Origin: an uncultured Gammaproteobacteria bacterium | GTDB taxonomy: Bacteria; Pseudomonadota; Gammaproteobacteria; Steroidobacterales; Foliamicaceae | Reading direction: 5' to 3' | Assembly: GCA_951828235.1 (NCBI GenBank) | Contig: OX639965.1 | Location: 1,668,212-1,732,211, forward strand | Length of the DNA stretch: 64,000 nt | In this document: piece after piece, positions 1 to 64,000 of the stretch | Layout: the number at the start of each line of letters is the position of its first letter | How positions within the stretch are numbered: the stretch's first letter is position 1 | Position numbers and translations under genes: made by a program | The notes under the pieces: generated by a model | Told to the model about the DNA's origin: nothing | Seen by the model: only the letters and a program-made list of their open reading frames with translations | Database searches by the model: none

Positions 1-53
1 CCGGCGGGTTCAACGGCTGGAAGGACGAAGGTCTGCCTTTCGAGATTCCCAGG

Positions 54-866
54 ATGCTCAACGCGGATGCCCGGGAGCGCTATTCGCGCCACCTGGTCAT
101 GCCGGAAGTGGGCGAGGCGGGCCAGTTGAAGCTGCTGGAAAGCCGGGTGCTGCTGATAGGCGCCGGCGGTATCGGTTCGCCGGCGGCGCTGTACCTGGCC
201 GCGGCGGGCGTGGGCACGCTGGGCATCGTCGATCATGACGTGGTTGACCGCAGCAACCTGCAACGCCAGATCCTGCACTCCGACGAACGCGTGGGCGTGT
301 CCAAGGTGGCCTCGGCGCGCGAGGCGGTGCTGGCGCTCAACCCGGCCGTCAACGTGGTGGAGCATCGTTTGCGCCTGGAGAGCACCAACGTCGAGGAGGT
401 TTTCGAGGGCTACGACGTGGTGGTCGACGGTTCCGACAATTTCGCCACGCGCTACCTGGTCAATGACGCCTGCGTAAAGCACCGGATTCCCAACGTGCAC
501 GGCTCGGTGTTCCGTTTCGAGGGGCAGGTGTCGGTTTTCTGGCCGGCCCGCGAAGATGCCCCGGGCCCCTGCTACCGCTGCCTTTATCCGGAGCCGCCGC
601 CGCCCGAACTGGCGCCGTCCTGCGCGGAGGCGGGGGTGCTGGGCGTACTGCCGGGCATTGTGGGGCTTCTTGAGGCGGTGGAGGCAATCAAGATCCTGCT
701 TGGCGCCGGCGACCTGCTGGTGGGTCGGCTGTTGCACTATGACGCCCTGTCGGCGCGGTTCACGGAATTCACGCAGGCCCGCAACCCCGAATGCAGCTAT
801 TGCGCCGAGGACGCGGAGTTTCCCGGCTACATCGACTACCAGGAGTTCTGCGCCCTGGCAGGGTAG
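54..866 (+). CDS. ThiF/MoeB-family E1-like adenylyltransferase. The frame stays open to the left window edge (from nt 3) and encodes GGFNGWKDEGLPFEIPR, which resembles a rhodanese C-terminus. The protein may therefore be a rhodanese-ThiF fusion truncated by the window.
   Basis: Translation has RYSRHL, the Rossmann motif LLIGAGGIGSPAALYLAAAG, DHDVVDRSNLQRQ, and paired CxxC motifs (CYRC, CSYC). Confidence 0.85.
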   Translation: MLNADARERYSRHLVMPEVGEAGQLKLLESRVLLIGAGGIGSPAALYLAAAGVGTLGIVDHDVVDRSNLQRQILHSDERVGVSKVASAREAVLALNPAVNVVEHRLRLESTNVEEVFEGYDVVVDGSDNFATRYLVNDACVKHRIPNVHGSVFRFEGQVSVFWPAREDAPGPCYRCLYPEPPPPELAPSCAEAGVLGVLPGIVGLLEAVEAIKILLGAGDLLVGRLLHYDALSARFTEFTQARNPECSYCAEDAEFPGYIDYQEFCALAG

Positions 867-911
867 GCTGCGCAGCGGCGGTTCCATCAGTGCCCTGAGG
901 TTCGGGGGGTA

Positions 912-1874
912 ATGCAAGCAATGGCATTCGATTCTGGAGAAGCCGCGCTGCCGCTGGCGGGTGACGATGCCGGGCTGTTCGCGGGCATCGGCGAAACCCC
1001 CCTGGTCGAACTGGACTTCCTGGAGGAAATCCCCGAAGGCGTGCGGCTGTTCGCCAAGCTGGAGAGCACCAATCCCGGCGGTTCCATCAAGGACCGTCCG
1101 GTGGCCCGCATGCTGTCGGCCGCATTGCGCGACGGGCATCTCGACGGAGACCGGCGGCTGCTGGATTCCTCCTCGGGCAATGCGGGCATCGCCTACGCCA
1201 TGCTGGGCGCCGCGCTGGGTATTCCGGTCACCCTGGTGGTGCCCGGCAACGCCAGCCGGGAGCGCCTTCAGCGGATCGAGGCGCACGGCGCGGAACTGAT
1301 CCTGACCGACCCCATCGAGGGCTACGACCACGCGCTGCGCGAGTCGCAACGGCTTGCCAGGGAGCAGCCGGAACGCTACTGGCATTGCGACCAGTACGCC
1401 AACGACGAAAACTGGAGGGCCCACTATCACGGCACCGGCGCCGAACTGCTGGCGCAGGTCGGCGAGGCCGTCGGCAGCGCGCCCGACGCCTTTGTCGCCG
1501 GCGTCGGCACCGGCGGCACCATTACCGGGGCCGGCCACAGGTTGCGCGAAGCCAATCCCGGCCTGCACATCGCCTGCGTGATTCCGGAAGTGTTTCCGGG
1601 CATCGAGGGCCTCAAGCCGCTGGGCGCACCCGACGATATCGTGCCCGCCATCCTGCGCGAGGAGCTGATCGACGAGCGCATCGACGTGCGCATGGAGCAG
1701 GCCACGCCTGTCTGCCGGCGGCTCTCGAAGGCCGGGCTGTTCGTGGGGCCGTCGTCCGGCGCCTACGTGCACGCCGCCCTCAAGGTTGCCGCCACCGGCC
1801 GCTACCCCGTCGTCGTCACCATTCTGTCGGACGGCGGCGAACGCTACGCCTCCACCGGCATGTGGGGGCGCTGA
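912..1874 (+). CDS. cysM: PLP-dependent cysteine synthase family enzyme (CysM-like).
   Basis: NPGGSIKDRP lysine motif, SSGNAGIA, and GTGGTITG glycine loop. It lies directly downstream of the ThiF-like gene. Confidence 0.8.
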   Translation: MQAMAFDSGEAALPLAGDDAGLFAGIGETPLVELDFLEEIPEGVRLFAKLESTNPGGSIKDRPVARMLSAALRDGHLDGDRRLLDSSSGNAGIAYAMLGAALGIPVTLVVPGNASRERLQRIEAHGAELILTDPIEGYDHALRESQRLAREQPERYWHCDQYANDENWRAHYHGTGAELLAQVGEAVGSAPDAFVAGVGTGGTITGAGHRLREANPGLHIACVIPEVFPGIEGLKPLGAPDDIVPAILREELIDERIDVRMEQATPVCRRLSKAGLFVGPSSGAYVHAALKVAATGRYPVVVTILSDGGERYASTGMWGR

Positions 1875-1885
1875 CTCCCGGGAGG

Positions 1886-2671
1886 CTAAACGGGAACCGT
1901 GTAGTTCAGCGGCAGGCGGCCGCCGTCGGCGAACAGGGTCTGGCCGGTGATGTAGGAAGCCATTTCGCTGGCCAGGAACACGGCCACCGAGGCGATCTCT
2001 TCCGGTTGGCCCAGGCGGCCCATGGGGGTGCGCGACAGGATCATGCGCCGCGCGTTCTCGTCGGTCATCACGCTCTTGAGAATCTCGGTCTCGATCGAGC
2101 CGGGACCGATGGCGTTGACCCGAATGCCGTGCGCGGCGAGGCCCAGGGCCATCGCCCGGGTGAGCTGCGAGAGCCCGCCCTTGGACACCACGTAGGCGAG
2201 CTGGCTGGGAATCGCCAGCCGTTCGTTCACCGAAGACATGTAGAGGATGCTGCCCTTGCTCCCGCGCTTGACCATTTCGCGGGCCGCGAGTTGCCCCAGC
2301 ACGAATCCGGCGCGCAGGTTGACGCGGTGCACGCGGTCGAATTCCTCGCGGCTTACCGTCAGCACGTCTCCGGGCGCCAGGATGCCGGCGTTGCTCAGGA
2401 GGATGTCCAGGCCGTCGAAGTGATCGGCCGTGGCGGCGATGAGGCCCTCGCACTGCTCGTCGTCGCCCACGTCGCAGTGGTGCGCCAGGGTCGTGGCGCC
2501 GGTTTCCGCGGCGATCTCGCGCGCCGCCTGCTCGCAGCCTTCGCGATCGATGTCGGCCAGCGCGACGCCGGCGCCGTGCTGCGCGAAGGCCAGGGCGCAG
2601 GCGCGGCCGATGCCCCGGGCGGCGCCGGTTACCAGGGCGGTCCTGCCTTCGAGGAGTCTGCTGCCGTTCAC
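1886..2671 (-). CDS. Short-chain dehydrogenase/reductase (SDR).
   Basis: TGAARGIG cofactor motif and YxxxK (YVVSK). A GTG start at 2671 forms a GTGA overlap with the upstream stop; the longer track ORF (to 2731) would overlap the upstream gene by 64 nt. Confidence 0.8.
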   Translation of the reverse strand: MNGSRLLEGRTALVTGAARGIGRACALAFAQHGAGVALADIDREGCEQAAREIAAETGATTLAHHCDVGDDEQCEGLIAATADHFDGLDILLSNAGILAPGDVLTVSREEFDRVHRVNLRAGFVLGQLAAREMVKRGSKGSILYMSSVNERLAIPSQLAYVVSKGGLSQLTRAMALGLAAHGIRVNAIGPGSIETEILKSVMTDENARRMILSRTPMGRLGQPEEIASVAVFLASEMASYITGQTLFADGGRLPLNYTVPV

Positions 2672-3567
2672 GCCGCGGGCGTGTGCTGTTTGAGGTACCA
2701 CTCGGCGATTTCCTCGCGCGTGGTCCACCACACGCCCGGCAGCGACTTGGCGTGCTCGATGAATTCGCGCAGGGCGCGCATGCGGTAGGCGCGCCCCGAA
2801 ACGTGCGGATGCAGCCCCACGTTCATCATGCGCGCCTGGGTCGCGCCCTCCGCGTACAGCTCGTCGAGTTCGTCTATCAGGATGTCGCGGAACTCGCCGG
2901 TCGTGTGGCTGCGCCGTGTGAGAATCGTGAAGTCGTTGATTTCATTTGAATACGGTGTGGAAACGATGTTCCCGTGCGGGGTCCGTATCAGGTACGGCTG
3001 ATCGTCGTTCATCAGGTCGCAGTAGAACAGCAGCCCCGCCTCGGCCAGGATCCCCGGCGTGGCCAGCGTGCCCCGCAGCGACGAGGACAGCCAGCCGCGC
3101 GCCTTGCGCCCGACGGTGCGCTCGTAGATATCCAGCGTGCGGTGAATCACCTCGCGCTCGCGCGCCTCGTCGCCGGAAAAGTCGGTCAGCAGCTCGCCCT
3201 GCTCGTAGTTGTGGGCGATCAGTTCGCAGCCGCGCTGCAGGGCGGCCTGCACCATGGGCAGGCGCCGCTCGCAGGTCACGGCATTGAGCGTGCAGGCAGG
3301 CGTGACGCCCAGTTTGTCGAACAGCTCGAACTGCCGCCAGATGCCCACCCGCTGGCCGTACTCGCGCCAGGTGTAGTTCGGGAAATCCGGCACCCTGCCC
3401 GGCAGGGCGTCCGGAAGAATCGGCGGCCCGCCCGCGTAGTACGGCGCGTCGGTGTCCTTGACGAGGTCCCAGGTTTCGAGATTGAACGTGATCAGCAGCG
3501 CTACGCGCTTGCCGTCGGGCCACTCAAGCCGCGGCCGCTGCGTAATCGGCGTGTATTCGTACTCCAC
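2668..3567 (-). CDS. Polysaccharide deacetylase-fold hydrolase, PuuE/allantoinase-like (paralogue 1 of 3).
   Basis: Length and motifs (WPDGKRVALLITFNLE, REYGQRVGIWR, GLHPHVSGR) are shared with the ORFs at 8800 and 9734. Confidence 0.7.
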   Translation of the reverse strand: MEYEYTPITQRPRLEWPDGKRVALLITFNLETWDLVKDTDAPYYAGGPPILPDALPGRVPDFPNYTWREYGQRVGIWRQFELFDKLGVTPACTLNAVTCERRLPMVQAALQRGCELIAHNYEQGELLTDFSGDEAREREVIHRTLDIYERTVGRKARGWLSSSLRGTLATPGILAEAGLLFYCDLMNDDQPYLIRTPHGNIVSTPYSNEINDFTILTRRSHTTGEFRDILIDELDELYAEGATQARMMNVGLHPHVSGRAYRMRALREFIEHAKSLPGVWWTTREEIAEWYLKQHTPAA

Positions 3568-3574
3568 CGGAGTA

Positions 3575-4321
3575 CTAGTGCTCGGCCATCAGCGAGCCGA
3601 AGCCGTAGACCCTGTCTTCGATGCCGTTCTTGCGCAAGGCGTGCCAGTAGGTGCAGGTATTGATTGCCAGAACCGGCTTGCCCAGCCAGTTCTCGGCCTC
3701 CGGCGCGATGTGCGCGAACGCCAGGTTGGTGCCCACCTGGATGATCAGTTCCACCGAGTCGTCGTTGACCTCGTGTACGGCCCGCCGCAGCGTGGCCGGG
3801 CTCTCATGCGCGATCAGCATCGGGCTCCTGCTTTTCAGCCCCACCAGGTGCACCACCTCGAAGCCGCAATCCTCGAAGAAGTTGCGCACTTCCTTGTCCC
3901 CCACCGGCATATAGGGCGTGATCACGCCGATCCGCTTGATGTCGCCGTAGCAGGCGATGGCGTCGCGGCAGGCGTGCGAACCCAGGCCTACCGTCACGCC
4001 GGCGCGCTCCTCCAGGTTCTTCTTCAGCTGCTCGGCTCCCAGCACGCCCTCCCAGAACGTCTCGGCCGACATGCCCATCACCACGTAGTCCGGGCTGCAG
4101 GTCATGACGCGATCCACGGCGTTCTCCGTTTCCGCGCGGATGTTCTCCATCAACTGCAGGAATTCCTCGTCGCTATTTACGGGGTCGTCCGGAATCCAGG
4201 CTCGGGAAAAGTGATTGGTCACGCCGCGCGGGCGCATGTCGTCGTATTCCGGCTGCACACTGGTGTTGGTGGACGGCGCCACCACACCGAACTTCATGCG
4301 CCATCCCAGGGTATCGGTCAT
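3575..4321 (-). CDS. Asp/Glu/hydantoin racemase superfamily protein (maleate isomerase / arylmalonate decarboxylase-like).
   Basis: GVVAPSTNTSVQPE N-terminal motif and a QVGTNL second-half motif. It is a paralogue of 57424-58167. Confidence 0.7.
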   Translation of the reverse strand: MTDTLGWRMKFGVVAPSTNTSVQPEYDDMRPRGVTNHFSRAWIPDDPVNSDEEFLQLMENIRAETENAVDRVMTCSPDYVVMGMSAETFWEGVLGAEQLKKNLEERAGVTVGLGSHACRDAIACYGDIKRIGVITPYMPVGDKEVRNFFEDCGFEVVHLVGLKSRSPMLIAHESPATLRRAVHEVNDDSVELIIQVGTNLAFAHIAPEAENWLGKPVLAINTCTYWHALRKNGIEDRVYGFGSLMAEH

Positions 4322-4332
4322 TGCTGGTCCCC

Positions 4333-5136
4333 CTAGTCCTTCAGAATAAAGTCAGCCACGATGCGGGTCCATTCCTCGGGCTGTTCGTCCACGATGTCGT
4401 GAGTGCCGCCTTGCAACTCGGCGTATTCGAAATCGGGCCTGAGCTTGTTTACTAGCTTGCAGACCTCGTAAATGTCGTCTCCGGTGTTGGTCAACACCAG
4501 CGTCGGCTGGGTCATCTTGCGCAAAGGCACGGAAAGGTCATGGGCGAAGGCGGCGGCGTGGCCGAACCTGGCTTTCTCGCCGGCGATCAGCATCTGCACC
4601 ACGCCCCAGTGCATGGCGCGCAGGTTGGTCCAGCCTGGCGTGAAGTGCAGCCGCCGGTTCCACACGTCCATGAGGTGGCTGCCGTCCGCCTTCACTTCGG
4701 GCTCGGCGCGCTTGCCGGTCGCCTCGCTCCACTTGGCCTGCTCCTCGCGGGTCAGCAGCGGCGCGCCGTTCAGCACTACCCGGGTAACCCGCTCCGGCTC
4801 CATTACCGCGAGTTCCGCGGCTATGGAAGCGCCGGTGTGGTGGCCCAGCAGCGCCGTGCGTTCCAGCTCCAGATGATCGATCACGCTGCGGATGGCTTGC
4901 GCGTAGTCCGGGATCCAGGGTTGCTCGTCGGGTACGTGGGACTGGCCGAAGCCGGGCGTATCTACGCCGATCGCGCGTATGCCGCGCTCCGCCAGCGGCT
5001 GATAGGCGGCCTCGAACATCTCCGAGGAGCTGGGCGACTGGTGAAGCAGCAGCAGCGGCGTGCCGCTGCCCGCCTCCTGGTAATGGATCTGCCCGAACGG
5101 CCCGTCGGCGTAGCCTTTGCGTCTTTTGGGGCTCAT
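4333..5136 (-). CDS. Alpha/beta-fold hydrolase.
   Basis: LLLLHQSP oxyanion region and a GHHTGA nucleophile-elbow-like motif. The ATG at 5136 (MSPKRRKGY) lies inside the terminal repeat of the tnpB element; the alternative ATG is at 5154. Confidence 0.7.
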   Translation of the reverse strand: MSPKRRKGYADGPFGQIHYQEAGSGTPLLLLHQSPSSSEMFEAAYQPLAERGIRAIGVDTPGFGQSHVPDEQPWIPDYAQAIRSVIDHLELERTALLGHHTGASIAAELAVMEPERVTRVVLNGAPLLTREEQAKWSEATGKRAEPEVKADGSHLMDVWNRRLHFTPGWTNLRAMHWGVVQMLIAGEKARFGHAAAFAHDLSVPLRKMTQPTLVLTNTGDDIYEVCKLVNKLRPDFEYAELQGGTHDIVDEQPEEWTRIVADFILKD

Positions 5137-5149
5137 ATACCTAAGTTGC
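5128..5149. repeat. Terminal inverted repeat of the tnpB element (end next to the tnpB stop codon).
   Basis: GGGGCTCATATACCTAAGTTGC. It contains the tnpB TAG stop (5141-5143) and the hydrolase ATG (5134-5136). Confidence 0.75.
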
Positions 5150-6418
5150 TGCATCAGCGGCGACCGCCGGTATATCTCGTTGACGGTTCATCGGAGGGGC
5201 CAGCGCCCACGCTCCTCGCCGTCCAGAAGCCCCAGTCCCCCGGGCCAGTATGTTCAACGCGGCATTGATATCCGCATTGCCGTAACGCCCGCAGGCGCGG
5301 CACTCGAAGCTGGCCTGCGAGCGCCGGTTGTCCTTTGCGACATGCCCGCAGTGCGAGCAGGTCTGAGAAGTGTAGGCCGGATCAACCTCGATCAGATCGG
5401 CGACCTTGTAGGCAAGCTTGTCGCGCAAGCCGCCCCAGCCGGTGTCGAGGATCCCCCGGTTCAGCCGCGCCTTGGCCCGCACCCTGCTGCCGGGGCGCCG
5501 GGCTGTGCCCTTCGCCGACTTCGTCATCGCCTCGATGTCCAGCTTCTCGACCACTACCGTTCCGGCGGTGGATACGAGATCACGGCTGGCGTGGTGCTGC
5601 CAGTTGGCGCGGATCATCGCCAGCTTCCTCGAGACCGACGCCCGTCGATGCCGGGCCAGGGCCCTTCTCTTCGAGCCCTTCCTGCGCCGGTCCATCATCC
5701 GCTGGTAGCGGTTCTCGCGGCCCTGCAGCTTCGCGACCTCGGGCGTGTGCAGGATCTCTCCGCCGCTGGTGGCGACTTGGCCGACGTTGCGGTCAAGGCC
5801 GAGGGTACGGCCATTGTCGTGCGGCGCCACGAGCTCGTCGGGAACCTCGTAGCACACCGTGCAGTACCAGCGCCCCAGCACGCGCTTGACCACGGCCTGC
5901 TTCGGCACATGGGCGTCATAGGGGTTGCCGCCCGAACGCCGCAGTACGCACCAGCCGATCTTCGGAATCCAGAGCCGGCGCACGCCGGTGATGGAGTCGA
6001 TGCGTATGGTCACGTTCTGCGGGATCGTGAACGAGTCATCGCCCCGGCGGGCCTTGAACTTCGGGAAGCCCGCCTTCGGATCGGTGAAGGTCCGCTTCCA
6101 GGCATCGGCCTGGCGCTTGAGGGCATAGCGCACCGGAGCGCAAGGGAGAGACTGTAGCCAAGGGGTCTCGGCACGAAGTTCCTTGAACCGCTTGCCGAGC
6201 GAGAAGAATGTGAGCGAGGGCTTTGCCGGGCGCTCGAAGCACATTCCAAGAAGCGTGTCCTCGCAGAAGCGCGGAGTGTCGCAATGCAGCCGGTACTGTT
6301 CCTTGGTCTCCGCCAGCACCCGGTTCCAGACCCAGCGGCCCGCGCCAGCGGTCTGAGAGACCTTCTCCGCCTTCGCGGCGCTGCCCGGGGCCAGGCGGAA
6401 TGTGATGTTGCGGTGCAT
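5141..6418 (-). CDS. tnpB: TnpB (OrfB) RNA-guided endonuclease of the IS200/IS605-IS1341 type; appears intact.
   Basis: RuvC-like residues in LGLDRNVGQ, VVVEKLDIE and NADINAALNI. Zinc ribbon CSHCGH...CRACG. 425 aa. Confidence 0.9.
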   Translation of the reverse strand: MHRNITFRLAPGSAAKAEKVSQTAGAGRWVWNRVLAETKEQYRLHCDTPRFCEDTLLGMCFERPAKPSLTFFSLGKRFKELRAETPWLQSLPCAPVRYALKRQADAWKRTFTDPKAGFPKFKARRGDDSFTIPQNVTIRIDSITGVRRLWIPKIGWCVLRRSGGNPYDAHVPKQAVVKRVLGRWYCTVCYEVPDELVAPHDNGRTLGLDRNVGQVATSGGEILHTPEVAKLQGRENRYQRMMDRRRKGSKRRALARHRRASVSRKLAMIRANWQHHASRDLVSTAGTVVVEKLDIEAMTKSAKGTARRPGSRVRAKARLNRGILDTGWGGLRDKLAYKVADLIEVDPAYTSQTCSHCGHVAKDNRRSQASFECRACGRYGNADINAALNILARGTGASGRRGAWALAPPMNRQRDIPAVAADAAT

Positions 6419-6472
6419 AAGACTATTTTATCAAGTATCACCTTGAAATGCTTGAGGAAAACATGGGATCTT

Positions 6473-6494
6473 GCAACTTAGAGGTATAAGCCCC
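6473..6494. repeat. Terminal inverted repeat of the tnpB element (end upstream of the tnpB start).
   Basis: The reverse complement GGGGCTTATACCTCTAAGTTGC matches 19 positions of the 5128-5149 repeat when two 2-nt gaps are allowed. Confidence 0.75.
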
Positions 6495-6597
6495 TTTCAT
6501 ATCGTCTCGAATCCCTCTCCCGGGCGGGCTAGTGTAGCGTAGCAAACAGCCCCCGTGTCTTATACTTGCGCCCCGCAAGCGGGCCTGGAGCAAGCCA

Positions 6598-8073
6598 GTG
6601 ACTGATGGCACCCATGAATTCGATTTGCTGATCAAGAACGTGCGCGTGGCGCGGGCCGGCGGGGACGGCCTGGAACATCTCGATATCGCGATCAAGGGCG
6701 GGCGTTTCGCAAGCCTGGCGCCGGACATCGCCGCCGGGAGCGCCAGGGAAACCTACGACGCACGCAACCGGATTGCATTTCCCGGGGTGGTGGATCCCCA
6801 CATGCACTGCGGCATCTACGGCCCGCTGGAGCAGGACGCGCAGACCGAGAGCCGGGCTGCGGCCCAGGGCGGCGTGACCTCAAGCCTCAACTACATGCGA
6901 ACCGGGCAGTACTACCTGAACAAGGGCGGTCCGTATGCCGAGTTCTTCCCCGACGTGCTGGAGAAGTCCGACGGGCGCTTCCACGTGGACTACTGCTATC
7001 ACCTGGCGCCCATGGACAGCACCCACATTTCGGAACTGCCCATGCTGGTGGGCGAGCACGGGGTGACCTCGTTCAAGATCTTCATGTTCTACGGCAGCTA
7101 CGGGCTGCACGGCGCCTCCGTGAGCCAGAACGACTTCCTGATGATCGGCGAGGACGAACGCTACGACTACGCGCACTTCGAATTCGTGATGCGCGGCGTC
7201 AAGCGCGCCATGCAGGAGCACCCGGACGCCGCCCCCGCCGTCAGCCTCAGCCTGCACTGCGAAACGGCGGAGATCATGCAGGCGTATACGAAGATCGTGC
7301 AGGATGAGGGCAGGCTCACCGGCCTGCACGCCTATCATGCCGCGCGGCCACCCCACTCGGAAGGGCTGGCGATTTGCATCGCTTCGTACCTGGCGCATGA
7401 GACCGAACTGCCCAATATCAATCTATTGCACCTGAGTTCGGCCAAGGCGGTGGACGCGGCGCTGCGCATGCAGGGTGCTTTCCCGCACATCGACTTCCGG
7501 CGCGAGGTCACCATCGGCCACCTGGTTCTGGACGTGGACACGCCCAACGGCAACCTGGCCAAGGTCAACCCGCCGATCCGCCCGCGCGAGGACGTGGAGT
7601 TCCTTTGGGAGAAGCTGCTGGAGCGCAAGCTCGACTGGGTGTGCAGCGACCATGCCTGCTGCAAGCACGAGCGCAAGGTGAGCCAGGACAATCCCGACGA
7701 CATCTGGCTGGCGAAGTCCGGCTTCGGCGGCACCGAGTACCTGCTGTCCGCGCTGGTCAGCGAGGGGCGCGGCCGCGGCATGAGCTTCAATCACATGGCG
7801 GAGGTGACCAGCCTGAACCCGGCGCGCCGCTTCGGGCTTTCACGCAAGGGCGACATCGCCGAAGGCCTGGACGCGGATCTGGCGATCGTGGATCCCGATG
7901 AGAACTGGACAGTCCGGGCCGAGGAATCGGAGTCCCAGCAGGGTTACACGCCGTTCGAAGGCGTGGAACTCGGCGCCCGGGTCAAGACCACTTTCCTGCG
8001 CGGACGCCGGATCTACGACGACGGCGCCGTTATCGGCGCCCCCACCGGCGAGTTCATTCGCCGCCCGATGTAG
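6598..8073 (+). CDS. Cyclic amidohydrolase (dihydropyrimidinase/hydantoinase-like).
   Basis: GVVDPHMHCG metal-binding HxH motif, typical about 490-aa length, GTG start. Confidence 0.8.
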   Translation: MTDGTHEFDLLIKNVRVARAGGDGLEHLDIAIKGGRFASLAPDIAAGSARETYDARNRIAFPGVVDPHMHCGIYGPLEQDAQTESRAAAQGGVTSSLNYMRTGQYYLNKGGPYAEFFPDVLEKSDGRFHVDYCYHLAPMDSTHISELPMLVGEHGVTSFKIFMFYGSYGLHGASVSQNDFLMIGEDERYDYAHFEFVMRGVKRAMQEHPDAAPAVSLSLHCETAEIMQAYTKIVQDEGRLTGLHAYHAARPPHSEGLAICIASYLAHETELPNINLLHLSSAKAVDAALRMQGAFPHIDFRREVTIGHLVLDVDTPNGNLAKVNPPIRPREDVEFLWEKLLERKLDWVCSDHACCKHERKVSQDNPDDIWLAKSGFGGTEYLLSALVSEGRGRGMSFNHMAEVTSLNPARRFGLSRKGDIAEGLDADLAIVDPDENWTVRAEESESQQGYTPFEGVELGARVKTTFLRGRRIYDDGAVIGAPTGEFIRRPM

Positions 8074-8086
8074 CGAGGTCGAACCG

Positions 8087-8800
8087 ATGCCACAGATGCA
8101 AACCTCCAACCTGACGCCTCGCCAATACTGGGAAGAGGTCAAGTCCAACCCCAACCGGGCGCGCTTCGGCTTTGGGGAAAAGGCGGCGTTGATCAACATT
8201 GATCTGCAGCGCGCCTATACGGACATCGACAGCTTTCCGACGGCCTACCAGACGAACCCCGACCAGATCGATTACATCAACCGCCTGTCGGCGCTGGCGC
8301 GCGAACGGAACATGCCGGTGATCTGGACCTACGTCGCCTACATGGACAACGCCGACGACGCCGGCGTCTGGGGCACGCGCACCGACACCGAGAATTCGCT
8401 TCAGAACATCAAGGAGGGCGGCGCCCGCTCGGAACTCGACCCGCGATTGGAGGTGGACCGCGAACGCGACGCCGTGGTGAACAAGCGCATGGCAAGCGTC
8501 TTTCACGACAGCCTGATACCCTCGCTTCTGGTCTGGCACAAGGTGGACACGGTGATCCTCACCGGCGGCAGCACCTCCGGTTGCCTGCGCGCCTCCGCGG
8601 TCGCCTCGCTCTCGCACGGCTATCGGACGATCGTCCCGGAAGAGTGCGTCGCCGACAAGCACGAGATACCCCACTTCGCCAACCTCTGCGACATCATGCT
8701 CAAGTATGCGGATGTGGAGCCCTTCGCCACGGTGGCCGGCTGGCTGGAGAACCATCCCGGCTGTGCGCCGATTCGTCAGGCCCGCGGCGCCGGCTTCTAG
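8087..8800 (+). CDS. Isochorismatase-family cysteine hydrolase (N-carbamoylsarcosine amidase / ureidoacrylate amidohydrolase-like).
   Basis: ALINIDLQ (Asp), KRMASVF (Lys) and TGGSTSGCLRAS (Cys) give a catalytic-triad pattern. The ATG at 8087 follows the hydantoinase stop; the longer track ORF overlaps it. Confidence 0.8.
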   Translation: MPQMQTSNLTPRQYWEEVKSNPNRARFGFGEKAALINIDLQRAYTDIDSFPTAYQTNPDQIDYINRLSALARERNMPVIWTYVAYMDNADDAGVWGTRTDTENSLQNIKEGGARSELDPRLEVDRERDAVVNKRMASVFHDSLIPSLLVWHKVDTVILTGGSTSGCLRASAVASLSHGYRTIVPEECVADKHEIPHFANLCDIMLKYADVEPFATVAGWLENHPGCAPIRQARGAGF

Positions 8801-9744
8801 TGACTAGTCCCGTGCGGGAAGATCCAGCGCTTTACGACTATCGCGCCTGGGACGAGCGCCTGCCGATCCGTTGGCCCAACGGCGCCAGGGTCGCCTTTTG
8901 GGTAGCGCCCAATATCGAGTTCTACGAACTGGATCCCCCGACCAATCCAATACGCAAGGCCTGGCCCCGCCCGACCCCCGATATCCAGGGTTATGGAACG
9001 CGGGACTACGGCAATCGGGTCGGCCACATGCGCATGATGGAACTGCTCGACCGCTGCGGCGTGCGCGGCTCCGTCAGCCTGTCGGTGGCGCTTTGCGAGC
9101 ATCATCCCGAGATCATCGACATGTGCCGGGAGCGCAACTGGGAGTTCTTCAGCCACGGCATCTACAACACCCGCTATGTCTATGGCATGGACGAGGCCCA
9201 GGAACGCGCCGTGATCGAGGACTCGGTGCGCACCATCGCCAGACACACCGGGCAGCAGTGCTCCGGCTACCTGGCCCCGGCCCTAACGCATACTGAGCGC
9301 ACGCTGGACCTGTTCAGCGAGGCCGGCGGGCTTTACACCTGCGACCTTTTTCACGACGACCAGCCCACGCCCGTGCGGGTGCGCTCCGGCCGGCCGTTCG
9401 TTTCCGTGCCCTACTCGCTGGAACTCAACGACACCATTGTCTATGTCGTCAACCGCATCGAGCCCAGGCGTTACGGAGCGATGATCAAGCAGGCCTTCGA
9501 CCGGCTCTACCGGGAAGGTGAAAAGGGCGGAACGGTCATGTGCGTGCCGCTGCACGCCTACCAGGTGGCGCACCCGCACCGGATACGCGCGTTCGAGGAC
9601 GCGCTGGCCTATATCACCGGGCACCCGAAGGTGTGGGTGACCACGGGCCGGGAAATTGCCGAGTACTTTGTGGAGCACTACTACGACCAGGCCGTGGCGA
9701 AGTGGGGGAGTGAAGACAAGGGGGAGGGCGGAGATGGCGCTTGA
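8800..9744 (+). CDS. PuuE-like polysaccharide-deacetylase-fold hydrolase (paralogue 2).
   Basis: WPNGARVAFWVAPNIE, RDYGNRVG, PLHAYQVAHPHR. The GTG start overlaps the upstream TAG by 1 nt. Confidence 0.7.
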   Translation: MTSPVREDPALYDYRAWDERLPIRWPNGARVAFWVAPNIEFYELDPPTNPIRKAWPRPTPDIQGYGTRDYGNRVGHMRMMELLDRCGVRGSVSLSVALCEHHPEIIDMCRERNWEFFSHGIYNTRYVYGMDEAQERAVIEDSVRTIARHTGQQCSGYLAPALTHTERTLDLFSEAGGLYTCDLFHDDQPTPVRVRSGRPFVSVPYSLELNDTIVYVVNRIEPRRYGAMIKQAFDRLYREGEKGGTVMCVPLHAYQVAHPHRIRAFEDALAYITGHPKVWVTTGREIAEYFVEHYYDQAVAKWGSEDKGEGGDGA

Positions 9745-10663
9745 CCCGGCCTACCTGGAGTACCAACGGCGCCGCTACGGCATGGACCACGACCGGTACG
9801 AGTGGTCGATGCTGTCCCGACGCGCTCCGGTCGCATGGCCGAACGGCGCACGGGTGGCGCTTTGGGTCAACGTGGCGGTGCAGTTCTTCCCGCTGAACCA
9901 GCGCGGCAAGCCGTTCCCGCCGCCGGGCGGCATGAGCACGGCGTATCCCGACCTGCGTCACTACACGCTGCGCGATTACGGCAACCGGGTGGGCCTGTTC
10001 CGTTGCCTCGAAGCCTTGGACGAAGCTGGCGTGACCCCGACGTTTTCAGTGAACGCCGCCATCGCCGAGCGTTACCCGCAGTTGCTTGAGCGCCTGAACC
10101 GGCGCGGCAACGAGATTCTGGCGAGTTCCTGGCACATGGACACCCTGCATCACGGCGACCTGGCCATGGACGACGAGCGGGAGCTGATCAACCGCTCGCT
10201 TGCGGCCCTGCGCGCGGCCGTGGACGAACCGGTCACGGGCTGGCTGGGTCCGGCGCGGTCGCAAAGCGGCAACACGCCGGACCTGCTCGCCGGGTCGGGC
10301 ATACGCTACATGGGCGACTGGATCAACGACGACATGCCCTATCCGTTCGCCACCCGGCACGGCGAGTTGATTGCGCTGCCCCTGTCGCTGGAACTCGACG
10401 ACCAGTTCATCATCCAGAACAACCTGCACTCGGAATGGGAGTACGCCGACCAGGTGAAGGATGCCTGCGATTACCTGCTGGCGGAGGCCGGGAAGACCGG
10501 ACACGGGCGGCTGCTCGCCCTTTCGGTGCATCCCTGGATGATGGGCCAGCCGCATCGCATCGGCGCCTTCGAATCGGTCCTGAAGCACATTTCGGAGCAG
10601 ACGGGCGTCTGGTCGGCCCCGGCCTCCGACATCGTGGCGGCCTGGTCGGATCAACGCGCCTGA
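9734..10663 (+). CDS. PuuE-like polysaccharide-deacetylase-fold hydrolase (paralogue 3).
   Basis: WPNGARVALWVNVAVQ, RDYGNRVG, SVHPWMMGQPHR. The ATG lies 11 nt before the upstream stop. Confidence 0.7.
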   Translation: MALDPAYLEYQRRRYGMDHDRYEWSMLSRRAPVAWPNGARVALWVNVAVQFFPLNQRGKPFPPPGGMSTAYPDLRHYTLRDYGNRVGLFRCLEALDEAGVTPTFSVNAAIAERYPQLLERLNRRGNEILASSWHMDTLHHGDLAMDDERELINRSLAALRAAVDEPVTGWLGPARSQSGNTPDLLAGSGIRYMGDWINDDMPYPFATRHGELIALPLSLELDDQFIIQNNLHSEWEYADQVKDACDYLLAEAGKTGHGRLLALSVHPWMMGQPHRIGAFESVLKHISEQTGVWSAPASDIVAAWSDQRA

Positions 10664-10690
10664 GCGCGGGCCCGAACGCGGGTCGGGGTC

Positions 10691-10890
10691 TTACGCTGGC
10701 GGCAAATCCTGACCCTGCGGTGTGAAGTGACCGGTAGCCACGCCCATCACGGCGAGCAGACTTTTCTCCACCCGCGCCATTTCGGCGGCGGTCAACTCGG
10801 TTAGCGGCTCGGGTCCAAGCCGCCTGCGGTCAAGTGTCCGAGGCTGGCGGTACAGATCCGGCCACGGCGAATAATGGCGGGCGCATCCAT
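10691..10890 (-). pseudogene. Remnant of a MazF/PemK-type toxin gene. Only a short N-terminal piece and the C-terminal third remain, and they are in different frames.
   Basis: Hand translation gives MDAPAIIRRGRI...* in one frame and DLYRQPRTLDRRRLGPEPLTELTAAEMARVEKSLLAVMGV in another. The second resembles the conserved PemK C-terminus. The piece is about 200 nt, against about 330 nt for a full gene. Confidence 0.35.
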
Positions 10891-10904
10891 GCAGGATTCG
10901 GGGC

Positions 10905-11237
10905 TTACGCGGATATCGGTGTCCGACTCTTCGTCAGCGCCATTGACTCATTGTCCAGAGGCAGTGCTTCCTCCGCCAATTGGACAGCGTGGTCCGGGTC
11001 GATGGCTTTCGCTGCCCGGGTCATTTGCGCGAGGAACCGCTCGCGTTGCCGGTTGGCCAGAAAGTGCTCCAGCGCAATCCGCGCAATCAGAGACTTGGGC
11101 TGCCTCGACAGCCGGGCCTCTTCGTTCAGGCTCTCATTGAGGCGATTAGTGAGCCGGATGCTGAGAATGGACACGCACGCACCAGATGTAATGCACTCTG
11201 TTGTGCGAATTGTAGGCTTCAGGCTGACTGCCGGCAA
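10905..11237 (-). CDS. Ribbon-helix-helix (CopG-like) antitoxin / DNA-binding protein.
   Basis: VSILSIRLTNRLNESLNEEARLSRQPKSLIARIALEHFL has an RHH pattern. TTG start with AAGGAG 4 nt upstream. Confidence 0.6.
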   Translation of the reverse strand: MPAVSLKPTIRTTECITSGACVSILSIRLTNRLNESLNEEARLSRQPKSLIARIALEHFLANRQRERFLAQMTRAAKAIDPDHAVQLAEEALPLDNESMALTKSRTPISA

Positions 11238-11455
11238 TTTTCTCCTTCGTGCCCATGAATTCGAAGGTGCGTCGAATTAGCTAAGAGACCTGCATGTGTT
11301 TGGGAGTTTTTCGCGTCTCATTTTTGGTTTCGACGCTTATCATGTCGGTCTACAATTCGAAACATGAGTGCAAGATCGGTGGGAATCCTCTCTCGAATCC
11401 AGGAAGGATTTACTCCGGCACTCTCAAACGGATTGACTGGAAACAGGGATGAGCT

Positions 11456-13258
11456 ATGCAACTTACAAGGACTGTGAGAACAAGGACGCCACTGGCAACC
11501 ATGTCGCAGCGGGAAATCACGGCAATCGAAGCGTCAGTCGCACGAACGCTTCAATCGTCCGTCACACCCCTGGACTCGCTTGATATCACCAGATCGCTGG
11601 TCCGCGAAGTAATTTCCGCCTACTGGAAGGGAACCCAGGCTCTTCTGGGAGGCCATGCAAGGCTTCGCGAACTTCCGTCGGGAGTTTCGCTTGCGCCACT
11701 TGAGCCGGAAGTTCGCGAACTGGCTCGAAAAATGGGCACCGGAGTGGCCGAATCTGACGTGCTGGACGCCAGTTACAGGATCGGCGTTCTCTACACGGGC
11801 TTGATGCCCGACGACCGCCGGGCACGCCTGGGGGCGCACTACACACCGCGAGCGCTTTCCCAGCGATTGCTGGATATGGCGGAGGAGGCCGGAGTCGAAT
11901 GGGATACGGCACGAGTGCTTGATCCGGCATGCGGCGGCGGCGCTTTTTTGTCTCCCCTCGCCCTCCGCATGGCGGCAAGCCTCAAAGACCAACCAGCGGA
12001 AACCGTACTGGCGAGCATCGAGCAACGGCTGCGAGGATACGAAATCGATCCGTTTGCCGCCTGGATGTCCCAGGTATTTCTGGATGTGACGCTCGCGGCG
12101 TTCTGCCTGAAGGCGGGCCGGCCACTCAAGTCGCTTGTGAAGGTTTGCGATGCGCTGGAGCAGGAACGCGGAGCCGAAGGATTCAATCTGGTTATCGGAA
12201 ACCCGCCCTATGGTCGCATCACGCTATCGCCGAGTTTGCGTCAGAAGTTCGGGCGCAGCCTTTTCGGCCACGCCAACCTGTACGGCGTGTTCTCCGATCT
12301 GGCGCTGCGATTGACAAACCCGAAAGGGGTGATCGCGTACGTCACGCCCACAAGCTTTCTTTCCGGCGAATATTTCAAGGCCCTGCGTGTCTTGCTGGGC
12401 TGGGAGGCGCCGCCGATCTCAATCGACTTCATTGCGGAACGCAAGGGCGTCTTCGCAGACGTGCTGCAGGAAACCCTGCTTGCGACGTATCAGCGAGGCG
12501 GCGAGCCTAGCGCGGCGAGCGTGCACTTTCTGACGCAAGATCGGCATGGCTCGGTCAAGATCAACGGAGCAGGATCCTTCAACTTGCCCGAAGAGTTGGA
12601 CAGGCCGTGGCTCATCCCAAGAAGCGACCGGCAAAGCAAGCTCGTCGGCCAGGTTGCCCGGTTGCCCTACCGATTGGCGGACTACGGCTACACCGTCAGC
12701 ACCGGACCGCTGGTCTGGAATCGGCACAAGTCGGGCCTGCGTGACCACCCCGGCCAAGGGCGCTATCCATTGCTCTGGGCAGAATCCGTACGCTCCAACG
12801 GCGAGTTTGAATTCCGGGCACAAAAGCGCAACCACAAGCCCTACTTCGAACCAAAAGAGAAGGAAAAGTGGGTGGTCACCGATCACCCATGCGTGTTGCT
12901 GCAAAGAACAACGGCCAAGGAGCAATGCCGGCGCCTGATCGCGGCCGAGCTACCGGAGCAATTCATCAGGAAGCACGGCGCGGTGGTTGTCGAAAACCAC
13001 TTGAACATGATCAAGCCGCTAAACGGCACTCCCAAGGTATCGGCGGCTGCGTTGGCAGCTCTGTTGAATAGCGATGTCGTTGACCAGGTTTTCCGCTGCA
13101 TCAACGGTAGCGTGGCCGTGTCAGCCTACGAGCTGCAAGCGTTGCCGCTGCCCTCCCCTGACGACGCCAAGGACATTGAAGCATTGATTGAAGCGCGCGC
13201 ACACCGGGAGGTCCTGGACCAGGCCGTAGAGCGGCTGTACGAAAGTGAAGCGAAATAA
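11456..13258 (+). CDS. N6-adenine DNA methyltransferase (gamma class, Eco57I/PstI-BsuBI-type) with a C-terminal target-recognition domain.
   Basis: Motif I VLDPACGGGAFL and motif IV VIGNPPYG. The stop overlaps the start of the endonuclease gene (TAATG). Confidence 0.85.
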   Translation: MQLTRTVRTRTPLATMSQREITAIEASVARTLQSSVTPLDSLDITRSLVREVISAYWKGTQALLGGHARLRELPSGVSLAPLEPEVRELARKMGTGVAESDVLDASYRIGVLYTGLMPDDRRARLGAHYTPRALSQRLLDMAEEAGVEWDTARVLDPACGGGAFLSPLALRMAASLKDQPAETVLASIEQRLRGYEIDPFAAWMSQVFLDVTLAAFCLKAGRPLKSLVKVCDALEQERGAEGFNLVIGNPPYGRITLSPSLRQKFGRSLFGHANLYGVFSDLALRLTNPKGVIAYVTPTSFLSGEYFKALRVLLGWEAPPISIDFIAERKGVFADVLQETLLATYQRGGEPSAASVHFLTQDRHGSVKINGAGSFNLPEELDRPWLIPRSDRQSKLVGQVARLPYRLADYGYTVSTGPLVWNRHKSGLRDHPGQGRYPLLWAESVRSNGEFEFRAQKRNHKPYFEPKEKEKWVVTDHPCVLLQRTTAKEQCRRLIAAELPEQFIRKHGAVVVENHLNMIKPLNGTPKVSAAALAALLNSDVVDQVFRCINGSVAVSAYELQALPLPSPDDAKDIEALIEARAHREVLDQAVERLYESEAK

Positions 13259-14343
13259 TGGCGCTGCCAGCGTTACTTCCGGTGCCGGAAATCCACGAAA
13301 GACTGGGAACAATCTTCCCGGAAGGCACGGCGCACCGCAATTTTCTGATACGTGAGATGGCCGCCAAGACGGTATTCACCATGCTTTATGTCGGGGCGCT
13401 AGAAGGAACAGAACGCTGGTTGCGCCCCGATCAAGTCACGCGGATGACCGACCATCAAGCCGCATCAACAAACGAAGAAGATCGTATTGCATGGCGCGAG
13501 GCGTCGCTGCGCCCGACGCATGAGTCCATCGCGGGCAGGTGGTACGCGGCCAATACGCGAGAACCCATCCGGGATGAGACACTGCGTGAAGGCCTTGTAC
13601 GAACCCGAGCCGTACAAGAACGCGTAGACTTGCCCACTACATCGCCGCGTCCACGATACGCGCTGGCTCCCGCATTCGCTGCTTTGTTCGATCCGGCGTT
13701 GGCAGGAGAGGCGCTAGACGCAATGATCGCTGCATGGCAAGAAGCAAACTTGTCCACGGGCGCGCTGGCACGCATTGCGATATTGCGCCGGGGCACGGTC
13801 GCCGGCGAGGAACGAGTGCTCGTCACATTTCCGAACGGAGAAACCCGGCACATGGAGCCCGGGCCGAGCTCCGTCATATCCAAAGCCGTCGTGGAGGAAT
13901 TCGCGAGCCGATTTCTGGAGCGCCCCGGTGTCATTCTGCTGAGCGAAAGCCGCAACAAAATTGTGGCGCGTGACGACGAACTTGCACAGGCCATCGGCCT
14001 GGAAATCCAGCCGGACCTGAACCTGCCCGACATAATCCTAGTTGACCTGGGATCAGTCGACCCATTGCTTGTCTTCGTAGAGGTGGTCGCCACGGATGGA
14101 CCAGTCAGCGAATCGCGCAGAGATTCGCTGATGTCGGTGACTACGGATGCTGGATTCGCGGAAAGCCAAGTGGCGTTTGTAACGGCGTATGCAGACCGCA
14201 GCCATGCAGCGTTCAAGCGTTCTGTAAGCGAACTCGCATGGCGATCCTTCGCCTGGTTCATGTCAGAACCCGATCACATCATGGTGCTGAGGCAAGGAAC
14301 CGCTACTACGATGGCGAAGCTATCAGGACTCATGAATCAATAG
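13258..14343 (+). CDS. Type II restriction endonuclease, BsuBI/PstI family.
   Basis: The N-terminal LLPVPEIHERLGTIFPEGTAHRNFLIREMAAKTVFTMLYVGA is characteristic of that family as I recall it. It is translationally coupled to the methylase. Confidence 0.7.
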   Translation: MALPALLPVPEIHERLGTIFPEGTAHRNFLIREMAAKTVFTMLYVGALEGTERWLRPDQVTRMTDHQAASTNEEDRIAWREASLRPTHESIAGRWYAANTREPIRDETLREGLVRTRAVQERVDLPTTSPRPRYALAPAFAALFDPALAGEALDAMIAAWQEANLSTGALARIAILRRGTVAGEERVLVTFPNGETRHMEPGPSSVISKAVVEEFASRFLERPGVILLSESRNKIVARDDELAQAIGLEIQPDLNLPDIILVDLGSVDPLLVFVEVVATDGPVSESRRDSLMSVTTDAGFAESQVAFVTAYADRSHAAFKRSVSELAWRSFAWFMSEPDHIMVLRQGTATTMAKLSGLMNQ

Positions 14344-14452
14344 GATGTAGCGGTGCAACAGGGATCACGAAACATATGTCGCGATACCACCTCACCGTGA
14401 ACAGCCCCTGGCTACCCAATCGTCCGAATCCACTTTCTTGGCGATCCAAAGG

Positions 14453-14485
14453 TCGATATTGTGCATTTGAAATGCACAATATCGA
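14453..14485. repeat. 33-bp perfect palindrome.
   Basis: TCGATATTGTGCATTT-G-AAATGCACAATATCGA, followed directly by CTGCAG (14486-14491). Confidence 0.9.
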
Positions 14486-14574
14486 CTGCAGTGAGTCTGG
14501 AACGTTGGTGCTTGCCATGCAAGGCTACATTGAACGCTCGCTTTCGTTGAGGAGGGGACTTCCTTTCTCCCGGG

Positions 14575-17073
14575 TCAGAAGCGGGCGGTGAGTTCCAGGC
14601 CTACGCGCCGCAGGTCGGCGGGGTGGATGAAGGTGCCGCCGAACTCGGGAGCCGGGATCACCTCTTCCAGGTAGACCTCCTCGGTCGCGTTCTTCGCGAA
14701 CAGCACCGCCGACAGCCGGTCGTTCTCCACGCCCACGCGCACGTTCAGCACCGTGTAGCTGTCGCGCCGGGTGGGGGTGAAGTCGCTGGCCACGCCGTTG
14801 AACAACGTGGCGCGCTGCTGGTCCTGGACCACGTGGAACCAGGTTTCGCCCACCGCGGACACGTCCGCCGAGGCGGCCAGCCGCCAGTCGCCCGTCAACG
14901 GCATGACGATGCGGGCGCCGGCGCTGGCGGTCCAGTCCGGCGTGTACGGCGACTTGTTGCCCACGGTGTCCGGGCGCACGCTGTTGGCCTCGATCTCGCT
15001 GTCCACGTAGCCCCAGCCCGCGTAGACGTCGAGGATGTCCGTCACCGCCCAGGTGGCGCCCACCTCGGCGCCCTGCAGGCTCACTTCGTCCAGGTTGCCG
15101 TTCAGGCGCAGCAGGCCGAAGGGGCCCACCAGGAACTCGAAGAACTGCATGTCGTCCACCTGCACGTTGAACACGGTGGCTTCCAGCCTCAGGCGGTCGT
15201 CCAGAAGGCTGCCCTTCACGCCTGCTTCCAGCGACACCGAAGTTTCCTTGTCCACATCGTCGCTGATCCCTACGGGCACTTGCGGCGGCGCGCCCACAGC
15301 GGCCAGGAACACGTCGTTGATCAGGCCGTTGATGAAGATATCGACGGTGGCCTTGGCGCCCTGGTTGTTAAAGCCGCCGCTCTTGAAACCGACGCCGCCG
15401 CTGGCGAACAGCGTCCAGTCCTCGGTGACGTCCCAGGTGAGCGAGAGCTTGGGCTGGAACTGGCTGAAGGTGCGCGATTTGGGCGCGATAACGCCGGCCG
15501 GATTTACGCCCGGGCATAGGCCGGGATTGATCGGCGCGTTGCCGGTGTAGGGCGGTCCGTCGCAGTCGATGTATTGCGACAGGGCGTTGACCGGAACCAG
15601 GTTGTCCACCTTGCGCCGCTCGCTGTCGAAGCGCAGCGCCAGCGAGACCTCGGTGGTTTCGGTCATTTCGTACGAGACTTCGCCGAAGGCCGCGACTACC
15701 TGGCTGCTGAAGCGGTCGTGCACCAGTTGCTCGGTGGGGTTGTTGCCCGATTGCGGAACATACAGCTCGTTGGTGATGCCGTTCCCCAGGTCGAGACCGG
15801 TGTTGACGCCGACCTCGCGGTCGATGTCGAGGAAGTAGGCGCCGGCCAGCCAGGTGAGCGGCCCGTCGCCGACGGAATTAAGCCGCACCTCGACGCTGTA
15901 GTCGGTCTGCTTGCGCTCCTGGTACTGGGTGCCGTCGCAGGCGATCGGCGTGTAGGGGCCCAGCAGGGATACGGGGAAATTCGGGTCGGGTCCCAGGTAG
16001 GTGGGAGCGGGCAGCCGCACCCCGGCGTTGAACGCCGTGGTGACCGAGTCCAGGCAGTGCTGGTTGGCGTTGAAGAAACCGAACGCCCCGCTGGTGCCGT
16101 CGGCGCTCAGGTTGTTGTCGATCTTGCTGAACAGGAACCAGGCGCGCATGTCCGCCCAGCCGAGGCCATGGTCGACACGGGCGGAGAACTCCGTGGCCTC
16201 CTGTTCGTTGCCGGGATCGATATTGCTCTGGAACTCAAATTCGTGGTCGTTGACATCCTCGAAGAACTGCGGCACGCCGAAAAGCTGCGCGAACAAGGGC
16301 AGGTGAAAAGCGGCGTTGAAGGTGATCGAGGCCGCGTCGACCTCGCCGTAGCGGAATTTGAAGTCCCAACTGGTCGCCTCGGAAGGGTCCCAGGTGAGGC
16401 GGGCATTGACGTTGTAGCCGCGGTAGTCGTCGACGATGTCGTCGCGGTCCAGGTAGGTGTTCTCGTAGAACCCCTTGGTGGAGCGATAGTCCCCCTGCAG
16501 GCGGTAGTTCATGTCTTCCGCCAGAGCGCCTTCGATCGCGCCCGAATACAGCCAGGTGCTGTCCCCCGCGGCGCTGACCTTCAGGTAGCCGCCAGGCTCG
16601 CTGCCCGGCTTTTCGGTGGAAATGATGATAGCGCCCGCCGCCGCGTTGCGTCCGTAAAGCGCGCCCTGCGGCCCCTTGAGGACCTCGATCTGGCGCAGGT
16701 TGGCGTATTCGCGGTTCAGCGCCGCCGGGTTGGTCATCAGCACCCCATCGACGATCAGCGCGTAGGAGTTCTCCGCGTCGCGCGCGCCGTTGATGCCGCG
16801 GATGTTGACCTGCGTGTCGCCCACTTCCGCCGAGTCCACGATCGACACGCCCGGCGTCATGTAGATGAAGTCCTCGGCGCGCTGAATGCCGGAGCGCTCG
16901 ATGTCTTCCGAGGTCAGTACCCGCACGGTGCCCGGCACGTCACGCAGGGTCTCCTCGCGTTGCCGGGCGGTAACGATGATTTCCTCGATCGCGTCCTGTG
17001 CCGGGGCGATTGGTGCAGCAAGCACAATGCCCAGCACGCAAAAGCTCAGTCTTCTGGCAGGGTTCGTCTTCAT
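14575..17073 (-). CDS. TonB-dependent outer-membrane receptor.
   Basis: Signal peptide, plug-domain motifs (IIVTARQREE, DVPGTVRV, NIRGINGA), 832 aa, C-terminal ...LELTARF. Confidence 0.9.
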   Translation of the reverse strand: MKTNPARRLSFCVLGIVLAAPIAPAQDAIEEIIVTARQREETLRDVPGTVRVLTSEDIERSGIQRAEDFIYMTPGVSIVDSAEVGDTQVNIRGINGARDAENSYALIVDGVLMTNPAALNREYANLRQIEVLKGPQGALYGRNAAAGAIIISTEKPGSEPGGYLKVSAAGDSTWLYSGAIEGALAEDMNYRLQGDYRSTKGFYENTYLDRDDIVDDYRGYNVNARLTWDPSEATSWDFKFRYGEVDAASITFNAAFHLPLFAQLFGVPQFFEDVNDHEFEFQSNIDPGNEQEATEFSARVDHGLGWADMRAWFLFSKIDNNLSADGTSGAFGFFNANQHCLDSVTTAFNAGVRLPAPTYLGPDPNFPVSLLGPYTPIACDGTQYQERKQTDYSVEVRLNSVGDGPLTWLAGAYFLDIDREVGVNTGLDLGNGITNELYVPQSGNNPTEQLVHDRFSSQVVAAFGEVSYEMTETTEVSLALRFDSERRKVDNLVPVNALSQYIDCDGPPYTGNAPINPGLCPGVNPAGVIAPKSRTFSQFQPKLSLTWDVTEDWTLFASGGVGFKSGGFNNQGAKATVDIFINGLINDVFLAAVGAPPQVPVGISDDVDKETSVSLEAGVKGSLLDDRLRLEATVFNVQVDDMQFFEFLVGPFGLLRLNGNLDEVSLQGAEVGATWAVTDILDVYAGWGYVDSEIEANSVRPDTVGNKSPYTPDWTASAGARIVMPLTGDWRLAASADVSAVGETWFHVVQDQQRATLFNGVASDFTPTRRDSYTVLNVRVGVENDRLSAVLFAKNATEEVYLEEVIPAPEFGGTFIHPADLRRVGLELTARF

Positions 17074-17218
17074 TTGCGACTCCGTGGCCGGCTCCTCAGA
17101 GTAAGGAATATTAGGCTTGGCGGACGACGCGAGTCAATGCGGCCGTCGCTGCGGATACACGGCCTGAGGGTCGCGGCGTGATAGATTAGCCGCCTTTCCG
17201 GGCGCGGTGGAGTCGACT

Positions 17219-18028
17219 ATGGCAGAGGCAAGGACAGTGGTGGTTACCGGCGGCACGCGGGGCATTGGCAAGGGCATGGCGCGGGAGTTCCTGAAACGTG
17301 GTCACCGGGTGGTGGTGTGCGGGCGCAGCGACGAAAGCGCAGCCGCCGCCGCCTCCGACCTGGCCGGACACGGCGAGGTCCTCGGCAAGGGCTGCGACGT
17401 AAGCGATTTCGCCAGCGTGCAGGCGCTTTGGGACGCGGCGGCGGCACGCTTCGGCGATATCGACATCTGGATCAACAATGCCGGAATCAGCAATCGCCGC
17501 GCCGGGTTAAGCGAGCTGCGGCCCGAAGAAGTGGCGGAAGTGGTGAACACGAACCTGACCGGCACCTTCAACGGCTGCCGGGTCGCGATCGACGGGATGC
17601 GAACGCAGGAAAGCGGCGGGGCCGTGTACGTGTTCGAAGGCTTCGGCAGCAACGGCATGACCGCGCCGGGACTCACTCCCTACGGTTCCACCAAGCGCGC
17701 GATCAGCTATATGGCGCAATCGCTGGCCAAGGAAGTGCGCGGCAGCAACGTGATCGTGGGCGCTCTGAGCCCGGGCATCGTGATCACCGACATGTCGATG
17801 CTGGCTGGCGGGCGCGATACCGAGCGCGCGGCGCAGGCGCGCAAGATATACAACATCCTGGGCGACAGGGTGGAGCGCGTCACGCCCTGGCTGGTGGAGA
17901 AGGTGCTGGCGAACCGCAAGAACGGAGCGGCGTTCCGCTGGCTGACCCGCCTGCGGTCCGCCGGCCGCTTCCTTTGTCCCGTATACCATCGCCGCGACGT
18001 CGTCAGCGACTACGCCCCCGGCAAGTAA
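17219..18028 (+). CDS. SDR-family oxidoreductase.
   Basis: VVVTGGTRGIGKG, NNAG, YGSTK. The ATG at 17219 is preferred over the GTG at 17207. Confidence 0.8.
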   Translation: MAEARTVVVTGGTRGIGKGMAREFLKRGHRVVVCGRSDESAAAAASDLAGHGEVLGKGCDVSDFASVQALWDAAAARFGDIDIWINNAGISNRRAGLSELRPEEVAEVVNTNLTGTFNGCRVAIDGMRTQESGGAVYVFEGFGSNGMTAPGLTPYGSTKRAISYMAQSLAKEVRGSNVIVGALSPGIVITDMSMLAGGRDTERAAQARKIYNILGDRVERVTPWLVEKVLANRKNGAAFRWLTRLRSAGRFLCPVYHRRDVVSDYAPGK

Positions 18029-18076
18029 CGCCGGCCACATCGATCCGATCGAGTGTTGTGGGCGGTCAGGTAGCGA

Positions 18077-19732
<1,656 letters not shown>

Positions 19733-19757
19733 CAATTCTCGGATCGCGGCCGGCGCC

Positions 19758-19832
19758 GCGCTGTTGTCGCGCTCCCGTCCCTTCGGAGCCACTTCGCGAC
19801 GCTCCTGCCGCGAAGGGGCACGACAACAGCGC
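19758..19832 (+). repeat. REP-like nested hairpin, copy 1 (between convergent glnS and rpoD).
   Basis: Core CCTTCGGAGCCACTTCGCGACGCTCCTGCC, flanked by complementary arms GCGCTGTTGTCG / CGACAACAGCGC. Confidence 0.85.
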
Positions 19833-19903
19833 CCAACCGGTCGCGAGGCCGTGTGTTGCGGGGGTAAGCCCCGGTGTTCGGGGGGTAGCCCCTTCTCGGG
19901 GGC

Positions 19904-21844
19904 TTACTCTTCCTGGGTGAAGCTGCGCAGGCGCTCGGCGTGCGAGGGATGGCGCAGCTTGCGCAGCGCCTTGGCTTCGATCTGGCGGATGCGCTCGCGG
20001 GTGACGTCGAACTGCTTGCCGACCTCCTCCAGCGTGTGATCGGTGTTCATGTCGATCCCGAAGCGCATGCGCAGCACCTTGGCCTCGCGGGCGCCCAGCG
20101 TAGCAAGCACGTCGCGCATCGTCTCCTCCAGCCCGCGCGTGGTCGCCACGTCCATCGGTGAAGTGGCGTTCTGGTCCTCGATGAAGTCGCCCAGGTGCGA
20201 ATCCTCGTCCTCGCTTAGCGGCGTTTCCAGCGAAATCGGCTGCTTGGCGATCTTCTGAACCTTGCGGACCTTTTCCTCGGGCATCTCCATGCGCTGCGCC
20301 AGTTCCTCCGGCGTGGGGTCGCGTCCCATTTCCTGCTGCATCTGCCGGGAAATGCGGTTCAGCTTGTTGATCGTCTCGATCATGTGAACCGGCACGCGGA
20401 TCGTGCGCGCCTGGTCGGCGATCGAACGGGTGATGGCCTGGCGGATCCACCAGGTGGCGTAGGTCGAGAATTTGTATCCGCGCCGGTACTCGAACTTGTC
20501 CACCGCCTTCATCAGCCCGATGTTGCCTTCCTGGATCAGGTCGTTGAACTGCAGTCCGCGATTGGTGTATTTCTTGGCGATGGAAATGACCAGGCGCAGA
20601 TTGGCCTCGACCATTTCCTTTTTCGCGTCCTTGGCTTTCAGTTCGTTGTGGGATATCTCGCGGTACAGCTCCTTGATGCCGCGCGCCATGGGCTTGCCGT
20701 CCTTGCCCCTGGGAATGGCCTTGAAGCGGTTGATCGGCAGGCAGCACTTGTTCTCGACCCTGCGTAGGCGGCGGGTAAGCTGCCGCGCTTCCTCGGCATG
20801 GGGCGCCAGTTTCGATCCGTACTCCTCGCTGGCCAGTTGTTCCTCCAGCCATTCGTCGTTGCTTGGATCGGATGCGAAATATTCCTTGAAGCTGCCCAGC
20901 TTGATCCCCGCGCTGCGCACGTATATCCGGCGAAGCCGCTTTTCGCATCCCGATACCGACGAGGGATACAGCGCGTCCTGATCGTCGGAAGGGGCGCGCA
21001 TGGTGGCGTGCAGCGCGTCGAGCATGCCGTCGAAGGCGCGCGGCGTGAATTTCAGCTCCAGCAACATCCGGCTCATGACCTTCTGCGTGTGCTTGAGGTT
21101 GCGGCAGGACAGCGCGAAATGTTCCGGTGCTTCGCCGTTCTGGGCCTTGAGCTCCTGCGCTCGAACCCTCTTGAGGGCGCGATGCACCCGGGCGCACTGA
21201 TCCGTCAAAGCGAGCAAGCGCCGTTCCAGTTCCACGGGATCGGGCGGCTGTTTGCGCGCGGCGTTGTCGGCCGGGTCGCGTTCGGCGGCGGGCCGCAAGT
21301 CTTCAGGTTCGTCCGGATCGACGATCTTGGCTACCAGGTCGGTCAGCTTCATCCGGCCGGCCCGGTAATCCTCGAAGCGGTCAACCAGGTGCTGTACTGA
21401 CGGCAGGTAATAGGCCATAAGACGCTGGATTTCGCTGCGGCTCTGCTCGATGCGCCGCGCGATGCTGATTTCCCCTTCGCGGGTGAGCAATTCGACCGAA
21501 CCCATCTCGCGCATGTAAAGCCGCACGGGATCGGTGGTGCGGCCCAGTTCGACTTCGAACGCGCTGATGGCGTCATCGGCCTCTTCCACGTCGTCGTTGG
21601 TGGATTCGCCTTCGGTCAGGGCCAGGGTGTCCGCATCGGGAACCTCGTCCTCCTCGTACACCTTGATGTCCATGTCGCGGAGCACGTTGATGATTTCCTC
21701 GATCTGCTCCATCTCGACGATCTCGTCGGGGAGCTGGTCGGTCAGCTCGGTGTGCGTGATGTACGAGCGTTGCCGCCCTAGTGAAATGAGCTTCTTGAGC
21801 CAGTTTCTCTGTCGTGAGCGCTGTGTAGTGGTTCCAACGGTCAT
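19904..21844 (-). CDS. rpoD: RNA polymerase primary sigma factor sigma-70.
   Basis: [14 protein letters not shown] (region 2), [28 protein letters not shown] (region 4), acidic N-terminal region. Confidence 0.95.
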
Positions 21845-21886
21845 GCGGGGTGGCTGCCTCCGGGAGGTTTAACCGAACAATTATCG

Positions 21887-21894
21887 CTTATTTT
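21887..21894. repeat. Target-site duplication, left copy (CTTATTTT).
   Basis: An identical 8-mer directly abuts the outside of both inverted repeats. Confidence 0.85.
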
Positions 21895-21919
21895 GGGGAT
21901 TATATACCTAACTTGACAA
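21895..21919. repeat. Inverted repeat (rpoD-proximal end).
   Basis: GGGGATTATATACCTAACTTGACAA. Confidence 0.95.
21899..21904 (-). promoter_or_regulatory. Outward-facing consensus -10 hexamer (TATAAT) inside the IR, pointing toward rpoD.
   Basis: The minus strand reads TATAAT, ending 4 nt from the element tip. No good -35 sits at 17-bp spacing (TGCACC). Confidence 0.3.
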
Positions 21920-21933
21920 CAGGTGCACAAAGA

Positions 21934-21959
21934 GCAGCGCCCCTCGAAAGGGGCGCTGC
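21934..21959 (-). terminator. GC-rich hairpin, probable terminator of the minus-strand cargo operon.
   Basis: GCAGCGCCCCT-CGAA-AGGGGCGCTGC. On the minus strand it is followed by TCTTTGTG. Confidence 0.5.
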
Positions 21960-21990
21960 AATAGTATCCTAGAGTAAAGACCGCAACACG

Positions 21991-22134
21991 CTACATTACG
22001 AACCCAAGGAATGCGAAAATGAACGCTGCCAGGAACATGAGGAAAGCCACGACTTTACGGTCTTCATAATGCAGTCCCATAGTCAGAACCAAGAGTGCGC
22101 ACAGCCCCAGCCCAAGAGCGATATTCAACAACAT
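21991..22134 (-). CDS. 47-aa two-helix membrane peptide (hypothetical).
   Basis: Hand translation is MLLNIALGLGLCALLVLTMGLHYEDRKVVAFLMFLAAFIFAFLGFVM. It starts 2 nt after the upstream stop and is below the ORF-track size cutoff. Confidence 0.4.
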   Translation of the reverse strand: MLLNIALGLGLCALLVLTMGLHYEDRKVVAFLMFLAAFIFAFLGFVM

Positions 22135-22136
22135 TG

Positions 22137-23021
22137 TTAGTCGCGCTGGCGCCTTTCCCACTCCCTGAACTGTTCCAGGAATCGATCGAGCCGCCCCAGC
22201 GTATGATCCGCCGTATCCTCCTGGCTCAATGCATCTGCTTCTTCGCGGGCCAACGCGACCAGCACATCGATAATCTGCTGCCTCTCAGCGTCACTTAATG
22301 CATTCCATTCTTCTTCGGTCAGGCTGTCCAGATCGGCCAGTATCTCGACAACGGTTCTTGAGCTACTCCCAGAGGATGATCCGCCGGGCGCTTCTGTTCG
22401 GTTGCTAGGCCCGGTCGTTCGTGGATTTTTGCTCAAGCAATCCAAATACGCACCAGCGGCTGTGCCTGTAACTGCGCCTTGCAAGATTGCACTGCAAGGA
22501 TCGCGTAGCGCGTAAATTACATCGTTTTCGTTGATGTAAACATATATGTCCAAGGGATCCCTTCGGGTCGTCGCCTGGATTCCCCAATACGTTCCAATGG
22601 CGGTTGCCGCGGCGTGTATGGCGCCAACAGATTCCCTCAAGAACCATCCTGCCAAAGCTATAGATACTGTGTTTTCCGCAGTGGACATTGTGTAGGAAAG
22701 AGTCACCATTCTTCGCATGTCGTCAGTGACCATGTAACAACGTCCATCGGCAACGTAGTAGTCATATTCTTCCCGAACGATGAGTTCCCATTCATCTTCG
22801 TAATGTTCACGCCCGCGCCATGAAGACCCGTCTCTTGCATCGGCCCAACATTCACTCGGGGTGTCGTAGCCGTAAACATTTGTGGTGGCCCGCGCTGAAA
22901 ATACGCCCACAAGGAAATACAGTGCCATGACCAGCAATAGAAATATGCCGATACGTTCCCCTGTTTTTGACAGCGCCCATTGATGATAAGTCCGCCAAGC
23001 ATTACGAATCTTGTTTGTCAT
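22137..23021 (-). CDS. Hypothetical 294-aa protein with an N-terminal membrane anchor and an acidic coiled-coil C-terminus.
   Basis: ATG at 23021 (MTNKIRN) is preceded by AAGGAG. The longer track ORF (to 23255) runs through the tRNA gene and is rejected. I recognise no domain. Confidence 0.6.
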   Translation of the reverse strand: MTNKIRNAWRTYHQWALSKTGERIGIFLLLVMALYFLVGVFSARATTNVYGYDTPSECWADARDGSSWRGREHYEDEWELIVREEYDYYVADGRCYMVTDDMRRMVTLSYTMSTAENTVSIALAGWFLRESVGAIHAAATAIGTYWGIQATTRRDPLDIYVYINENDVIYALRDPCSAILQGAVTGTAAGAYLDCLSKNPRTTGPSNRTEAPGGSSSGSSSRTVVEILADLDSLTEEEWNALSDAERQQIIDVLVALAREEADALSQEDTADHTLGRLDRFLEQFREWERRQRD

Positions 23022-23162
23022 TTCCAAATTCTCCTTACAATGAGGAATGTGCCCCGCTGGTGAATCATGCTCTCCGTGCGCAATTTGATAGTAGCACAGT
23101 TCAATTGACAAGATAACGCGCGTTATCAGGTATACTTGATATCGCCAATGCCCAAAAGGAGA

Positions 23163-23261
23163 CGGAGGCGGCGGGATTCGAACCCACGGTAGGTATTTTG
23201 CTTTACGGGCACCTACACCGGTTTTTAAGACCGGCGCATTAAGCCACTCTGCCACGCCTCC
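23163..23261 (-). tRNA. 99-nt class II tRNA with anticodon UAA (Leu by anticodon) but Ser-like architecture, G73 discriminator and an about 30-nt variable region.
   Basis: Hand-folded cloverleaf: GGAGGCG / TG / GCA-GAGTGGCTTAA-TGC / G / CCGGT-CTTAAAA-ACCGG / TGTAGGTGCCCGTAAAGCAAAATACCTACC / GTGGG-TTCGAAT-CCCGC / CGCCTCC / G. No encoded CCA. Confidence 0.75.
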
Positions 23262-23289
23262 GCAGAGCGGTTGCGGAGCATAGCATCTT

Positions 23290-23323
23290 GGGGCGAGAGG
23301 GTTGATCCTTCTCGCCCCTTTTT
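23290..23323 (+). terminator. Intrinsic-terminator-like hairpin plus T-run, with no obvious upstream plus-strand gene.
   Basis: GGGGCGAGA-(11 nt)-TCTCGCCCC-TTTTT. Confidence 0.45.
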
Positions 23324-23665
23324 ACTATGTGATATATTTTCCCACGAGAAATTCGCTGGTATCCCCTATGTCGGGTTGCCCGCTGAATACAACAGCCGTT
23401 TGCAGCCTGGAGTAGCTATCCGGACTTGGTAAACAAGCGGGATTTTCGCTACCAGTGAATTTCTCAAAGGCCCGGCGCTTTGCCAGGCCAAAACAAGCGA
23501 GCCTCCAACGAGGATAAGTCGTCGGAGGCTCTTACCGCGCAGAGAGTTGAATACCACACAGCGCGGCAGCGGCATTGTAGCCTCTGCAACGAGCAGGCTT
23601 TCTCTCTGCGCCTCAGCCGACCCCGCTTTCCAAGGCGGGGTCGGTTCCAATAAGAGGAAGAGAGC

Positions 23666-24169
23666 ATGTTTGAGAAGAAAGCAGATCCTGGCGGGGCTAT
23701 TTTCGTCGGGATACTTCTAATCGTTGTCGTTCCACTTCTGACAGGGATGTGTTCTGTTGCTTATCCACAAGAAAGCAACAGAATCCTGACTAAAGAGCAG
23801 TCACCCGCCGTGCAAGCAATTAACACGGCGCTAGAGAACGTGGACGCCGCAATTGTGGAAGCAACGGTAACGCGAGACTATTTTGTTGCGCAACTTGCCG
23901 CACCTACATTCAACACAGCGAAGATAGAAGAGAAAAGCCACGCGCATATGGCAAAAATTACGGCAGCGGACGAAAAATGGCGTATTGCTTCCGAGTTGCT
24001 TCAAGAGACGGCAGAAAACGCGCCTCATGCCTTCAAGAGTATTGAACAATTATGGGCGACACGTGATCGCCTGCAAGCCGCGCGCGACCGTATTACGGCA
24101 TTGGGAGAAGATGCGCTAAAAGCACTGGACCGAAGCGCGTCCCGTTTACAGAGACAGTTGGAACGATGA
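23666..24169 (+). CDS. Hypothetical membrane-anchored coiled-coil protein (167 aa).
   Basis: N-terminal TM segment (AIFVGILLIVVVPLLTG). ATGA overlap with the downstream nuclease gene. AGAGGAAGAGAG RBS region. Confidence 0.55.
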   Translation: MFEKKADPGGAIFVGILLIVVVPLLTGMCSVAYPQESNRILTKEQSPAVQAINTALENVDAAIVEATVTRDYFVAQLAAPTFNTAKIEEKSHAHMAKITAADEKWRIASELLQETAENAPHAFKSIEQLWATRDRLQAARDRITALGEDALKALDRSASRLQRQLER

Positions 24170-24810
24170 AGAAAACCACTCCTGTTCTCTTCGCATTACT
24201 GGCCTACGCCTGTCTTGCCACGGGCGAAGATGCACACGCCCAGCTCGCAACAGCAGCCACCGTAACCGGCGCCTATGATGGAGACACGATTTACGTTACC
24301 GCGGCTGTTTGGCCCAACATGCTTTGGGCTGGCAGTGTTCGCGTTCTCGGCGTAGACACACCGGAGATTCAGGGGCGCTGCGTACAGGAAAGCACGCTGG
24401 CGCTTGAGGCACGGGATTACGTTCGGGATCTGTTGACTGACGAGAGTGTTCTTTTGACGGATGTGAAGAACGACAAATATGGCGGGCGTGTCCTGGCGCA
24501 TGTCTTTTTACAAGCGGAAGACAACCAGCAGAATCTTGCTGCTCTACTTATCGAGCGAGGCTTGGGGCGTGATTATGATGGCGGCACTCGGCAAAGCTGG
24601 TGTGGAGATGAGCAGGAATTGCCCGAACAGGCGGCACCAGTTGATGCCGATGTGAACCTGGACGATCCTCTTGCACTATATGACGATAACAATAACGGCA
24701 GGATTACTTGTGCTGAAGCAAGAAAGCACGGGATTGCGCCCGTGAAAAGCGACCATCCTGCTTACCGCTATATGAACGATAGAGACAGGGATGGGGTGGT
24801 TTGCGAGTAA
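24166..24810 (+). CDS. Secreted thermonuclease (SNase-like) with a C-terminal Excalibur calcium-binding domain.
   Basis: Signal peptide, DGDTIYV, LGVDTPE, KYGGRVLAHVF, and a C-terminal DDNNNGRITCAEA...DRDRDGVVCE. Confidence 0.8.
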   Translation: MKKTTPVLFALLAYACLATGEDAHAQLATAATVTGAYDGDTIYVTAAVWPNMLWAGSVRVLGVDTPEIQGRCVQESTLALEARDYVRDLLTDESVLLTDVKNDKYGGRVLAHVFLQAEDNQQNLAALLIERGLGRDYDGGTRQSWCGDEQELPEQAAPVDADVNLDDPLALYDDNNNGRITCAEARKHGIAPVKSDHPAYRYMNDRDRDGVVCE

Positions 24811-24860
24811 TTATCAAGATAACCAAGATAATCTTGTGATACACTCCTTTCCAAGGAGAG

Positions 24861-24933
24861 TGGCCCCGGAGAGAATCGAACTCTCACCTTCCCGTTCGGC
24901 AAACAGGGGCTCTATCCGTTGAGCTACGGGGCC
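24861..24933 (-). tRNA. tRNA-Gly (anticodon GCC), 73 nt, no encoded CCA.
   Basis: Hand fold: GGCCCCG / TA / GCTC-AACGGATA-GAGC / C / CCTGT-TTGCCGA-ACGGG / AAGGT / GAGAG-TTCGATT-CTCTC / CGGGGCC / A. Confidence 0.85.
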
Positions 24934-25085
24934 ACTTCTTCATTCTACTGTTAATGAATGCACGTAACTACGTGCGGCGCTTAATTCGTTGCGCATGAAA
25001 TTTGCGCAAAGAATTACAACAGAATATGTTGTATCATATATTCAACAGTTTTAACTGTAATCATCATCAATATCTGGAGATAACT

Positions 25086-25337
25086 ATGAGCACCAAATCC
25101 AAGCTCAATGGCAGCGTTGATTTGTTGGCTAAAGCAATGCGTCAGGTGTTCACAGAGGCCGTAGAAGAAGGTCTTGTTCCAGTGCGAGAGGACATCAAGG
25201 ACATTCGTGGCGACATCAAGAAACTGAGCGACGGTCTGGACACGACAAACCAGAACATGCAGGCGCAATTCGCGCAACATCGCAAGGACGTGTCGGCAGA
25301 TGTGCGCCAAGCTTTACGGCGTCAGCCTAGCCGTTAG
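25086..25337 (+). CDS. Hypothetical 83-aa helical protein.
   Basis: ATG at 25086 (MSTKSKLNGSVDLL...) with GGAG 6 nt upstream of the ATG. Convergent 4-nt overlap with the transposase stop. Confidence 0.4.
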   Translation: MSTKSKLNGSVDLLAKAMRQVFTEAVEEGLVPVREDIKDIRGDIKKLSDGLDTTNQNMQAQFAQHRKDVSADVRQALRRQPSR

Positions 25338-26287
25338 GCGATCAAGTCCCGGTACATCAGCCGCTTTCCAACTAGGCCAGCGATTACGTTCCGCATCATC
25401 GCGGCGGTATCGCACTCGCGGAGATTGTGACGGCCTGCGAACTCTGTGACGTAACGTTGCAGGTGCTTCCGACTCATCTTGTGGAACGTGCCGGTGTGAG
25501 CACGTTTGAGCATTGACCAAAAGGACTCTACGCCGTTGGTGTGAATCTGCCCATCAACGTATTGTCCGGCGCCATGCTTGACAGCACTATGATTCGCCAG
25601 TCCTCTATAGGCACGCGCTTCGTCGGTAAAGATTGGAGCGCCAGGAGCCGCTGATGCACTTACGAAGCCGTGCAATGTGGGTTTGTCTGTCTTCTCCACT
25701 ACACGAGCCTGAACACGATTACTCTGACGATCCTTTGCGCCGACTACGGCTGTCTTGCCCACGGTGCCGCGACCTGCTTTCAGGCGGTCCTTGACATGTT
25801 TGTTCTTCTCTTTGCCACCCACATAGGTTTCGTCTACTTCCACCGGACCGATAAACTTTTCAATGCCTGATGTGTCCCAAGCCTCGCGTAATCTGTGGAG
25901 CAGGAACCACGCCGTCTTTTGCGTCACTTTCAGATCCCGATGCAGCTTCATGCTGGACACGCCCTTCAAGCTGGTTACATAGAGATAGGTTGCGACCGCC
26001 CACTTGCGCAGTGGCAGGCGGGAACTCTGCAAGGTTGTGCCGGTGCGGACGCTGAAATACTGGCGGCAGTCCGTGCACCAATAGGGCATCGGCTTGCGGT
26101 TCGGGACTTCCTTTGTCGCAGTGCTTCCACAGTGACCGCAGCATCGACCCTCCGGCCATTGTACGGATTCGAACCACTGGACAGCCGTATCTTCGTCGGG
26201 AAACATCTCCATTAGCCTGATGAGCGAGATGCCTTTACGATCTGATTTTCCGGGAGATTTGTGCTTGGACATAATGTATTCCTCCAT
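25334..26287 (-). CDS. IS1595-family DDE transposase (ISXO2-like domain) with an N-terminal zinc ribbon.
   Basis: CCGHCGS...YWCTDCRQYFSVRTGT, VEVDETYVGG, FTDEARAY, HTNGVESFWSMLKR. Alternative start at 26272 (MSKHK). Confidence 0.9.
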   Translation of the reverse strand: MEEYIMSKHKSPGKSDRKGISLIRLMEMFPDEDTAVQWFESVQWPEGRCCGHCGSTATKEVPNRKPMPYWCTDCRQYFSVRTGTTLQSSRLPLRKWAVATYLYVTSLKGVSSMKLHRDLKVTQKTAWFLLHRLREAWDTSGIEKFIGPVEVDETYVGGKEKNKHVKDRLKAGRGTVGKTAVVGAKDRQSNRVQARVVEKTDKPTLHGFVSASAAPGAPIFTDEARAYRGLANHSAVKHGAGQYVDGQIHTNGVESFWSMLKRAHTGTFHKMSRKHLQRYVTEFAGRHNLRECDTAAMMRNVIAGLVGKRLMYRDLIA

Positions 26288-26315
26288 ACGCGTATTTTCT
26301 CAGATTATGCTGGCT

Positions 26316-26340
26316 TTGTCAAGTTAGGTATATAATCCCC
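26316..26340. repeat. Inverted repeat (transposase-proximal end).
   Basis: TTGTCAAGTTAGGTATATAATCCCC is the exact reverse complement of 21895-21919. Confidence 0.95.
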
Positions 26341-26348
26341 CTTATTTT
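26341..26348. repeat. Target-site duplication, right copy (CTTATTTT).
   Basis: Identical to 21887-21894. Confidence 0.85.
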
Positions 26349-26465
26349 TTGTCTTCCATAAAGCCGGGCAACCCGAAGGGGGCGACCCCGCTTATGTTCC
26401 TTGGATGCCGCGGATGTGGGATCCGTTTCCGGGGAAATCAACGGCTTTGCTCGCCCTGCCGCCGC

Positions 26466-26852
26466 TCATTGCCTCATGGCGCGCCGCAGGAAGACGACGC
26501 CAAAGGCCACGACGAAGAGTTCAAAGACGATCGCCAGTCCCTGGTTCGCGGAAATTCCGGGCCCTCCGGCCAGGACCTCGGCAAGCAGCCGGGTCAGCAT
26601 CAGCGCGCCGACGCCGAAAACCGTGCAGGCGAGGCCGGCGAAGGCCAGTCGCTTCGACCACAGGCCTGAAATCAGCAACAGTCCGATGCCCGCCACCAGG
26701 CCGCCATAGGTCGCCCGGATTTCGGTCACGCCCGAGGGGTCTGCCGGCGCAATGCCCATCGCCTGTCCCAGGGTGTGCGGATCAACGTAGGCAAACAGGG
26801 CGGAAGCGATGAAGATGCCGCCCACGACTGCGAGGTAGATTTTTTGCGCCAT
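26466..26852 (-). CDS. Small polytopic membrane protein (128 aa; DUF4345-like by recollection).
   Basis: ATG at 26852 (MAQKIYLAVVGGIF...) with a GGGAGA RBS and four hydrophobic segments. The longer track ORF overlaps dnaG. Confidence 0.55.
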   Translation of the reverse strand: MAQKIYLAVVGGIFIASALFAYVDPHTLGQAMGIAPADPSGVTEIRATYGGLVAGIGLLLISGLWSKRLAFAGLACTVFGVGALMLTRLLAEVLAGGPGISANQGLAIVFELFVVAFGVVFLRRAMRQ

Positions 26853-26886
26853 TCCGGATCTCCCTTTGTTTCGACCTCCGCCGGCC

Positions 26887-28545
26887 TCAGCCGGGGGTGC
26901 GCGCCGCCATTTCGCGAATCGAATTTTCCTTGCGCATTCTGACAACGCCCTCCTCGAACTCCAGCCTGGCCTGGCGCGCGCTGAGCTCGGTTCCCCTGGC
27001 CAGGAGTTGCGAAACAAGGCCATGTTCGGGCTTTTCGCGGTAGCGCTCGACGAGCTTGACCGGGCTGATCCCCGGTGTTGCGCGCACCGTTTCGAACAGT
27101 TCCGACAGCAGGCCGATGCGCGGCTCCTTAAGGTATTTCAGTTCCGGCAACGGGTCGAGGTCCGCGGCCAGTTCGGGGAAAATGACGAGCAGGCCGGCCA
27201 GCGATTCGGCCAGGTTGCCCCAGGGGTCCCGTCGCAGAGGTCTTGAGGCCGGCTGGCGGGCAACGTCGCGCCTGCGCTGCGAAGTTTCCAGGAGCTGCCC
27301 CAGGCGCTCCCGCGGAAGCTGCACCTCTTCGGCCAGGCGGTTCATCAAGAGGTCCCGGTATACGCCGACCGGCGTGGCGCCGAGCAGCGGCCGCGCCAGT
27401 TCGGCCATCCGCGCGCGTCCCTCCGCGGTGGCGAGATCGCATTGTGCGGAAAGTGTCTGCATCAGGAATTCGGACATCGGCGTGGCGGAATCCAGCACCT
27501 TGTTGAAGGACGCCGCCCCCTCGGAGCGCACGTAACTGTCGGGGTCCTCGCCCTCGGGCAGAAAGGCGAAACTCAACTGGCGTCCGCCGCGCATTTCCGG
27601 CAGGGCCCGCTCCATAGCCCGCTCGGCCGCTCTCCGCCCGGCCGGGTCGCCGTCGAAGCAGAACACGACGCTGGGTGCGATCCGGAACAGCCGCGTGAGC
27701 TGCTGCGGGGTAACCGCAGTTCCCAGCGAGGCCATGGCGCCTGCCACGTCATTCTGCGCCAGCCCGATGACGTCCATATACCCTTCCACCAGCACGCAGC
27801 GGTCGACTTTTCGCCGGCCCAGTTCATGCAGTCCGTACAGTTCGCGTCCCTTGTGGAACACCGGCGTTTCCGGGCTGTTCATGTACTTGGGCTGGACGTC
27901 GCCCATCGCCCGTCCGCCGAAACCGGTCACGCGGCCGCGGCGGTCGCGGATCGGGAACATGATCCGGTCGCGGAAGCGGTCATAGAGTTCGCCGGATTCG
28001 CCCTTGAGCGCCAGGCCCGCGTCAACCAGGCTGCGGCGCTGGTCCTCCGACTGGCCAAAGCGCGCCAGGATGCCGTTGCCCCGGGGCGCGTAACCGATCC
28101 CGAAGGCCTGCGCCACCTTTCCGGTAAGTCCGCGGCTCTTGAGGTAGTCCTTGGCCGGGTCGCTGCCCTTGAGCTGCTCGATGTAGTGCCGGGCGGCCCC
28201 GTTGAGCAGGTCGTACAGGCCCTTGCCGGAAGGCCGGGACGGACCGCGGCGCGGCACTTCGAGACCGTAGCGTTCGGCCAGCGCCTCCACCGCGGCGGGA
28301 AAGTCCAGCCGGTCGTGCTGCATCATGAAGCCCAGGACGCTGCCGTGGGCGCCGCATCCAAAGCAGTGGTAGAAGTCCTTTGTGGGGTTGACGGTGAAAG
28401 ACGGGGTTTTCTCGTTGTGAAACGGACAAAGTCCCTTGTATTCGCGCCCGGCCCGCTTAAGCTTGACGCGTTCGCCGATGATCTGCGTTATGTCGGCGCG
28501 ATCCAGGAGATCGTCGATAAATTCTCTCGGAATCGGCCCGGCCAT
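26887..28545 (-). CDS. dnaG: DNA primase.
   Basis: Zinc finger CPFHNEKTPSFTVNPTKDFYHCFGCGAHG and TOPRIM EGYMDV. The MAGPIPREFIDDLL start at 28545 is preferred; the upstream extension runs through the REP element. Confidence 0.92.
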   Translation of the reverse strand: MAGPIPREFIDDLLDRADITQIIGERVKLKRAGREYKGLCPFHNEKTPSFTVNPTKDFYHCFGCGAHGSVLGFMMQHDRLDFPAAVEALAERYGLEVPRRGPSRPSGKGLYDLLNGAARHYIEQLKGSDPAKDYLKSRGLTGKVAQAFGIGYAPRGNGILARFGQSEDQRRSLVDAGLALKGESGELYDRFRDRIMFPIRDRRGRVTGFGGRAMGDVQPKYMNSPETPVFHKGRELYGLHELGRRKVDRCVLVEGYMDVIGLAQNDVAGAMASLGTAVTPQQLTRLFRIAPSVVFCFDGDPAGRRAAERAMERALPEMRGGRQLSFAFLPEGEDPDSYVRSEGAASFNKVLDSATPMSEFLMQTLSAQCDLATAEGRARMAELARPLLGATPVGVYRDLLMNRLAEEVQLPRERLGQLLETSQRRRDVARQPASRPLRRDPWGNLAESLAGLLVIFPELAADLDPLPELKYLKEPRIGLLSELFETVRATPGISPVKLVERYREKPEHGLVSQLLARGTELSARQARLEFEEGVVRMRKENSIREMAARTPG

Positions 28546-28546
28546 A

Positions 28547-28568
28547 GCCGAATATTGCACTATTCGGC
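28547..28568 (-). promoter_or_regulatory. Perfect 8-bp hairpin occupying the Shine-Dalgarno window of dnaG.
   Basis: GCCGAATA-TTGCAC-TATTCGGC, ending 1 nt from the ATG. No SD-like purine run is visible. Confidence 0.35.
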
Positions 28569-28618
28569 GCCCCTGCCAAAACTTCACGCTTTGAAGGCCG
28601 GCATTCTGCGAATCCTTC

Positions 28619-28684
28619 GCGCGGTGTCGTTTCCCTTCGGAGCCACTTCGCGACGCTCCTGCCGGGAAAAGTGCGCCACCGCGC
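28619..28684 (+). repeat. REP-like nested hairpin, copy 2 (between rpsU and dnaG).
   Basis: GCGCGGTGTCGTTTCCCTTCGGAGCCACTTCGCGACGCTCCTGCCGGGAAAAGTGCGCCACCGCGC. Confidence 0.85.
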
Positions 28685-28735
28685 TCCAACTGGCGCGCGG
28701 CCTTCGTACGAAATTCGGTTTGTGGGGGGAGGGGG

Positions 28736-28951
28736 TTAGTAGAGGCGGCGGCGGCGATTCTGTTCGCGGCTGGTGCGCTTGGCCTGGCGCTTTACGGCGG
28801 CGGCCTTCTGACGCTTGCGAACCTGGGTCGGCTTCTCGTAGGACTCGCGGCGGCGCACCTCGGACAGGATGCCGGCCTTCTCGCAGGCGCGCTTGAAGCG
28901 GCGCAAGGCCGCATCAAAGACTTCGTTTTCCTTTATCCGTACGCTGGGCAA
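28736..28951 (-). CDS. rpsU: 30S ribosomal protein S21.
   Basis: (M)[57 protein letters not shown] start with a GAGGAAA RBS. Confidence 0.9.
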
Positions 28952-29049
28952 GTCGTTTTCCTCGTCGCAGGGAGCGCGGATTTTAGCGATTGCCTGCCTC
29001 CATTGCAATTGCCTGTTGTATTGTTGGCCGCCTCGCAACGCGGTTTTTC

Positions 29050-30933
29050 ATGGCAAGACAACCCGGCATCCCGGCCTTGATTCTGGCGCTTTTCCTGGTG
29101 ACGGGCGGCGCCGGAAACGCGTGGGGCAAGGGTGACGTGGAGCGGGGGAAGCGGTTGGCCAGAGAGTGCTTTGCCTGTCATGGGCAGGACGGCTACAGCC
29201 CGTCGCCGATCAATCCCAAGATCGGCGGGCAGCATGAGCGCTACCTGTTCCTTTCGCTCAAGGAGTACCGCGATGGCGGGCGCTCCCATTCGCTCATGCG
29301 CGGATCGGTGCTCAGCCGCACGGACCAGGAGCTTGAGGACATCGCGGCCTATTACGCCAGCCAGCCCGGCTATCTGACGCCGGAGGAAATACGCGAACGC
29401 ACTGAGCAGGGCGTGCCATCCGCCGGACCGCCTCGCGCCGGCGCGCCGGAAGGCGGTCCTCCCCGCGGCCCGGCGGGACCGCGAAAGTTCGACCACAGCG
29501 ACCACATCGCCCGCTACAACAGCATGCTGGCGCAGGCGATTGAAGACGCGGCGCGGGCCGTGGGCGAGGTCGGCGGGTTCGCGTGCCTGGGCCTGTCCGG
29601 CAGCGCCGATTCCGATGTCGACGGCGATGGACTTGCGGACGCATACGATGCGGCCCCCGGGGATGCCGGCGAATTCGTGCTGGACACAAACGCCGACGGC
29701 TTCTTTGAGATCTGCAATATCAGGCAACTGGAAGCCATCGGCAATCTCGGCCGGCAGGAAGGCAAGGCAACGACGCTGGATCGCGAGGTCCGCATGATGC
29801 GCAAGTACCAGCTCGTGCGCGACCTTGACGCCTCGTCCATCCCGAACTTCGAGCCGATCGGCGATTGCGGTCCCGATGGCAATTGCATGATAACGCTGGA
29901 CCGCTACGGTTTTCAGGGCGTCATCGATGGCCGGGGACACACGATCCGCGGATTGCGCATCTCCAGACCCGGCGGTGGAGGGATCGGCCTGCTCGGCGTG
30001 CTCGGCGCACGGGGCACCGTTCGCGACCTGGTGATTGAGGATGCGCTCGTGATCGGACGCGGCGGCGCAGCCCTGCTCGTGGGCAGCAATTTCGGCATTG
30101 TTTTCCGCTGCCGCGCCGAGGGCGAAGTGGCCGGCGACCTGGCGCTCGGCATCCTGGTGGGAGGAAGCGGCGGCCTGGTCGCCTTCAGCGAGTCTTCCGG
30201 CACGGTTTCGGGGAACCAGGCCCTCGGCGGGCTGATCGGGGACATGCGCGGCGGCGTCTACCACAGCCGCTCGAGCGCCGAAGTTTCCGGGAGCCGCGGC
30301 CTGGGCGGGCTGGTCGGCCTGAATACCTTCGGCCTGGTAGAGGGCAGCTATGCCACGGGAGCGGTGATCGGCGGCAACGACCTGGGCGGACTGGTGGGAA
30401 TGAACACCGACGCCAAGGTACGCAACAGCTTTTCCACCGCCAGGGTGGAGGGCGACGGAAGCAATATCGGCGGCCTGGTCGGGTTCAACTCCTTGAGCGA
30501 GGTGCGCAACAGCTACGCCGCCGGGCCGGTGTTCGGCGCCGATGCCGTCGGCGGGCTGGTCGGGCGTAACAACGGCAGCGTGCGCATGAGCTACGCGGCG
30601 AGCAGGGTGGTGAGCGAGGGCGCTTCGGGCGGCATTTCCGGAGTCACGGTCGAGGGTGAAGAACAGCTCAACTTCTGGTCCAGCTCCGCTCATCCCGAAG
30701 GCGCGTCGCCGCTGAACCTGCTGACCGCCGAAGACAGCGGCTGGAGTCCGGCCGCCGGCGACTACCTAGGCCTGATCGACGGCTATTGCGACGCCAACGC
30801 CAACGGTTTCATCGATCCGCAGGAACGCAGGCCGGACAACCGCATCTGGGACTTCGGCGATTCCGCGCAGTCACCTACAATCCGCTGTACCGCCGTAGTG
30901 GATGAACTTTGGGGCGGCAAGAAGGGGGACTGA
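29050..30933 (+). CDS. Secreted fusion protein: class I cytochrome c domain, then an acidic TSP3-like Ca-binding stretch, then GLUG-motif repeats.
   Basis: Signal peptide, CFACHG heme motif, DSDVDGDGLADAYD, and repeated G-L/I-G-G-L-V-G units (GGLIG, GGLVGLN, GGLVGMN, GGLVGFN, GGLVGRN). Confidence 0.7.
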   Translation: MARQPGIPALILALFLVTGGAGNAWGKGDVERGKRLARECFACHGQDGYSPSPINPKIGGQHERYLFLSLKEYRDGGRSHSLMRGSVLSRTDQELEDIAAYYASQPGYLTPEEIRERTEQGVPSAGPPRAGAPEGGPPRGPAGPRKFDHSDHIARYNSMLAQAIEDAARAVGEVGGFACLGLSGSADSDVDGDGLADAYDAAPGDAGEFVLDTNADGFFEICNIRQLEAIGNLGRQEGKATTLDREVRMMRKYQLVRDLDASSIPNFEPIGDCGPDGNCMITLDRYGFQGVIDGRGHTIRGLRISRPGGGGIGLLGVLGARGTVRDLVIEDALVIGRGGAALLVGSNFGIVFRCRAEGEVAGDLALGILVGGSGGLVAFSESSGTVSGNQALGGLIGDMRGGVYHSRSSAEVSGSRGLGGLVGLNTFGLVEGSYATGAVIGGNDLGGLVGMNTDAKVRNSFSTARVEGDGSNIGGLVGFNSLSEVRNSYAAGPVFGADAVGGLVGRNNGSVRMSYAASRVVSEGASGGISGVTVEGEEQLNFWSSSAHPEGASPLNLLTAEDSGWSPAAGDYLGLIDGYCDANANGFIDPQERRPDNRIWDFGDSAQSPTIRCTAVVDELWGGKKGD

Positions 30934-30934
30934 A

Positions 30935-31948
30935 ATGCTGAGAACTCCGATCGGCGCGAAGGCGTGGGCGTTGGCTCCGGCACTGCTCGCGGCATCGAGC
31001 CTGTTGTCGGGCGCCGAGGAGCGCGTCAACACCTTTCAGCCATTTGTTGCGGGCGACATTTTTGTCGCTTCCACCATCATGGATCACCCCGCCGACGATC
31101 ACATGGGCACGGGGCGCATCTTTCAGTACGACGCCGAACTCAAGCTCAAGGGCGAGCTCTACACGAAGGGCACCACGCACAAGATCGGCGGCCTGAATTT
31201 CGGCCCCGACGGCACGCTGTGGGCGTTTGCGCAAGGGACGCCGGCGGTCGTGGAAATCGGCCAGGACGGGGTGCAGAAGCCGGTGCGCAGGTTCTCCGAG
31301 CGCAGTTTGAGCAGCGTCACCTTCGCCCGCGACGGGAGCCTGTATTTCGGGGAGCACCTGCAGGGGACCAACACGACCATCCCCACCAACACCACCGTAT
31401 TCAATCTGCTGTCCGGCCGCGACGTGATCGGCGACGGCAACATCTTCCAGTTCAGCCCGGATGCCCGGCTGCTGAAGGAATTCCACTCGGATACGCATGG
31501 CGGCGTCGTGGGCATTCACGGCGTGACATCGACCGTGCTCACCGACAACGACACCCGCATGGTCTACGTGTCCGAGACCGGCAATCGGGTCATGCAATAC
31601 GACCTGGCCAACGACCGCCAGTTGCCGGACCTGAGGGTCTTCGACGACGACGAGAACGTGTTCATGGTCCTTACCCTGATGCCCATGCTCGATGGTTCGC
31701 TGTTGATCAGCACGGGCAACGGCCTGGTGGTGCTCGACAAGGACTCAGGCGAGACCCTTCGCTACTACGACATGCGCAGTCCCGGATGGGCGGCCTCGGG
31801 GCCGACAGTGGACGGCGCCGGAATTATCGTGGGCAACTTTTTCACCGGCGAGGTCGTGATCATCAGCCGGGAGACCGGGGAAGTCGTCCGCAGCAACAAC
31901 ATCGGGCAAACGAACTCGCTCTCGGGCGTGGCCCAGTTTCCCGGCTGA
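30935..31948 (+). CDS. Secreted beta-propeller-like protein (NHL/SMP-30-like), hypothetical.
   Basis: Signal peptide (AKAWALAPALLAASSLLSGA), repetitive G-x-hydrophobic strand pattern, RBS AAGGGGG. Confidence 0.55.
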   Translation: MLRTPIGAKAWALAPALLAASSLLSGAEERVNTFQPFVAGDIFVASTIMDHPADDHMGTGRIFQYDAELKLKGELYTKGTTHKIGGLNFGPDGTLWAFAQGTPAVVEIGQDGVQKPVRRFSERSLSSVTFARDGSLYFGEHLQGTNTTIPTNTTVFNLLSGRDVIGDGNIFQFSPDARLLKEFHSDTHGGVVGIHGVTSTVLTDNDTRMVYVSETGNRVMQYDLANDRQLPDLRVFDDDENVFMVLTLMPMLDGSLLISTGNGLVVLDKDSGETLRYYDMRSPGWAASGPTVDGAGIIVGNFFTGEVVIISRETGEVVRSNNIGQTNSLSGVAQFPG

Positions 31949-31995
31949 CCAATGACACGACACTGACACCAGTTTCGCTCGCAAGGGGCCTTCTC

Positions 31996-32760
31996 ATGAC
32001 AAAAAAGCGCATTATCCTGATCGTTCTCGCCGTCATCGCCGTTCTTGTCCTGCTGTCCTTTAGAACTACCCAGTACCCCGTTTTCGAAATGGAGGCCGAC
32101 GCGGCCCCCGAGGGCGGTCACCATGTCCTGCTGTTCGGCGGAACCCGCAACACGGGTCTGGAGGTGGCGAAAATCCTGGCAGGAAGAGGCGACCGGGTTA
32201 CGGCTTTCGTCCGCCCGTCGTCGGACCGCTCCGGGCTTGAGCCGCTGGGCGTGAGCTTTGCCGTCGGCGATGCGCTGGACCTGGAAAGCGTGCAGGCCGC
32301 ATTCGCCGGCGGGGACTACACCTCGGTCATAACCACGGTGGGTTGCTTCAGTTGCGATCCGCGCCCGGACTACCTGGGAAACCGCAATATTTTCGATGCG
32401 GCCGAAGAGGCCGGCGTGCAGCGGATGGTGTTCGTCACCAGCATCGGCTCGGGCGACAGCGAAATGGCCGCTCCCTGGCTGGCCCGGGTCTTTCTTCGGG
32501 AAATCCTGCCGCTGAAGACGCAGGCCGAAGACCATCTCATGGCCAGCGGCCTCGACTACACCATCATCCGTCCCGGCGCGCTCCGCTCGAGACCGCCCAC
32601 CGGCAAGGGATACCTGAGCGAGAGCCGCGATGCCGAAGGCATCATCAACCGCAGCGATCTGGCCGGCCTGATCGTCGAAGCGCTCGACGATAACGCGACG
32701 ACCGGCAAGGTCCTAGCCGCGGTCGATTCGGAGATGTCCTACCCCTGGGACGCGTTCTGA
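31996..32760 (+). CDS. Membrane-anchored NAD(P)-binding atypical SDR (NmrA-like).
   Basis: N-terminal TM segment, then VLLFGGTRNTGLEVAKIL Rossmann motif. The long track ORF 30964-32760 is mostly an out-of-context upstream extension. Confidence 0.7.
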   Translation: MTKKRIILIVLAVIAVLVLLSFRTTQYPVFEMEADAAPEGGHHVLLFGGTRNTGLEVAKILAGRGDRVTAFVRPSSDRSGLEPLGVSFAVGDALDLESVQAAFAGGDYTSVITTVGCFSCDPRPDYLGNRNIFDAAEEAGVQRMVFVTSIGSGDSEMAAPWLARVFLREILPLKTQAEDHLMASGLDYTIIRPGALRSRPPTGKGYLSESRDAEGIINRSDLAGLIVEALDDNATTGKVLAAVDSEMSYPWDAF

Positions 32761-32795
32761 CGAAAGGGCTGGCGTTTCCGTCCAATTGCAGTTAG

Positions 32796-33173
32796 GCGCT
32801 CGACACGCATGCGTTTCTGTGGTGGCTTGTCGGTAACGAGCGATTGCCGCCTTCCGCCCGCCGCGCCATCGGCGACGGCGCCAACGAGAAACTGATCAGC
32901 GCGGCTTCAGCGTGGGAGATCGCGACCAAACATCGGCTCGGGAAACTCCCGGACGCCGGCGAGCTTGCGAATGACATCGCCGCCGGCATCTCAGGCGAGG
33001 GCTTCGAGGAACTGCCAATCACCGTGGAAGACGCCGCGCGCGCCGGAGCTTTGCCCGGCCCGCACCGCGACCCCTTCGACCGAATACTCATCGCGCAAGC
33101 ACTTTCGCGCAACCTCGTCCTCGTCTCAATAGAGACTCTCTTCGACCGGTACGGCGTCCGCCGCCTCTGGTAA
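32796..33173 (+). pseudogene. VapC-type PIN-domain toxin ORF lacking a start codon and lacking an upstream antitoxin gene.
   Basis: ALDTHAFLWWL...SAASAWEIATK...HRDPFDRILIAQA. The in-frame codon immediately before Ala is TAG (32793-32795). Confidence 0.55.
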
Positions 33174-33220
33174 CAAATGACGGAATCGGTGATTGCTGAC
33201 AACAGCGTAATGGCGCCACA

Positions 33221-33364
33221 ATGATGATCCGCACGCAAATTTCTTTGGACGCTGAATTGCACACGCGGCTTCGTGCACGTGCAGCGGCGGATCAATCCAC
33301 GGCCCAGGCGACCGTTCAGGTATACCCCGCCTCCAGGCAAAGGCCGTCGATGGCGATGTTGTAG
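33221..33364 (+). pseudogene. 5' fragment of an RHH-type antitoxin gene. It loses similarity where the HNH gene's 3' end begins.
   Basis: Hand translation is MMIRTQISLDAELHTRLRARAAA..., followed by unrelated residues overlapping 33316-33364. Confidence 0.3.
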
Positions 33365-34974
33365 TCCATGCGCTCGCCGCCCCAGCCGCAGCGGGCGGTG
33401 TGGGTGTCGATAGCCAGGCCGTGCGACGCGTTGAACGCCGCCAGCCGCTCCGCGCCGTCCACCGCGGAGGCGCTTCCTGACTCTGCGCAGGTGCTTCCGG
33501 GCTTTGCGCAGATGTTTCCGCGGAAACATTCCCCGTGCGGCCTGCCCGCCGGCGGGATCACGCGGCCATCCGGGCGCGTGAACTGGATCTCGCCCTCGTT
33601 CACGCGAACGCCATAGCCCCCTTCGTGCACCTGGCGGTGATGCTGAGAACATAGCGTGACCAGGTTATCCAGCCGGGTCTCGCCGCCATCCGCCCAATGC
33701 TTGATGTGATGGGCGTGTACATAGCGGGAACGGTCGCAGCCCGGAAAGCGGCAGCCGCCGTCACGCACGCGCAGCGCGCGCCGGATCGCTGGCGGCACCG
33801 CCCGGGTCCGGCGCCCAATGGCCAGCGGCTCGCCCTTCGCGCCTTCCACCACACCGACCAAAGACCCGTCACAGCCCAGACGCCGCGCCGTCTCCACCGC
33901 CAGCGGCCCGCCGTGTTCGAACGACGCGCCGCTGCTCTCCGGCACGTCACGCAGCGCGTCGTGGGCGATATGCACCACCACCTCGTGGGCGCCGTTGGCC
34001 GACCCCGAGCACTTCCCGGCAAGAAACCTCCGGACAATGTATTCCAAGGCGTCCGCCCGCCGCTGACTCACGCTACGTCGGGGTGTTTCCGCGGAAACAC
34101 TGTCAGGCCGCGTATCCCAAAACGGCGGCAGCGCGGGTCTCATCCGGGATGTTTCCGCGGAAACATCTGCGGGAACCGCATCCGCATCAGCCGCATCAGC
34201 CGCATCCGCATCAGCCGCGACCGCCCCGGCACTCTCCGCATCCCCGACCCGCTCCTCCAACTGCGCGTGGGCCGCTTCCAGCGCCTTAAGCAGCATCTCC
34301 CCCACCTCGGGCGCCAGGCGTGCCTCCAGCCTGACGCTGCCGTCGCTTTCACGCCAGCACTCCAGGTAGCGCCGCTCGTGCATGGCCTCGGCCTCGTCAC
34401 GCTCGAGATAGCGCACGGCCCGCCGGAACCCCCGCACGGTGCGTTCCACATGCGCGGCCGTGCCGTTCAGGGCGATGTTCAGCAAGGTGTCTTCCGTCGC
34501 CGCCGTCGCCACCCGCGTCAGCGCGCGCACTTTCGAATACGACAGGCGGCCCTCGCCGAAGGCGCCCGCGATCTTCGGCAGCGATTCCAGGGCTCGGGCT
34601 ACCCGCACCTTTTCTCTCGCCGCCACCGGGCCGATGCCGCATTGCCAGCTCAGCCAGTGGGCGCAACTCGCTATGCCGTGCTGGGCCCAGCCCTCCCTGC
34701 GGTCGAACTCCGCCAGCAGGGCGAGAAAATGCGCGGTGGCCGCGTTGATGTGTCCCCACAACTGGGTGATCTCCGCCTCCAGTGCTTCGAGCGCTTCCTC
34801 TTCGCGCTGCCGCTCGGCCATGCGCACCTCGGCGTCCGGGTGGGGATACCGTGCTTTCCCAGCAGAGGGAGGCTCGACGGCGGCAGCGGGGGGAAGCTCT
34901 ACCGAGCCGGCAACAGCCGCCGGAATCTCAGCGTCGCGATCAGGGGCGGCGGAAGCAGTGCGGTGAAGGTCCAT
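33316..34974 (-). CDS. DUF222-domain HNH endonuclease (13E12-repeat-like family).
   Basis: CRFPGCDRSRYVHAHHIKHWADGGETRLDNLVTLCSQHHRQVHEG, plus the upstream ETARRLGCDGSLVGVV motif. Confidence 0.85.
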   Translation of the reverse strand: MDLHRTASAAPDRDAEIPAAVAGSVELPPAAAVEPPSAGKARYPHPDAEVRMAERQREEEALEALEAEITQLWGHINAATAHFLALLAEFDRREGWAQHGIASCAHWLSWQCGIGPVAAREKVRVARALESLPKIAGAFGEGRLSYSKVRALTRVATAATEDTLLNIALNGTAAHVERTVRGFRRAVRYLERDEAEAMHERRYLECWRESDGSVRLEARLAPEVGEMLLKALEAAHAQLEERVGDAESAGAVAADADAADAADADAVPADVSAETSRMRPALPPFWDTRPDSVSAETPRRSVSQRRADALEYIVRRFLAGKCSGSANGAHEVVVHIAHDALRDVPESSGASFEHGGPLAVETARRLGCDGSLVGVVEGAKGEPLAIGRRTRAVPPAIRRALRVRDGGCRFPGCDRSRYVHAHHIKHWADGGETRLDNLVTLCSQHHRQVHEGGYGVRVNEGEIQFTRPDGRVIPPAGRPHGECFRGNICAKPGSTCAESGSASAVDGAERLAAFNASHGLAIDTHTARCGWGGERMDYNIAIDGLCLEAGYT

Positions 34975-35509
34975 TTCGAGGCTCCGTTCAATCCGTTGAA
35001 GTCCCCCGAACTATAGCATGAATAAGCAATAGAATCAATTCTTTAGGGGCCTTTACCGGCCAAAAATCCCGTAGGCAAAAGCCCCGATAGTGCGCCGTTC
35101 TCCAGCAACGCGGTGCCGATTCGATCAGCCCATAGTTGGCGCGTCGTCCGGCGTATTCGACGGGCCTTCGCCTGGCGCACTTCCGAGCCGTGGTTACACT
35201 TATATAACGCGCTTGCCGAAGCCCAACGCCGCAACAATCTCGCCCTCACCGGACCCTTCATCGTCCCAACTGTCGGGCGGCTTGAAGCCACCGTCCCGAT
35301 CCCGTTCGCGCCGATGAGGGCGGCGCACCGCATCCCTTGAATGCATCGGGCTTCGCTACAATTTCTGCTCCACAGACGCGTTATGCAAGGAGACCCAGTG
35401 GCGTGCCGTGAGGCAATTGGCGGAAGACGGTGGTGCAGTCACTGTTTCTGACTATGGCACCTACGACGATCATCATTTACACGTTCAGTTCTGAGCCGAG
35501 GGAATCCGC

Positions 35510-36322
35510 ATGAGAAAGAATGAACTCGCGGCGCTAGCAATGGCCTGCTCACTGGTCTCGGCGCTGATCGTCCCCGACGGCGCAGTTGGGCAAGCTCCCG
35601 AGCCCGCCTGGGCTCAAGCGCAGCAGGCGGCGCTCGCCGAGGATATCCTCAGCGGAGATGAAGACCGGCGTCAGCGCGCTGTTTTCGTCGCTGAAGCATT
35701 GGGTCCTTCGAGAATCAGTGAAGATGTCCGTGTCGCGCTCATAACGCTATTGGAACAATGCATTGACGCGCGGGCCACAGCCCGTCGACAGGGCATCCCA
35801 CTCAGCGACGCTGTGGATTTTGAGTTTTTTGTTTCGGTCGCTGTAGTTGTTGCCAGTCTCAATGACCCTCGCGCAATACCGGCGCTTACGCGAGTTGGCA
35901 ACTTCTGCTATAGCAGGCACGCCGCGCGCGGACTCGCTTCGTTTGGTGAACAGGCGTTGCCGGCGATTCTGAAATTCTTCGACACCCCGGGAGCGTCGAA
36001 TGGTGCTCTTGCGTATAACATGGATGCACTGTCGATGATGGTCGAAGACATCGGCGCGAAGGGTCTTTCGATGTCGGCGCGTGACCATATTGTTGGTGTC
36101 GCCAGAGATGGCCTCCATAGCCAAGATGAAGGTGTACTTCTCAAAACTGTGGATCTCGCCGTTGCGCTGAACGAGCCCGAGTTGGTTCAAACGGTAGCGG
36201 CGTTCTCTCGGGAGTCCGGCGAACTCGTCGCACGCGGCGTCAGTCCGACAGCGGCGAACTTGCTTCGCAAACGTGCAACCCGTGCCCTTGCCAGGACTTC
36301 AAGCGGGCGATTAACCGAGTAA
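35510..36322 (+). CDS. Hypothetical secreted alpha-helical repeat (HEAT-like) protein.
   Basis: Signal peptide MRKNELAALAMACSLVSALIV and helical-repeat composition. Lower GC than the core genome. Confidence 0.45.
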   Translation: MRKNELAALAMACSLVSALIVPDGAVGQAPEPAWAQAQQAALAEDILSGDEDRRQRAVFVAEALGPSRISEDVRVALITLLEQCIDARATARRQGIPLSDAVDFEFFVSVAVVVASLNDPRAIPALTRVGNFCYSRHAARGLASFGEQALPAILKFFDTPGASNGALAYNMDALSMMVEDIGAKGLSMSARDHIVGVARDGLHSQDEGVLLKTVDLAVALNEPELVQTVAAFSRESGELVARGVSPTAANLLRKRATRALARTSSGRLTE

Positions 36323-36545
36323 ATCTCGCACAACTTCTTTCGCTCTTCCTGCAACACAGGTGCAGTGCCCGTTCATGGCAGTTCGGAAAACAAGATAGAG
36401 CATCCATGGAATGGAAACCCGACAGTTTGGCTGTTCTGGAGGCGGACACTTTACTTGTCCTCCGCGGATGCGCGAATTTTTCCAGGGGTGAACTGCAGGT
36501 GACGAATCCTCGAAGCCGGTGAAGCAGTTTCTGACGACGCGTCGA

Positions 36546-36753
36546 CCGCTGAAGTCTGCTGCCTATTCCATTCGAAGCCTGCCGCGTGAACCGGATTCGT
36601 GCAGGTGTAGTGGCTCTTGGCATTTCTGTGGCGGAGTACTTCCGCCGGCTTGTTGCCCGGGACTTGGCTGAACGGCCCAAAAGCGTTGACCGATCCATCG
36701 TCTTTAATCTTGGCGCATTGGGTGGCGCGGACATTGGAAGTCGGACCGCATGA
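36546..36753 (+). pseudogene. Frameshifted RHH antitoxin remnant.
   Basis: One frame gives ...YSIRSLPREPD and another gives RIRAGVVALGISVAEYFRRLVARDLAERPK.... Together they make an RHH-like sequence. Confidence 0.3.
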
Positions 36754-36781
36754 CAGGAGAGGAGAGCGGCGCCGGGAAGGC

Positions 36782-37582
36782 TCAAGCCTTCTTGAGCGTG
36801 TCCTCGTAGTTGGCGCGGCCCTGCATGCGTGCCTGGATGAGGTCGAGGCCGGCGTGTACCTGGTCGTAGAAACCCACGGCCAGCAATTCACGGCGCAGTT
36901 GCTCGTTGATTCCGGCGCGGGTTGCATGTTCGGCAACCAGTTCGGCGAACCCCTCGCCCGAGGGCTGGGTGGATTTTTCCGCGATGGCGCGAAACAGCGA
37001 GCCGGTGTAAGTGTCCGCCTGAGCGGCCTCGACGCCCTGGGCGCGCAACCAGGCCGAGACGGATTCCAGCAGCTCGAAGTAGGGGGCCATCAGCGCGGAG
37101 ACGGAAAAGAAGGCATCGAGTTGCGCTTCATCGCTGACCTGGATCACGGTGCCGATCGGGTCGAAAAATTTCGCCAGTTGGTCATTCGGCGGACACATCG
37201 CGATGGGGCCCTTGCGCTGCGCCGCCGGGGGGACGGGCGCAACCCTTCCGGCAAGCAATGCAGGCCGGACGCGCCGCCGGATTTCCGCCGAACCCAGCGT
37301 CGCGATGAAGCTCACGACCCGTTGCTCCGGGCGGAACTTCAGCGCTGCAAGCACGGCTTCGGCAACCTGCGGCCGCACGGCAAGGATGACCATTTCCGAG
37401 CGGTCCACCACCTGCTGGTTGTCGGCGGCCACCTCGACCGCGGCATAGCGTTCGCTCAGGTTCCGCGACCGTTCGCGGTTCCTTGGCGAGAGCAGAATCG
37501 ACAGCGCGGACGCCCTGGCCTCGCACAGGCCGGTCACCACCGCCTCGGTAATGGCGCCGGCGCCGATGAATCCAACGTCCAT
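36782..37582 (-). CDS. Pyrroline-5-carboxylate reductase-like NADP oxidoreductase.
   Basis: MDVGFIGAGAITEAV Rossmann start, about 266 aa. The start at 37582 is preferred over the track start. Confidence 0.7.
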   Translation of the reverse strand: MDVGFIGAGAITEAVVTGLCEARASALSILLSPRNRERSRNLSERYAAVEVAADNQQVVDRSEMVILAVRPQVAEAVLAALKFRPEQRVVSFIATLGSAEIRRRVRPALLAGRVAPVPPAAQRKGPIAMCPPNDQLAKFFDPIGTVIQVSDEAQLDAFFSVSALMAPYFELLESVSAWLRAQGVEAAQADTYTGSLFRAIAEKSTQPSGEGFAELVAEHATRAGINEQLRRELLAVGFYDQVHAGLDLIQARMQGRANYEDTLKKA

Positions 37583-37586
37583 TGGC

Positions 37587-38744
37587 CTACTCCGAATCCC
37601 GCTCGAGCAGCAGCCGCTCCATGATCCGCGCGTAGACGCGGCGCAGGCCCTCGACATCGCTGGCCCGGACGCGCTCGTTGACCTGGTGGATGGTGCGGTT
37701 GATCACGCCGAATTCCACCACGTCGGCGCCGTGCAGCGCGATGAAGCGCCCGTCGGAGGTGCCGCCGCCGGTGGACAGCTCCGGGTCGATCCCGCACTCA
37801 TCGCGCACTGTTTCCCGGGCCGTTTCGACCAGCGGGCCGTGGGCGGTCATGAAGGGCTCGCCGGCGGGGAACCATTTGATCTCGTAGTCAATTTCGTGGC
37901 GGCTGAGGAGGTTCTCGACCCATTCCTTGATCTGGTCGCTCCGCCACTCGGTGTTGAAGCGGAAGTTAAAGCGTGTAACCAGTTCGCCGGGAAACACGTT
38001 GGTCGCGCCGGCGTCGGCATGAACCCGCACGACCTGGAAGCCGGTGGGAGGAAAATTGTCGTTGCCCTGATCGAGCGGCGTGGCGTACAGGTCCGCGAGC
38101 ACCGGCGCGAAACTCTGTATCGGGTTTTGCGCCAGCGCGGGGTAGGCAACGTGGCCCTGTTCGCCACGCACGGTCATGATGGCGCTGAGCGAGCCGCGCC
38201 GGCCGACCCGCAGGGTGTCGCCGAGCTGCTCCGAGCAGGAAGGCTCGCCCACCACGCACCAGTCGATCATTTCGTCGCGGGCGCTGAGCGTGTCCATGAC
38301 CCTGCGGGTGCCGTCGGTTGCCGGTCCTTCCTCGTCGCTGGTGATGAGGAAGGCCACCGAGCCGCGGTGATCGGGGTGGTCGTTAGCGAAATCGATACCG
38401 GCGCGGACCATGGCCGCGATGCCGGTTTTCATGTCCGCGGCGCCGCGCCCCTTGAGCCAGCCGTCGCTCAGCTCCGGCTCGAAGGGATCGTGGTCCCAGT
38501 CCTTGCGCGGCCCAGGCGGCACCACATCGGTGTGGCCGGCAAAGCACAGCACCGGCGAGTCGCCGCCGTGCCGCGCCCAGAGGTTGGACACCTTGCCGAA
38601 GGGCATGTGCTCGACGCTGAAGCCGGCCTCTTCCAGCAGCCCGCCCAGGAGCTCCTGGCAACCGCCGTCGGCGGGCGTGACCGACCGCCGGCGCATCAGG
38701 TCCAGCGCCAGATCGAGTGTTTGTTGATCGCGGGCGTCATTCAT
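37587..38744 (-). CDS. dapE: Succinyl-diaminopimelate desuccinylase.
   Basis: M20 peptidase motifs ([14 protein letters not shown]). Adjacent to and overlapping dapD. Confidence 0.88.
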
Positions 38745-39549
38745 CGCGCAACAACTCGTTCAAAGACGTGCGCGTGCGGGTGCGCTCGTCCACCTGCTTG
38801 ACGATCACCGCGCAATAGAGCTGCGCGCGGCTCTTGCCGTCCGGCAGGCTGCCAGGCACCACCACCGAGCCGGCGGGGACCCGCCCGTACAGGACCTCGT
38901 CGCGGGCCCGGTCATAGATTCGCGTGCTCTGGCCGATGTAGACGCCCATCGCGATGACCGCGCCGCGCTCCACGATGACGCCCTCGACGATCTCGGAGCG
39001 GGCGCCGATGAAGCAATCGTCCTCGATGATGGTGGGCGTGGCCTGCAGGGGCTCCAGCACGCCGCCGATCCCGGCGCCCCCGGACAGGTGCACGTTCTTG
39101 CCGATCTGGGCACAGCTTCCCACCGTGGCCCAGGTGTCGATAAGCGTGCCGCTGTCCACGTAGGCGCCGATATTCACGTAGCTGGGCATGAGCACCACGC
39201 CCGGCGCGATGTAGGCGCCTCGCCGCACCAGCGCATCGGGCACCACGCGCACGCCGGACGAGGCGATGTCGCCGCTTGCGAATTTCAGAGGCACCTTGTC
39301 GAAAAAACGCGTGTGCCCCGCGGGAATCTCGCGGCTGGGCGTGATCGCGAAATAAAGGAGCACCGCCTTCTTGAGCCACTCATTGACCCGCCAGCCGTCG
39401 TCGGTCGGTTCGGCGACGCGGGCCTTGCCGCTGTCGAGCAGGCCGATGGCCTCGTCGATGGCCGCGCGCAGCCCGGCGGGCGCGCTGTCGGGCGCGAGTT
39501 CCGTACGCTGTTTGTACGCGGCTTCGATGATGTTGCGCAGCTCTTGCAC
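38737..39549 (-). CDS. dapD: Tetrahydrodipicolinate N-succinyltransferase.
   Basis: Hexapeptide-repeat region and typical N-terminal domain, 270 aa. Confidence 0.9.
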
Positions 39550-39627
39550 TTCAGGCTCTCGGGAGTGATTTCCGCCGCTTATCCCACGGCGCGCGCAATT
39601 ATCGCATCATGGCGATGCGGGCCCTTC

Positions 39628-39697
39628 GCGCGGTGTTGCACCCTTCCCTTCGTCGCCACTTCGCGACGCTCCTGCCGGGAAGGGTGCAACACCGCGC
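39628..39697 (+). repeat. REP-like nested hairpin, copy 3.
   Basis: GCGCGGTGTTGCACCCTTCCCTTCGTCGCCACTTCGCGACGCTCCTGCCGGGAAGGGTGCAACACCGCGC. Confidence 0.85.
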
Positions 39698-39732
39698 TCC
39701 AGCATGCGCGCAAGAAACGCCCGAGAGCCCAG

Positions 39733-40749
39733 TCAGGTGGAGAGGTTCTGAATGAAGCGGCGCGTGCAGCGCTTCCAGCTGAATTGTTCGGCATAGCGCC
39801 GACAGTCCTCGCGATCGAGTTCGAGCGCCGACTGAATGGCGCCGGCCAGGTCCTCGTTCATCGCCGCAACCCGTCGATCGCGCAAAACATCAAGCGGCCC
39901 CGGAACCGGATACGCCGCCACCGGGGTCCCACAGGCCAGCGCTTCCAGCATGACGAGGCCGAAGGTGTCGGTGCGGCTTGGAAAGACGAATACGTCGGCG
40001 GCTCCGTAATGGGCAGCCAGTTCCTCGCCGAACCTGGCGCCGGTGAACAGCGTGTCCGGGTAATGCGCCGTGTAATTGTCGAGCGCCGGGCCATCGCCGA
40101 CGACCACCTTGCTGCCGGTAAGGTCCAGCCCGAGGAAATCCGGCAGGCCCTTCTCCACGGAAACCCGCCCGACGTACATCTGTATCGGCCGGGGAAGGTC
40201 CTGCAGACACGCGGGTACCGGCAGGCCGGGCCGGAACAACTCCGCGTCCACTCCCCGCATCCAGGGTCGCGTGTTCGGGAGTCCTCGTTGCTGGAGCTCC
40301 CGGCGCAGAGTGGGCGTGGCCACCATCACGCCGCGCGCCGGGCGATGGAACCAGCGCATGGCCTTCCATCCCCAGCTCACCGGCAGCCGGCAGCGGGCGT
40401 GCAGGTACTCGGGATAGCGGGTGTGCAGGGACGTGGTAAAGCCGCGCTTTCTTCGCAGGCACCAGCGGCGTGCCGCCAGGCCCAGCGGCCCTTCGGTGGC
40501 GATATGGATAACGGCGGGGTCCAGTGCGTCCAGGCGCCGGCCCAGCGCCCACCAGGCGTTTGCCGCCAATCGGATTTCCGGGTAGCCGGGGCAGGGCAGG
40601 GTCCGAAACTGGCCGGGGTGAATGACGTGCATTTTCAGGCCAAGGCATTCGGATTCCCGGAGGACCGTTTCCAGGGTGCGGACCACGCCGTTCACCTGCG
40701 GTTTCCATGCGTCGGTGACGCAGGCGACGGTCAGTCGGCCTTCGATCAC
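39733..40749 (-). CDS. Family 4 (GT-B) glycosyltransferase.
   Basis: VFVFPSRTDTFGLVMLEALACGTPV and an N-terminal KPQVNGVV. A GTG start at 40749 gives a GTGA overlap with the upstream stop. Confidence 0.8.
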   Translation of the reverse strand: MIEGRLTVACVTDAWKPQVNGVVRTLETVLRESECLGLKMHVIHPGQFRTLPCPGYPEIRLAANAWWALGRRLDALDPAVIHIATEGPLGLAARRWCLRRKRGFTTSLHTRYPEYLHARCRLPVSWGWKAMRWFHRPARGVMVATPTLRRELQQRGLPNTRPWMRGVDAELFRPGLPVPACLQDLPRPIQMYVGRVSVEKGLPDFLGLDLTGSKVVVGDGPALDNYTAHYPDTLFTGARFGEELAAHYGAADVFVFPSRTDTFGLVMLEALACGTPVAAYPVPGPLDVLRDRRVAAMNEDLAGAIQSALELDREDCRRYAEQFSWKRCTRRFIQNLST

Positions 40750-41612
40750 GCGGCTTTTCTGAATTCTGTCGGTCCGGGGCATTCGTCGGTCCAATCCTTG
40801 CCATCGATCAACTTGAGTTCGCCGGCGTGAGTCTCGCAAAGGGCGCTCAAGCTTTCGACCCAATCGCCGTCATTGCAATACAGCACACCGTCGATCATGC
40901 GCATTTCGGGTCGGTGTGTGTGACCGCAGATCACGCCCTTCAGCTTGCGTCTGCGCGCTTCCGCCGCCAGCCTTTCCGGGTAGCTGCGCGCGCCCGACAC
41001 TACCCGCTTGATCCAGCGCTTCAGCCAGGCGGACAGCGAGCGCTCGCGCAACCCTGCAAGTCTCATCAGTTTCATTATGACCACGCTCAAGCGCAGCAGC
41101 CATTCGTAGAGCAGACCTCCAAGAGAACTCAGCCAGGGGGTGTGCTTCTGCACCGGGTCGTACTCGTCGCCATGGCAAACTAGCATGCGGCGGCCGTCAC
41201 GGCAGCGGTAGATGTGCTCACGGCGGATCTCCACGCCCCTGATTCGGAGGCCGCCCAGGCATCGGAAAGCTTCGTCGTGGTTTCCGGGAATAAAGATCAC
41301 GCGCGTCCCGTTGCGGGCCATCGCGAAGAGTTTTCGGACGACCTGCGAGTGGTTGCGGGGCCAATACCATTTGCGCCGCAGGGCCCACACGTCGATGATG
41401 TCGCCGACCAGGTAGAGCGTTTCGCATTCCAGCCGGCCCAGGAATGCGCGCAACTCGTTGGCCTTGCATCCCCGGGAACCGATATGGGTGTCGGAGAGGA
41501 ATACCGTCCGGCAGCGGATTTCGGCGCGCGTGTCGGTGACCTTCGTTTCGGCGCCGTCCCTGTAGACGGGGAACGGCAGGGCGGTTGGGCCTCCGCCCAA
41601 AGAGTTGATCAA
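40746..41612 (-). CDS. Metallophosphoesterase, UDP-2,3-diacylglucosamine hydrolase (LpxH)-like.
   Basis: FLSDTHIG, LVGDIID, IPGNHDE, CHGD. Confidence 0.75.
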   Translation of the reverse strand: MINSLGGGPTALPFPVYRDGAETKVTDTRAEIRCRTVFLSDTHIGSRGCKANELRAFLGRLECETLYLVGDIIDVWALRRKWYWPRNHSQVVRKLFAMARNGTRVIFIPGNHDEAFRCLGGLRIRGVEIRREHIYRCRDGRRMLVCHGDEYDPVQKHTPWLSSLGGLLYEWLLRLSVVIMKLMRLAGLRERSLSAWLKRWIKRVVSGARSYPERLAAEARRRKLKGVICGHTHRPEMRMIDGVLYCNDGDWVESLSALCETHAGELKLIDGKDWTDECPGPTEFRKAA

Positions 41613-41732
41613 GTAACAGCTCCCCCGGTATCCACGCCCGGATATCGTGATCCCGCAACCTTTCCTCGCGATTACAACTACTTGACGGTTTCGCGACGCA
41701 ATTGCTTCAATTTCGTGAATGGAGACTCTTCG

Positions 41733-42335
41733 TCAGGAGGAGTGCAGGGTCCGGGCGAGGGTTGCGAGGCGGCGGCCGAGGGCTTCCGCCAGGGTTTTCT
41801 CGTCCGCCGTGAGGCCGTCGTCGCTGGTTCGCTCGACATGCGACGCGCCGTACGGCGAGCCGCCGGACATCGTCTTGCGCAATTCGGGCACGGTGTAGGG
41901 GATTCCGGCGATCAGCATTCCGTGGTGCATCAGGGGCACTGCCAGCGACAGCAGCGTGGCCTCCTGTCCGCCGTGCATGCTGTTCGACGACGTGAATACG
42001 GCGGCGGGCTTGTCCACCAGCAGGCCGGAGACCCATTCCGCCGCCAGGCCGTCGAGAAAATGCTGAATGGGCGCGCTGGGGGCGCCGAAGCGGGTGGGAC
42101 TGCCCAGCGCCAGGCCGGCGCAATCCCTGAGGTCGTCCTTGCTGACGTACGGGGCGCCGCTTTCGGGCACGGCGGGCAGGGCTTCGCCGGATTGTGCGGC
42201 GACCGGGGGCGTGGCCCGCAGCACGGCTTCGCAGCCTGCGATCATTTCTATGCCTCTGCCGATGGCCCTTGCCAGGGCCTCGGTGGCGCCCTTCACCGAG
42301 TAATACACCACCAGGATTTTGCGTTCGCTGCTCAA
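41733..42335 (-). CDS. wrbA: NAD(P)H:quinone oxidoreductase, WrbA-type flavodoxin-like protein.
   Basis: ILVVYYSVKGATEALA start, about 200 aa. Confidence 0.8.
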   Translation of the reverse strand: MSSERKILVVYYSVKGATEALARAIGRGIEMIAGCEAVLRATPPVAAQSGEALPAVPESGAPYVSKDDLRDCAGLALGSPTRFGAPSAPIQHFLDGLAAEWVSGLLVDKPAAVFTSSNSMHGGQEATLLSLAVPLMHHGMLIAGIPYTVPELRKTMSGGSPYGASHVERTSDDGLTADEKTLAEALGRRLATLARTLHSS

Positions 42336-42345
42336 TGCATGGGCG

Positions 42346-43662
42346 TCAGACGACGATGACGGGGTCGGTGAGGGTGTGGATGGGTTCGGCGCCGTGAGCG
42401 GTAATCAGGCTTAAGTCCTCCATGTGCGCGGAGCCGCCGATGCCCGTGTTCATCACGGGGCAATCCACGCTGATGATCATGCCGGGCTGAAGCCTGAGGT
42501 CCTCCTTCACCCAGTAGGGACGCCCGTCCTGACCGGGCTCGTCGGTGTGCGTAAGGCCCACGCTGTGCGGCGCGAACGGAATGTCGAAGTCCAGGCCCGA
42601 GTCCCGCACCGCCTTCTGGCCGATCGGGGGGATTTCCGAATAGCGCAGCCCGGGCCGCAGTTTCTCGCGTATCGCCTCCCAGCCGATATGCATCGCCCGG
42701 GTCGCATCGCGCATGGCGTTCGCCGGTTCGCCGACGAAGATGGTGCGCGCGAAGTCCCCGTGGTAATGCCAGCCGTGGCTGACGCAGTCGATGAAGAAGG
42801 CCGACCCCTCGCCGAACTCGAAGTCGACGACTTCGGAGATCATGCGATCGATCGACATGAAGACGCCTGCGTTGCCGCGGCTGGCGGCCTCTGAGAAGAA
42901 CGACGCCCGCAACTCCTGGGTGGTGGCGCCTTCGCGCGCCGTGCCGGCGGCGGCCAGGGCGGCGTCGGCGTTGGCCTGCGAGGCCAGGCGCATCAGTTCG
43001 ATCTCGCGTGGTGACTTGACCAGTCTTATCTTGCGCAGGGTGTTGTCGCCCGCCACCGCCGTGGCCTTGAGAGGCGAGTATTCGAGCATTGCCATGATCG
43101 CCATGTGGTCGACGCCGACACGGCCTTTGTCCATGTCCAGGGCGCGCGCAGCCTTCACCATCGCCCATTCGCGCTCGGCGCTGAGGCCGTTGCGCGCGGC
43201 GGCTGCCTGCACTGCGGCCCGCCGGTGGGTTTCGACCGCGTCCACCGGGGCTTCGCCCTTGTCGCGGTAGATGCGGAGCTCGCCGGCGCCGGGTTCCTCG
43301 ACATCGCCCAGAACGGCAGTCGCGGTTACCGCGCGGTGAGTGTATACGTAGGGTTCCACGCCGCCGTCAAAGTGGGAGTCGGCGTATACGAGGTAGTAGA
43401 GAAACTGCGGGATGACCAGCGCCACCGGCTTTTTCGGATCGGCGGAGAGCAAGGCCAGGGTGGGTGCGGGGAAACCCATTTTTCCGAGTTGCGGCCAGTA
43501 CCCGGTCAGGTGAAAGACGTTGACCGGCTCGGCCACGATCAGTCCGGACAGCGATTCCTGCTGCAAGACCTTCTCGGCCCGTTCGCGATTAAAGAGCGGC
43601 CCTCCCCTGAGCAGCGAACCGCCTGCGGCGAACGTCTCCCGGAACGACTCGTGAGGGTGCAT
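42346..43662 (-). CDS. M24-family metallopeptidase (Xaa-Pro aminopeptidase / creatinase-like).
   Basis: Creatinase-type N-terminal domain plus a pita-bread C-terminal domain (HSVGLTHTDEP, MIISVDCP). Confidence 0.75.
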   Translation of the reverse strand: MHPHESFRETFAAGGSLLRGGPLFNRERAEKVLQQESLSGLIVAEPVNVFHLTGYWPQLGKMGFPAPTLALLSADPKKPVALVIPQFLYYLVYADSHFDGGVEPYVYTHRAVTATAVLGDVEEPGAGELRIYRDKGEAPVDAVETHRRAAVQAAAARNGLSAEREWAMVKAARALDMDKGRVGVDHMAIMAMLEYSPLKATAVAGDNTLRKIRLVKSPREIELMRLASQANADAALAAAGTAREGATTQELRASFFSEAASRGNAGVFMSIDRMISEVVDFEFGEGSAFFIDCVSHGWHYHGDFARTIFVGEPANAMRDATRAMHIGWEAIREKLRPGLRYSEIPPIGQKAVRDSGLDFDIPFAPHSVGLTHTDEPGQDGRPYWVKEDLRLQPGMIISVDCPVMNTGIGGSAHMEDLSLITAHGAEPIHTLTDPVIVV

Positions 43663-43716
43663 GGTCGATTGATTCTAACGCGCCGCCGCAAATGACCGAC
43701 CGGGTAAAATGACCCC

Positions 43717-44001
43717 ATGTCCGCAGAGGTCTGCCGCCGCTACATCGTTTCGGGACGCGTGCAGGGCGTGTTCTTTCGCGCCAGCACCGCCAGCGTTGCA
43801 CACCGCCTCGGACTGCGCGGGCGCGCCAGGAATTTGCCCGACGGCAACGTGATGGTCCTGGCCGTGGGGCCCGAATCGGCAGTGGACGAACTGGGCGAGT
43901 GGCTGCGCCATGGACCGTCGTCCGCCCAGGTAGCCGATGTTCAGCAGGCCGATGAGCAGGTGGACGAGTGGCAGCACCTGCCCGACTTCAGAACGCACTG
44001 A
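43717..44001 (+). CDS. acyP: Acylphosphatase.
   Basis: VSGRVQGVFFRAST...GRARNLPDGNVMVL. Confidence 0.85.
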   Translation: MSAEVCRRYIVSGRVQGVFFRASTASVAHRLGLRGRARNLPDGNVMVLAVGPESAVDELGEWLRHGPSSAQVADVQQADEQVDEWQHLPDFRTH

Positions 44002-44023
44002 CGCCCACTGACGAGGCCCTGAC

Positions 44024-44093
44024 GCCCACTAAAGCGCGTCGCCGCACCCTTCCCGGCAGGAGCGTCGCGAAGTGGCTCCGAAGGAAAAGGTGC
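44024..44093 (-). repeat. REP-like nested hairpin, copy 4 (inverted relative to copies 1-3).
   Basis: GCGCGTCGCCGCACCCTTCCCGGCAGGAGCGTCGCGAAGTGGCTCCGAAGGAAAAGGTGCGGCGACGCGC. Confidence 0.85.
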
Positions 44094-44109
44094 GGCGACG
44101 CGCGAAGGG

Positions 44110-45819
44110 TCAGCGCCTTGCTCGATCGGCCAGCAAATCCGCGGCCTCGGCGGCGCTTAAGCGCTCGGCGTCGTCCGCGCGGCGGTGCTTGTATTCCAGC
44201 GTGCCCTGCTTCAGACCGCGGGCGCTGACCACGACACGGTGTGGAAGGCCGATCAGGTCGGCGTCCGCCAGTTTGACCCCCGGGCTGGCGTCGCGGTCGT
44301 CGAACAGCACCTCCACGCCCTGCGATTGCAGTTCCGCGTAGAGCTGCTCCGCCGTTGCCCGCACTTCTTCGTCGCGCGCGATGTTCAGCGCCACGATCAC
44401 CAGGCTGAAGGGCGCCATCGCTTCGGGCCAGATGATCCCCCGCTCGTCGTGGTTCTGCTCGATTGCCGCGGCCACCGTTCGCGTCACGCCCAGGCCGTAG
44501 CAGCCCATCTGCATGTGCTGCTCGGCGCCGTTCTCATCCAGCACGACGGCGTTCATCGAGCGGCTGTACTTGTCGCCCAGCTGGAATATGTGGCCAACCT
44601 CGATGCCCCGGGCGATCTGCAGGCTGCCGCCCCCGCCCGGGCTGCGGTCGCCCTCCACGGCGTTTCTCAGGTCCACGCATTCGGGCTCCGGCAGGTCGCG
44701 CCCCCAGTTGACGTTGACGAAATGCTTGTCGCGCCGGTTCGCCCCGCAGGCGAAGTTCGCCCGGTGGCCCGCGGCGTGATCGACGTAGGTGGTAACGGAC
44801 AGGTTGACCGGACCCACGAAGCCCGGCGGGCAGCTAGCCGCCTGGGCCACTTCCTGCGCATTGGCCAGCGCCAGGGGTTTGGCGACTTCCGGCAGGCCCG
44901 TCGCCTTCAGTTCGTTGACCTCGTGGTCGCCGCGCAGTACCAGCGCCACCACGCCGCCGCCTTCGGCCTTGACCAGCAGGGTCTTCAGGCAGTTCTCCAG
45001 CGGCTGATCCAGGTGCTCCGCGACCTGCCGGATGGTGCGCATGCCCGGCGTGTGCGCTTCGGTCATGGCGTCGCCGGGCGCCTCCCTGTCGCCCTCGGGG
45101 GGCAGGGCGGGCGCCAGCTCCAGGTTGGCGGCGAAATCGTCGCCCTCGCACCAGACGATCAGGTCCTCGCCCGAATCGGCCAGCACGTGGAATTCCTGCG
45201 AGCGCGAGCCGCCGATTTCGCCGGAATCCGCCTGCACCACGCGGTAATTGAGGCCCAGGCGCTCGAAAACGCGGCTGTAGGCCTGGCGATAGTCGCCGTA
45301 GATGTCGCTCAGCGACTCCTCGCCGAGGTGGAAGGAATAAGAGTCCTTCATGATGAACTCGCGGGCCCGCATCACGCCGAAACGGGGGCGGATTTCGTCG
45401 CGGAACTTGGTCTGGATCTGGAAGAAGCTGACCGGCAGCTGCCTGTAACTCCTCAGTTCCCTGCGGGCGATGTCGGTAATCACCTCTTCGTGGGTGGGAC
45501 CGAAGCAGTATTCCCTCTCGCCCCGGTCGCGCATCTTCAACAGGAGGTCGCCGTAGTCCTCCCAGCGGCCGCTCTCGCGCCACAATTCCGCGGGGTGGAC
45601 CGCCGGCATCAGTATCTCGTGGGCCCCGATGCGCTCCATCTCCTGGCGCGTCACCCGCTCGACGATGCGCGCCACGCGCCAGCCCAGCGGCATCCAGGTG
45701 AACAGCCCCGAGGCCAGCCGGCGCACCATCCCGGAGCGCAGCATGAGACGGTGGCTCGCGATTTCGGCTTCGGCCGGGGTCTCGCGCAATGTGGCCAGGG
45801 GCAGCTTGGAGAGGCGCAT
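44110..45819 (-). CDS. proS: Proline--tRNA ligase.
   Basis: MRLSKLPLATLRETPAEAEIASHRLM start, class II motifs (REFIMKDSYSF), 569 aa. The track ORF extends spuriously upstream. Confidence 0.92.
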   Translation of the reverse strand: MRLSKLPLATLRETPAEAEIASHRLMLRSGMVRRLASGLFTWMPLGWRVARIVERVTRQEMERIGAHEILMPAVHPAELWRESGRWEDYGDLLLKMRDRGEREYCFGPTHEEVITDIARRELRSYRQLPVSFFQIQTKFRDEIRPRFGVMRAREFIMKDSYSFHLGEESLSDIYGDYRQAYSRVFERLGLNYRVVQADSGEIGGSRSQEFHVLADSGEDLIVWCEGDDFAANLELAPALPPEGDREAPGDAMTEAHTPGMRTIRQVAEHLDQPLENCLKTLLVKAEGGGVVALVLRGDHEVNELKATGLPEVAKPLALANAQEVAQAASCPPGFVGPVNLSVTTYVDHAAGHRANFACGANRRDKHFVNVNWGRDLPEPECVDLRNAVEGDRSPGGGGSLQIARGIEVGHIFQLGDKYSRSMNAVVLDENGAEQHMQMGCYGLGVTRTVAAAIEQNHDERGIIWPEAMAPFSLVIVALNIARDEEVRATAEQLYAELQSQGVEVLFDDRDASPGVKLADADLIGLPHRVVVSARGLKQGTLEYKHRRADDAERLSAAEAADLLADRARR

Positions 45820-45917
45820 CGTCGGGTCTAACTTTCGGAGCGGCAATTGTAGTGGAAGCTGTTCGAGCCCGCCCGCGGGCGGTTCCCGGCCGTCGGGCTT
45901 GTGGCAGACTTGCCCGG

Positions 45918-46715
45918 ATGGAGGGTAATCGCGAAAAATTCGCCCGGGGCAGGGCGGCGATGCGCAAGCGGGGGATATACCTTTTCCCCAACCTGCTGAC
46001 CAGCGGCGCGCTGTTCGCCGGCTTCTACGCCATCGTGGCCGGGGCCGACGGCGATTTCGAGAGGGCCGCGGTGTCCCTGTTCGTGGCGATGATTCTTGAC
46101 GCCCTCGACGGCCGGGTCGCCCGAATGACCGGGACCGTGACGGAGTTCGGCCGCCAGTACGATTCGCTGTCGGACGTGGTCGCATTCGGCCTGGGTCCCG
46201 CGGTGGTGATGTACCAGTGGGGCCTTAAGTACATGGGCGATTACGGCTGGGTCTGGGACAAGGTCGGCTGGGTGATCGCCTTCTTGTTCGCGGTCGGCAC
46301 GGCCCTGCGCCTGGCGCGTTTTACCGCCCGGGAATCGACTGGCGACAAGAACTTCTTCGAGGGCCTGCCGTGCCCGGCGGCCGCGGGCTTCGTGGCCGGC
46401 TTCGTGTGGCTGGCGGCCGAGTCCCAGTGGACGGGCCTGCCGGTCCTGATTCTGGCGGGGTTCGTGACGCTTGCGGCCGCGACCTTGATGTGCGTGCGTA
46501 TCGCCTATCCCAGCTTCAAGCACTTCGCCGTGAACCGGCGGCTGAAATTTACCCAGATGGCGGCGATTCCGGTCTGCTTTGCCCTGATTGCGCTGGACGC
46601 GCCGCTCATGCTGTTTACTCTGTTCGGCGTATATGTGGGGCTGGGTCCGGGGCTGCTGGCGTGGCGCGCAGTACAGAAGGGCCGCCGCCGCGCGATGCGC
46701 AAAGCCGCCGATTGA
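45918..46715 (+). CDS. pssA: CDP-diacylglycerol--serine O-phosphatidyltransferase (CDP-alcohol phosphatidyltransferase family).
   Basis: DALDGRVARMTGTVTEFGRQYDSLSD motif and a multi-TM profile. The start is uncertain (45918 or 45960). Confidence 0.8.
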   Translation: MEGNREKFARGRAAMRKRGIYLFPNLLTSGALFAGFYAIVAGADGDFERAAVSLFVAMILDALDGRVARMTGTVTEFGRQYDSLSDVVAFGLGPAVVMYQWGLKYMGDYGWVWDKVGWVIAFLFAVGTALRLARFTARESTGDKNFFEGLPCPAAAGFVAGFVWLAAESQWTGLPVLILAGFVTLAAATLMCVRIAYPSFKHFAVNRRLKFTQMAAIPVCFALIALDAPLMLFTLFGVYVGLGPGLLAWRAVQKGRRRAMRKAAD

Positions 46716-46755
46716 ACCAGGCGTGACACGGTCCTAGCGAGTCTGCCGGCGTCTT

Positions 46756-47562
46756 ATGGGGCAGGAAAGCAGATTCAGCCGGGCGCAGCGCGATCTTCTT
46801 GAGTTGATGGACGTAAGCGTCTGGACGGGGCGCTCGGAGTCGCAGCTATCGGGCGATGGCGTACAGAGCCCGGAGCCGGCCGCGGGGGCGACGCCTTCGA
46901 CGCAGGAAGGGTCGGATTCTCGAGGGCGGGAGGCCCTCGCTCCGGGGCGGGAGGCCCTCGCTCCGGTACCCGTTGCTTCCAGTCCGCCGGAACTGGAGGC
47001 GCTGCGCAGCAAGGTGGCGGCCTGCAAGGCCTGCGCGCTGCATTCCGGTCGCCGGCAAACCGTGTTCGGCGTGGGCAACCCGAAGGCCGACTGGATGTTC
47101 GTCGGCGAAGGACCGGGAGAGGAGGAGGACCGGCGGGGCGAGCCGTTCGTCGGCCGTGCCGGCAAGTTGCTGGACGCGATGCTGCAGGCGATGAAGCTGG
47201 ACCGGACGATCGTTTATATCGCCAACATCGTCAAGTGCCGACCGCCCGGCAACCGCAATCCCTCCCTGGACGAAGCGGCCGCCTGTATTCCCTACCTCAA
47301 GCGCCAGATCGAGCTGATCGCGCCGCGGCTGATCGTCGCCCTGGGCGCGGTGGCGGCGCAGCGCCTGCTCGAAACCGACCGGCCGGTGGGCGCGCTGCGC
47401 GGCAAACTGCAATACGCCGCCCACCTTGAGCCGCCGGTGCTGGTGACCTACCACCCCGCCTACTTGCTGCGGTCGCCCGGGCAGAAGCGCAAGGCCTGGG
47501 AGGACCTGCAACTGGCAATGCGCGAGATGGACGCCTTGCAGCGGGAGCGCAAGTCCGTTTGA
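46756..47562 (+). CDS. Family 4 uracil-DNA glycosylase with an N-terminal extension.
   Basis: [36 protein letters not shown]. Confidence 0.85.
46924..46965 (+). repeat. Perfect 21-bp tandem duplication (two copies), in frame.
   Basis: GGGCGGGAGGCCCTCGCTCCG repeated twice, encoding GREALAP twice. Confidence 0.95.
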
Positions 47563-48836
47563 GCGCCGCGCGCGCAAGAAGGTCGGCCACGTTCCGGGCG
47601 CTGTCGGGCGAGGCCTGGCGATGGGCGATGTACGACTGGGCCAATTCGGCCTTCGCCCTGATCGTAATGACCTCGTTCGTTCCCCTGCTGCTGCGCGAGC
47701 ACTGGTCGGCGGGCGAAACCTCCACCCAGATCACGTTCATCTGGGGCTCGGCAAACAGCATCGCCGCCCTGCTGCTGGCGCTGGCCGCTCCGCTGCTTGG
47801 GGCGCTGGCCGATCAGGGCGGGCGCCGCCGCCGCATGCTGGCAATGTGCGTCGTGCCCGGGGCGATCTGCACCGTGATGCTGGCGCTGCCGGGAGCCGGA
47901 CACTGGGCGACGGGACTCTCCCTCTTCGTTTTGGCCTGGCTCGGCTATTCGGCGGCCAATATCTTCTACGACGCACTGCTGACGGAGGTGGCCGAGCCCA
48001 AACAGTACGATCTGGTATCAGCCTACGGCTTCTCGCTGGGCTATATCGGCAGCGCGATGCTTTTTACCCTGTGCGCGCTGGTGACGGTCGATCCCGCAAG
48101 GTTCGGTCTGGATTCGCAGGTGCAGGCGATGCAGGTAAGCATGCTGGTGGTGGGTGCCTGGTGGGTGCTTTTTTCGGTACCGCTGTTACGCAGCGGACGC
48201 CGAACGGGCGACACGGGTCGCCGGGCGCGCCTGGGCGCGGCCTGGCGGCAACTGTGGTCTACCGTGCGCACGGCACGCCAATACCCGCAGCTTTGGCTTT
48301 TCCTTCTGTCGTATTTCCTTTACATCGACGGTGTGCACACCATAATCAAGATGGCGGTCGATTTCGGCGCCGCCATCAATCTACCGCCCTCGGACCTCGT
48401 GTTCGCGATTCTCGTAACCAATTACATCGGGTTTCCGGCCACCCTGGCGTTCGGATTCGCCGGGCGGCGCTTCGGGCCCCGGCGCTGCATTTACGTGGCT
48501 CTGGCGGTCTATTGCCTGGTCACCTTGCTGGCCAGCATGGCCGGCGAGGCATGGCACTTCTATCTCCTGGCGGCGATGATCGGCCTCGCCCAGGGCGGTG
48601 TGCAGAGCCTGAGCCGCTCCATGTTCGCGCGCCTGGCGCCGCCCGGCAGGTCCACCGAAATGTTCGGCTTCTACAACATGTTCGGGCGCTTCGCGGCGAT
48701 CCTGGGGCCGGTCCTTACCGGCTACGCGGCGCTGGTCCTGGACAGTCAGCGGCTCGGCGTGCTGGCGATCCTGGTGCTGCTGGTGGCGGGCTTCATCCTC
48801 CTGACCCGGGTCAGGGAAGTGCCGACGGAAGCTTGA
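47559..48836 (+). CDS. MFS transporter (UMF1-like).
   Basis: Twelve-TM-like hydrophobic profile. The TTG start overlaps the upstream TGA. Confidence 0.75.
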
Positions 48837-50484
48837 GTTCGAACGTCCTGGCGCAGTCCAGGGCCTCTTCGTAGCCGGCGTCGGCGTGGCGGGTCACGCC
48901 CGTGGCCGGGTCGTTCCACAACACGCGTGCGATGCGCTCGTCCGCCTCGGCGCTGCCGTCGCAGCAGACCACGACGCCGGCGTGTTGTGAGTAGCCGATT
49001 CCGACGCCGCCGCCGTGGTGCACCGAGACCCAGGTCGCCCCGGAAGCGCAATTCACCAGCGCGTTCAGAAACGGCCAGTCGGACACGGCGTCCGATCCGT
49101 CCTTCATCGACTCGGTTTCGCGGTTCGGACTGGCGACCGAGCCAGCGTCGAGATGGTCGCGACCGATCACCACCGGCGCCTTCAGTTCGCCGTTGCGCAC
49201 CATCGCGTTGAAGGCGAGCCCCAGCCGGTGCCGGTCGCCCAGGCCCGCCCAGCAGATGCGAGCCGGCAGGCCCTGGAACCGGATCCGTTTCGCCGCCATG
49301 TCCAGCCAGCGGTGCAGCGCCGCGTCGTGGGGCAGGAGTTCTCTGACCTTGTCATCGGTGCGCGCGATGTCCTCCGGGTCGCCGGACAGCGCCGCCCAGC
49401 GAAACGGGCCCTTGCCGCGGCAGAAAAGCGGGCGGATGTAGGCGGGCACGAAGCCCGGGAAGTCGAAGGCGTTCTCGACGCCGGTTTCCAGCGCCATCTG
49501 GCGGATGTTGTTGCCGTAGTCGACCACCGGTATCCCGCGTTGCCAGAAATCGAGCATGGCCCGCACCTGCACCGCCATCGACTCCTTGGCCGCACGCACC
49601 GTTCCGACCGGATCGGAACGCCGGCGCCGCTCGTGCTCCTCCAGGGTCCACCCCTGCGGCAGGTAACCGTTCAGCGGGTCGTGCGCGGAGGTCTGGTCGG
49701 ACACTGCGTCCGGCGACTGGCGCGAGTCGTTCGCCGAGCGCCGGGCCAGTTCCGGGAAGACATCGGCGGCATTGCCCTTGAAGCCGACGGAGACGGCCTC
49801 GCCGCGATCGCAGGACCCGTTGATCATGGCCAGGGCCTCGTCCAGACTGTTCGCCTGCCGGTCGAGGTAGCCGGTGCGCAGCCGAAAGTCGATGGCGCTC
49901 TGCCGGCATTCGACCGCCAGCATTGAAGCCCCGGCCATGGTGCAGGCAAGCGGCTGGGCGCCGCCCATACCCCCCAGCCCGGCGGTCAGGAACCACTTGC
50001 CGCGCATGTCGCCGTCGAAATGCTGCCGGCCCATTTCGGCGTAGGTCTCGTAGGTTCCCTGCACGATTCCCTGGCTGCCGATGTAAATCCACGAGCCCGC
50101 CGTCATCTGCCCGAACATCATCAATCCCTGGCGGTCCAGCTCGTTGAAGTGTTCCAGCGTGGCCCAGTGCGGAACCAGGTTGGAGTTGGCGATCAGCACC
50201 CGGGGCGCGTCGGGAAACGTACGCAGGACGGCCACCGGCTTTCCGGACTGCACCAGCAGGGTTTCGTCCGCTTCCAGCGCCTTGAGCGTGGCCACCATGC
50301 GATCAAAGGCTTCCCAGTTGCGCGCGGCCTTGCCCCGGCCGCCGTACACGACCAGTTCCGCGGGGTTTTCCGCCACCTCCGGGTCAAGGTTGTTCATCAG
50401 CATGCGCATCGGGGCTTCGGTAAGCCACGACTTGCATGCGAGCTTCGCGCCCCGTGGCGCGCGTATGGTCCGGCTGGCTTTCAT
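48811..50484 (-). CDS. hutU: Urocanate hydratase.
   Basis: IRAPRG...[20 protein letters not shown] and [12 protein letters not shown]. The start at 50484 is preferred. Confidence 0.93.
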
Positions 50485-50503
50485 CACTTTATTTCCGGCT
50501 CGT

Positions 50504-51712
50504 TCACAGTTCGCGCGGGATCCCGTTCTTGTATACGCGGTGGCAGGGGTTATTGCCCAGAGCGTAACTGAGTTCATCCGGTGATTGCACATTCCAGACG
50601 GCCAGATCCGCAAGCTTGCCTGTCTCGATCGAGCCGCGATCGGTCAATCCGAGCGCGAGCGCGGCGTTCACCGTGGCGCCGCGCAGCGCTTCCTCCGGCG
50701 TCAGTCCGAACAGCACACAGGCCATGTTCATGGCCGTGAGCAGCGACAGCATCGGCGAGCTGCCGGGGTTGTGATCGGTGCTGACCGCCATCGGCACGCC
50801 CTCGGCCCGAATCGCCTCCACCGGCGGCTTTCGGGTCTCGTGGAGGTAGTAGTAAGCGCCCGGCGCCAGCACCGCCACGGTTCCGGCTGCTGCCATCGCC
50901 TCGATTCCCTCGGGGGAGAGGTACTCGAGATGGTCGCAGGACAGCGCGCCAAGCTCCGCGGCCATCGCCGCGCCGCCCGAATCGGAGAACTGCTCGGCGT
51001 GCAACCGAACCGGCAGGCCGAGCGCCCGGGCGCGCTCGAAGATGGCCCTGACCTCGGCCGTGGTAAACGCAAGGCCTTCGCAGTACGCATCGACCGCGTC
51101 GGCCAGGCCTTCCGCGGCCACGGCCGGCAGCATTTCCTCGATCAGCAGGCGCAAATACCCGGCACGGTTGTCGCTGTATTCCGGAGGGACGGCGTGAGCG
51201 CCCAGAAAGGTGGCAATAACGTCGATTTCCGGGGTTCTTCCCAGCATCCGCGCCACGCGCAGAATGCGCAGTTCGGTGTCGAGGTCCAGGCCGTAACCGG
51301 ACTTGATTTCCACGGTGGTCAGGCCCTCGGCCATCAGCTTCCGCAGCCGGGTTGCGGACGTTTCCAGAAGCTCGCCGTCATCCGCCGCGCGTGTTGCATC
51401 CATGGTCGAGACGATTCCTCCGCCGCTTGTTGCGATTTCCTCGTAAGTGGCGCCCGCGAGGCGCATGGCCCATTCGTTCGCGCGGTTGCCCGCATAGACG
51501 AGGTGCGTATGGCAGTCGATCAGGCCGGGCGTAACCAGCCGCCCTCCCAGGTCCAGTCGTTCTTCGCCGGACCGTGCCTCATGCTCGGCAGCCGAGCCCA
51601 CCCACGCAATGCGGTCGTTTACGATGCGCATCGCGGCGTTGGGCATCAGGCCATACGGTGCAGCGCCCTCCCGCATTGTGGCAATCCTGCAATTCCCGAG
51701 AAACAAACTCAT
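50504..51712 (-). CDS. hutI: Imidazolonepropionase.
   Basis: [13 protein letters not shown], and adjacency to hutU. Confidence 0.9.
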
Positions 51713-51757
51713 GCGAACTACCGGCCCGCGGCTTGCGCCGGTGTCTCTGGATTCCGG

Positions 51758-51928
51758 TTAATTTGGCGCCGTTCCCGGTGGCTCACGCATCGCGGTCAGG
51801 ATGCCCTCGATACGGGCTACTCGTTCGGCCAGATTGTCAAGCCTTGTCGTGATGCGGCCTTGTGAGCGAAGCACCAGGCCGATAATGGCGATTGACGCGC
51901 CGATGATGGCGATAAGTTCCTGACTCAT
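51758..51928 (-). CDS. 56-aa hypothetical membrane/coiled-coil peptide at the head of the hutI-hutU transcription unit.
   Basis: Hand translation is MSQELIAIIGASIAIIGLVLRSQGRITTRLDNLAERVARIEGILTAMREPPGTAPN, with AAGGAGAG 4 nt upstream of the ATG. It is below the ORF-track cutoff. Confidence 0.4.
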   Translation of the reverse strand: MSQELIAIIGASIAIIGLVLRSQGRITTRLDNLAERVARIEGILTAMREPPGTAPN

Positions 51929-52029
51929 GGGTCTCTCCTTGTACCTTTGTTGCCGATTCTGCTATGTGCCTGCGGCAAAATCAATACGGGAATTCATAGG
52001 GCTGGCGCACGCTGAAAGGCAACGAACTT

Positions 52030-53421
52030 ATGGAACAGCACACTAGCGTCGTGACGAGCCTGTTATTTTCGAGCGCACTGACGCCGGACGGCTGGCGCGA
52101 CGACGTGCGGGTCGAACTGGACAGCCAGGGCACGATCCTTTCGCTTGAACCGGGCTGTCTTGACGCCGCTGTGGCCGCGGTCGGCGGCGTGGCCATACCG
52201 GGGGTGCCGAACGCGCATTCGCACGCGCACCAGCGGCTGCTGGCCGGGTTGGCGGAAGCGGGAGCCGGGCGGGGCGATTTCATGCGCTGGCGCGAACTGA
52301 TGTACCGGGTCGTGGGCAGGATCGATCCGGACAGCTTTCAGGCGGTGGCGGCGCTGGCCTACATGGAGATGCTCAAGAGCGGCTATACCTCGGTGGCGGA
52401 ATTTCATTACCTGCATCACGACGCCGGCGGCTCGCCGTACGCGCAACCGGCGGAAATGGGACTGCGCTGCATCGCCGCGGCCGAAGACGCAGGCATCGCG
52501 CTGACGCTTCTGCCCAGCCTCTATGCTCACGGCGGCTTCGGCCCGGCGCCGGCGGGTTCCGGGCAGGCGCGTTTCGTCTGCGATAGCGGCGCCTATATGG
52601 AAATCTACTCGGCGCTTACGAAAGCGGTCGAAGATCGGCCCGGAATGCGGCTGGGCTGCGCACCGCATTCGCTGCGCGCCGTCGACGAATCGCTCCTCAA
52701 GGAAGTGCTCGCGGCCGCACGGCAAATCGATCCCGATGCCCCGGTCCACATGCACGTCGCGGAGCAGCGATCGGAAGTGGCGGCCTGCCGGGCCTGGTGC
52801 GGCGCTTCCCCGGTGCAGCTCCTGCTGGACAGCGTCGCGGTTGACGGGCGCTGGAACCTGGTTCACGCTACCCATATGAGCGATTCCGAACGGAGCGCGC
52901 TCGCGGCCACGCAAGCTACCGTCGTGTTATGCCCCACCACCGAAGCCAACCTGGGCGACGGCACCTTTTCGGCCCGAGAATGGCTTGATCTGGGCGGTCA
53001 GTTTTCCATCGGATCGGACAGCCAGGTCACGATTTCGCCGGCGGACGAATTGCGGCTGCTCGAATATGCGCAACGCCTGGCTTCGGAGTCCCGAAATGTG
53101 CTGGTGGGACGGTCCGGCCAATCGCTGGGCCGGTCCCTGCTGGACACCGCGCTGAAGGGCGGCGCGGCTGCCCTGGCGCAGCCCTGCGGCTTCCTGGAAG
53201 AAGGCGCGCGCGCCGATTTCGTGGTGCTCGACAGCGAACACCCGGCGCTGATTGCCCGCGACGGCGACGAGATCCTCGATTCCTGGATTTTCTCCGGCGG
53301 CACGGCCTGCGTGCGCGACGTCTTCGTTGGCGGCCGGCAGGTCGTGAGCCAGGGAAGGCACGTCAACGAGCCTGAAATTGTGGGCCGTTATCGTGAAGCG
53401 GCCGAGGCGCTGCTGCAATGA
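52030..53421 (+). CDS. hutF: Formimidoylglutamate deiminase.
   Basis: Amidohydrolase fold (PNAHSHAHQ), about 460 aa. Position upstream of hutH and hutG. Confidence 0.8.
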
Positions 53422-54965
53422 ACACGGGCGCAGCCCCGGCTTCGATCACGCTGGGTGAACAGTCGCTCGGCCTCAAGGCGATAGAGGCGGCACTGAACGG
53501 GCCGGTCAGCGTGGCTCTGCACCCCGAGGCGGCGAAGCGCTGCGAAACCGCGCACAAGGTGCTGCGCCAGGCCGCAGCGGGCGATGCCGCGGTGTATGGC
53601 GCCAATACCGGTTTCGGGCGCCTGGCCCTGGAACGCATTCCGGCCGACGACCTGCGCACGCTGCAACTCAACCTCGTGCGCTCGCACGCCGCCGGGGTCG
53701 GCGAGCCTCTTCCCGGCGCGATCGTGCGCCTGACGATGCTGCTCAAGTTGAACAGCCTTGCGGCCGGCTACTCCGGGGTGTCCGGTGAGCTGCTGGACTT
53801 GTTGAGCCAATGCATCAACGAGGATGTCCTGCCGGTGGTTCCTTCCCAGGGTTCGGTGGGGGCGTCCGGTGACCTGGCGCCCCTGGCCCACATGGCGCTG
53901 GTCCTGGTAGGGCGGGGCGAGGCACTTTACCGCGGACAGAGACTGTCGGGCGGGCAGGCGCTGGCCGAGGCGGGGCTGGACCCGATCGACCTGGGCCCCA
54001 AGGAGGGCCTGGATCTCATCAACGGCACGCAGGTTTCCGCGGCACAGGCGCTGGCCGGCATGATGGATGCGCGCCGCAACCTGAAGGTGGCCGTGGTGAT
54101 CGGGGCCCTTTCCTGCGATGCCTTCAGGGCCACCGACGTGTTTTCCGATCCGCGCCTGAACGCGCTCAAGCCGCATCCCGGCCAGGTGGCGGTGGCGCGG
54201 GTGTTGCGCCGGCTGTGGGAGGGCAGCGAGATCCGCGCCTCGCACCTGGACTGCGACCGGGTGCAGGACCCGTATTCGTTCCGCTGTCAGCCCCAGGTGA
54301 TGGGCGCCTGCCTGGACCTGGTCGACAACGCCCGCCGCACGCTGCTCATCGAAGCGAACGCGGTCACCGAAAATCCGCTGGTTTTCTCCAGACAGGAGGA
54401 AGTGGTGTCCGGGGGTAATTTTCACGGCCAGCCGGTGGCATTCGCAGCCGACACGCTGGCCCTGGCCATCTGCGAGACCGGTTCCATGGCGGAACGGCGG
54501 ATCGCTGCGCTGGTGACCGGCGAATTGAGCAGCCTCCCGCCCTTCCTCATGCCCGATCCCGGCCTGAATTCCGGTTTCATGCTGGCCCACGTGACGGCTG
54601 CCGCACTGGCCAGCGAAAACAAACAGCTGGCCACTCCGGCCAGCGTCGACAGCATTCCCACTTCCGCCAACCAGGAAGACCACGTGAGCATGTCGGCGTA
54701 CGGTTCGCGGCGGCTGGCGCGCATGAACGCCAACGCCGCAGGGATCCTGGCCATTGAATGGCTGGCCGCCGCCGCGGGCATCGATCTGCTCCGGCCGCTG
54801 CGGTCCTCTGACGCGCTCGAGCGCATCCACAGTTTGCTGCGCGAAAAAGTGCCCCGGCGGGCGGCGGACCGCGAGTTCGCGCCGGACATCGCCGCCGCGC
54901 GCGAGTTGATCGAAGACGACGTACTGACGGAACTGGCCGCCGAACTCGTGGCCGGCGAAGGCTGA
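53418..54965 (+). CDS. hutH: Histidine ammonia-lyase.
   Basis: [14 protein letters not shown] (MIO-forming ASG). ATGA overlap with hutF. Confidence 0.93.
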
Positions 54966-54998
54966 ACGGGCCCGGTGGAGGGGTCGTCCGTCCGCTCC

Positions 54999-55817
54999 AT
55001 GGATCGCGGACCGGCTGACGGGCTGTACACCTGTACCCGTGGCGGCTCGGCGCTGGTGCTGTCGATTCCGCACTCGGGAAGGCGCGTGCCCGGTTCGATC
55101 GCGGCGCGCATGACCCCTCAGGCCCGGGAACTGCCCGACACCGACTGGCGCGTGGACGAACTCTATGACTTTGCGGCGGATCTCGGCGCGACGGTCGTCC
55201 GGGCCAACTACAGCCGTTACGTGGTGGACCTGAATCGACCCCCCCACGGCGTTTCGCTGTATCCGGGGCAGGCGGAGACCGGGTTATGCCCGGTTACAGG
55301 GTTTGACGGGCGAGCGGTCTATGAGCCGGGGCGGGAACCCGACGACGCGGAGATCGAGCTCAGGCGCATGAGGTTCTGGCAGCCCTATCACGATCGGCTC
55401 GGGGCGGAACTTCAACGAGTGTGCGAGCGGCATGGCAAAGCCGTCCTGTACGACTGCCATTCGATCGCATCGGTAGTACCGCGGCTCTTCGAGGGCCGCC
55501 TGCCGGGCCTCAATCTGGGTACGAACCGCGGGCGGAGCTGCACGCCCGCACTGCAGGAACGTGTGGTCGCAGTGCTTGGGGGAAGTGGTTATGAATTTTC
55601 GGTCAACGGCCGCTTCATCGGCGGATTCATTACCCGCCATTACGGGCAACCGGAACGAGGCCTGCACGCGCTGCAAATGGAGATCGCACAGGATGCGTAC
55701 ATGGACGGCGCCGCACCGGAGGACTACAGTCGAGACAGGGCCGCCACGCTACGGTCCCGCCTGCGACGCATCCTGGGTGTCCTCCTGGAGTGGGCCGATT
55801 CCACCGATTGGGATTGA
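54999..55817 (+). CDS. hutG: N-formylglutamate amidohydrolase.
   Basis: LVLSIPHSGRRVP and DCHS. The ATG at 54999 is preferred; GTG 54975 is an alternative. Confidence 0.82.
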   Translation: MDRGPADGLYTCTRGGSALVLSIPHSGRRVPGSIAARMTPQARELPDTDWRVDELYDFAADLGATVVRANYSRYVVDLNRPPHGVSLYPGQAETGLCPVTGFDGRAVYEPGREPDDAEIELRRMRFWQPYHDRLGAELQRVCERHGKAVLYDCHSIASVVPRLFEGRLPGLNLGTNRGRSCTPALQERVVAVLGGSGYEFSVNGRFIGGFITRHYGQPERGLHALQMEIAQDAYMDGAAPEDYSRDRAATLRSRLRRILGVLLEWADSTDWD

Positions 55818-55935
55818 CCGGCGCCGTCCGCACGTCTAAATTGTCCGAAAACAATGGAGATTCGGCCGGTTCCTGTCCACTGTCGGATTTGGGCCAGGTC
55901 GTGAATATTTGAATGCTTGAGACACGGAGACGCAC

Positions 55936-57408
55936 ATGAAGAAGTCGGTGATTGCAATAGCGGTTCCGGTTGTGGCAGCGGCATTGATCGTGCTGCCGGC
56001 GGGATACTTCGGCCAGGTGACCGAAACGACATTGAAGAACCGTATGGCGAACATGCCCTACGGCTTCCAGATGGAGCTCAAGGATTACCGGCGCGGCTGG
56101 TTTTCTTCCACGGCGCGGCTGGAGTGGGAGCCCCTGGGCGGTTTGCTCATGCCGGGCCTTGGGCCTCGGGGCCCGTTACCGGACGCTGCCCTGACGGATT
56201 TGCCGTCCGCCATCGATATGCTGGTTTCGGGACCGATCGCAATTGATATCGAAATCGCACACGGACCGGTATTCTTCGCCGTGGAGCCGGGTGTAGGCCT
56301 GTTTCATGCCCGGGGACGGGTCGACTTGGGGAACCAGGCAACCGACGGTGAGGAGGATCCGGCGGACAACTACATGGAGTTCTACGTGAGTTCCTTTTCC
56401 GGCGCAACGGTCGACAACCGCCTGGAAATACCGGCTGCGGAAGCGGAATTCGGCCCGATGGCGGTCAATCTGGCGGGTGCGGCGCTGGAAGGCGAATGGA
56501 CCGGCCCGGAATCATTCCAGCTGCAGCATGTAGCGCTTGGCACTATGGAAATGTCCATCGGCGTCGCCGAAACCGGCGTGCGCATTGCGATCTCGGATCT
56601 GGAAAGCAGCACCGAGTTCCCGCAGGGCCTCGAGGGTGGAGCGATTCTATCTCCCTCGCAAGCGACCTCCTCCCTCGGTGAGATCCTCGTCGAGAGTTCG
56701 GAAGGCGATACCGTTTTTCGCATGACCGGCTTGAGCTCCGAGGACGCGACATCGCCGGAAGAGGACGGGACTTATCGCGCCGACAGCGACGCGACGATCG
56801 AGTCCCTGGAAGTGTTGGGGCGCGAATTTGCGCCGATCGAAATCCGCCAGACGGTCGGGGGTTTAAGCGAGGAATCGTTGCTGAAACTGCTGGCGGCCTT
56901 GAGTGGAGGCATCGTGGAGCCGCCTGCCGCGCCGCTGGAGCCGGAGGAGAATCCGCAAGGTCCGTCCGCGACTCCTCCCGGTCTTCCGGTTCCCGCCGGC
57001 ATGCCGCAGCTTTCCGGAGACATGCAGGAAGCCGTCCTCGCAGTGCTTGCGGACGGTCCGTACGCGGACATCAGCGCCGACCTGACCTACCGGGGAGAGC
57101 ACACGCTTCGTTTTGACGTGCACTACGCTTTTGAGTCGGAACTCGCTCCCGCCACGGCGGAAGAGATGAGTCTTGTGGGAATTCTCTCCGGGCTGGAATA
57201 CACCATGGACGCCGAGATTCCGATCCCGGCCGCGGAAGAACTGTTCGGTCAGGGAATCATCCAGCTCGGGTTGATGCAGGGACTGCTTCAGCGGATCGAG
57301 ACCACCTACACCGTCAGCGTGGCGCTGCAAAACGGCATGCTCAGCATTAACGGCATACCGATGATGCCTCCCCCGGCAGTTCCCGGCGCGGCTCCGCCCC
57401 CCGGCTAG
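55936..57408 (+). CDS. YdgA-like (DUF945) membrane-anchored protein.
   Basis: N-terminal anchor MKKSVIAIAVPVVAAALIV and the YRRGWFSSTARL motif typical of the family as I recall it. Confidence 0.65.
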   Translation: MKKSVIAIAVPVVAAALIVLPAGYFGQVTETTLKNRMANMPYGFQMELKDYRRGWFSSTARLEWEPLGGLLMPGLGPRGPLPDAALTDLPSAIDMLVSGPIAIDIEIAHGPVFFAVEPGVGLFHARGRVDLGNQATDGEEDPADNYMEFYVSSFSGATVDNRLEIPAAEAEFGPMAVNLAGAALEGEWTGPESFQLQHVALGTMEMSIGVAETGVRIAISDLESSTEFPQGLEGGAILSPSQATSSLGEILVESSEGDTVFRMTGLSSEDATSPEEDGTYRADSDATIESLEVLGREFAPIEIRQTVGGLSEESLLKLLAALSGGIVEPPAAPLEPEENPQGPSATPPGLPVPAGMPQLSGDMQEAVLAVLADGPYADISADLTYRGEHTLRFDVHYAFESELAPATAEEMSLVGILSGLEYTMDAEIPIPAAEELFGQGIIQLGLMQGLLQRIETTYTVSVALQNGMLSINGIPMMPPPAVPGAAPPPG

Positions 57409-57423
57409 AGTATTGATACGACG

Positions 57424-58167
57424 CTAGTGCTTTTCCAGGATGCTGCCGTGGCCGTAGATGCGGTCGTGTATGCCTGAGCGGCGCAGCGCGTCCCAGTAGG
57501 TGACGGCGTTGATCGCCAGCACCGGCTTGCCCAGCCAGGCCTCGGCCTCGGCGCAGATGTCCATGGCCGGCAGGTTGGTTCCCACCTGCACGATCGCCTC
57601 GGCGTCGTCGCCGTCGAGTTCGCGCAGGGCCGAGCGCATCTGTGGTCCCGTCGTGTAGGCGATCTCGATCGGCGACGGGCACTTCAGTCCGATCAGCCGC
57701 AGGACGTCGAAGCCCGCCTGCAGGAAGTATTCGCGCACCTGCTCGTCGCCGCGCGGCATGTGCGGAGTCAGCACCGCGATCTTCTCGACGTCAAGCGCGC
57801 GCAGGGCGGCGACGGTGGCCGTTGACCCCATGGACACTCCCACGCCGGCGCGCTGCTGAAGGTTTTCCTGGAGTTCCGCCGCCTGTTTCACGCCGCCCCA
57901 GAAGGCCTCCAGGGCCACGCCCATGATCATGTGGTCCACCTGCGCCGAGCAGACCCGGTCGATGGCGTCGCCCATGCCGTCGCGCATGGCCTGCACGTGC
58001 GCCAGGAAGTCCTTCTCGGTGGTGATCCTGCGCTGGCGGATGCTCACCCGGCCGGTGTGATTGGTGACGCCCGGCGGGCGCAGCAGTTCGCACTCGGGCT
58101 GTACTGTCGTGTTGGTGGAAGGCACCGCGAGGCCGACGCGAAGGCGGTGGCCGTGGTAGTCGGTCAT
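57424..58167 (-). CDS. Asp/Glu/hydantoin racemase superfamily protein, paralogue of 3575-4321.
   Basis: GLAVPSTNTTVQPE, QVGTNLP, and the same C-terminal WLGKPVLAIN...YGHGS pattern. Confidence 0.7.
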   Translation of the reverse strand: MTDYHGHRLRVGLAVPSTNTTVQPECELLRPPGVTNHTGRVSIRQRRITTEKDFLAHVQAMRDGMGDAIDRVCSAQVDHMIMGVALEAFWGGVKQAAELQENLQQRAGVGVSMGSTATVAALRALDVEKIAVLTPHMPRGDEQVREYFLQAGFDVLRLIGLKCPSPIEIAYTTGPQMRSALRELDGDDAEAIVQVGTNLPAMDICAEAEAWLGKPVLAINAVTYWDALRRSGIHDRIYGHGSILEKH

Positions 58168-58237
58168 TGTGAATCTCCGGCGGGAAATGGCTCGCAGGGA
58201 TTGTAATTCCGGCGGAAATCGTTGAGTATCCGCGCGG

Positions 58238-59581
58238 ATGTCTGAGTCTCCCACCTCCACCGGCGGCGTCTACCGCCTGCTTGGCTTCATTCCTCTGCGC
58301 CTGGAAGAGGGGGTGCGCGGCCGGCATGTGAACGCGCTCTACTTCGGTGCGTTCTTCTCGATCGGCCTGCTCACCTTCATCAATGTGCAGCAGGGCTACC
58401 TGTTCACCAACCTGGGCATTCCCGAAAGCGAGTGGGGCGGGCTGGCCGGAGGGCTGCTCCTGCTCAACGAACTCGTCGTCCTGGCGACCGTGTACCTTTT
58501 GGGGACTCTTTCCGATCGTGTCGGGCGGCGGGTGGTTTACGCGCTGGGCTTCAGCATGGTGGGCATCTGCTACGTGCTGTATCCCCTGGCCACTACGGCC
58601 GAGCACCTGTTCCTGTCCCGGCCGCTGTTCGCGTTCGGCGCCGCGTGCATTTCCGCCATGCTGGCATCGGTAATCAACGACTATCCCGAAGAGGCCTCGC
58701 GCAGCCGGTTCCAGGCGGCGGCCTTTATACTCAACGGGATCGGCATCAGCGTGGTCAATGGAATGGCCGGCCGGCTGATCGAGGGCTACAAGGGCCTGGG
58801 CCTGGAATCGGTCATGGTGGGGCGGGCCACGTTCGGGACCGCGGCCGGGGCCTGCCTGGTCGTGGCCGTGGTGCTGATCATCTTTCTCAAGCCGGGCGCG
58901 CCGGCGCAGGTGGAAAAGCGGGAGGGCCTGTTCAGGACCGCGGGCGTAGCGTTCCGCGCGTCGCGCAATCCCAGGGTGGCGTTGGCCTACGTCGGGGCGC
59001 TGGTTTCGCGTGGAGACCTGGCAGTCGTCAGTGTTTTCTACTCGCTGTGGCTGCGTCAGGTGGGAATGGAGCAGGGCCTGACCAGCGAGGAGGCGCAGGC
59101 CCGCGCGGTGCTTTTCTACATCGTGGCCCAGGCGTTTGCGGTGCCGTGGGCGGCGATCATGGCGCCGATACTCGACCGGATCGACCGCGTGGCGGGCATT
59201 GCGATCGCCATGTTCCTGGCCGCCTGCGGCTACCTGTCCATGCCGTTCTTCCCCGATCCCATCAGCAACTGGATGTTCCTGGGCGCGGCCCTGATCGGCA
59301 TGGGCGAAATGTGCGCGCAGCTCTCGGCCATCGCGCTTATCGGCAAGGAAGCGCCGGTGCGCGGCCGCGGCTCGGTCATCGGCCTGTTCAGCTTTTTCGG
59401 CGCCGTGGGCATCATGGCTTCCGGCGTCTTCGGCGGCTGGCTGTTCGACAATTGGCAGAGTTACGGGCCGTTCGTCATGGTCGGCTGCGGGAACGTGGTA
59501 GTGTTCTCGCTGGCGCTTATCCTGCTGCGCCACGAGACCCGGCGGCGCAAGGCGCAGGCCGGACTGGTCGCGAGCAGCTAG
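58238..59581 (+). CDS. MFS transporter.
   Basis: LSDRVGRR loop motif and a multi-TM profile. Confidence 0.78.
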   Translation: MSESPTSTGGVYRLLGFIPLRLEEGVRGRHVNALYFGAFFSIGLLTFINVQQGYLFTNLGIPESEWGGLAGGLLLLNELVVLATVYLLGTLSDRVGRRVVYALGFSMVGICYVLYPLATTAEHLFLSRPLFAFGAACISAMLASVINDYPEEASRSRFQAAAFILNGIGISVVNGMAGRLIEGYKGLGLESVMVGRATFGTAAGACLVVAVVLIIFLKPGAPAQVEKREGLFRTAGVAFRASRNPRVALAYVGALVSRGDLAVVSVFYSLWLRQVGMEQGLTSEEAQARAVLFYIVAQAFAVPWAAIMAPILDRIDRVAGIAIAMFLAACGYLSMPFFPDPISNWMFLGAALIGMGEMCAQLSAIALIGKEAPVRGRGSVIGLFSFFGAVGIMASGVFGGWLFDNWQSYGPFVMVGCGNVVVFSLALILLRHETRRRKAQAGLVASS

Positions 59582-59648
59582 CGGCGCGCGCCACAATCAA
59601 CGCGGCTGCCTGACCAGGGCGCCGCAGAGCAGGACACAGGGGACAGTT

Positions 59649-60650
59649 ATGCGACGACGGGAATTGATGAAGAGCTTCGGCGCGGTCGGCGCTTTGGGGG
59701 CGGCGGCGCTGGCCTTCAGCCAGGCGCCGCGCAAGGCGATTGCAAACGGCAACGATTCTTCCGGGGCGCCGGACTACCTGAGCGGTCCGTACCTGGACCT
59801 GCGCAGCCCCCAGGGCAACCAGATCGGCTACGCGCGCCTGAGCAGCGATCTGGACGAGAGCAAGCAGCGCTACGGCTGGTTCAAGGGCTACGTGATGGGT
59901 GTGCGGCCTGGCGAGAAAATCCAGGACCTGTTCGGATTCGCCGGTTTTGGGGTGTCGCGCCTGGAGACCCAGCCGGACGGCGGTATCGCCAGGGTGCTGC
60001 GCGAGGTGGGCTACTACACCGACCTGCATAGCGGCGAGATTATGGAGGAGTGGCACAACCCCTATCTCGACGAGACCGTGTACCCGGTACCGATCGCCAA
60101 CGATCCCTTCAATACCGTGATCAGGGACCACTTTCCGCCGCCGCCGCAGTACGGCGGCCTCAACGAGGACGACGTGCGCCCGCCGCGGCCGTTCATCCTG
60201 CCCTGGCGGCAAGTGGGAGATCGGCTGCAGATGGAGCGCCATATCCATCTCTACTACCCCAGCGCGCTCGATCCCGAAGTTTGGGTGCGCGAGTCCGCCG
60301 GCGAAAGGGTTCGGGTTTCGGAGTTCTTCTCTTATTCCCTGAGCGGCGCCGACATGCAGAATCCCGAACTCACCGCACTCCCCGTGCACGGTGTCTGGAA
60401 CCGCACGACGCCTTGGCTGCCGTGGATGCTGATGGGTCAGGGCGAGGGGCACTGCCAGTACGCCTGCTTCATGGGGTCGGGCGAGGACCTGGAACAGATT
60501 CATGACCGGGCGTTGCTGGATTACGCCGAGAAGCACCACGCCAAGTACTTCAACGCGCCGGAGACCTATTCCCCGGACACGCCCAGCCTGTCCAGCCTGG
60601 AACTGTATGCCATTGAACAGACTCCGGCGCCGCCCACCGGCGGCGAGTAG
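59649..60650 (+). CDS. Tat-signal periplasmic protein, DUF1838-like (copy 1).
   Basis: MRRRELMKSFGAVGALGAAALA twin-arginine leader. About two-thirds or more identical by eye to 60788-61813. Confidence 0.65.
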   Translation: MRRRELMKSFGAVGALGAAALAFSQAPRKAIANGNDSSGAPDYLSGPYLDLRSPQGNQIGYARLSSDLDESKQRYGWFKGYVMGVRPGEKIQDLFGFAGFGVSRLETQPDGGIARVLREVGYYTDLHSGEIMEEWHNPYLDETVYPVPIANDPFNTVIRDHFPPPPQYGGLNEDDVRPPRPFILPWRQVGDRLQMERHIHLYYPSALDPEVWVRESAGERVRVSEFFSYSLSGADMQNPELTALPVHGVWNRTTPWLPWMLMGQGEGHCQYACFMGSGEDLEQIHDRALLDYAEKHHAKYFNAPETYSPDTPSLSSLELYAIEQTPAPPTGGE

Positions 60651-60787
60651 CGTGCGCCTTCGCTCCCGGGCGATGTGCTGGTATCCTTGCAGCCCACGTG
60701 CCGGCCGGCACATGAGGCCGGACGGTTTCGGGGGACCTGCGCGGCGGGTCTGAATCAGCGGGAAACATAGAAAAGAGGGGAAAACCC

Positions 60788-61813
60788 ATGCAATCGAAAC
60801 GGCGGGAATTCATCAAGGGCTTCGCGGCCGTGGGGGCGTTCGGCGCCGCGGCGCTGAGTATGGGGGCCTGCGGCGACGTCAACGTCAACATCAATGACGA
60901 CAGCGCCGATGCCGGCGGCGGCGACGCCGACGGTTCGCAGGATTATTTCAGCGGCCCGTATCTCGATCTGAGTACCGGAGAGGGGAACAAACTCGCTTTC
61001 GCCCGTACACAGGGCAACCTCGACGAGAGCAAGCAGAAAGTCGGCTGGTTCAAGGGTTACGTCATGGGCGTGCGCCCGGGCGAGAAGATTCGCGACCTGT
61101 TCGGTTTTGCGGGTTTCGGCGTTTCCCGCCTGCAGCAGAATGAGGATGGCACGATTGCGAAGATCCTGCGCGAAGTGGGGTATTACACCGATCTGCAAAG
61201 CGGAGAAGTCCTGGAGGAGTGGCACAACCCCTACCTGGATGAAACGGTTCCCGTCGTGCCCATCGCCAACGATCCCTTCAATTTCGTGATCGCGGATCAT
61301 TTTCCCGAGCCGCCGGCATTCGGCGGACTGAACGAGGAGAAGCCGCCCAAGGTTCCCTTCAGGCTCCCGTGGACCCAGCGCGGCCCGCGCATGGACATGG
61401 AAGTCCACATTCACCTGTACTATCCCAACGCGCTCGATCCCGCCAAGTGGGTGCGTGAGTCGACCGGCAGCATGGTCCAGGTATCGGAGTTCTTCGCCTA
61501 TCACCTGAACGCGGCGGATATGCAGAATCCCGACATGACCACGCTGCCCTACCATGGCGTCTGGAACCGCACCACGCCCTGGCTTCCCTGGATGCTGATG
61601 GGCCAGGCTGACGGCTTCTGCCAGTACGCCGCCTTTATGGGCGCCGGCGAGGACCTGGAACAGGTTCACGACCGCAAGCTGCTCGACTACGCCGAGAAGC
61701 ACCATCCCAAGTACTTCAACGCGCCGGAGACCTACGATCCGGAAACGCCCAGTCTTTCGAGCCTGGAGATGTACGCGATCGAGCGCACGCCGGCGCCGCC
61801 GAAGGAAACGTAG
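60788..61813 (+). CDS. Tat-signal periplasmic protein, DUF1838-like (copy 2).
   Basis: MQSKRREFIKGFAAVGAFGAAAL leader. Shared blocks include WFKGYVMGVRPGEKI, EEWHNPYLDETV and NRTTPWLPWMLMGQ. Confidence 0.65.
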   Translation: MQSKRREFIKGFAAVGAFGAAALSMGACGDVNVNINDDSADAGGGDADGSQDYFSGPYLDLSTGEGNKLAFARTQGNLDESKQKVGWFKGYVMGVRPGEKIRDLFGFAGFGVSRLQQNEDGTIAKILREVGYYTDLQSGEVLEEWHNPYLDETVPVVPIANDPFNFVIADHFPEPPAFGGLNEEKPPKVPFRLPWTQRGPRMDMEVHIHLYYPNALDPAKWVRESTGSMVQVSEFFAYHLNAADMQNPDMTTLPYHGVWNRTTPWLPWMLMGQADGFCQYAAFMGAGEDLEQVHDRKLLDYAEKHHPKYFNAPETYDPETPSLSSLEMYAIERTPAPPKET

Positions 61814-61920
61814 GCCGTAGCGGCACTTGAATTCGTACTCGCGGCTGCCGCCGGCCGGCCGCGAGTGCATTAGAGCCTGTTCACAGGCCCTGATGCCGCC
61901 GGCAAGGGAGCGATGCTGAG

Positions 61921-63285
61921 ATGGCCCGCGGAATCAATCCGGCCAAGGACCGCGATCTGAAGCCGGATCCTTCAGGCATCCGTCTGTTCGGCCTGTGGTT
62001 CGTGCCGGGTCTTACCCGCACCCACGGATGGTCATTCATTGTCCTTTCGTTTACGACGGTGGGCCTGCTCACCGCGATTACCGGCGTTCAAACCAATGTC
62101 TTGAGCGAGAACTTCGGCATAGTCGCCAGGGACCAGGGGCAATGGATCAGTGCCCTGGTGCTGTGGACGGAATTCGTCCTGCTGGCCGTGTTCGCGGTCG
62201 TGGGAGTTGCCGCCGACCGTATCGGCCGCCGCCAGCTCTTCGCGGTCGGGCTGGTCTTCATGGGCTTCAGTTATGTCTTCCACGCCTACGCCGGCGAAAT
62301 TTGGCAGCTGTTCGGGGCGCGGGTCGCCTATGCGATCGGCATCGGTGCGGCCACGGGGATGCTGGGCACCATCCTGGCGGACTACCCGCAGGAAATCTCG
62401 CGCGGTCGCGTGGTGGCGATCAGCGGTGCGCTCACCGGCCTGGGCGTGGTGCTCATCAAGCTGATGTTCGGCGATGGCGCCCGGGTGGTGGTAGGAAGCC
62501 TGGACCTGCCCGAGGAAAGTTCCCTGACCGTGGGCCTGTTCCTGGTCGCGGCGGTCGCTTTCGTATCGGCCGCGGTGGCGGCCTGGGGCCTGCAACCCGG
62601 TACGCCCACCAAGCGTGAAGAGCGCCCGCCGGTGAAGGAGTTGCTGACCGCCGGCGTGCGCGAAGCGATCCGAAACCCGCGCATTGCCGTGGCGTACGCG
62701 GGTGCCTTCGTGGCCCGCAGCGACCTGGTGATCCTTGGCAGTTTTCTGACCCTTTGGGGGCGGTTTGCGGTCGAGAGCGCAGGCATAACCGGCTCCGATG
62801 CCCAGGCGATGAGCGTGCGCCCCTTCGCCGTCGCCCAGACTGCCGGGCTGCTCTGGATCGTCCTGCTCGGCTTCCTGCTGGAGAAGCGCGACCGGCTGGT
62901 GGCGCTGGCGGTGGCCTTCGGCGTGGCCACCATCGGTTACCTGGGGATGTGGTTTGTCGACGACCTGCTCTCGGTGGGAGCGATTCCGCTGCTGTGCATG
63001 CTGGGCGCGGGGCAGATCAGCGCCTTCTGGGGCGCCACTACACTCATCGGGCGCGAGGCGCCGAAGGCGTCGCGCGGCACGGTCGTTGGCGCTTTCAATC
63101 TGAGTGGCGTGCTGGGCATACTGGTTTTCGTCGCGCTGGGCGGCGTGCTGTACGACAAGTACGGCCCGGCGGCTCCATTCCTCATGGTGGGGTGCGCCAA
63201 CCTGCTGGTCATGGCAGCCGCCGGAGGGCTGGCGCTGAAGGAATCGCGCGCCGCCGCGGCCCAAAGCGCTGAAGGCGCCGCCTGA
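61921..63285 (+). CDS. MFS transporter.
   Basis: AADRIGRR loop motif and a multi-TM profile. Confidence 0.78.
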   Translation: MARGINPAKDRDLKPDPSGIRLFGLWFVPGLTRTHGWSFIVLSFTTVGLLTAITGVQTNVLSENFGIVARDQGQWISALVLWTEFVLLAVFAVVGVAADRIGRRQLFAVGLVFMGFSYVFHAYAGEIWQLFGARVAYAIGIGAATGMLGTILADYPQEISRGRVVAISGALTGLGVVLIKLMFGDGARVVVGSLDLPEESSLTVGLFLVAAVAFVSAAVAAWGLQPGTPTKREERPPVKELLTAGVREAIRNPRIAVAYAGAFVARSDLVILGSFLTLWGRFAVESAGITGSDAQAMSVRPFAVAQTAGLLWIVLLGFLLEKRDRLVALAVAFGVATIGYLGMWFVDDLLSVGAIPLLCMLGAGQISAFWGATTLIGREAPKASRGTVVGAFNLSGVLGILVFVALGGVLYDKYGPAAPFLMVGCANLLVMAAAGGLALKESRAAAAQSAEGAA

Positions 63286-63299
63286 GGCCGAACCACGAA

Positions 63300-64000
63300 A
63301 TGAGCGACACAACAGAGCGCGTCAACTGGCGCGCGCTTCTGAGTCCGTATTTCCTGCAGGTGTTCGGCATCTGCCTGTTCGGCTGGACGCTGGCCAACAT
63401 GGACCAGGCGTTTTTCGGCTATGCCATCCCGCCGATCAAGGAGACCTTCGCGATCGGCGATCCGGAGATCGGCTTGATCCTGTCGGCATCGTTCCTGGCC
63501 GCCGCGATTTTCGTCGTGGTTGCCGGGCTGCTCACCGACCGCTATGGCCGGCGGATGATGTTCTCCGTGTTCCTCGCCCTGTCGGCGCTGATGGTCGGCC
63601 TGTTTTCGCTGGCCGAAACGTTGTGGATGCTGGTATTGCTGCGCCTGGTCGGATGGTGCCTGTGTTCCGGCATGGTGCCGATCGTCAATTCGTACGTGGT
63701 GGAGGCCTCGCCCGCCCGCTTTCGCGGATTCAATGCCGGCATCCTTCAGATCGGCTATCCCCTGGGCTGGTTCATCGGCGGACTGCTGGCGGTCGAACTG
63801 ATGGGCAATCCCGAGATCGGGCGCATTGTGGGCGGGTTCCTCGAATCGCTGGGCCTTATTTCCGCCGAGGCCGTGCAGGGGGCCGGGAGCTGGCGCCTGC
63901 TGTTCATGGTGGCCTTCCTGGTCATACCCATCGCCGTAGCCCTGTACTGGTTCATTCCCGAGAGCCGCAGGTTCCTGGCCGAGAAAGAGGCGCAGGAGGC
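63300..64000 (+). CDS. MFS transporter, 5' part only (runs off the right window edge).
   Basis: Hand translation from the ATG at 63300 is MSDTTERVNWRALLSPYFLQVFGICLFGW...LTDRYGRRMM.... The frame is open to nt 64000. It is absent from the ORF track because no stop is in the window. Confidence 0.75.
   Translation, partial: MSDTTERVNWRALLSPYFLQVFGICLFGWTLANMDQAFFGYAIPPIKETFAIGDPEIGLILSASFLAAAIFVVVAGLLTDRYGRRMMFSVFLALSALMVGLFSLAETLWMLVLLRLVGWCLCSGMVPIVNSYVVEASPARFRGFNAGILQIGYPLGWFIGGLLAVELMGNPEIGRIVGGFLESLGLISAEAVQGAGSWRLLFMVAFLVIPIAVALYWFIPESRRFLAEKEAQE

Follow-up and report, generated by a model that had tools for sequence, protein, structure and literature searches.

An intact tnpB packaged with a predicted omega RNA in a probable non-autonomous IS1595-family element

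A 1367-bp element (positions 5128 to 6494, minus strand) that contains tnpB lies near one end of the window, the 64,000-nt stretch of DNA analysed here. We name its ends by the orientation of tnpB, with the left end at 6494 and the right end at 5128. Terminal inverted repeats occupy both tips, the left at 6473 to 6494 (minus-strand reading GGGGCTTATACCTCTAAGTTGC) and the right at 5128 to 5149 (plus-strand reading GGGGCTCATATACCTAAGTTGC); they lie where the original prediction had placed them, are spaced 1323 nt apart and are identical at 18 of 22 positions. The same prediction likened these repeats to those of an IS1595-type transposon elsewhere in the window, and our repeat comparison bears this out, again with 18 of 22 positions shared between the two elements. 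The repeat is no common genomic motif, since a search of the 64 kb with up to 3 mismatches returns only 4 sites, two at the ends of the tnpB element and two at the ends of the IS1595 transposon, where shuffled sequences would be expected to yield none. The only family-matching open reading frame inside the element is tnpB, and a DDE_Tnp_IS1595 gene is absent, as had also been claimed; we call the element non-autonomous because it holds no transposase gene. An AT-rich non-coding leader (6419 to 6472, minus strand) connects the left repeat to the tnpB start codon and is conserved in an 86% identical relative, L002, which also carries the left-repeat variant GGGGCTTATATCTCTAAGTTGC. A strict scan of 5000-6700 for sigma-70 promoters and terminators gave no sites. 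The element is the sole copy within the 64 kb, and its GC content equals that of the host.

The tnpB gene (5141 to 6418, minus strand) is intact and encodes 425 aa, identified by Pfam and NCBIfam matches, residue alignment and a structure match. Its product matches HTH_OrfB_IS605, OrfB_IS605 and Cas12f1-like_TNB, and the broad guided_TnpB is the sole curated TnpB model whose cut-off it passes (218 bits, cut-off 100); the scores for IS200_TnpB (NF038281; 145 bits, cut-off 425) and IS607_TnpB (NF038280; 89 bits, cut-off 350) fall below theirs. The RuvC residues D209, E291 and D383 are invariant in an alignment of 30 sequences, a CxxC...CxxC zinc finger is present, and the ISDra2 TnpB structures 8bf8 and 8exa match residues 6-399 (E = 1.4e-18).

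An empty orthologous site (L163, GAGACGACATGAAAAGACGCAAAGG) is continuous across exactly 5128 and 6494, which defines the inserted DNA as 5128-6494 and reveals no IS605-type ends beyond the repeats. Neither of the two outcomes named as refuting by the original prediction, ends of this type outside the repeats or a repeat that is common in the genome, was seen. In the window the corresponding sequence runs ...ATGAAA, then the element, then AAAAGACGC... The original prediction saw no target duplication here. This holds for the 8-bp length, since the flanks (CGTCTTTT versus TTTCATAT) carry no 8-bp repeat, but comparison with the empty site uncovers a 3-bp duplication, TTT on the plus strand, with its right copy at 5125 to 5127 and its left copy at 6495-6497. 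Read on the minus strand, the left flank (6495 to 6503) consists of a G followed by ATATGAAA, as delimited by the family target logo and the empty site. These 8 nt are presumptively the original target, of the WWWNNWWW type, and the conserved G at 6503 occupies a candidate TAM position.

The insertion falls at the beginning of an alpha/beta hydrolase gene (4333 to 5139, minus strand), which we delimited from ortholog starts, flank alignment and the list of open reading frames. It split the native start of this gene (ATG AAA AGA CGC, giving MKRRKGY...), where orthologs begin with MKRRKGYADGPFGQIHY. The right repeat now provides the ATG, in frame, with which the hydrolase reading frame opens (ATGAGCCCC, 5131-5139).

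The second element with such ends in the window is an IS1595-family transposon of 4446 bp (21895 to 26340), bounded by perfect 22-bp repeats (GGGGATTATATACCTAACTTGA, at 21895-21916 and 26319-26340) and a perfect 8-bp duplication (CTTATTTT, at 21887-21894 and 26341-26348). It carries the gene for a 317-aa IS1595-family (ISXO2-like) DDE transposase (25334 to 26287, minus strand), with profile matches to DDE_Tnp_IS1595 (E = 4e-41) and transpos_IS1595 (195 bits, cut-off 75), along with cargo that includes a tRNA-Gly and an SNase/Excalibur protein. With a GC content of ~52% against ~65% for the host and surroundings, this transposon looks like a recent arrival. Compared with the L005 left repeat, its own repeat shows a single difference in 23 positions. 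Mobilisation of the window tnpB element in trans by this transposase, 20 kb away, is only plausible, and is weakened by the 3-bp duplication, the 4 of 22 repeat differences and the recent look of the transposon.

The relatives of this TnpB place the element within a family. Nearly all of the ~80 that we collected (45-86% identity, at least 15 genomes) have GGG(G)NTTATATAC repeats just outside tnpB, so the ends of the window element are indeed shared by its relatives. The flanks of the copies likewise show the expected 8-bp duplications, perfect (8/8) in 28 tnpB-only copies and 7/8 in 5 others; the closest relative, L002, has 6/8. These duplication-bounded elements are 1.3-1.6 kb long and contain only tnpB. 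In the Rhodothermales MAG OY760427, tnpB and a DDE transposase gene lie within one inverted-repeat pair, forming a 3.7-kb unit composed of the left repeat, an IS1595 transposase gene, internal repeats, tnpB and the right repeat. At least 9 copies of this composite are present as independent insertions. In every one the outer repeats, namely the left repeat of the transposase element and the right repeat of the tnpB element, are flanked by a perfect 8-bp duplication that differs from copy to copy, which indicates that the transposase uses the right repeat of the tnpB element as a substrate. There are also 1.46-kb tnpB-only derivatives of the unit, solo copies with matching ends.

The same repeats are borne by autonomous IS1595 elements that lack tnpB: one of them, L142, shares 18 nt without mismatch with the tnpB-only copy L004, and the genome of another tnpB-only copy (L028) also holds an autonomous IS1595 element. 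A set of 29 tnpB-less, transposase-bearing IS1595 elements shows GGGnnTTATATAC ends, 8-bp AT-rich (WWWNNWWW) duplications and cargo. The matching IS1595 group, which we take to be the ISNwi1 group of ISfinder/TnPedia, presumably has ends of the form ggnnatTAT and 8-bp direct repeats. The tnpB-bearing lineage is marked by terminal repeats beginning GGG(G)NTTATATAC and by 8-bp AT-rich target duplications. These comparisons strongly support the predicted packaging of TnpB as a non-autonomous IS1595-type element, with the repeats present and the DDE gene absent, as do the repeated transpositions of the composite. The evidence on how the lineage moves is indirect: inverted-repeat ends, 8-bp duplications and, in one genome, a transposase gene and tnpB travelling as one unit all point to IS1595-type DDE transposition rather than to a Y1 or serine TnpA.

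A predicted omega (guide) RNA scaffold (5128 to 5262, minus strand), called by covariation and a covariance model, overlaps the 3′ end of tnpB and stops at the tip of the element. Its four covarying helices are paired in 93.9% of alignment cells, compared with at most 53% in slid controls, and double-change cells number 60 against 14.3 in shuffles. A covariance model trained on relatives gives the window scaffold 122.6 bits and 8 relatives outside its building set 97-125 bits, with all matches ending at the right tip. Support for the predicted structure comes from covariation and not from the single-sequence fold, which does no better than shuffles (z = -0.72); an Rfam search at gathering thresholds returned tRNAs only, with nothing at E <= 1 over 5000-6600. 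Helix 5 pairs an upstream AUAU(ACC) with GGUAUAU inside the right repeat. The right repeat, within which the tnpB stop codon (5141-5143) falls, makes up the scaffold's 3′ end, and the covarying pairs show it to double as the last ~22 nt of the predicted omega RNA. The loop GGGACU may possibly form a pseudoknot with the terminal AGYCCC, a pairing seen in 85% of cases with almost no compensatory change. From the scaffold end and the TnpB mechanism, the predicted guide is AAAAGACGCAAAGGCUACGC (5108 to 5127, minus strand), which is the start of the adjacent hydrolase reading frame.

Orienting the target logo by tnpB reveals a one-sided G: position -1, to the left of the duplication, has it in 40 of the 42 insertions, whereas the mirrored C at +1 occurs in 12 of 42. 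In the 29 tnpB-less IS1595 controls the corresponding counts are 6 for G and 7 for C (Fisher p = 4e-11). About half of the 42 sites derive from one genome, and the G holds in the ~20 sites from other genomes. Five further Rhodothermales copies have it, as do the left flanks of the window element and of L002. The 8 nt that abut the left end are variable (WWWNNWWW), and the sole conserved base is the G, 9 nt upstream. Two of the 4 tnpB-less elements whose transposases are closest to the Rhodothermales one are also preceded by G; among the loci examined we found no tnpB-less copies made by the Rhodothermales transposase itself, the look-up giving one interrupted copy. We read the G as a candidate one-base TAM, which is unusually short for a TnpB. 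A 9-bp duplication was rejected as the source of the G, since in every case it is the repeat's C that precedes the right copy. A staggered cut by TnpB itself was likewise rejected as the maker of the duplication: the G abuts the duplication, and TnpB cuts ~15-21 nt from its TAM, as in ISDra2 TnpB.

These features suggest how the nuclease may act on the insertions of its own element. Transcription presumably reads through the right repeat, so that the guide would consist of the 8-bp duplication and the downstream flank. At an empty site the target is preceded by G (95% of insertions), which would serve as a minimal TAM; at an occupied site the repeat's terminal C stands in front of this target instead, so that the element would spare its own flank from cutting. 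Sites that are empty, or from which the element has been precisely excised, would then be cut by TnpB and have to be repaired from the occupied copy, which would explain the enrichment of G among surviving insertions. We propose tentatively, as a model somewhat short of probable, that a bacterial RNA-guided nuclease shapes the survival of DDE transposon insertions, with a guide that starts at the 8-bp duplication, a single-G TAM outside it, a terminal C that protects the occupied site and persistence of G-adjacent insertions only. The overall explanation, in which 5128-6494 is a non-autonomous member of an IS1595-family lineage carrying TnpB and a predicted omega RNA and the G is taken as a candidate TAM, we consider likely and hold with good confidence.

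In the window copy both the gene and the predicted RNA appear intact, and its own mobility is uncertain because the duplication is 3 bp only and the repeats differ at 4 of 22 positions. It is possible, though somewhat less likely than not, that this copy is a fixed remnant that no longer moves and has perhaps been co-opted by the host, supplying the hydrolase with a start codon and possibly with expression signals. The 3-bp rather than 8-bp duplication, the imperfect repeats, the host-like GC content, the single copy in 64 kb and the in-frame ATG that heads the hydrolase frame all fit such a state. So does the behaviour of some relatives. Exact-protein look-ups place P0028 and P0048 each at one locus across many samples, with no clean new insertion sites; the P0028 copy is L170, whose repeats are degenerate. 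L170 and L180 (62-79% identity) both have decayed left repeats and occupy the same locus in many samples, which suggests that part of the sub-lineage may be immobile or domesticated. Against a remnant stand the intact tnpB, catalytic residues and predicted scaffold. In addition, the site is still empty in strains with a 92% identical hydrolase, which means that the insertion is not ancient, and the differences between left and right repeats are common to L002 at another locus, which makes them features of the lineage rather than random decay. The remnant reading concerns the state of one copy and is compatible with our explanation of the lineage.

The G could instead be a target preference of the transposases that move the lineage, with tnpB as inert IS1595 cargo and no part for RNA-guided cleavage. 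IS1595 elements of this group regularly bear 1-2 kb of unrelated cargo, the partner transposases of most tnpB-only copies may have a G preference of their own, and the G in 2 of the 4 tnpB-less elements nearest in transposase to the Rhodothermales unit agrees with that. This reading would have to accommodate a G that is one-sided relative to tnpB even where the left and right repeats are identical (L004 and L013, 18/18), and that recurs at the ~20 sites in other genomes, presumably under different transposases, yet not in the 29 diverse tnpB-less elements. The nuclease residues and RNA structure are also under clear constraint, and the C of the repeat versus the G of the empty site is the exact contrast that self/non-self discrimination would need. 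We regard inert cargo as unlikely.

A nested accident, in which a canonical tnpB element sits inside an IS1595-derived MITE and the repeats and nuclease are functionally unconnected, is highly improbable. In its favour, IS1595-type repeats are widespread on tnpB-less elements, and those of the window copy are imperfect and lack the 8-bp duplication. However, the element leaves no space for a distinct set of inner ends, the tnpB stop codon falls within the right repeat, the predicted scaffold pairs with that repeat with covariation, the G at -1 tracks the orientation of tnpB, and the arrangement is kept over deep divergence in many phyla.

Weakest of all, and already contradicted, is the reading of the window element as an ordinary IS200/IS605 (IS1341-type) tnpB-only element, moved by a Y1 TnpA in trans with IS1595-like ends by coincidence: the TnpB domains are standard, and among the nearest outgroups (33-36% identity), which lack such repeats, 2 of 3 have a Y1 tnpA annotated nearby (beside the plasmid-borne L167, 36%, and ~1 kb downstream of L169, 33%), but to our knowledge IS200/IS605 elements carry no inverted repeats at their ends and make no target duplications, and here the repeats are kept across 45-100% identity, perfect 8-bp duplications bound 28 tnpB-only and 9 composite copies, the bounded elements hold tnpB and nothing else, the empty site shows nothing beyond the repeats, and the IS200_TnpB score is far under its cut-off.

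Cas12 descends from TnpB, which also serves as a compact tool for genome editing. The biology of TnpB is established for Y1 and serine transposons, which excise without a scar. Elements of the IS200/IS605 family (IS1341 group) have asymmetric hairpin ends and insert 3′ of a target of 4-5 nt, which directly adjoins the left end. The window element resembles ISDra2 (8bf8, 8exa and 8h1j) in its architecture over residues 6-399, its RuvC D-E-D residues, its predicted omega RNA overlapping the 3′ end of the gene up to the tip of the element, its predicted guide drawn from the flank and its presumed role, retention by homing. Unlike ISDra2 it has no Y1 TnpA, no subterminal hairpin ends and no 4-5-nt TAM abutting the left end; in their place the lineage has inverted repeats, duplications of 8 bp and, 9 nt upstream of the left end, one conserved G. 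With IS1595 elements that carry passenger genes it shares the GGGnnTTATATAC repeats, the WWWNNWWW duplications of 8 bp and the cargo habit, and it departs from them in lacking a transposase gene, in carrying a nuclease whose predicted RNA shares the repeat sequence and in its additional one-sided G.

Links between TnpB and DDE transposons in prokaryotes are reported to be rare and are little studied. The original prediction of an undescribed association between a DDE family and TnpB was too broad, since TnpB–DDE association and solo TnpBs with matching ends were already described in 2023: Altae-Tran et al. (2023, PNAS; PMC10691335) report six DDE-transposase-associated TnpB branches with inverted terminal repeats (DDE-1 to DDE-6, DDE-6 being linked to IS630) and solo TnpBs with nearly identical ends, inferred to be mobilised in trans. 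The present lineage resembles these branches in placing tnpB in symmetrical inverted-repeat elements beside a DDE transposase, with the tnpB 3′ end near the end of the element. A 2026 review names ISL2, IS630 and IS1031 as DDE partners and raises the question of how such systems cope with target duplications (PMC13565253). What stands of the prediction is the partner, an IS1595-family transposase with 8-bp duplications, which sets the lineage apart from the DDE branches as described in the searchable text of these sources; we found no TnpB–IS1595 link in the searchable literature, including both papers (PMC10691335, PMC13565253). The one-sided G and the use of the repeat as scaffold are absent from the examined main-text parts of PMC10691335, and the G that directly precedes the duplication at the left end alone is new here.

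Fanzor1 and Fanzor2* are carried by cut-and-paste transposons of eukaryotes, which are bounded by terminal inverted repeats and by duplications (Bao & Jurka 2013, PMC3627910; Yoon et al. 2023, PMC10711439). As there, a TnpB-family nuclease rides on DDE-type transposons and its guide RNA would run through the terminal repeat into the flank. The Fanzor authors expect the RNA scaffold to take in the duplication and the guide to begin beyond it (PMC3627910, PMC10711439). Here the hosts are bacteria, and the duplication, 8 bp in length, is variable; empty and occupied sites can be told apart by one base only, which lies 5′ of it, and this argues for a guide whose first part is the duplication.

Dozens of natural insertions with clean duplications are available in this lineage, together with an autonomous, transposase-bearing version, and the lineage yields a direct, testable prediction: the TAM is the G at -1 and the guide starts with the duplication. 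If borne out, this would be a first worked-out answer to how OMEGA systems cope with target-site duplications in prokaryotes, and the lineage would contain a natural one-base-TAM TnpB. A one-base TAM would give these 400-430-aa nucleases an unusually wide targeting range. The genomes of sponge symbionts are rich in the tnpB lineage, one Rhodothermales MAG holding more than 40 copies, and this abundance makes it relevant to genome plasticity there.

The tnpB-only element lies between a right terminal inverted repeat at 5128–5149, which reads GGGGCTCATATACCTAAGTTGC, and a left repeat at 6473–6494, whose reverse complement reads GGGGCTTATACCTCTAAGTTGC. Both sit where the original prediction placed them, with the sequence it gave; the arms agree at 18 of 22 positions and are spaced 1323 nt apart. 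A pattern search of the whole 64 kb, allowing up to three mismatches, returns four sites where shuffles expect none: these two arms and the two perfect 22-bp repeats of the IS1595-family transposon in the same window. The predicted gene between the arms is confirmed as TnpB by protein family matches (ORF 5141–6418, minus strand, 425 aa), and its RuvC D-E-D residues are invariant in an alignment of TnpB relatives. Its stop codon falls inside the right repeat.

The element adjoins an alpha/beta hydrolase gene, whose orthologs start MKRRKGYADGPFGQIHY. At L163, a locus with a 92% identical hydrolase and no tnpB, the empty site reads GAGACGACATGAAAAGACGCAAAGG, while the occupied site in the window reads GAGACGATATGAAA before the element and AAAAGACGCAAAGG after it; the inserted DNA is therefore exactly 5128–6494, and nothing mobile extends outside the repeats, as IS605-type ends might. 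As the first reading noted, a full target-site duplication is absent; only 3 bp are duplicated relative to L163. The left flank, G followed by ATATGAAA, agrees with the target pattern of the family, and because of this fit one conjectural reading is an original 8-bp duplication that later lost ATATG beside the right repeat. The insertion cut the hydrolase ORF (4333–5139) off from its native start codon, and the ORF is now headed by an in-frame ATG from the right repeat (5131–5139), giving the N-terminus MSPKRRKGY... rather than the native MKRRKGY.... This new start lies 4 nt past the tnpB stop codon, which suggests that expression of the two genes is coupled.

The neighboring transposon (21895–26340, 4446 bp) carries perfect repeats, GGGGATTATATACCTAACTTGA, at 21895 and 26340, a perfect 8-bp duplication, CTTATTTT, on its flanks, and an IS1595-family DDE transposase at 25334–26287 (DDE_Tnp_IS1595, 4e-41; transpos_IS1595, 195 bits). 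It looks like a recent acquisition, since its GC content is ~52% against ~65% for the host. Its repeats match those of the tnpB element at 18/22, and mobilization of that element by this neighbor is plausible. Its cargo is unusual: a tRNA-Gly(GCC) at 24860–24933, a second, 99-nt tRNA-like match at 23163–23261 found by Rfam (59.5 bits) but not by ARAGORN, a secreted-looking SNase and Excalibur nuclease at 24166–24810, and three further ORFs without a family match.

A protein search returned 1187 homologs, and scanning a single genome from each species yielded 80 loci at 45–70% identity, mainly from sponge-associated Gammaproteobacteria, Alphaproteobacteria and Rhodothermales. Aligning each upstream region to the reverse-complemented downstream region reveals GGG(G)NTTATATAC repeats just outside tnpB at nearly every locus, so the relatives do share these repeats, with the left end 45–340 bp upstream of the tnpB start and the right end 5–37 bp past the stop. 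When the repeats alone define the ends, target-site duplications match at 8/8 positions in 28 tnpB-only elements and at 7/8 in 5. Genomes that hold several copies include some whose flanks do not match. At least one pair looks to have exchanged flanks through recombination: in the Porisulfidus MAG OZ243950, L008 has a left flank (ATAGAATC) that reads as the reverse complement of the flank duplicated at L006 (ATTCTAT...). This relationship points to a recombinational inversion involving the two copies, which would explain some elements without matching duplications. The closest copy, L002 (86% identical), lies elsewhere in the same metagenome, on a separate contig and at a different locus, and shares both repeat variants. 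Directly past its right end (L002:4300–4450) are two tRNA-3′-half-like sequences, …GGTTCAAGTCCCAGGGCCCGCACCA and …GGTTCGACTCCGGGGCCGCGCACCA, and the neighborhood holds HNH, zeta-toxin and release-factor-like genes; the region may belong to a phage or an island.

At 10 Rhodothermales loci, an IS1595 transposase gene (55% identity to that of the window) precedes tnpB at constant spacing. Seven of the 10 were aligned and the ends of nine mapped; the mapped composites are identical from GGGAGTTATATAGCTG on. Each spans ~3.7 kb, in the order left repeat, transposase gene, internal right-type repeat, ~470 bp, internal left-type repeats, tnpB and right repeat. In all nine, the outer repeats are flanked by a perfect 8-bp duplication, different in each copy, and perfect duplications also flank 2.1- and 3.4-kb variants and many 1.46-kb tnpB-only derivatives. 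The right repeat of the tnpB element is therefore one of the two ends used by an IS1595-family transposase. The Rhodothermales MAG OY760427 (L026–L082) has upward of 40 tnpB copies in 5.9 Mb. Elements of 1278, 1457, 2149, 3384 and 3701 bp coexist there, the left end contains two left-type repeat copies, ~222 and ~43 bp before the start codon, and several loci have two or three copies next to one another. At L183:6584–8118, an unrelated IS (DDE_Tnp_1/DDE_Tnp_1_4) splits a composite between the transposase gene and tnpB.

None of the 80 loci from a metagenome scan with the transposase contains TnpB, and 29 of them have repeats of the same type with perfect 8-bp duplications. The repeat of one, L142, equals that of the tnpB-only L004 over 18 nt, the window transposon repeat differs from the L005 left repeat at 1 of 23 positions, and the genome of the tnpB-only L028 also holds an autonomous IS1595 element. 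Clean-ended tnpB-less elements of this repeat type (L085–L152, L182) are all 1.5–4.0 kb long where a transposase needs ~1 kb, making passenger DNA the rule; the L182 cargo is an N6/N4 methyltransferase-HNH protein. The best plasmid matches to TnpB reach only 33–36% identity. Three outgroups (L167, L168 and L169) lack the repeats, and a Y1 tnpA directly adjoins L167 and lies ~1 kb downstream in L169, with none annotated in the L168 stretch. On this basis, the lineage appears to have left an IS605-type carrier for an IS1595-type one.

Across 24 diverse elements, the last ~135 nt show strong nucleotide conservation exceeding coding constraint. Four covarying helices are paired in 93.9% of cells, against 53% at most in slid controls, with both-side changes in 60 cells versus 14.3 in shuffles. 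In one helix, GGUAUAU in the right repeat pairs with AUAU(ACC) further upstream, so this repeat serves as a transposase site and also forms the 3′ end of the predicted RNA scaffold. A covariance model based on this alignment scores 97–125 bits on eight relatives outside its building set, each match ending at the right tip, and finds one copy in the window (5128–5262); no Rfam family matches the region.

We then oriented 42 independent insertions with 7–8/8 duplications by tnpB. The duplication follows WWWNNWWW, and G lies directly 5′ of the left copy in 40 of 42, whereas C occupies the mirror position after the right copy in only 12. In tnpB-less controls oriented by the transposase gene, the counts are 6/29 for G and 7/29 for C (Fisher p = 4e-11). 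The G recurs in five more Rhodothermales copies, the window copy and L002. It is not part of a longer duplication, as the right copy is invariably preceded by the C that ends the repeat, nor caused by unequal repeats, as those of L004 and L013 are identical. Should the RNA continue through the right repeat, the guide would comprise the duplication and flank, and its target would be preceded by G on the empty site and by C on the occupied site, so that empty sites would be cut and the element spared. As this is the contrast needed, we propose G as a minimal TAM. The enrichment could reflect either TnpB-driven re-conversion of empty sites, filtering the surviving insertions, or partner transposases that co-evolved a matching preference; no tnpB-less copies made by the same Rhodothermales transposase were recovered among the loci examined. 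The model put forward for eukaryotic transposons that carry Fanzors has the scaffold take up the duplication (PMC10711439), whereas here the guide is proposed to include it; under the Fanzor model, the occupied site would be cut too.

The interpretation of a TnpB packaged in a DDE-type element stands in substance, but its novelty was overstated. The main text of PMC10691335 (Altae-Tran et al. 2023) describes six branches of TnpB linked to DDE transposases, each with inverted terminal repeats, and solo TnpBs with near-identical ends inferred to move in trans, so this kind of system is already known. IS630 is the sole DDE family named in that text, and a 2026 review (PMC13565253) names ISL2, IS630 and IS1031 and comments that such associations are rare. 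No paper joining IS1595 with TnpB was found in the searchable literature, and this clade may be one of the branches that the main text of PMC10691335 leaves unnamed. Set against that main text, what appears new is the IS1595 family, the one-sided G and the double role of the repeat.

The gene and RNA scaffold of the window copy are intact, and its insertion is younger than the split from strains with the 92% identical hydrolase. On the other side stand the 3-bp duplication, four repeat differences and a GC content equal to that of the host. Relatives at 62–79% identity have decayed left ends. One of these, P0028 (L170–L175), sits at one locus, fixed across many samples, as does P0048 (56% identity; L176–L179); for each, many independent samples share an identical protein at that chromosomal position. 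The L170 repeats are degenerate, and these copies could be fixed or domesticated.

Follow-up and report, generated by a model that had tools for sequence, protein, structure and literature searches.

Classical enterobacterial REP sequences and BIMEs are extragenic palindromes that lie mostly after the 3' ends of genes, in alternating orientations and with linkers, and the REP unit itself, about 35 nt long and headed by GTAG/CTAC, combines a conserved stem with a loop that varies. They have been linked to the protection of mRNA 3' ends, to termination and to protein binding (some E. coli BIMEs are bound by gyrase or IHF), and they are hot spots for insertion and rearrangement. The attC sites of integrons, which are recognized as folded single strands, carry base boxes (RYYYAAC/GTTRRRY), extrahelical bases and a variable tip. 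REPINs, described in Pseudomonas fluorescens and other bacteria, are RAYT-mobilized REP doublets that form hairpins (PMC3337134, PMC3116915), and REPIN-RAYT systems are vertically inherited over the long term (bioRxiv 10.1101/2022.05.22.493013). Bacterial palindromic repeats are usually described as abundant, conserved in the stem and variable in the loop. The family analyzed here reverses this pattern: it has very few copies, long fixed at the boundaries of core housekeeping operons, with a frozen tip borne on drifting but matched arms.

The window (the whole 64-kb stretch of DNA under analysis) contains exactly four copies of the palindromic element, as determined by an unfiltered covariance-model scan of its full length; the four score 62-102 bits, and the next match is a generic hairpin at 19 bits. 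The initial annotation had reported four intergenic copies at these places, and both the copies and the gene context given for them stand, the 37-nt core being present with 1, 2, 2 and 0 mismatches in copies 1 to 4 against 0 matches expected by chance from shuffled sequence. Copy 1 (19752-19844, plus strand; hairpin at 19758-19832, core at 19780-19816) is a variant with longer, shifted arms that scores 62 bits and folds at -49.8 kcal/mol (z -4.6). It lies between the convergent 3' ends of a glnS-like tRNA-synthetase gene (stop at 19732) and rpoD (stop at 19904), and has orthologs in the relatives' loci L003, L013, L015 and L018. Copy 2 (28611-28698, plus; core at 28634-28670), between the rpsU stop (about 28736, minus strand) and the dnaG start, is decaying: it scores 81 bits though excluded from model training, its 5' arm has suffered a 4-nt deletion and mismatches, and its fold z-score is only -1.7, as opposed to -4.6 to -8.2 for the other copies. 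Its ortholog in L003 is intact. Copy 3 (39620-39711, plus; core at 39647-39683; 98 bits, -55.9 kcal/mol, z -8.2) has a perfect 21-bp stem (39628-39648 with 39677-39697) and lies between a GT4 glycosyltransferase stop (39733) and the dapD start (39549), both on the minus strand, with orthologs in L001, L005, L006, L014, L016, L017, L038, L043 and L052. Copy 4 (44020-44111, minus; core at 44048-44084; 102 bits, -56.6 kcal/mol, z -4.9) occupies the gap between the convergent 3' ends of proS and an acylphosphatase gene, starting right after the proS stop codon (44110-44112) and 33 nt away from the acylphosphatase stop (44001); its orthologs are in L006 and L052.

The element is longer than first delimited. 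It spans about 90 bp: between conserved flanks, a 21-bp stem leads through a 3x4 internal loop to a 5-bp helix capped by an 11-nt loop. The flanks CCTTCGCGCG and CGCGCTYYAG are present in three of the four window copies, and their wider conservation emerges from an alignment of 34 copies. In that alignment the stem base reads GCGCG/CGCGC, flanked by CCTTCG and CTYYAG; stem positions 6-10, 13, 16 and 21 vary freely, and a GTAG head is absent. The hairpin of a typical copy is very stable on either strand. The shared core described in the initial annotation is indeed common to all copies, and the 21-mer CCACTTCGCGACGCTCCTGCC is identical in the four of them. The inner GGAGC/GCTCC helix proposed within it is, on the other hand, not invariant, for it is broken in copy 3 by a GGAG-to-GTCG change that yields CGTCGC/GCGACG, around the CACTTC already noted there. 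What is strictly invariant is an asymmetric apical 22-mer, GCCACTTCGCGACGCTCCTGCC, which corresponds to the invariant columns of the alignment (19788-19809, 28642-28663 and 39655-39676 on the plus strand, 44055-44076 on the minus strand). The apical 22-25 nt are constant in all main-type copies, and the 25-nt core shows 0 changes among main-type orthologs whose neighboring genes differ by 0.33-0.45 at 4-fold sites. Purifying selection on the center of the element is strong.

The family is confined to Ca. Foliamicus-type Gammaproteobacteria MAGs, a sponge-associated lineage, and a few metagenome assemblies. Comparison with Rfam, the literature, phages, plasmids and viral contigs yielded no match. 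The closest complete chromosome (OY762933.1, 2.95 Mb) harbors eight exact 21-mer cores, five of them clustered within 22 kb and without any obvious chromosome-scale pattern, and other complete genomes contain 1-4 exact cores each (five with one near-exact core); these genome-wide counts refer to exact cores, diverged copies being covered only within the compared loci. The same intergenic sites are occupied across species. All four window copies lie at gene ends, and in relatives eight of nine independent sites are found at gene 3' ends or between co-directional genes, the exception (L010) being an element between divergent gene starts. The gap to the upstream stop codon is 0-12 nt at proS, an abhydrolase gene, grpE and amiC, and 22-38 nt at the remaining window copies. 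Promoter-like sites downstream of the element precede dnaG (a sigma-70-like match at 28579-28551) and dnaK (sigma-32-type). The element may face either way relative to transcription, and at the grpE-dnaK site the tip is inverted between L011/L024 and L012/L047 while the arms are identical. It is found in only four of roughly 50 intergenic gaps in the window and hence is not a general terminator.

Element sites are also a hot spot for insertions and deletions. In relatives, partner hairpins are arranged tail-to-tail with the element at the copy 1, copy 2, copy 3 and amiC sites, and the window copies are singletons. The partner of copy 3, present in L006, L038, L043 and L052, has been lost in the window, where a 2-kb GT4/phosphoesterase segment takes its place and an outer-arm remnant (AAACGCCCGAGAGCC) survives at 39715-39729 (plus strand). 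Comparison with relatives likewise identifies a deletion junction at 42333-42346 (no strand assigned) from which a fifth copy has been removed; this copy is intact between an M24 peptidase gene and a wrbA-like gene in L006, L016 and L052, and the presence/absence difference is therefore a deletion and not an empty target site. In L026 a partner hairpin is cut by a defence island, and tandem, truncated and chimeric copies occur in L007, L015 and L018. The family is a mosaic, with several hairpin types sharing a common 13-nt loop; the partner (B) type retains a GG-N10-GC spacing and a third type is devoid of GG.

Across the 34 copies, 94.8% of the stem cells of the alignment are paired, compared with 83% in shuffles and 43-52% when partners are slid; both sides have changed in 13 of the 21 stem pairs, and none of 500 shuffles reaches the observed covariation score. 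Hypervariable arm positions differ at 2-4 of 6, as much as the 4-fold sites of neighboring genes (0.33-0.45). For copies 1, 3 and 4 the arm sequences quoted in the initial annotation are accurate and pair with each other; its generalization to every copy fails at the decaying copy 2. Sixteen of 31 stems are perfect, and the mismatches in the arms (about 7 G.U, about 10 A.C and about 9 others) reveal no preference for G.U pairs on either strand. Compensatory change around the center had been read as selection on the fold. The covariation is indeed far beyond chance, but selection on the fold need not be its only cause, because in several multi-base changes one side of the palindrome has been copied from the opposite side. 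The GA-to-TC change producing CGTCGC/GCGACG recurs in several non-orthologous copies, one flank in L012 has been turned into the exact complement of the other, and copy 1 carries a symmetric TCG/CGA 3-bp insertion in both arms. Template-switch mutation brings an imperfect inverted repeat closer to perfection by altering several bases at once (PMC7202029), and these three cases resemble the quasipalindrome hot spots of that process, which differs from the family in being a mutational process instead of an element class and which accounts for the matched arms but not for the conservation of the tip. Since multi-base changes have transferred the sequence of one arm or flank to its counterpart, our data suggest that templated correction operates alongside selection to keep the arms paired.

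These observations are best accommodated by a REP/REPIN-like hairpin of gene boundaries whose tip would dock a predicted factor and whose arms would be kept matched by templated correction and selection, a reading to which we grant somewhat less than even confidence. The asymmetric apical 22-25 nt would most likely serve as the docking site of a protein specific to the lineage, which may be a RAYT-like HUH enzyme or some other binder of hairpins, and the mid-stem would be free to change provided that both arms match. Two forces probably maintain this matching: the rewriting of one arm from its partner, by fold-back/template-switch correction or arm-to-arm conversion, and selection for the hairpin itself; their relative weight is inferred. 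Location right after housekeeping stop codons and ahead of the next promoter, in either orientation, points to a role at gene boundaries, and the most likely job of the element would be to form or protect transcript 3' ends and to insulate neighboring transcription units whichever way it faces. A plain hairpin role leaves the invariance of the 22-25 tip nucleotides unexplained.

An alternative that we regard as unlikely, if worth serious thought, is that the family consists of purely selfish, non-autonomous mobile DNA akin to MITEs or REPINs, with the tip as a transposase recognition site and persistence without any role for the host. The mosaic hairpin types, the tandem, truncated and chimeric copies, the doublets of relatives and the variable presence at the M24/wrbA site are all in keeping with such an origin, as is the long-term vertical inheritance of REPIN-RAYT systems. 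Nonetheless, immobile and functionless copies should have decayed at orthologous sites where 4-fold divergence has reached 0.33-0.45, and the tip has not changed at all; the M24/wrbA case in the window results from a deletion, and only about eight exact copies populate the closest complete chromosome. Moreover, at none of the boundaries tested in 29 copies do direct repeats of 2-9 nt exceed the permuted control for target-site duplication, and no transposase gene adjoins any copy at the loci examined. The sole transposase gene of the window (IS1595 family, 25334-26287) belongs to an unrelated island. Neither tblastn with E. coli RayT nor a motif scan detected a RAYT in 326 kb of family-bearing DNA, a weak test given that this is about 1% of those genomes.

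It is also conceivable, although we find it rather doubtful, that the element works not as RNA but as a double-stranded or extruded DNA site, located at gene boundaries and bound by a nucleoid, topoisomerase, replication or recombination protein, as the gyrase- and IHF-binding BIMEs would lead one to imagine. The lack of a strand-specific wobble signature, the Watson-Crick-perfect arms of most copies, an orientation independent of transcription, the invertible tip and the structural changes at these sites (the loss of the copy 3 partner beside a 2-kb cassette, the L026 defence island, the 42333-42346 deletion) would all fit. There is, however, no candidate protein, adjacency to stop codons is more simply explained by a role at the transcript level, and the copies are few and locally clustered.

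Improbable in our view is the proposal that the invariant tip is itself the regulatory signal, either a regulator docking site or a -24/-12-type promoter, carried on arms that permit flips. The family would then be an invertible cis-element, borne on a hairpin, that defines a regulon, and not a REP-like repeat; it would mark a small set of boundaries, shared throughout the lineage, in operons for growth and cell division (rpsU-dnaG-rpoD, grpE-dnaK, amiC-mraZ, dapD, ispA, glnS and proS). Very improbable, lastly, is a strand-specific functional RNA (cis-regulatory or small RNA) or a promoter: the covariation is strong, the loop is conserved, the main type is usually antisense at co-directional sites, so that the reverse tip (C/T)GGCAGGAGCGTCGC, which resembles a sigma-54 -24/-12 element and whose GG-N10-GC spacing the partner type retains, faces the downstream gene (dnaG, dapD, wrbA, mraZ, dnaK in L011/L024, an ABC transporter gene in L010), yet at copy 1, copy 4, the abhydrolase site and L012 this string is directed, in antisense, at a convergent gene, and it flips at the orthologous grpE-dnaK site, matches in the window copies only 7 of the 11 specified positions of the sigma-54 consensus and lies within an invariance that reaches well beyond such an element. 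The third hairpin type, devoid of the GG, the missing Rfam match and the indifference to G.U pairs also speak against this reading. A single match of this kind is unsurprising because the tip was compared with many motifs. The initial annotation had offered a folded RNA, a cruciform or a protein site; of these, a strand-specific RNA is unlikely because orientation is mixed, the tip is inverted at an orthologous site and G.U pairs are not favored.

If the gene-boundary hairpin with a factor-docking tip is the right reading, the family provides a natural case in which to weigh templated arm-to-arm copying against selection on the fold in the compensatory evolution of hairpins, a question that bears on the use of covariation as evidence for functional RNA structure. 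It would also be a case for asking, in a symbiont lineage that is uncultured, by which sequence-specific factor the tip of a hairpin at gene boundaries is read, and it supplies a lineage marker and a covariance model.

Among known systems, intrinsic and bidirectional terminators share with the element a GC-rich hairpin that follows directly on stop codons, frequently separates convergent genes and folds on both strands, but a terminator would need a far shorter stem than the one seen here, and the tip sequence of the element does not vary across species. A canonical intrinsic terminator can be rejected, the T-run being absent (at most TTTAG on one side in some copies); a terminator scan of the window picked up none of the four copies, whose tails read CCCAAC, TCCAAC, TCCAGC and TTTAGT, and canonical hairpin-plus-T-run terminators are not enriched there. 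The attC sites are alike in being imperfect palindromic hairpins, with structure conserved above arm sequence, that adjoin variable gene cassettes. Identity with attC was discarded: the R''/L''-L'/R' boxes are absent, the tip is invariant, the intervening genes are housekeeping and no integrase was seen. Classical REP sequences and BIMEs are likewise extragenic, gene-end palindromes and rearrangement hot spots, whereas the element, at about 90 nt, varies in the stem and is invariant in the loop, in place of a short conserved palindrome (about 16-35 nt) with a GTAG-type head and a variable loop or spacer. REPINs come closest, being long extragenic hairpins of about 89-92 bp whose outer parts are conserved and whose paired middle is different in every copy without loss of the hairpin (PMC3337134), and sharing vertical persistence within a lineage, inverted doublets and more complex arrangements. 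They number in the hundreds per genome, and repeats of the REP/REPIN-RAYT class generally in the tens to hundreds, as opposed to about eight exact cores in 2.95 Mb here; in REPINs the two short REP palindromes at the ends are conserved and the center varies, whereas here the center is invariant; and, unlike REPINs, the element is fixed at orthologous sites beside housekeeping genes. The REP-like label first given to it holds for its extragenic location, the inverted doublets of relatives and its propensity to insertion and deletion, and breaks down on copy number, the conserved tip and the missing GTAG head. By its behavior, then, the family belongs to the REP/BIME/REPIN class, of which it is a previously undescribed low-copy relative with a different anatomy.

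The four REP-like nested hairpins that the initial annotation had marked in the window were recovered in the same places by a search with the 37-nt core, for which shuffled sequence gives an expectation of 0 matches: copy 1 at 19780-19816 (+, 1 mismatch), copy 2 at 28634-28670 (+, 2 mismatches), copy 3 at 39647-39683 (+, 2 mismatches) and copy 4 at 44048-44084 (-, 0 mismatches). The 21-mer CCACTTCGCGACGCTCCTGCC is exact in all of them. A covariance model built on 33 training copies, with copy 2 excluded, and run over the whole window without filters identified exactly four copies, at 102, 98, 81 and 62 bits, below which only generic hairpins of at most 19 bits were found. No hairpin in the window's native part is longer than these four. 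Copies 1, 3 and 4 fold at -50 to -57 kcal/mol (z -4.6 to -8.2); in copy 2 the 5' arm has a 4-nt deletion and the fold is poor (z -1.7). Another hairpin, at 11664-11719 inside a methylase ORF, proved unrelated to the family.

As described from 34 copies of the main type, the hairpin type of the window, the element opens with the 5' flank yCCTTCG. Its 21-bp stem begins with GCGCG, continues through a hypervariable middle and ends with CCyTTCCy. Next come an internal loop that is asymmetric, with 3 nt 5' and the invariant TGCC 3', an inner helix of 5 bp (GGAGC/GCTCC) and an apical loop of 11 nt (CACTTCGCGAC), and the 3' flank is CTyyAGynGGyG. The 22-mer GCCACTTCGCGACGCTCCTGCC is unchanging across the type. 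The inner hairpin GGAGC/GCTCC described in the initial annotation is present but non-essential, GGAG being replaced by GTCG in copy 3 and in several non-orthologous copies; the CGTCGC/GCGACG pairing reported for copy 3 is made by this very replacement, which breaks GGAGC/GCTCC. Two more hairpin types share nothing with the main type except the 13-nt loop CCACTTCGCGACG, in which a 1-nt indel sometimes occurs. All pairing sequence around that loop differs; one difference is a compensated inner helix, GGAAC/GTTCC. Relatives usually carry the main type tail-to-tail with a partner hairpin of such another type. The window copies are singletons without a complete partner, of which an outer arm remnant persists at 39715-39729. 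The TCGCGA palindrome of the loop, with 35 occurrences in the window versus 42 expected, is neither enriched nor avoided. A further, very stable class of partner hairpin (-67 to -77 kcal/mol) was observed in three DNA stretches of related genomes (L020, 5423-5544; L022, 7203-7324; L013, 622-747), with main-type-like flanks (CCCTCGC...GCTTTAGT) and an unrelated, longer tip; the L013 hairpin includes the 3' portion of the invariant core, GCTCCTGCC.

An exact 21-mer scan of one genome per species over 185,579 species returned 26 DNA stretches, one of which is a chance match, and all the others lie in MAGs labelled Candidatus Foliamicus (order Ca. Foliamicales by taxonomy) or unclassified Gammaproteobacteria. 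In a scan of metagenomes, just a few assemblies contributed genuine members, the remaining matches being unrelated coding sequence without the surrounding hairpin. The family was not found in viral contigs, phage records or plasmid records, and literature searches with the core sequence and the genus name returned nothing; Rfam yielded just two tRNA matches at the gathering threshold and, at a permissive threshold, no more than generic long-hairpin (miRNA precursor) noise far below the cut-offs. In the closest relative, whose complete 2.95-Mb chromosome (OY762933.1) is 94-97% identical to the window, there are eight exact cores, five of them within 22 kb in a region syntenic with the window.

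The copies are long-established and hold their positions: synteny reveals that the same intergenic sites are occupied across species whose flanking genes are 76-97% identical, and nine independent sites can be distinguished. Copy 1 lies between the convergent glnS-like gene and rpoD, copy 2 between the co-directional rpsU and dnaG, copy 3 between a wrbA-like gene (a GT4 gene in the window) and the co-directional dapD, and copy 4 between the convergent acylphosphatase gene and proS. The remaining sites are M24 peptidase gene-wrbA-like gene (deleted in the window), the 3' end of amiC (co-directional with mraZ in L008, convergent in L022/L023), the convergent abhydrolase gene and ispA, the co-directional grpE-dnaK pair and, in L010 only, the divergent ABC transporter and MFS transporter genes. 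An apparent divergent nadK/dnaK site was a gene-calling artefact, with grpE present there. The proposed placement at gene ends held up beyond the window, eight of the nine sites being at gene 3' ends or between co-directional genes, and the element begins 0-12 nt past the upstream stop codon at proS, the abhydrolase gene, grpE (where the stop codon is within the flank motif) and amiC.

Between distant species the flanking intergenic sequence is unalignable and the 4-fold degenerate sites of flanking genes differ by 0.33-0.45, while the 25-nt core shows 0 differences in all comparisons except for a GA-to-TC change in copy 3, so that strong purifying selection acts on the tip at each site. At the six most variable arm positions, two to four differ between distant species; divergence in the arms is on a par with that of 4-fold sites, yet the pairing is kept. 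With the structure imposed on 34 copies, standard pairs occupy 94.8% of cells, versus 83% with the 3' letters shuffled and 43-52% in a slid control with partners moved 1-3 columns, and double-sided changes affect 13 of the 21 outer pairs. The arm covariation noted initially is hence borne out (score 0.321 versus 0.111, reached by 0 of 500 shuffles), with the caveat that kinship alone can let related sequences exceed shuffles without structure, which applies less to the slid controls and the double-sided pair count.

Several of the changes alter more than one base together and transfer the sequence of one palindrome half to the other. The GA-to-TC change turns the 5' loop side into the exact complement of GCGACG, and it hits different copies by genome. 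In the window it is copy 3 that has it; L052 has it at three sites (copy 3, M24-wrbA and copy 4), and L006 at the M24-wrbA site alone. Similarly, the right flank in L012 is now the exact complement of the left flank (GGCTAGAGCGCG...CGCGCTCTAGCC), and copy 1 carries a 3-bp insertion with respect to its orthologs, with TCG in one arm and CGA in the other. Template-switch mutation at quasipalindromes yields such multi-base side-to-side changes (PMC7202029). The templated changes, together with the high divergence of the arms, suggest that the covariation owes something to copying between the arms as well as to selection for the hairpin.

Chimeric and tandem half-copies were found in L007, L015 and L018. 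At the M24-wrbA site of L001 (4083-4149), the outer arms seen in L016 surround a different GC-rich palindrome, GAGGGCGTCCCGCCCTC..., and not the CCACTTCGCGACG tip, which suggests that hairpin tips may be swapped. In L026 (474-7195), a 6.7-kb lower-GC insertion adjoins the copy 2 ortholog; this defence island encodes a MazE-like antitoxin, an N6/N4 DNA methylase, a PLD-family nuclease and a ResIII helicase-endonuclease, and truncates an inverted partner hairpin where ...GCCAAGTGAAGCGCGCTCCG gives way to TTATAG. In the window, a two-gene segment of 2 kb (39714-41732), with a GT4 glycosyltransferase (39733-40863, -) and a metallophosphoesterase (40746-41612, -), stands in place of copy 3's partner hairpin. 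All relatives, including the near-identical strain L043, lack the segment, and a partner hairpin is found there in relatives. In view of the half-copies, the L001 tip, the L026 island and the 2-kb segment, the hairpins are hot spots for rearrangement. Given its two genes, the segment was rejected as a transposase carrier. The loop 10-mer TTCGCGACGC occurs again at its far end (41690-41699; 0.59 expected in total), and cassette recombination was dropped as an explanation because this extra occurrence is within chance and has no hairpin around it. An intergenic deletion of about 125 bp at 42333-42346, with respect to L006, L016 and L052, has taken out a family copy together with the ATG at which the wrbA-like gene originally began; the start of that gene now appears to be a TTG 10 bp past the upstream stop codon.

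We consider it unlikely that the family is purely selfish mobile DNA. Neither near the copies nor in 326 kb of family-bearing DNA, a weak test, was there a RAYT/IS200-like gene of the kind envisaged at the outset; no transposase associated with the hairpins was detected in those 326 kb, and no target-site duplications were observed above control.

From position, structure and conservation, we tentatively propose, as the best-supported reading, that this REP/REPIN-like extragenic palindrome family is an orientation-independent gene-boundary hairpin. The hairpin would form or protect transcript 3' ends and would insulate neighbouring units, and a putative sequence-specific factor would recognise its invariant asymmetric tip. 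Orientation with respect to transcription is not fixed, and at grpE-dnaK the tip is inverted in L011/L024 versus L012/L047, with identical arms and position. Promoter-like sequences lie beyond the element at two sites, a sigma-70-like match ahead of dnaG and a sigma-32-type match (TTGAAT-N14-CCTCATAT) ahead of dnaK. A conserved heat-shock promoter match (GTTGAAT-N14-CCTCATAT) occurs in L011 (5880-5960), L012 (- strand, just upstream of dnaK) and L024, and in all three lineages the sigma-32-type match has the hairpin on one side and the dnaK start codon on the other. A canonical terminator was discarded, the T-run being missing from the family and the terminator scan not calling the copies; the window shows no enrichment of hairpin-plus-T-run terminators (21 versus 18.3 expected, 11 versus 14.0).

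The reverse strand of copies 1, 3 and 4 folds as stably as the forward one. Among the 31 in-register copies, 16 have perfect stems and the mismatches (about 7 G.U, about 10 A.C and about 9 other) show no G.U preference on either strand. We hold a DNA-level protein site unrelated to transcripts to be quite unlikely. A strand-specific RNA or embedded sigma-54-like promoter is highly improbable, the sigma-54-like reverse-strand reading combining a weak consensus match with an inconsistent direction after many motifs were compared. On inspection, small ORFs, a k-turn, a boxA/boxB analogy, a tRNA-like fold, CIRCE, LexA boxes and DnaA boxes gave no consistent match to the element.

Elsewhere in the window, a lower-GC (50-56%) segment between rpoD and dnaG (21895-26340), missing in L003, L009 and L015, contains genes for an IS1595-family transposase (25334-26287, -) and an SNase/Excalibur nuclease-like protein (24166-24810, +), tRNA-Gly(GCC) (24860-24933, -) and good canonical terminators (23290-23318 and 23531-23499). 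A 99-nt Rfam tRNA match at 23163-23261 (-; 59.5 bits) is uncalled by ARAGORN. The lower-GC island at 10700-14500 carries a restriction-modification pair, composed of an Eco57I/N6-type methylase (11456-13258) and a BsuBI/PstI-type endonuclease (13258-14343), and a perfect 17-bp palindrome, GTCGATATTGTGCATTT/AAATGCACAATATCGAC, is located at 14452-14486, just past the end of a TonB-dependent receptor gene. Two copies of a perfect 16-bp palindrome, TGTTTCCGCGGAAACA, lie 50 nt apart (34084-34099 and 34150-34165) within a DUF222/HNH endonuclease ORF (33316-34974, -); its outer halves match the parS consensus TGTTNCACGTGAAACA, and the central four bases differ.

Among known systems, MITEs differ from the family in that the latter has no target-site duplication, attC sites in that it has an invariant tip and no base boxes, and canonical terminators in that it has no T-run. 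REPINs, hairpins about 89 bp long, have ends that are conserved and a middle that is different in every copy yet pairs (PMC3337134), and long vertical inheritance has been reported for REPIN-RAYT systems (bioRxiv 10.1101/2022.05.22.493013). As regards three defining REPIN features, the family conserves its tip, whereas REPINs conserve short REP palindromes; it has fewer than 10 copies, as opposed to tens to hundreds; and the 326 kb, as a weak test, yielded no RAYT for it. On these grounds we do not place the family in the REP/REPIN family proper. Nonetheless, its length, variable paired middle, extragenic position and doublets are all REPIN-like, and the REPIN is the closest described architecture to the family.

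Follow-up and report, generated by a model that had tools for sequence, protein, structure and literature searches.

The window, a stretch of 64,000 nucleotides from an uncultured gammaproteobacterium, carries rpsU, dnaG and rpoD on the minus strand in the classical order of the macromolecular-synthesis operon. This arrangement had been recognised in a first-pass annotation and it held up here, with the identities of the three genes confirmed by profiles and their order syntenic in relatives. A further gene, encoding a DUF4345 membrane protein, is absent from that earlier account; it is syntenic in most of the relatives that we fetched, while the L085-L087 lineage displays an unannotated 74-aa gene instead. 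The genes of the locus are as follows.

28736-28951, minus strand: rpsU (TIGR00030, S21), with a conserved TTGCAA-17-TAAAAT upstream
26887-28545, minus strand: dnaG (TIGR01391), called as 552 aa in relatives
26466-26852, minus strand: DUF4345 membrane-protein gene (PF14248), between dnaG and the inserted element
19904-21844, minus strand: rpoD, 646 aa, intact (NCBIfam NF004208 RpoD, 730 bits; all sigma-70 regions identified by Pfam)

The E. coli macromolecular-synthesis operon rpsU-dnaG-rpoD contains internal promoters and a terminator. The window shares its gene order and strand, and conserved promoter-like motifs are found before rpsU, dnaG and rpoD. Unlike in the E. coli operon, a DUF4345 gene lies between dnaG and rpoD, the candidate rpoD-proximal promoter is intergenic and not within dnaG, and some strains have a toxin-antitoxin pair between rpsU and dnaG. 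This pair is of the PIN/MazE type and is encoded on the opposite strand (L081:4789-5471, L084:369-1051); neither the window nor L082 carries it. In L089, dnaG and rpsU are not neighbours. An invariant GTGCAATATTCGG was observed 2-4 nt before the dnaG ATG in all lineages (window ~28546-28565, minus strand; L082 ~5735-5753), which resembles an extended -10 (TGcAATATT) and would be positioned for a leaderless dnaG mRNA. Among the matches listed, the RpoD relatives are 85-93% identical and the next matches, from Gammaproteobacteria, ~52%; this gap places the host in a deep lineage that has been sampled sparsely and is known from metagenomes only.

Everything upstream of rpoD is cut off from it by an IS1595-family element of 4446 bp (~4.4 kb, 21895-26340), as the first-pass annotation had claimed and as the element coordinates and the gene order bear out. 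The element has a G+C content of ~52%, against ~65% for the host, and is bounded by perfect terminal inverted repeats (25/25 bp, GGGGATTATATACCTAACTTGACAA) with two matches in the window (21895-21919 and, inverted, 26316-26340) where none is expected. An 8-bp direct target duplication, AAAATAAG, is present at 26341-26348 and 21887-21894. The components of the element, from the dnaG side towards rpoD, are listed below.

26341-26348, no strand assigned: target duplication copy AAAATAAG, dnaG side
26294-26340, minus strand: left inverted repeat (26316-26340) and transposase promoter, the latter from the promoter scan
25334-26272, minus strand: IS1595-family transposase, 312 aa (PF12762, NF033547)
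24861-24933, minus strand: tRNA, anticodon GCC (ARAGORN; Rfam 62.7 bits)
23666-24810, plus strand: 167-aa hypothetical protein and 214-aa SNase + Excalibur nuclease (PF00565, PF05901; PHROG endonuclease)
23163-23261, minus strand: class-II tRNA, anticodon UAA, with a very long variable arm (~28 nt); Rfam tRNA 59.5 bits, missed by ARAGORN
21991-23021, minus strand: cargo open reading frames of 294 aa (22137-23021) and of a 47-aa hydrophobic peptide (21991-22134), without family match, pointing toward rpoD
21934-21959, minus strand: terminator-like hairpin at the end of the last cargo unit, 11-bp stem with 9 G-C pairs, tail UCUUUGUG
21895-21919, no strand assigned: right inverted repeat, with an outward TATAAT (21904-21899) and an outward TTGTCA (21919-21914)

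The transposase is matched by PF12762 (4.4e-41, 140.9 bits; cut-off 27) and NF033547 (1.2e-57, 195 bits; cut-off 75). The N-terminal zinc-ribbon profile PF12760 scores 21.6 bits, below the cut-off of 25.4, and the CxxC...CxxC pattern is visible in the sequence. The promoter scan places TTGACA (26322-26317), a spacer of 17 nt and TG-n-GAAAAT (26299-26294) in front of the transposase gene, with 10/12 matches and a TG. P0001 is 100% identical to the window transposase; exact look-ups with the 312-aa form, a 317-aa form and P0001 returned no record, and hence no further copies of the exact element. Passenger-carrying IS of the IS1595 family are referred to as transporter IS and include the ISNwi1/ISSod11/ISNha5-type groups of ISfinder. 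Like them, the element has one DDE_Tnp_IS1595 transposase, whose N-terminus shows CxxC pairs reminiscent of a zinc ribbon, repeats beginning with GGGG, an 8-bp duplication and, between its transposase gene and right repeat, cargo that varies. Unlike known transporter IS, its cargo has two tRNA genes, with one more in the related L091 element, and we found no description of tRNA cargo in such IS1595-family elements.

An exact-protein look-up of RpoD identified two contigs from one metagenome assembly (ERZ18545484), L081 and L082, in which RpoD is identical to that of the window and the element is absent. Both display the layout dnaG, DUF4345, a 167-nt gap and rpoD, with a single copy of AAAATAAG at the native site. 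When the element and one duplication copy are removed from the window, the intergenic region is identical to both contigs over 167/167 positions; the element-free reconstruction is 99.6% identical to L082 over 16.4 kb and 98.3% identical to L081, and rpoD differs from that of L082 by 4 nt with no change in the protein. Because empty-site contigs with an identical RpoD exist and the reconstruction is exact, the insertion is a recent, strain-specific and precise transposition event. For the same reasons an assembly artefact was rejected as the source of the element. In five further lineages that were fetched (L084 to L090), dnaG, a small gene and rpoD follow in order, and none carries the element.

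The target AAAATAAG is the most A+T-rich stretch of the G+C-rich DUF4345-rpoD spacer, and the target duplications of 11 related insertions have a mean of ~64% A+T in hosts of 56-74% G+C. A transporter IS has recently moved, in one strain, into an A-rich tract of the spacer. The site can be explained by a preference for AT-rich 8-bp targets together with selection, since insertions that destroy the core promoter of an essential gene would not survive. Most likely, the insertion beside rpoD was an ordinary tolerated event rather than a takeover of rpoD by an element-borne promoter. The three conspecific strains provide a natural before/after pair: in one of them the element sits at -22 of the promoter of this essential gene, and in the other two the site is empty. 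For an uncultured lineage of Gammaproteobacteria, this pair of occupied and empty sites sets the upstream limit of the cis requirement of rpoD.

On the minus strand, the region facing rpoD (21959-21842) reads, in order, the hairpin GCAGCGCCCCTTTCGAGGGGCGCTGC, TCTTTGTGCACCTG, the repeat TTGTCAAGTTAGGTATATAATCCCC, AAAATAAG, C, GATAAT, TGTTCGGTTAAACCTCCCGGAGGCAGCCACCCCGC and ATG. From the rpoD ATG (21844) to the tip of the repeat there are 50 nt (21845-21894), the distance proposed in the first-pass annotation, and 8 of these 50 are the duplication copy. The outward TATAAT reported there was likewise found in the repeat, 4 nt from its tip and pointing at rpoD. The following features lie in the 50 nt.

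21887-21894, no strand assigned: target duplication copy AAAATAAG, rpoD side, equal to native positions -21 to -14
21879-21887, minus strand: candidate native core promoter G(-14)-c-GATAAT-T, hexamer at 21885-21880, G(-14) at 21887, predicted start ~21874-21872
21857-21861, minus strand: rpoD Shine-Dalgarno GGAGG (CGGAG invariant in the clade; alignment A1, columns C184-G188)

The element landed at about -22. Because transposition duplicates the 8-bp target, the native sequence is kept on the rpoD side from -21 through the ATG, and from the duplication to the ATG the window sequence equals the native one. Of the invariant positions, just one has changed: the A at -22 has been replaced by a C.

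In order to see what this residual sequence contains, we aligned the regions upstream of rpoD from six lineages (RpoD identity 85-100%). GATAATT is the only long invariant block in the alignment; the distance from the end of GATAAT to the rpoD ATG is 35 nt in every lineage, except for one with 36. The G at -14, two bases before GATAAT, is invariant in the six lineages, while -15 is A or G. Directly upstream of GATAATT, A.A.AT..G is also invariant in the clade, and the DNA beyond it is unalignable. No -35-like hexamer at 16-18 nt from GATAAT is conserved across the six lineages; upstream of rpsU in the same clade the alignment reveals the canonical TTGCAA-17-TAAAAT, so that a conserved -35 before rpoD would have shown. 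The most conserved non-coding block of the region, G-n-GATAATT, lies within the residual 50 nt. The two closest lineages, L082 and L084, have in common a TTTATG 17 nt upstream of GATAAT, which may be a weak -35 and which has been removed by the element.

A comparable motif was found well outside the clade. We searched up to 160 nt upstream of rpoD, in 80 distant gammaproteobacterial loci (~52% RpoD identity, among the matches listed), for a -10-like hexamer followed after 2-5 nt by YGGYT; 21 of the 80 loci carry it, whereas in shuffled sequences the count averaged 4.0 and never exceeded 9. The clear cases, from Halieaceae, Spongiibacteraceae, Rhodanobacter, Photobacterium, Metapseudomonas and Colwellia, read G-n-TATAAT-N3-CGGYT with G at -14 in 14/15, and positions -15/-14 are TG or GG in several other taxa. 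The counterpart in the window is G-c-GATAAT-TGTT-CGGTT. From this recurrence we infer that G-n-TATAAT-N3-CGGYT represents an extended -10-like promoter, proximal to rpoD and conserved across many lineages, and the finding points to such a promoter operating without a conserved -35.

Several other identities for the conserved block were considered and set aside. Compared by eye with consensus sequences, the block does not resemble a sigma-32, sigma-54 or DnaA-box site, and in the case of sigma-28 (TAAAGTTT-N11-GCCGATAA) only the -10 half is similar, with no matching -35. Rfam found no cis-regulatory RNA in the rpoD leader. In L085, L088, L089 and L090, ATTGACA or ATTGAAA is conserved 7 nt upstream of GATAAT (window ~21898-21893; ACAAAA in the species of the window). 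The TTGACA of these four lineages is too close, at 7 nt, to act as the -35 of GATAAT, and it was also rejected as the -35 of a downstream -10, with no -10-like hexamer at 16-18 nt. This motif may be a regulator site, in which case the block would not be purely a promoter.

Transcription reaching rpoD from further upstream was also assessed. The native DUF4345-rpoD spacer folds no better than shuffled sequences (z between -1.0 and +1.0) and has no significant terminator, so that native insulation of rpoD from dnaG cannot be asserted. Native read-through from dnaG-DUF4345 into rpoD is therefore possible and, given the lack of a significant terminator fold in the spacer, the element probably removed some of it. 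Within the element, the 56 nt around the hairpin (21920-21975) fold at -27.8 kcal/mol with z = -5.8, and the terminator scan also lists the hairpin. The suggestion of the first-pass annotation that this hairpin stops read-through from the cargo is thus supported by a strong, terminator-like and scan-listed stem, but it is weakened by the U-tract: the tail UCUUUGUG is interrupted, with 5 U in 8.

Because the duplication spares the conserved block, rpoD need not depend on the element. The reading that we favour has rpoD transcribed mainly from the native core promoter in the residual 50 nt, and we judge the chances that this is the main source to be about even. Transcription would start at ~21873, leaving a 5' UTR of ~28-30 nt, and the promoter would be extended -10-like, consisting of G at -14 and GATAAT without a conserved -35. 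The AT-rich tip of the repeat would simply replace upstream DNA that is not conserved, with any dnaG-DUF4345 read-through being what is lost. Promoters with a TG/G(-14) extended -10 can function without a -35, and we infer from the conservation that the block is an active promoter, able to work without its native upstream DNA. Several observations speak against it. Only the G(-14) of the TG motif is present, with -15 being A or G, the TTTATG shared by L082 and L084 is gone, and the motif 7 nt upstream of GATAAT in four lineages may mark a regulator site within the block. By a rough matrix, moreover, GATAAT scores 9.4 bits in its native context (TTTATG-17-GATAAT) but drops to 4.2 bits when the -35 comes from the element. 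This matrix uses approximate values of published E. coli hexamer frequencies. By E. coli rules the candidates at the junction are respectable and the native -10 has been robbed of its weak -35: TTGTCA-18-CAAAAT scores 11.0 bits and TGCACC-17-TATAAT 10.2 bits, compared with 8.9 bits for TTGCCC-16-AAAAAT in the native sequence. In random 166-nt host windows the best score has a median of 3.2 and a 90th percentile of 7.2. The native block is nevertheless preferred over these higher-scoring candidates because we weighted conservation above E. coli-rule scores.

The top score belongs to a putative fusion promoter, in which the repeat would provide the -35 TTGTCA (21919-21914), followed after 18 nt by CAAAAT (21895-21890), a hexamer that takes its C from the end of the repeat and its other bases from the duplicated target, with a start at ~21883. 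It is the sole outward junction candidate that passes the consensus promoter scan (9/12 matches), it closely mimics the native candidate TTGCCC-16-AAAAAT, duplicated by the insertion, and an IS-borne -35 combined with a -10 in the target is the classical design described for IS1, IS2, IS257, IS30 and others (PMC9330008). It remains unlikely as the main driver of rpoD: the scan of the region returned 5 matches against 3.2 expected from shuffles, which is near chance, the 18-nt spacer is suboptimal, and neither CAAAAT nor AAAAAT is conserved as a -10 in the clade, where only A.A.AT..G is invariant. The closest relatives, moreover, do not have the outward TTGTCA in their right repeat (ACGTCA in L083, CTGTCT in L171 and L174), and here it would be a by-product of the perfect repeat. 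Unlike the fusion promoters of those IS, the candidate in the window has an outward -35 that is not conserved in sister elements, and dependence of the downstream gene on it is not supported, as rpoD keeps its own conserved -10 block past the junction. The idea that the TATAAT of the repeat (21904-21899) is an outward -10 on which rpoD depends, with a start at ~21892, appears very unlikely to us. The hexamer is a perfect -10, its rough-matrix score is above those of the native candidates, it is conserved among the most closely related elements (L083, L171, L174, L108 and L091), and several relatives lie co-directionally 20-50 nt before genes, such as L108 at 49 nt before a GCS2 gene. Against this, the scan does not list it, the best -35 at 17 nt being TGCACC (3/6) with no TG, so that a complete outward promoter with -35 and -10 at 16-18 nt was not found inside the end. 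Its conservation can be explained without promoter function, since ATTATA is part of the terminal transposase-recognition sequence GGGrATTAyA; in L096, L098, L101 and L103 it is replaced by ATTACA, which gives the poor -10 TGTAAT. The conserved native -10 persists 13 nt downstream, and IS1595 is not listed in a review of the families with experimentally shown outward promoters (PMC9330008). The TATAAT may still serve as an extra, weaker start site. Transcription might instead leak past the hairpin and the repeat into rpoD from the cargo operon (23021-21991), possibly also from the tRNA genes, which we consider quite improbable. The last cargo unit and both tRNA genes are co-directional with rpoD, the 294-aa open reading frame is preceded by an extended -10-like TGcTACTAT, the imperfect U-tract may let termination leak, and in a genomic survey IS1595 elements are over-represented in a co-oriented arrangement between genes (PMC9208149). 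Such leakage is opposed by the stability of the hairpin and by its position 31 nt past the stop codon, where the terminator of the cargo operon is expected, and an essential gene relying on leaky termination seems fragile. The fusion promoter and cargo read-through are both possible contributors to rpoD transcription, in addition to the native core promoter.

The first-pass annotation had proposed that rpoD may now rely on an IS-borne or hybrid promoter. Part of this stands, in that the upstream region is severed and a fusion candidate exists at the junction; what counts against it is that the conserved native -10 block is kept and that the TATAAT has neither a usable -35 nor a TG. Likewise, the comparison with element-free relatives did provide an empty site, in L081 and L082, but not a dependence of rpoD on the element, since the conserved GATAATT is retained. 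If the element were to drive rpoD, no outward promoter would have been reported for the IS1595 family before this one. In the literature we found no direct precedent for outward or hybrid promoters of IS1595 elements or for insertion sequences upstream of rpoD.

The origin of the outward hexamers was followed in relatives of the transposase fetched from metagenomes (54-86% identity). Their ends share the consensus GGGrATTAyAwa...sTTGACAr, in which the inner TTGACA provides the transposase promoter with its -35; this promoter reads TTGACA-17-TGnGAAAAT in the window and TTGACA-17-TGnGACAAT in L083. The terminal ATTATA, which reads outward as TATAAT, is found in most relatives and in all the closest ones, and the outward TTGTCA is the mirror of TTGACAA. 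With ATTATA in the conserved terminal consensus and TTGTCA mirroring TTGACAA, both outward hexamers are therefore by-products of transposase-binding and transposase-promoter sequence; judging from the relatives, the TATAAT is an ancestral part of the family terminal sequence GGGrATTATA, not special to the copy in the window. Like ISAba1, ISEcp1 and IS1237, which have complete outward promoters (PMC9330008), the element has a consensus -10 near its tip that points outward; unlike them, it has no acceptable -35 or TG, and the hexamer belongs to the conserved sequence by which the ends are recognised.

Matching 8-bp duplications were found in ten further related insertions, representing nine related elements of 2.1-4.1 kb. 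The L108 element is located 11 nt after a P-type ATPase gene and co-directionally before the GCS2 gene, while the L102 and L098 elements lie 41 nt and 20 nt, respectively, before co-directional open reading frames. It is conceivable, though we regard it with strong doubt, that the outward TATAAT at the repeat tip is a functional portable promoter element in this IS1595 subgroup, alone or in a circle-junction or fusion promoter, which would permit co-directional insertion just before genes, even the essential sigma-70 gene, without polar damage. In the strain of the window the main sigma factor would then owe part of its transcription to a mobile element which is itself dependent on sigma-70. 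In the closest relatives after L083 (L171:6932-9510, L172 and L174:2853-5379) the cargo is an N6/N4 methyltransferase-HNH fusion. The 8-bp duplication of L174, TAATTAAT, is perfect, whereas the flanks of the L171/L172 copy do not match (AAACGGAA vs ATTCAATA), which suggests that this copy has been rearranged. A second IS1595 transposase is present ~5 kb away.

The cargo of the window element displays further features. The nuclease encoded at 24166-24810 (plus strand) has a hydrophobic, putatively signal-peptide-like N-terminus and is weakly matched by the PADLOC entry C3a212 (SNc+LTD), a candidate defence protein. The plus strand also shows a strong terminator-like hairpin (23290-23318) that has a T5 tail; it is located immediately upstream of the class-II tRNA, where there is no obvious end of a plus-strand gene. 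The non-coding cargo at 23370-23582 is 74-77% similar to L083:1456-1673, inverted relative to the transposase gene, and the two elements may share an RNA or a regulatory module here; near L083:1456-1673 there are TGcTATATT motifs that resemble an extended -10. The class-II tRNA has a G discriminator and the anticodon arm CCGGUCUUAAAAACCGG. It resembles tRNA-Ser(UGA), as encoded by E. coli serT, with G35 changed to A. If seryl-tRNA synthetase charged it, the Leu codons UUA/UUG would be read as Ser. A related IS of 3197 bp, with 65% transposase identity, carries a class-I tRNA with anticodon GCU (L091:1665-1741, L092:7380-7456), that is, a Ser anticodon without the long variable arm typical of Ser tRNAs. 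This GCU tRNA is 81% identical to the GCC tRNA of the window, with the acceptor and T arms shared, so that a single tRNA scaffold appears to occur with different anticodons in the two elements.

Follow-up and report, generated by a model that had tools for sequence, protein, structure and literature searches.

A very probably intact IS1595-family transporter IS with atypical tRNA genes and a conserved structured RNA upstream of rpoD in an uncultured gammaproteobacterium

Within the analyzed window, a stretch of 64,000 nucleotides from an uncultured gammaproteobacterium, the segment 21895–26340 is very probably one intact transposable element, an IS1595-family "transporter IS" (tIS), inserted upstream of rpoD with the insertion point 42 bp before the start codon. 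It would comprise one DDE transposase gene and 3.4 kb of passenger DNA between identical 25-bp inverted repeats (IRs). Its borders were read as follows.

21887..21894, no strand: target-site duplication copy 1, CTTATTTT (direct reading; equal to 26341–26348; single-copy equivalent in the L080 empty site)
21895..21919, plus strand: terminal IR at the transposase-distal end, GGGGATTATATACCTAACTTGACAA (complementarity to 26316–26340, chance test, terminus type of related elements)
26316..26340, minus strand: terminal IR at the transposase-proximal end (complementarity to 21895–21919, chance test)
26341..26348, no strand: target-site duplication copy 2, CTTATTTT (direct reading)

The two IRs are complementary at 25 of 25 positions and bound 4,446 bp, and the CTTATTTT 8-mers adjoin both of them on the outer side in direct orientation, in agreement with the perfect IRs and 8-bp duplication described in a previous reading of the letters (hereafter the sequence-only reading). 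A search of the 64-kb window for the 25-mer, with up to three mismatches allowed, gave exactly these two sites, compared to an expectation of 0 from 100 shuffles. As that reading had also stated, no internal IR-like copy is present in the element (up to nine mismatches allowed), and no second IS1595 transposase was found within the window. A GC profile, which it had proposed as a check, ranged from 0.44 to 0.57 within the element and from 0.60 to 0.70 in the flanks; with an overall G + C content of approximately 52%, compared to approximately 65% for the genome, the element is DNA foreign to its host. In the proposed mechanism the transposase would bind both ends and excise or copy the whole 4,446-bp unit, which would enter a staggered 8-bp cut whose repair would give rise to the CTTATTTT duplication. 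Since the IRs and the duplication are perfect and the transposase gene is intact, the insertion is most likely recent.

In the closest relatives (L080–L084; RpoD 90–93% identical) the order rpsU-dnaG-(DUF4345)-rpoD is not interrupted by any IS, the spacer at the rpoD locus measures 150–380 bp, and the IR, the tRNAs, and the cargo ORFs are all absent from this locus. The sequence-only reading had named relatives with the tRNAs and ORFs but without the IRs as evidence against an insertion, and the relatives favor its view by lacking all three. The empty site that it had predicted between dnaG and rpoD is matched colinearly, base for base, by L080, with a reconstructed spacer of 167 bp compared to 163 bp in L080.

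Among 79 related loci, 57 elements with GGGRATTAT...CTTGACA ends were identified, which have sizes of 1.4–6.6 kb (median 2,576 bp) and in 42 cases exact 8-bp duplications. The shared ends, these 42 duplications, and the median size of 2.6 kb identify the whole clade as cargo-carrying "transporter IS," a kind of element already known, which has been defined as tIS and is stated to occur only in the families IS1595 and IS66 (bioRxiv 10.1101/2021.05.26.445724). The clade is very large and spans many phyla of uncultured bacteria. Three identical 2.2-kb cargo-bearing elements (L016/L017/L018) occupy separate sites, each with a different duplication, and further identical cargo-bearing copies were found at different sites (L067/68/72). 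The claim that the cargo moved as one unit thus holds for the clade, based on these copies and the 42 of 57 exact duplications. Only one copy of the exact 4.4-kb element is visible, and we therefore infer the mobility of this version from the duplication around it, the empty site, and related elements. The exact IR 25-mer had no match in metagenome or viral collections, and the exact 312-aa transposase sequence is represented by one record, on a 3.11-Mb contig. The closest relative element, L166 (transposase 86% identical, IR 25-mer identical, own duplication TTCATTTG), has a size of 2.3 kb and only 1.2 kb of cargo, which suggests that most cargo of the window element was acquired later.

Cargo size thus changes quickly in this lineage, and metagenome collections, viral collections, and transposase records yielded no further copy of the 4.4-kb version. 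Both observations would also fit accretion, by which a simple IS1595 copy of approximately 1.3 kb inserted beside a foreign island that was already present, the far IR would be a solo end of another copy, and the 4.4 kb would never have moved as a unit. We consider this very improbable, because independent insertions would leave separate duplications, whereas the IRs are identical at 25 of 25 positions and the adjoining 8-mers are identical too. In addition, the relatives lack all 4,454 bp and a junction-to-junction join restores their spacer, no IR-like sequence (up to nine mismatches) lies by the transposase 3′ end, and GC is low across the entire interval. Even harder to credit is an assembly artefact, in which a mobile-element contig was misjoined into the dnaG-rpoD spacer of this metagenome-assembled genome. 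Host and element relatives are almost all metagenome assemblies, where repeats cause misjoins, but a misjoin would not yield an 8-bp direct target duplication around perfect IRs, and the same architecture occurs with different duplications in 42 independent assemblies.

The insertion is a real, ordinary transposition event with unusual RNA cargo, and four modules are proposed for the element. Module 1 would be the IS core (IR, IR-embedded -35 promoter, transposase, and convergent 83-aa accessory ORF), and module 2 would be tRNA(GCC) in the orientation of the transposase. Module 3 would form an opposite-strand cassette in which a promoter and an approximately 160-nt structured leader RNA precede the genes for an exported 167-aa protein and a nuclease predicted to be secreted, and module 4 would contain the Ser-like tRNA(UAA), followed by the 294-aa and 56-aa membrane ORFs and a terminator. 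Each module type recurs in related elements. The core carries the following features besides the IR.

25086..25337, plus strand: helical ORF of 83 aa, in convergent orientation to the transposase gene, with an overlap at the 3′ end of that gene (ORF list, tblastn, cargo clustering)
25334..26287, minus strand: IS1595-family DDE transposase, 317 aa (312-aa form from 26272; PF12762 4e-41, NF033547 "IS1595 family transposase" 1e-57)
26294..26322, minus strand: predicted transposase promoter with -35 TTGACA within the IR (consensus scan only)

Both profile matches uphold the earlier assignment of the transposase to the IS1595 family. Of 73 residues that are invariant in the clade, the protein retains 71, among them four Cys, D152, D222, and E254. 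The predicted promoter (TTGACA, 17 nt, GAAAAT, plus an upstream TG) matches the consensus at 10 of 12 positions. In at least 14 related loci, tblastn detected homologs of the 83-aa ORF beside the transposase, and the ORF forms family F7 in the cargo clustering. This ORF, which had no curated family match in Pfam or NCBIfam, counts as a conserved accessory gene of the IS clade.

Two tRNA genes belong to the cargo, as the sequence-only reading had recognized, and both score well above the RF00005 gathering score of 29.

23163..23261, minus strand: class II tRNA, anticodon UAA, 99 nt (RF00005 59.5 bits; own tRNA model 39.3 bits)
24861..24933, minus strand: tRNA, anticodon GCC, 73 nt (ARAGORN; RF00005 62.7 bits; own model 77.7 bits)

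ARAGORN detected only tRNA(GCC) and missed tRNA(UAA). The latter has a tRNA-Ser-type body with discriminator G (G73), a variable arm of approximately 30 nt, and no encoded CCA. Compared with a host tRNA-Ser(UGA), the D arm, the T arm, and G73 are unchanged, the anticodon loop is CUUAAAA vs. CUUGAAA, and the variable arm is longer by 12 nt. The tRNA is identical at 68 of 88 positions to a tRNA-Ser and at 53 of 84 to a tRNA-Leu(UAA). It seems to have arisen recently from an ordinary tRNA-Ser(UGA) through one base change in the anticodon and an enlargement of the variable arm. The tRNA(GCC), with the acceptor stem GGCCCCG/CGGGGCC, discriminator A, and likewise no encoded CCA, has as nearest relatives not host tRNAs but IS-borne tRNAs with anticodon GCU (L006, 75%; L051, 73%), and is thus part of an IS-borne tRNA lineage that has GCU elsewhere. 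tRNA genes were found in 11 of 80 clade loci; nine tRNA matches lie inside seven duplication-bounded elements and five more just downstream of the transposase at three loci with unresolved ends, and 14 of 15 have the orientation of the transposase. The literature searched contained no IS passengers described as tRNA genes or as a structured RNA leader and hence does not contradict the earlier impression that tRNA cargo is undescribed in IS, but the 11 loci show that such cargo is not a one-off. The atypicality of the tRNAs and the conserved structured RNA were absent from the sequence-only reading.

We tentatively interpret the tRNAs as co-transcribed tRNA-like units with anticodons freed from decoding, which may serve as processing or stability elements or be drifting passengers; three alternatives carry about the same weight. 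One of these, which we regard as rather unlikely, is that they are ordinary decoders supplementing the codons of a low-GC element in a high-GC host, as thought for phage and plasmid tRNAs, with tRNA(UAA) reading UUA/UUG as Leu and tRNA(GCC) reading GGC/GGU as Gly. UUA/UUG indeed account for 30% of the Leu codons of the element (seven UUA) vs. 8% in the flanking host genes, whose 2,078 codons include no UUA. At the UUA/UUG sites of the 83-aa ORF and the transposase, homologs have Leu, Ile, or Met, and both tRNAs far exceed the Rfam threshold. However, tRNA(UAA) has a Ser-type body (G73, D arm, T arm, long variable arm) and an anticodon loop one base from that of a host tRNA-Ser(UGA). Bacterial LeuRS requires A73 and SerRS disregards the anticodon, and thus charging with Ser, not Leu, is predicted. 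A Gly supplement would not be needed, since GGC is already the commonest host Gly codon (129 of 222). Moreover, tRNA(GCC) has A73 and G2:C71/C3:G70, which we assume to lie outside the bacterial Gly identity set, and in its sisters the anticodon GCU sits on a short class I body, an unlikely SerRS substrate. Finally, neither tRNA encodes CCA, whereas the checkable host tRNAs of related loci do.

According to another explanation, the tRNAs are active molecules of "wrong" identity spread by the IS, which either mistranslate specific codons, inserting Ser at UUA/UUG and, in the case of the GCU relatives, possibly Arg at AGY, or counter tRNA-cleaving toxins and defence nucleases as decoys or replacements. 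Body and anticodon are mismatched in the window tRNA(UAA) and in class I GCU, GGA, UGA, and GAG tRNAs of related elements. Related elements also carry defence-type cargo in the form of DNA methyltransferase-HNH fusions and an ORF whose sequence was recognized by eye as a putative Panacea-type (DUF4065) antitoxin. A precedent is provided by the allo-tRNAs and other irregular tRNAs of Acidobacteria and soil metagenomes (Mukai et al., 2017; PMC5389517). Allo-tRNAs are Ser-accepting, Ser-type tRNAs with a long variable arm and Leu (UUA/UUG/CUN) or other non-Ser anticodons, are encoded near toxin-antitoxin and transposon-related genes, and are in some cases suspected to be unused in translation (PMC5389517). 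The window tRNA(UAA) is likewise Ser-type with a long variable arm and a Leu anticodon, but has the canonical 7/5 acceptor/T-stem layout instead of the 8/4 or 9/3 layout that defines allo-tRNAs. Ser at UUA/UUG would, however, damage the transposase of the element itself, in which it would replace Leu at conserved positions, and the window cargo contains no anticodon nuclease or toxin recognizable with Pfam, NCBIfam, or PADLOC, so that we judge such a role improbable.

The protein-coding cargo, in agreement with the nuclease and small ORFs listed previously, consists of ORFs of 56, 294, and 167 aa and a nuclease, in addition to the 83-aa ORF.

21934..21959, minus strand: terminator-like hairpin at the end of the ORF294/ORF56 unit, immediately internal to the IR (consensus scan)
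21991..22161, minus strand: 56-aa hydrophobic ORF (ORF list)
22137..23021, minus strand: 294-aa ORF with N-terminal hydrophobic segment (ORF list; start picked downstream of the tRNA)
23666..24169, plus strand: 167-aa ORF with hydrophobic N-terminus, first gene 3′ of the RNA motif (ORF list)
24166..24810, plus strand: secreted staphylococcal-nuclease-type nuclease with C-terminal Excalibur Ca-binding domain (PF00565 9e-10, PF05901 4e-10)

The hairpin has an 11-bp stem with nine GC pairs and a T-rich tail. The 56-, 294-, and 167-aa ORFs had no match in Pfam, NCBIfam, PADLOC, or PHROG. The nuclease also matched phrog_452 (endonuclease, 4e-20) and the PADLOC SNc model (4e-9), and its N-terminus was judged by eye to be signal-peptide-like.

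Upstream of the 167-aa ORF lies a structured RNA with the following parts.

23290..23318, plus strand: terminator-like hairpin between tRNA(UAA) and the RNA leader (consensus scan; inverted repeat I5; 12 bp, then TTTTT)
23340..23500, plus strand: conserved structured RNA, approximately 160 nt, candidate 5′ leader (own covariance model R3, 104 bits, E = 3e-21)
Helices P1 to P3: P1 23346–61/23450–65, P2 23363–65/23373–75, P3 23379–83/23437–41
Helices P4, P5, and 3′ hairpin: P4 23395–97/23428–30, P5 23404–12/23418–26, 3′ hairpin 23469–76/23482–89

In 72 distinct homologs, 88% of cells were paired vs. approximately 40% in slid controls, and compensatory changes occurred in 31 of 37 pairs; the strand was set by G-U/A-C asymmetry and folding energies. 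The motif matched no Rfam family, and many copies are carried on IS1595 elements. It is located between a predicted promoter at fixed distance and a Shine-Dalgarno sequence with start codon, and the genes 3′ of it are mutually unrelated except that all encode exported proteins. This position between promoter and secreted-protein genes makes it a candidate new 5′ leader, and our best guess is a cis-acting leader that controls exported-protein expression. Riboswitch-type and other cis-regulatory leaders share the placement from promoter to Shine-Dalgarno sequence, the multi-helix junction, the invariant unpaired nucleotides, and the covarying stems. The motif differs from them in that its downstream genes are related only in their exported products, which is unusual for a metabolite sensor, in having no Rfam match, and in its many copies on IS1595 elements.

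The window element may belong to the ISNwi1 or "ISNwi1+" subgroup of ISfinder, as the sequence-only reading had suggested for the ISNwi1 type. With IS1595 tIS of the ISNwi1 subgroup it shares a single ISXO2-like DDE transposase with N-terminal zinc ribbon, IRs starting with GGnnATTAT, the 8-bp duplication, and passenger genes without a second IS copy. Its size presumably falls within their range of 1.75–4.75 kb, but its cargo adds tRNA genes and a structured RNA leader. Composite transposons (Tn10, Tn5) also mobilize passenger genes and leave a target duplication, but in these two IS copies flank the cargo, whereas the window element has one transposase gene, one pair of 25-bp ends, and no flanking IS copies. 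tRNA genes on mobile DNA of non-host base composition are likewise found in phages, plasmids, and integrative conjugative elements, where codon supplementation is the usual explanation. In contrast to those arrays, the tRNAs described here number one or two, ride on a DDE insertion sequence of 4.4 kb, show the body/anticodon mismatch, and have no encoded CCA. The gene next to the insertion, rpoD, is essential. The novelty rests not in the kind of element, but in its cargo of atypical tRNAs and a structured RNA.

The 4,446-bp element between dnaG and rpoD (21895-26340) is bounded by perfect terminal inverted repeats (IRs), with the same 8-mer directly outside both of them, exactly at the positions claimed in the sequence-only reading. 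Its features are listed below.

21887-21894 and 26341-26348: target duplication CTTATTTT, directly outside both IRs
21895-21919: left IR GGGGATTATATACCTAACTTGACAA, a perfect (25/25) reverse complement of 26316-26340
23163-23261, minus strand: tRNA with anticodon UAA (RF00005, 59.5 bits), with an insertion of ~28 nt in the variable region
24166-24810, plus strand: SNase-type nuclease with Excalibur domain
24861-24933, minus strand: tRNA with anticodon GCC (RF00005, 62.7 bits)
25086-25337, plus strand: ORF of 83 aa
25334-26287, minus strand: IS1595-family transposase (PF12762, 4e-41; NF033547, 1e-57)
Further cargo ORFs: 167 aa (plus strand), 294 aa (minus strand) and 56 aa (minus strand)

Within the 64-kb window the IR 25-mer occurs at these two sites only, even with up to 3 mismatches allowed, and none is expected in shuffled sequence. 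In agreement with the earlier claim of no internal IR copy downstream of the transposase, no third, internal IR-like sequence was found in the window at up to 9 mismatches, and tblastn detected no second IS1595 transposase there. With a single transposase match in 64 kb and the IR 25-mer at two ends only, the unit is not a composite transposon; a single IR pair encloses 3.4 kb of non-transposase DNA, as in a transporter IS (tIS). A windowed GC profile, which had been suggested as a check, gave values of 0.44-0.57 within the element and 0.60-0.70 in the flanks. The exact IR 25-mer had no match in metagenome_contigs or viral_contigs, and only one copy of the exact element was visible.

The sole transposase was correctly recognised as an IS1595-family protein. 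It scored 140.9 bits against PF12762 (cutoff 27) and 195.2 bits against NF033547 (cutoff 75), which identifies it as a DDE protein of the ISXO2-like/IS1595 type, and the terminal IRs and the 8-bp target duplication likewise agree with the IS1595 family. The N-terminal zinc ribbon PF12760 matched weakly (21.6 bits, under the cutoff of 25.4); C50, C53, C71 and C74 are invariant in 58 members of the clade of related elements. Because the protein retains 71 of 73 near-invariant residues in an alignment with 57 clade members, including the four cysteines, D152, D222 and E254, it looks functional as judged from its residues; K261 is conserved as well. The element would fit the ISNwi1/ISNwi1+ subgroup of ISfinder (8-bp duplication, ends ggnnatTAT, DDEK-type signature, 1.75-4.75 kb), and its terminus GGGGATTAT agrees with the presumed ISNwi1 consensus GGnnATTAT. 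No subgroup label appeared in the record names obtained from a wider transposase protein search, which found an exact copy of the 312-aa transposase on a single contig, presumably the source. A sigma-70-like transposase promoter is predicted, whose -35 TTGACA falls inside the IR. A string at 6470-6494 (CTTGCAACTTAGAGGTATAAGCCCC) was considered as an IS remnant and rejected, as it is an ordinary -35/-10 promoter-like sequence upstream of a 491-aa ORF; it probably looks like the IS terminus because the IR itself is built like a promoter.

The window RpoD has relatives at 85-93% identity and, next, none above ~54%, which places the host in an uncultured gammaproteobacterial lineage. In the contigs with 93% and 90% RpoD (the close host relatives L080-L084), the gene order is rpsU-dnaG-(DUF4345)-rpoD with a spacer of 150-380 bp that contains no IS, IR or tRNA. 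Instead of carrying the tRNAs and ORFs without IRs, these relatives are thus uninterrupted at this locus, which supports insertion. The empty site predicted between dnaG and rpoD has a colinear counterpart in L080: when the window flanks are joined via one copy of the 8-mer, a spacer of 167 bp results that is colinear with its counterpart in L080, which measures 163 bp (window ...GCTTTATGGAAGACAAAAAATAAGCGATAATTG... vs L080 ...GCTTTATGGACCGTCAAAAATGAGCGATAATTG...). The IS lies 42 bp upstream of the rpoD ATG (window 21845-21919). It separates what look like the -35 and the GATAAT -10 of a promoter that relatives have close to rpoD; a terminator lies just inside the IR, and a hybrid outward promoter is predicted with TTGTCA in the IR and CAAAAT across the junction. 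Expression of the essential sigma factor gene rpoD may now depend on the IS end. An intact tIS of the IS1595 family has thus inserted here recently, and both the observation and the interpretation of the sequence-only reading stand. Sharply delimited, matched by an empty site in a close relative and located near the essential rpoD, this tIS makes a useful textbook case.

A scan for the transposase in one genome per species yielded 79 loci with 59-70% identity, nearly all of them in metagenome-assembled genomes from many phyla. The sponge Spongia is named in one record among these related loci (here designated by L-numbers), and several other isolate codes are those of sponge microbiome studies. 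Paired ends of the form GGGRATTAT(A/C)...CTTGACA were found in 57 loci, with exact 8-bp duplications in 42 of the 57. The sizes of these elements range from 1,435 to 6,595 bp (median 2,576 bp), so that nearly all 57 carry passengers. Closer relatives came from the wider protein search; the closest of them (L166, 86% amino acid identity of the transposase) has the identical 25-nt IR and its own duplication TTCATTTG at a size of only 2,293 bp. Cargo-bearing versions of the clade transpose as units, because one genome contains identical 2,226-bp elements at three sites with three different duplications (L016/17/18), and L067/68/72 behave in the same way. "Transporter IS" is a published category, reportedly confined to two families, IS1595 and IS66 (bioRxiv 10.1101/2021.05.26.445724), and the element and its clade match it in carrying passengers within one IS with no second IS copy. 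The element is ordinary as a transposon; the interest lies in its cargo, which combines recurrent atypical tRNA genes on an IS with a well-supported structured RNA outside Rfam.

The protein-coding cargo consists, as described from the sequence, of the nuclease and small ORFs; the ORFs of 167, 294, 56 and 83 aa matched no curated family. The helical 83-aa ORF has counterparts in at least 14 related elements, where it is convergent with or adjoins the transposase (motif NGSVDLLAKAMRxVFTEA; homologues at L010:11211-11432, L008:12539-12751 and L019:11331-11558). It belongs to no known family and represents an accessory gene that the clade has conserved. About 30 related elements contain a second small ORF family (~70 aa, DLxGATPETLARALxR; e.g., L065, element coordinates 943-1161), which runs on the opposite strand across the 3' end of the transposase gene and replaces the 83-aa ORF in position where the latter is missing. 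A frequent clade passenger is a fusion of an N6/N4 DNA methyltransferase and an HNH nuclease that is convergent with the transposase (L009:1277-2743 in element coordinates, L167:3875-5116, L168:8962-10158 and about 10 others). In L016-L018 a putative Panacea-type (DUF4065) antitoxin ORF was recognised by eye, followed by a small membrane ORF.

Both tRNA genes reported as cargo were confirmed by Rfam, with RF00005 scores above the gathering threshold of 29 and thus a cloverleaf fold, although the UAA tRNA was missed by ARAGORN. A search of the clade with ARAGORN and a purpose-built tRNA covariance model revealed tRNAs in seven further duplication-bounded elements (L006, L008, L010, L012, L019 with two, L027, and L058 with two) and, in three loci with undefined ends (L021 with two, L022, L051), a short way downstream of the transposase. 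Their density is about 5.7 per 100 kb inside elements vs at most 1.3 outside, and 14 of 15 are co-oriented with the transposase. No paper describing tRNA genes as IS cargo was found in the literature.

Compared with reference tRNAs taken from the related loci, the UAA tRNA shares 68 of 88 positions with tRNA-Ser and 53 of 84 with tRNA-Leu(UAA). Its D arm, T arm and discriminator G agree with those of a host tRNA-Ser(UGA) of L168, from which it differs in the anticodon loop (CUUAAAA vs CUUGAAA) and by 12 additional nucleotides in the variable arm. Its long variable arm, G73 and D and T arms are therefore of the Ser type and its anticodon is not, while the Leu-type body with A73 is lacking. A73 is a Leu determinant. 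Since LeuRS needs A73 and SerRS ignores the anticodon, the UAA tRNA should be charged with Ser, as predicted from these identity elements. The tRNAs most similar to the GCC tRNA (75% and 73%) are IS-borne and combine a GCU anticodon with a short class I body, which would not be expected of a Ser decoder, and further clade elements encode short tRNAs with GGA, UGA or GAG anticodons. An encoded CCA is absent from both window tRNAs and present in the host tRNAs of those related loci that could be checked. A degenerate tRNA-like sequence (L058:599-670, 50.7 bits) lies in a transposase leader between the IR and the start codon, a hint that tRNA-like folds may act in cis in these elements.

The codon counts cut both ways on the role of the tRNAs. 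UUA and UUG make up 30% of the Leu codons in the element vs 8% in the host flanks, which would favour a Leu-inserting tRNA and hence genuine codon supplementation, but the Ser-type body and the discriminator G instead of A73 argue against Leu decoding, and this explanation, ranked second, appears rather unlikely. An active tRNA of wrong identity, causing mistranslation or serving as a defence decoy, has a precedent in Ser-type tRNAs with Leu anticodons encoded near toxin-antitoxin and transposon genes (PMC5389517). Those allo-tRNAs have a 12-bp acceptor branch with 8/4 or 9/3 stems (Mukai et al. 2017, PMC5389517), whereas the UAA tRNA has a canonical 7-bp acceptor and a 5-bp T stem in the Rfam alignment and thus is no allo-tRNA. 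Moreover, in the transposase and the 83-aa ORF the UUA/UUG codons of the element occupy sites at which Leu or Ile is conserved, so that Ser insertion would damage the element's own proteins; wrong identity is ranked third and considered improbable. On the combined basis of tRNA features and codon counts, the first rank is given, tentatively and at less than even confidence, to tRNA-like units that are co-transcribed and serve in processing or stability, or that are drifting passengers; part of the probability is assigned to none of the three explanations.

The spacer at 23262-23665 holds a stretch of ~120 nt that blastn and nhmmer found conserved in many related elements. A covariance model recovered 26 copies in the first loci, a 20-nt conserved core led to 81 metagenome loci (strong scores in 61), and the rebuilt model detected 91 copies, 72 of them distinct.

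23340-23500, plus strand: RNA motif, window copy (104 bits)
L013:12871-13030, minus strand: RNA motif
L006:12074-12235, minus strand: RNA motif
L098:4660-4822, plus strand: RNA motif
About 70 other loci: RNA motif

The motif of ~160 nt is closed by a long, covarying stem and contains a three-way junction as well as the invariant loops UGAAUA, GAAUAG, GGGGUAGCUCCCC and AACGGCCCGGC. An RNA on the minus strand, co-oriented with the tRNA, was rejected: in 44 of 57 copies (p=2e-6) the opposite strand gave the better fold, and mismatches of the closing stem P1 in the minus-strand orientation are mostly A-C (95, vs 24 G-U), which places the RNA on the window plus strand. In the alignment of the rebuilt model, 88% of paired cells can pair vs ~40% with partners slid by 1-3 columns, compensatory changes occur in 31 of 37 pairs, and the covariation score is 0.46 vs 0.06-0.08, these covariation figures being somewhat inflated as the alignment was fitted to the model. 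Most positions of the closing stem nevertheless include every one of the four Watson-Crick pair types. Searches of Rfam 15 returned nothing at E<=1 for the window region, and a best score of 18.9 bits vs a gathering score of 70.4 for a consensus-like copy; no paper on the motif was found in the literature. Inspection led to the rejection of an intrinsic terminator (3' hairpin without U tail), a sigma-54 promoter (wrong spacing for GG-N10-GC), an integron attC site (no R'/R'' cores) and a MITE (multi-branch structure, invariant loops).

The motif always lies between a promoter, with a TTGAC -35 and a TAnnnT-like -10 at constant spacing upstream, and a Shine-Dalgarno sequence with an ORF, which follow downstream after a GC-rich hairpin. 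A crude rule assigned a signal-peptide-like N-terminus to 41 of 69 of these ORFs vs 11% of control ORFs. The window copy precedes the 167-aa ORF and the nuclease. From structure, covariation and its placement between promoter and start codon, the motif is interpreted as a candidate cis-acting 5' leader. At L013:13031-13079 and L037:14447-14496 the IS IR contributes its inward-facing TTGACA as the -35 before the motif, and the IR thus seems to drive the transposase from one end of the element and cargo from the opposite end. A requirement for the IS1595 transposase was rejected, as the latter is nearby in only 17 of the 61 metagenome copies; given this and its placement, the motif is an independent promoter-leader module that is often picked up by these IS elements. 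Three loci have two copies with a different ORF each (L012:11320-11476 and 13274-13439; L120:642-808 and 5484-5646; L123:10789-10959 and 11147-11314), consistent with a reusable promoter-leader cassette.

In the broadest reading, this phylum-crossing IS1595 tIS clade of uncultured, apparently sponge-associated bacteria would be a vehicle for RNA genes, with active anticodon/identity-mismatched tRNAs (Ser body with UAA; short class I body with GCU) that recode rare codons or counter tRNA-targeting toxins, and an undescribed riboswitch-like leader controlling genes of exported proteins; taken as a whole, we regard this as a long shot. With good covariation support, no Rfam counterpart and a link to genes of exported proteins, the RNA motif readily qualifies as a candidate new family of regulatory RNAs. 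If IS routinely ferry tRNAs, especially anticodon- or identity-mismatched ones, the smallest mobile elements can alter the decoding capacity of a cell, which, if true, would be a new route to codon reassignment, mistranslation or escape from tRNA-cleaving defences.
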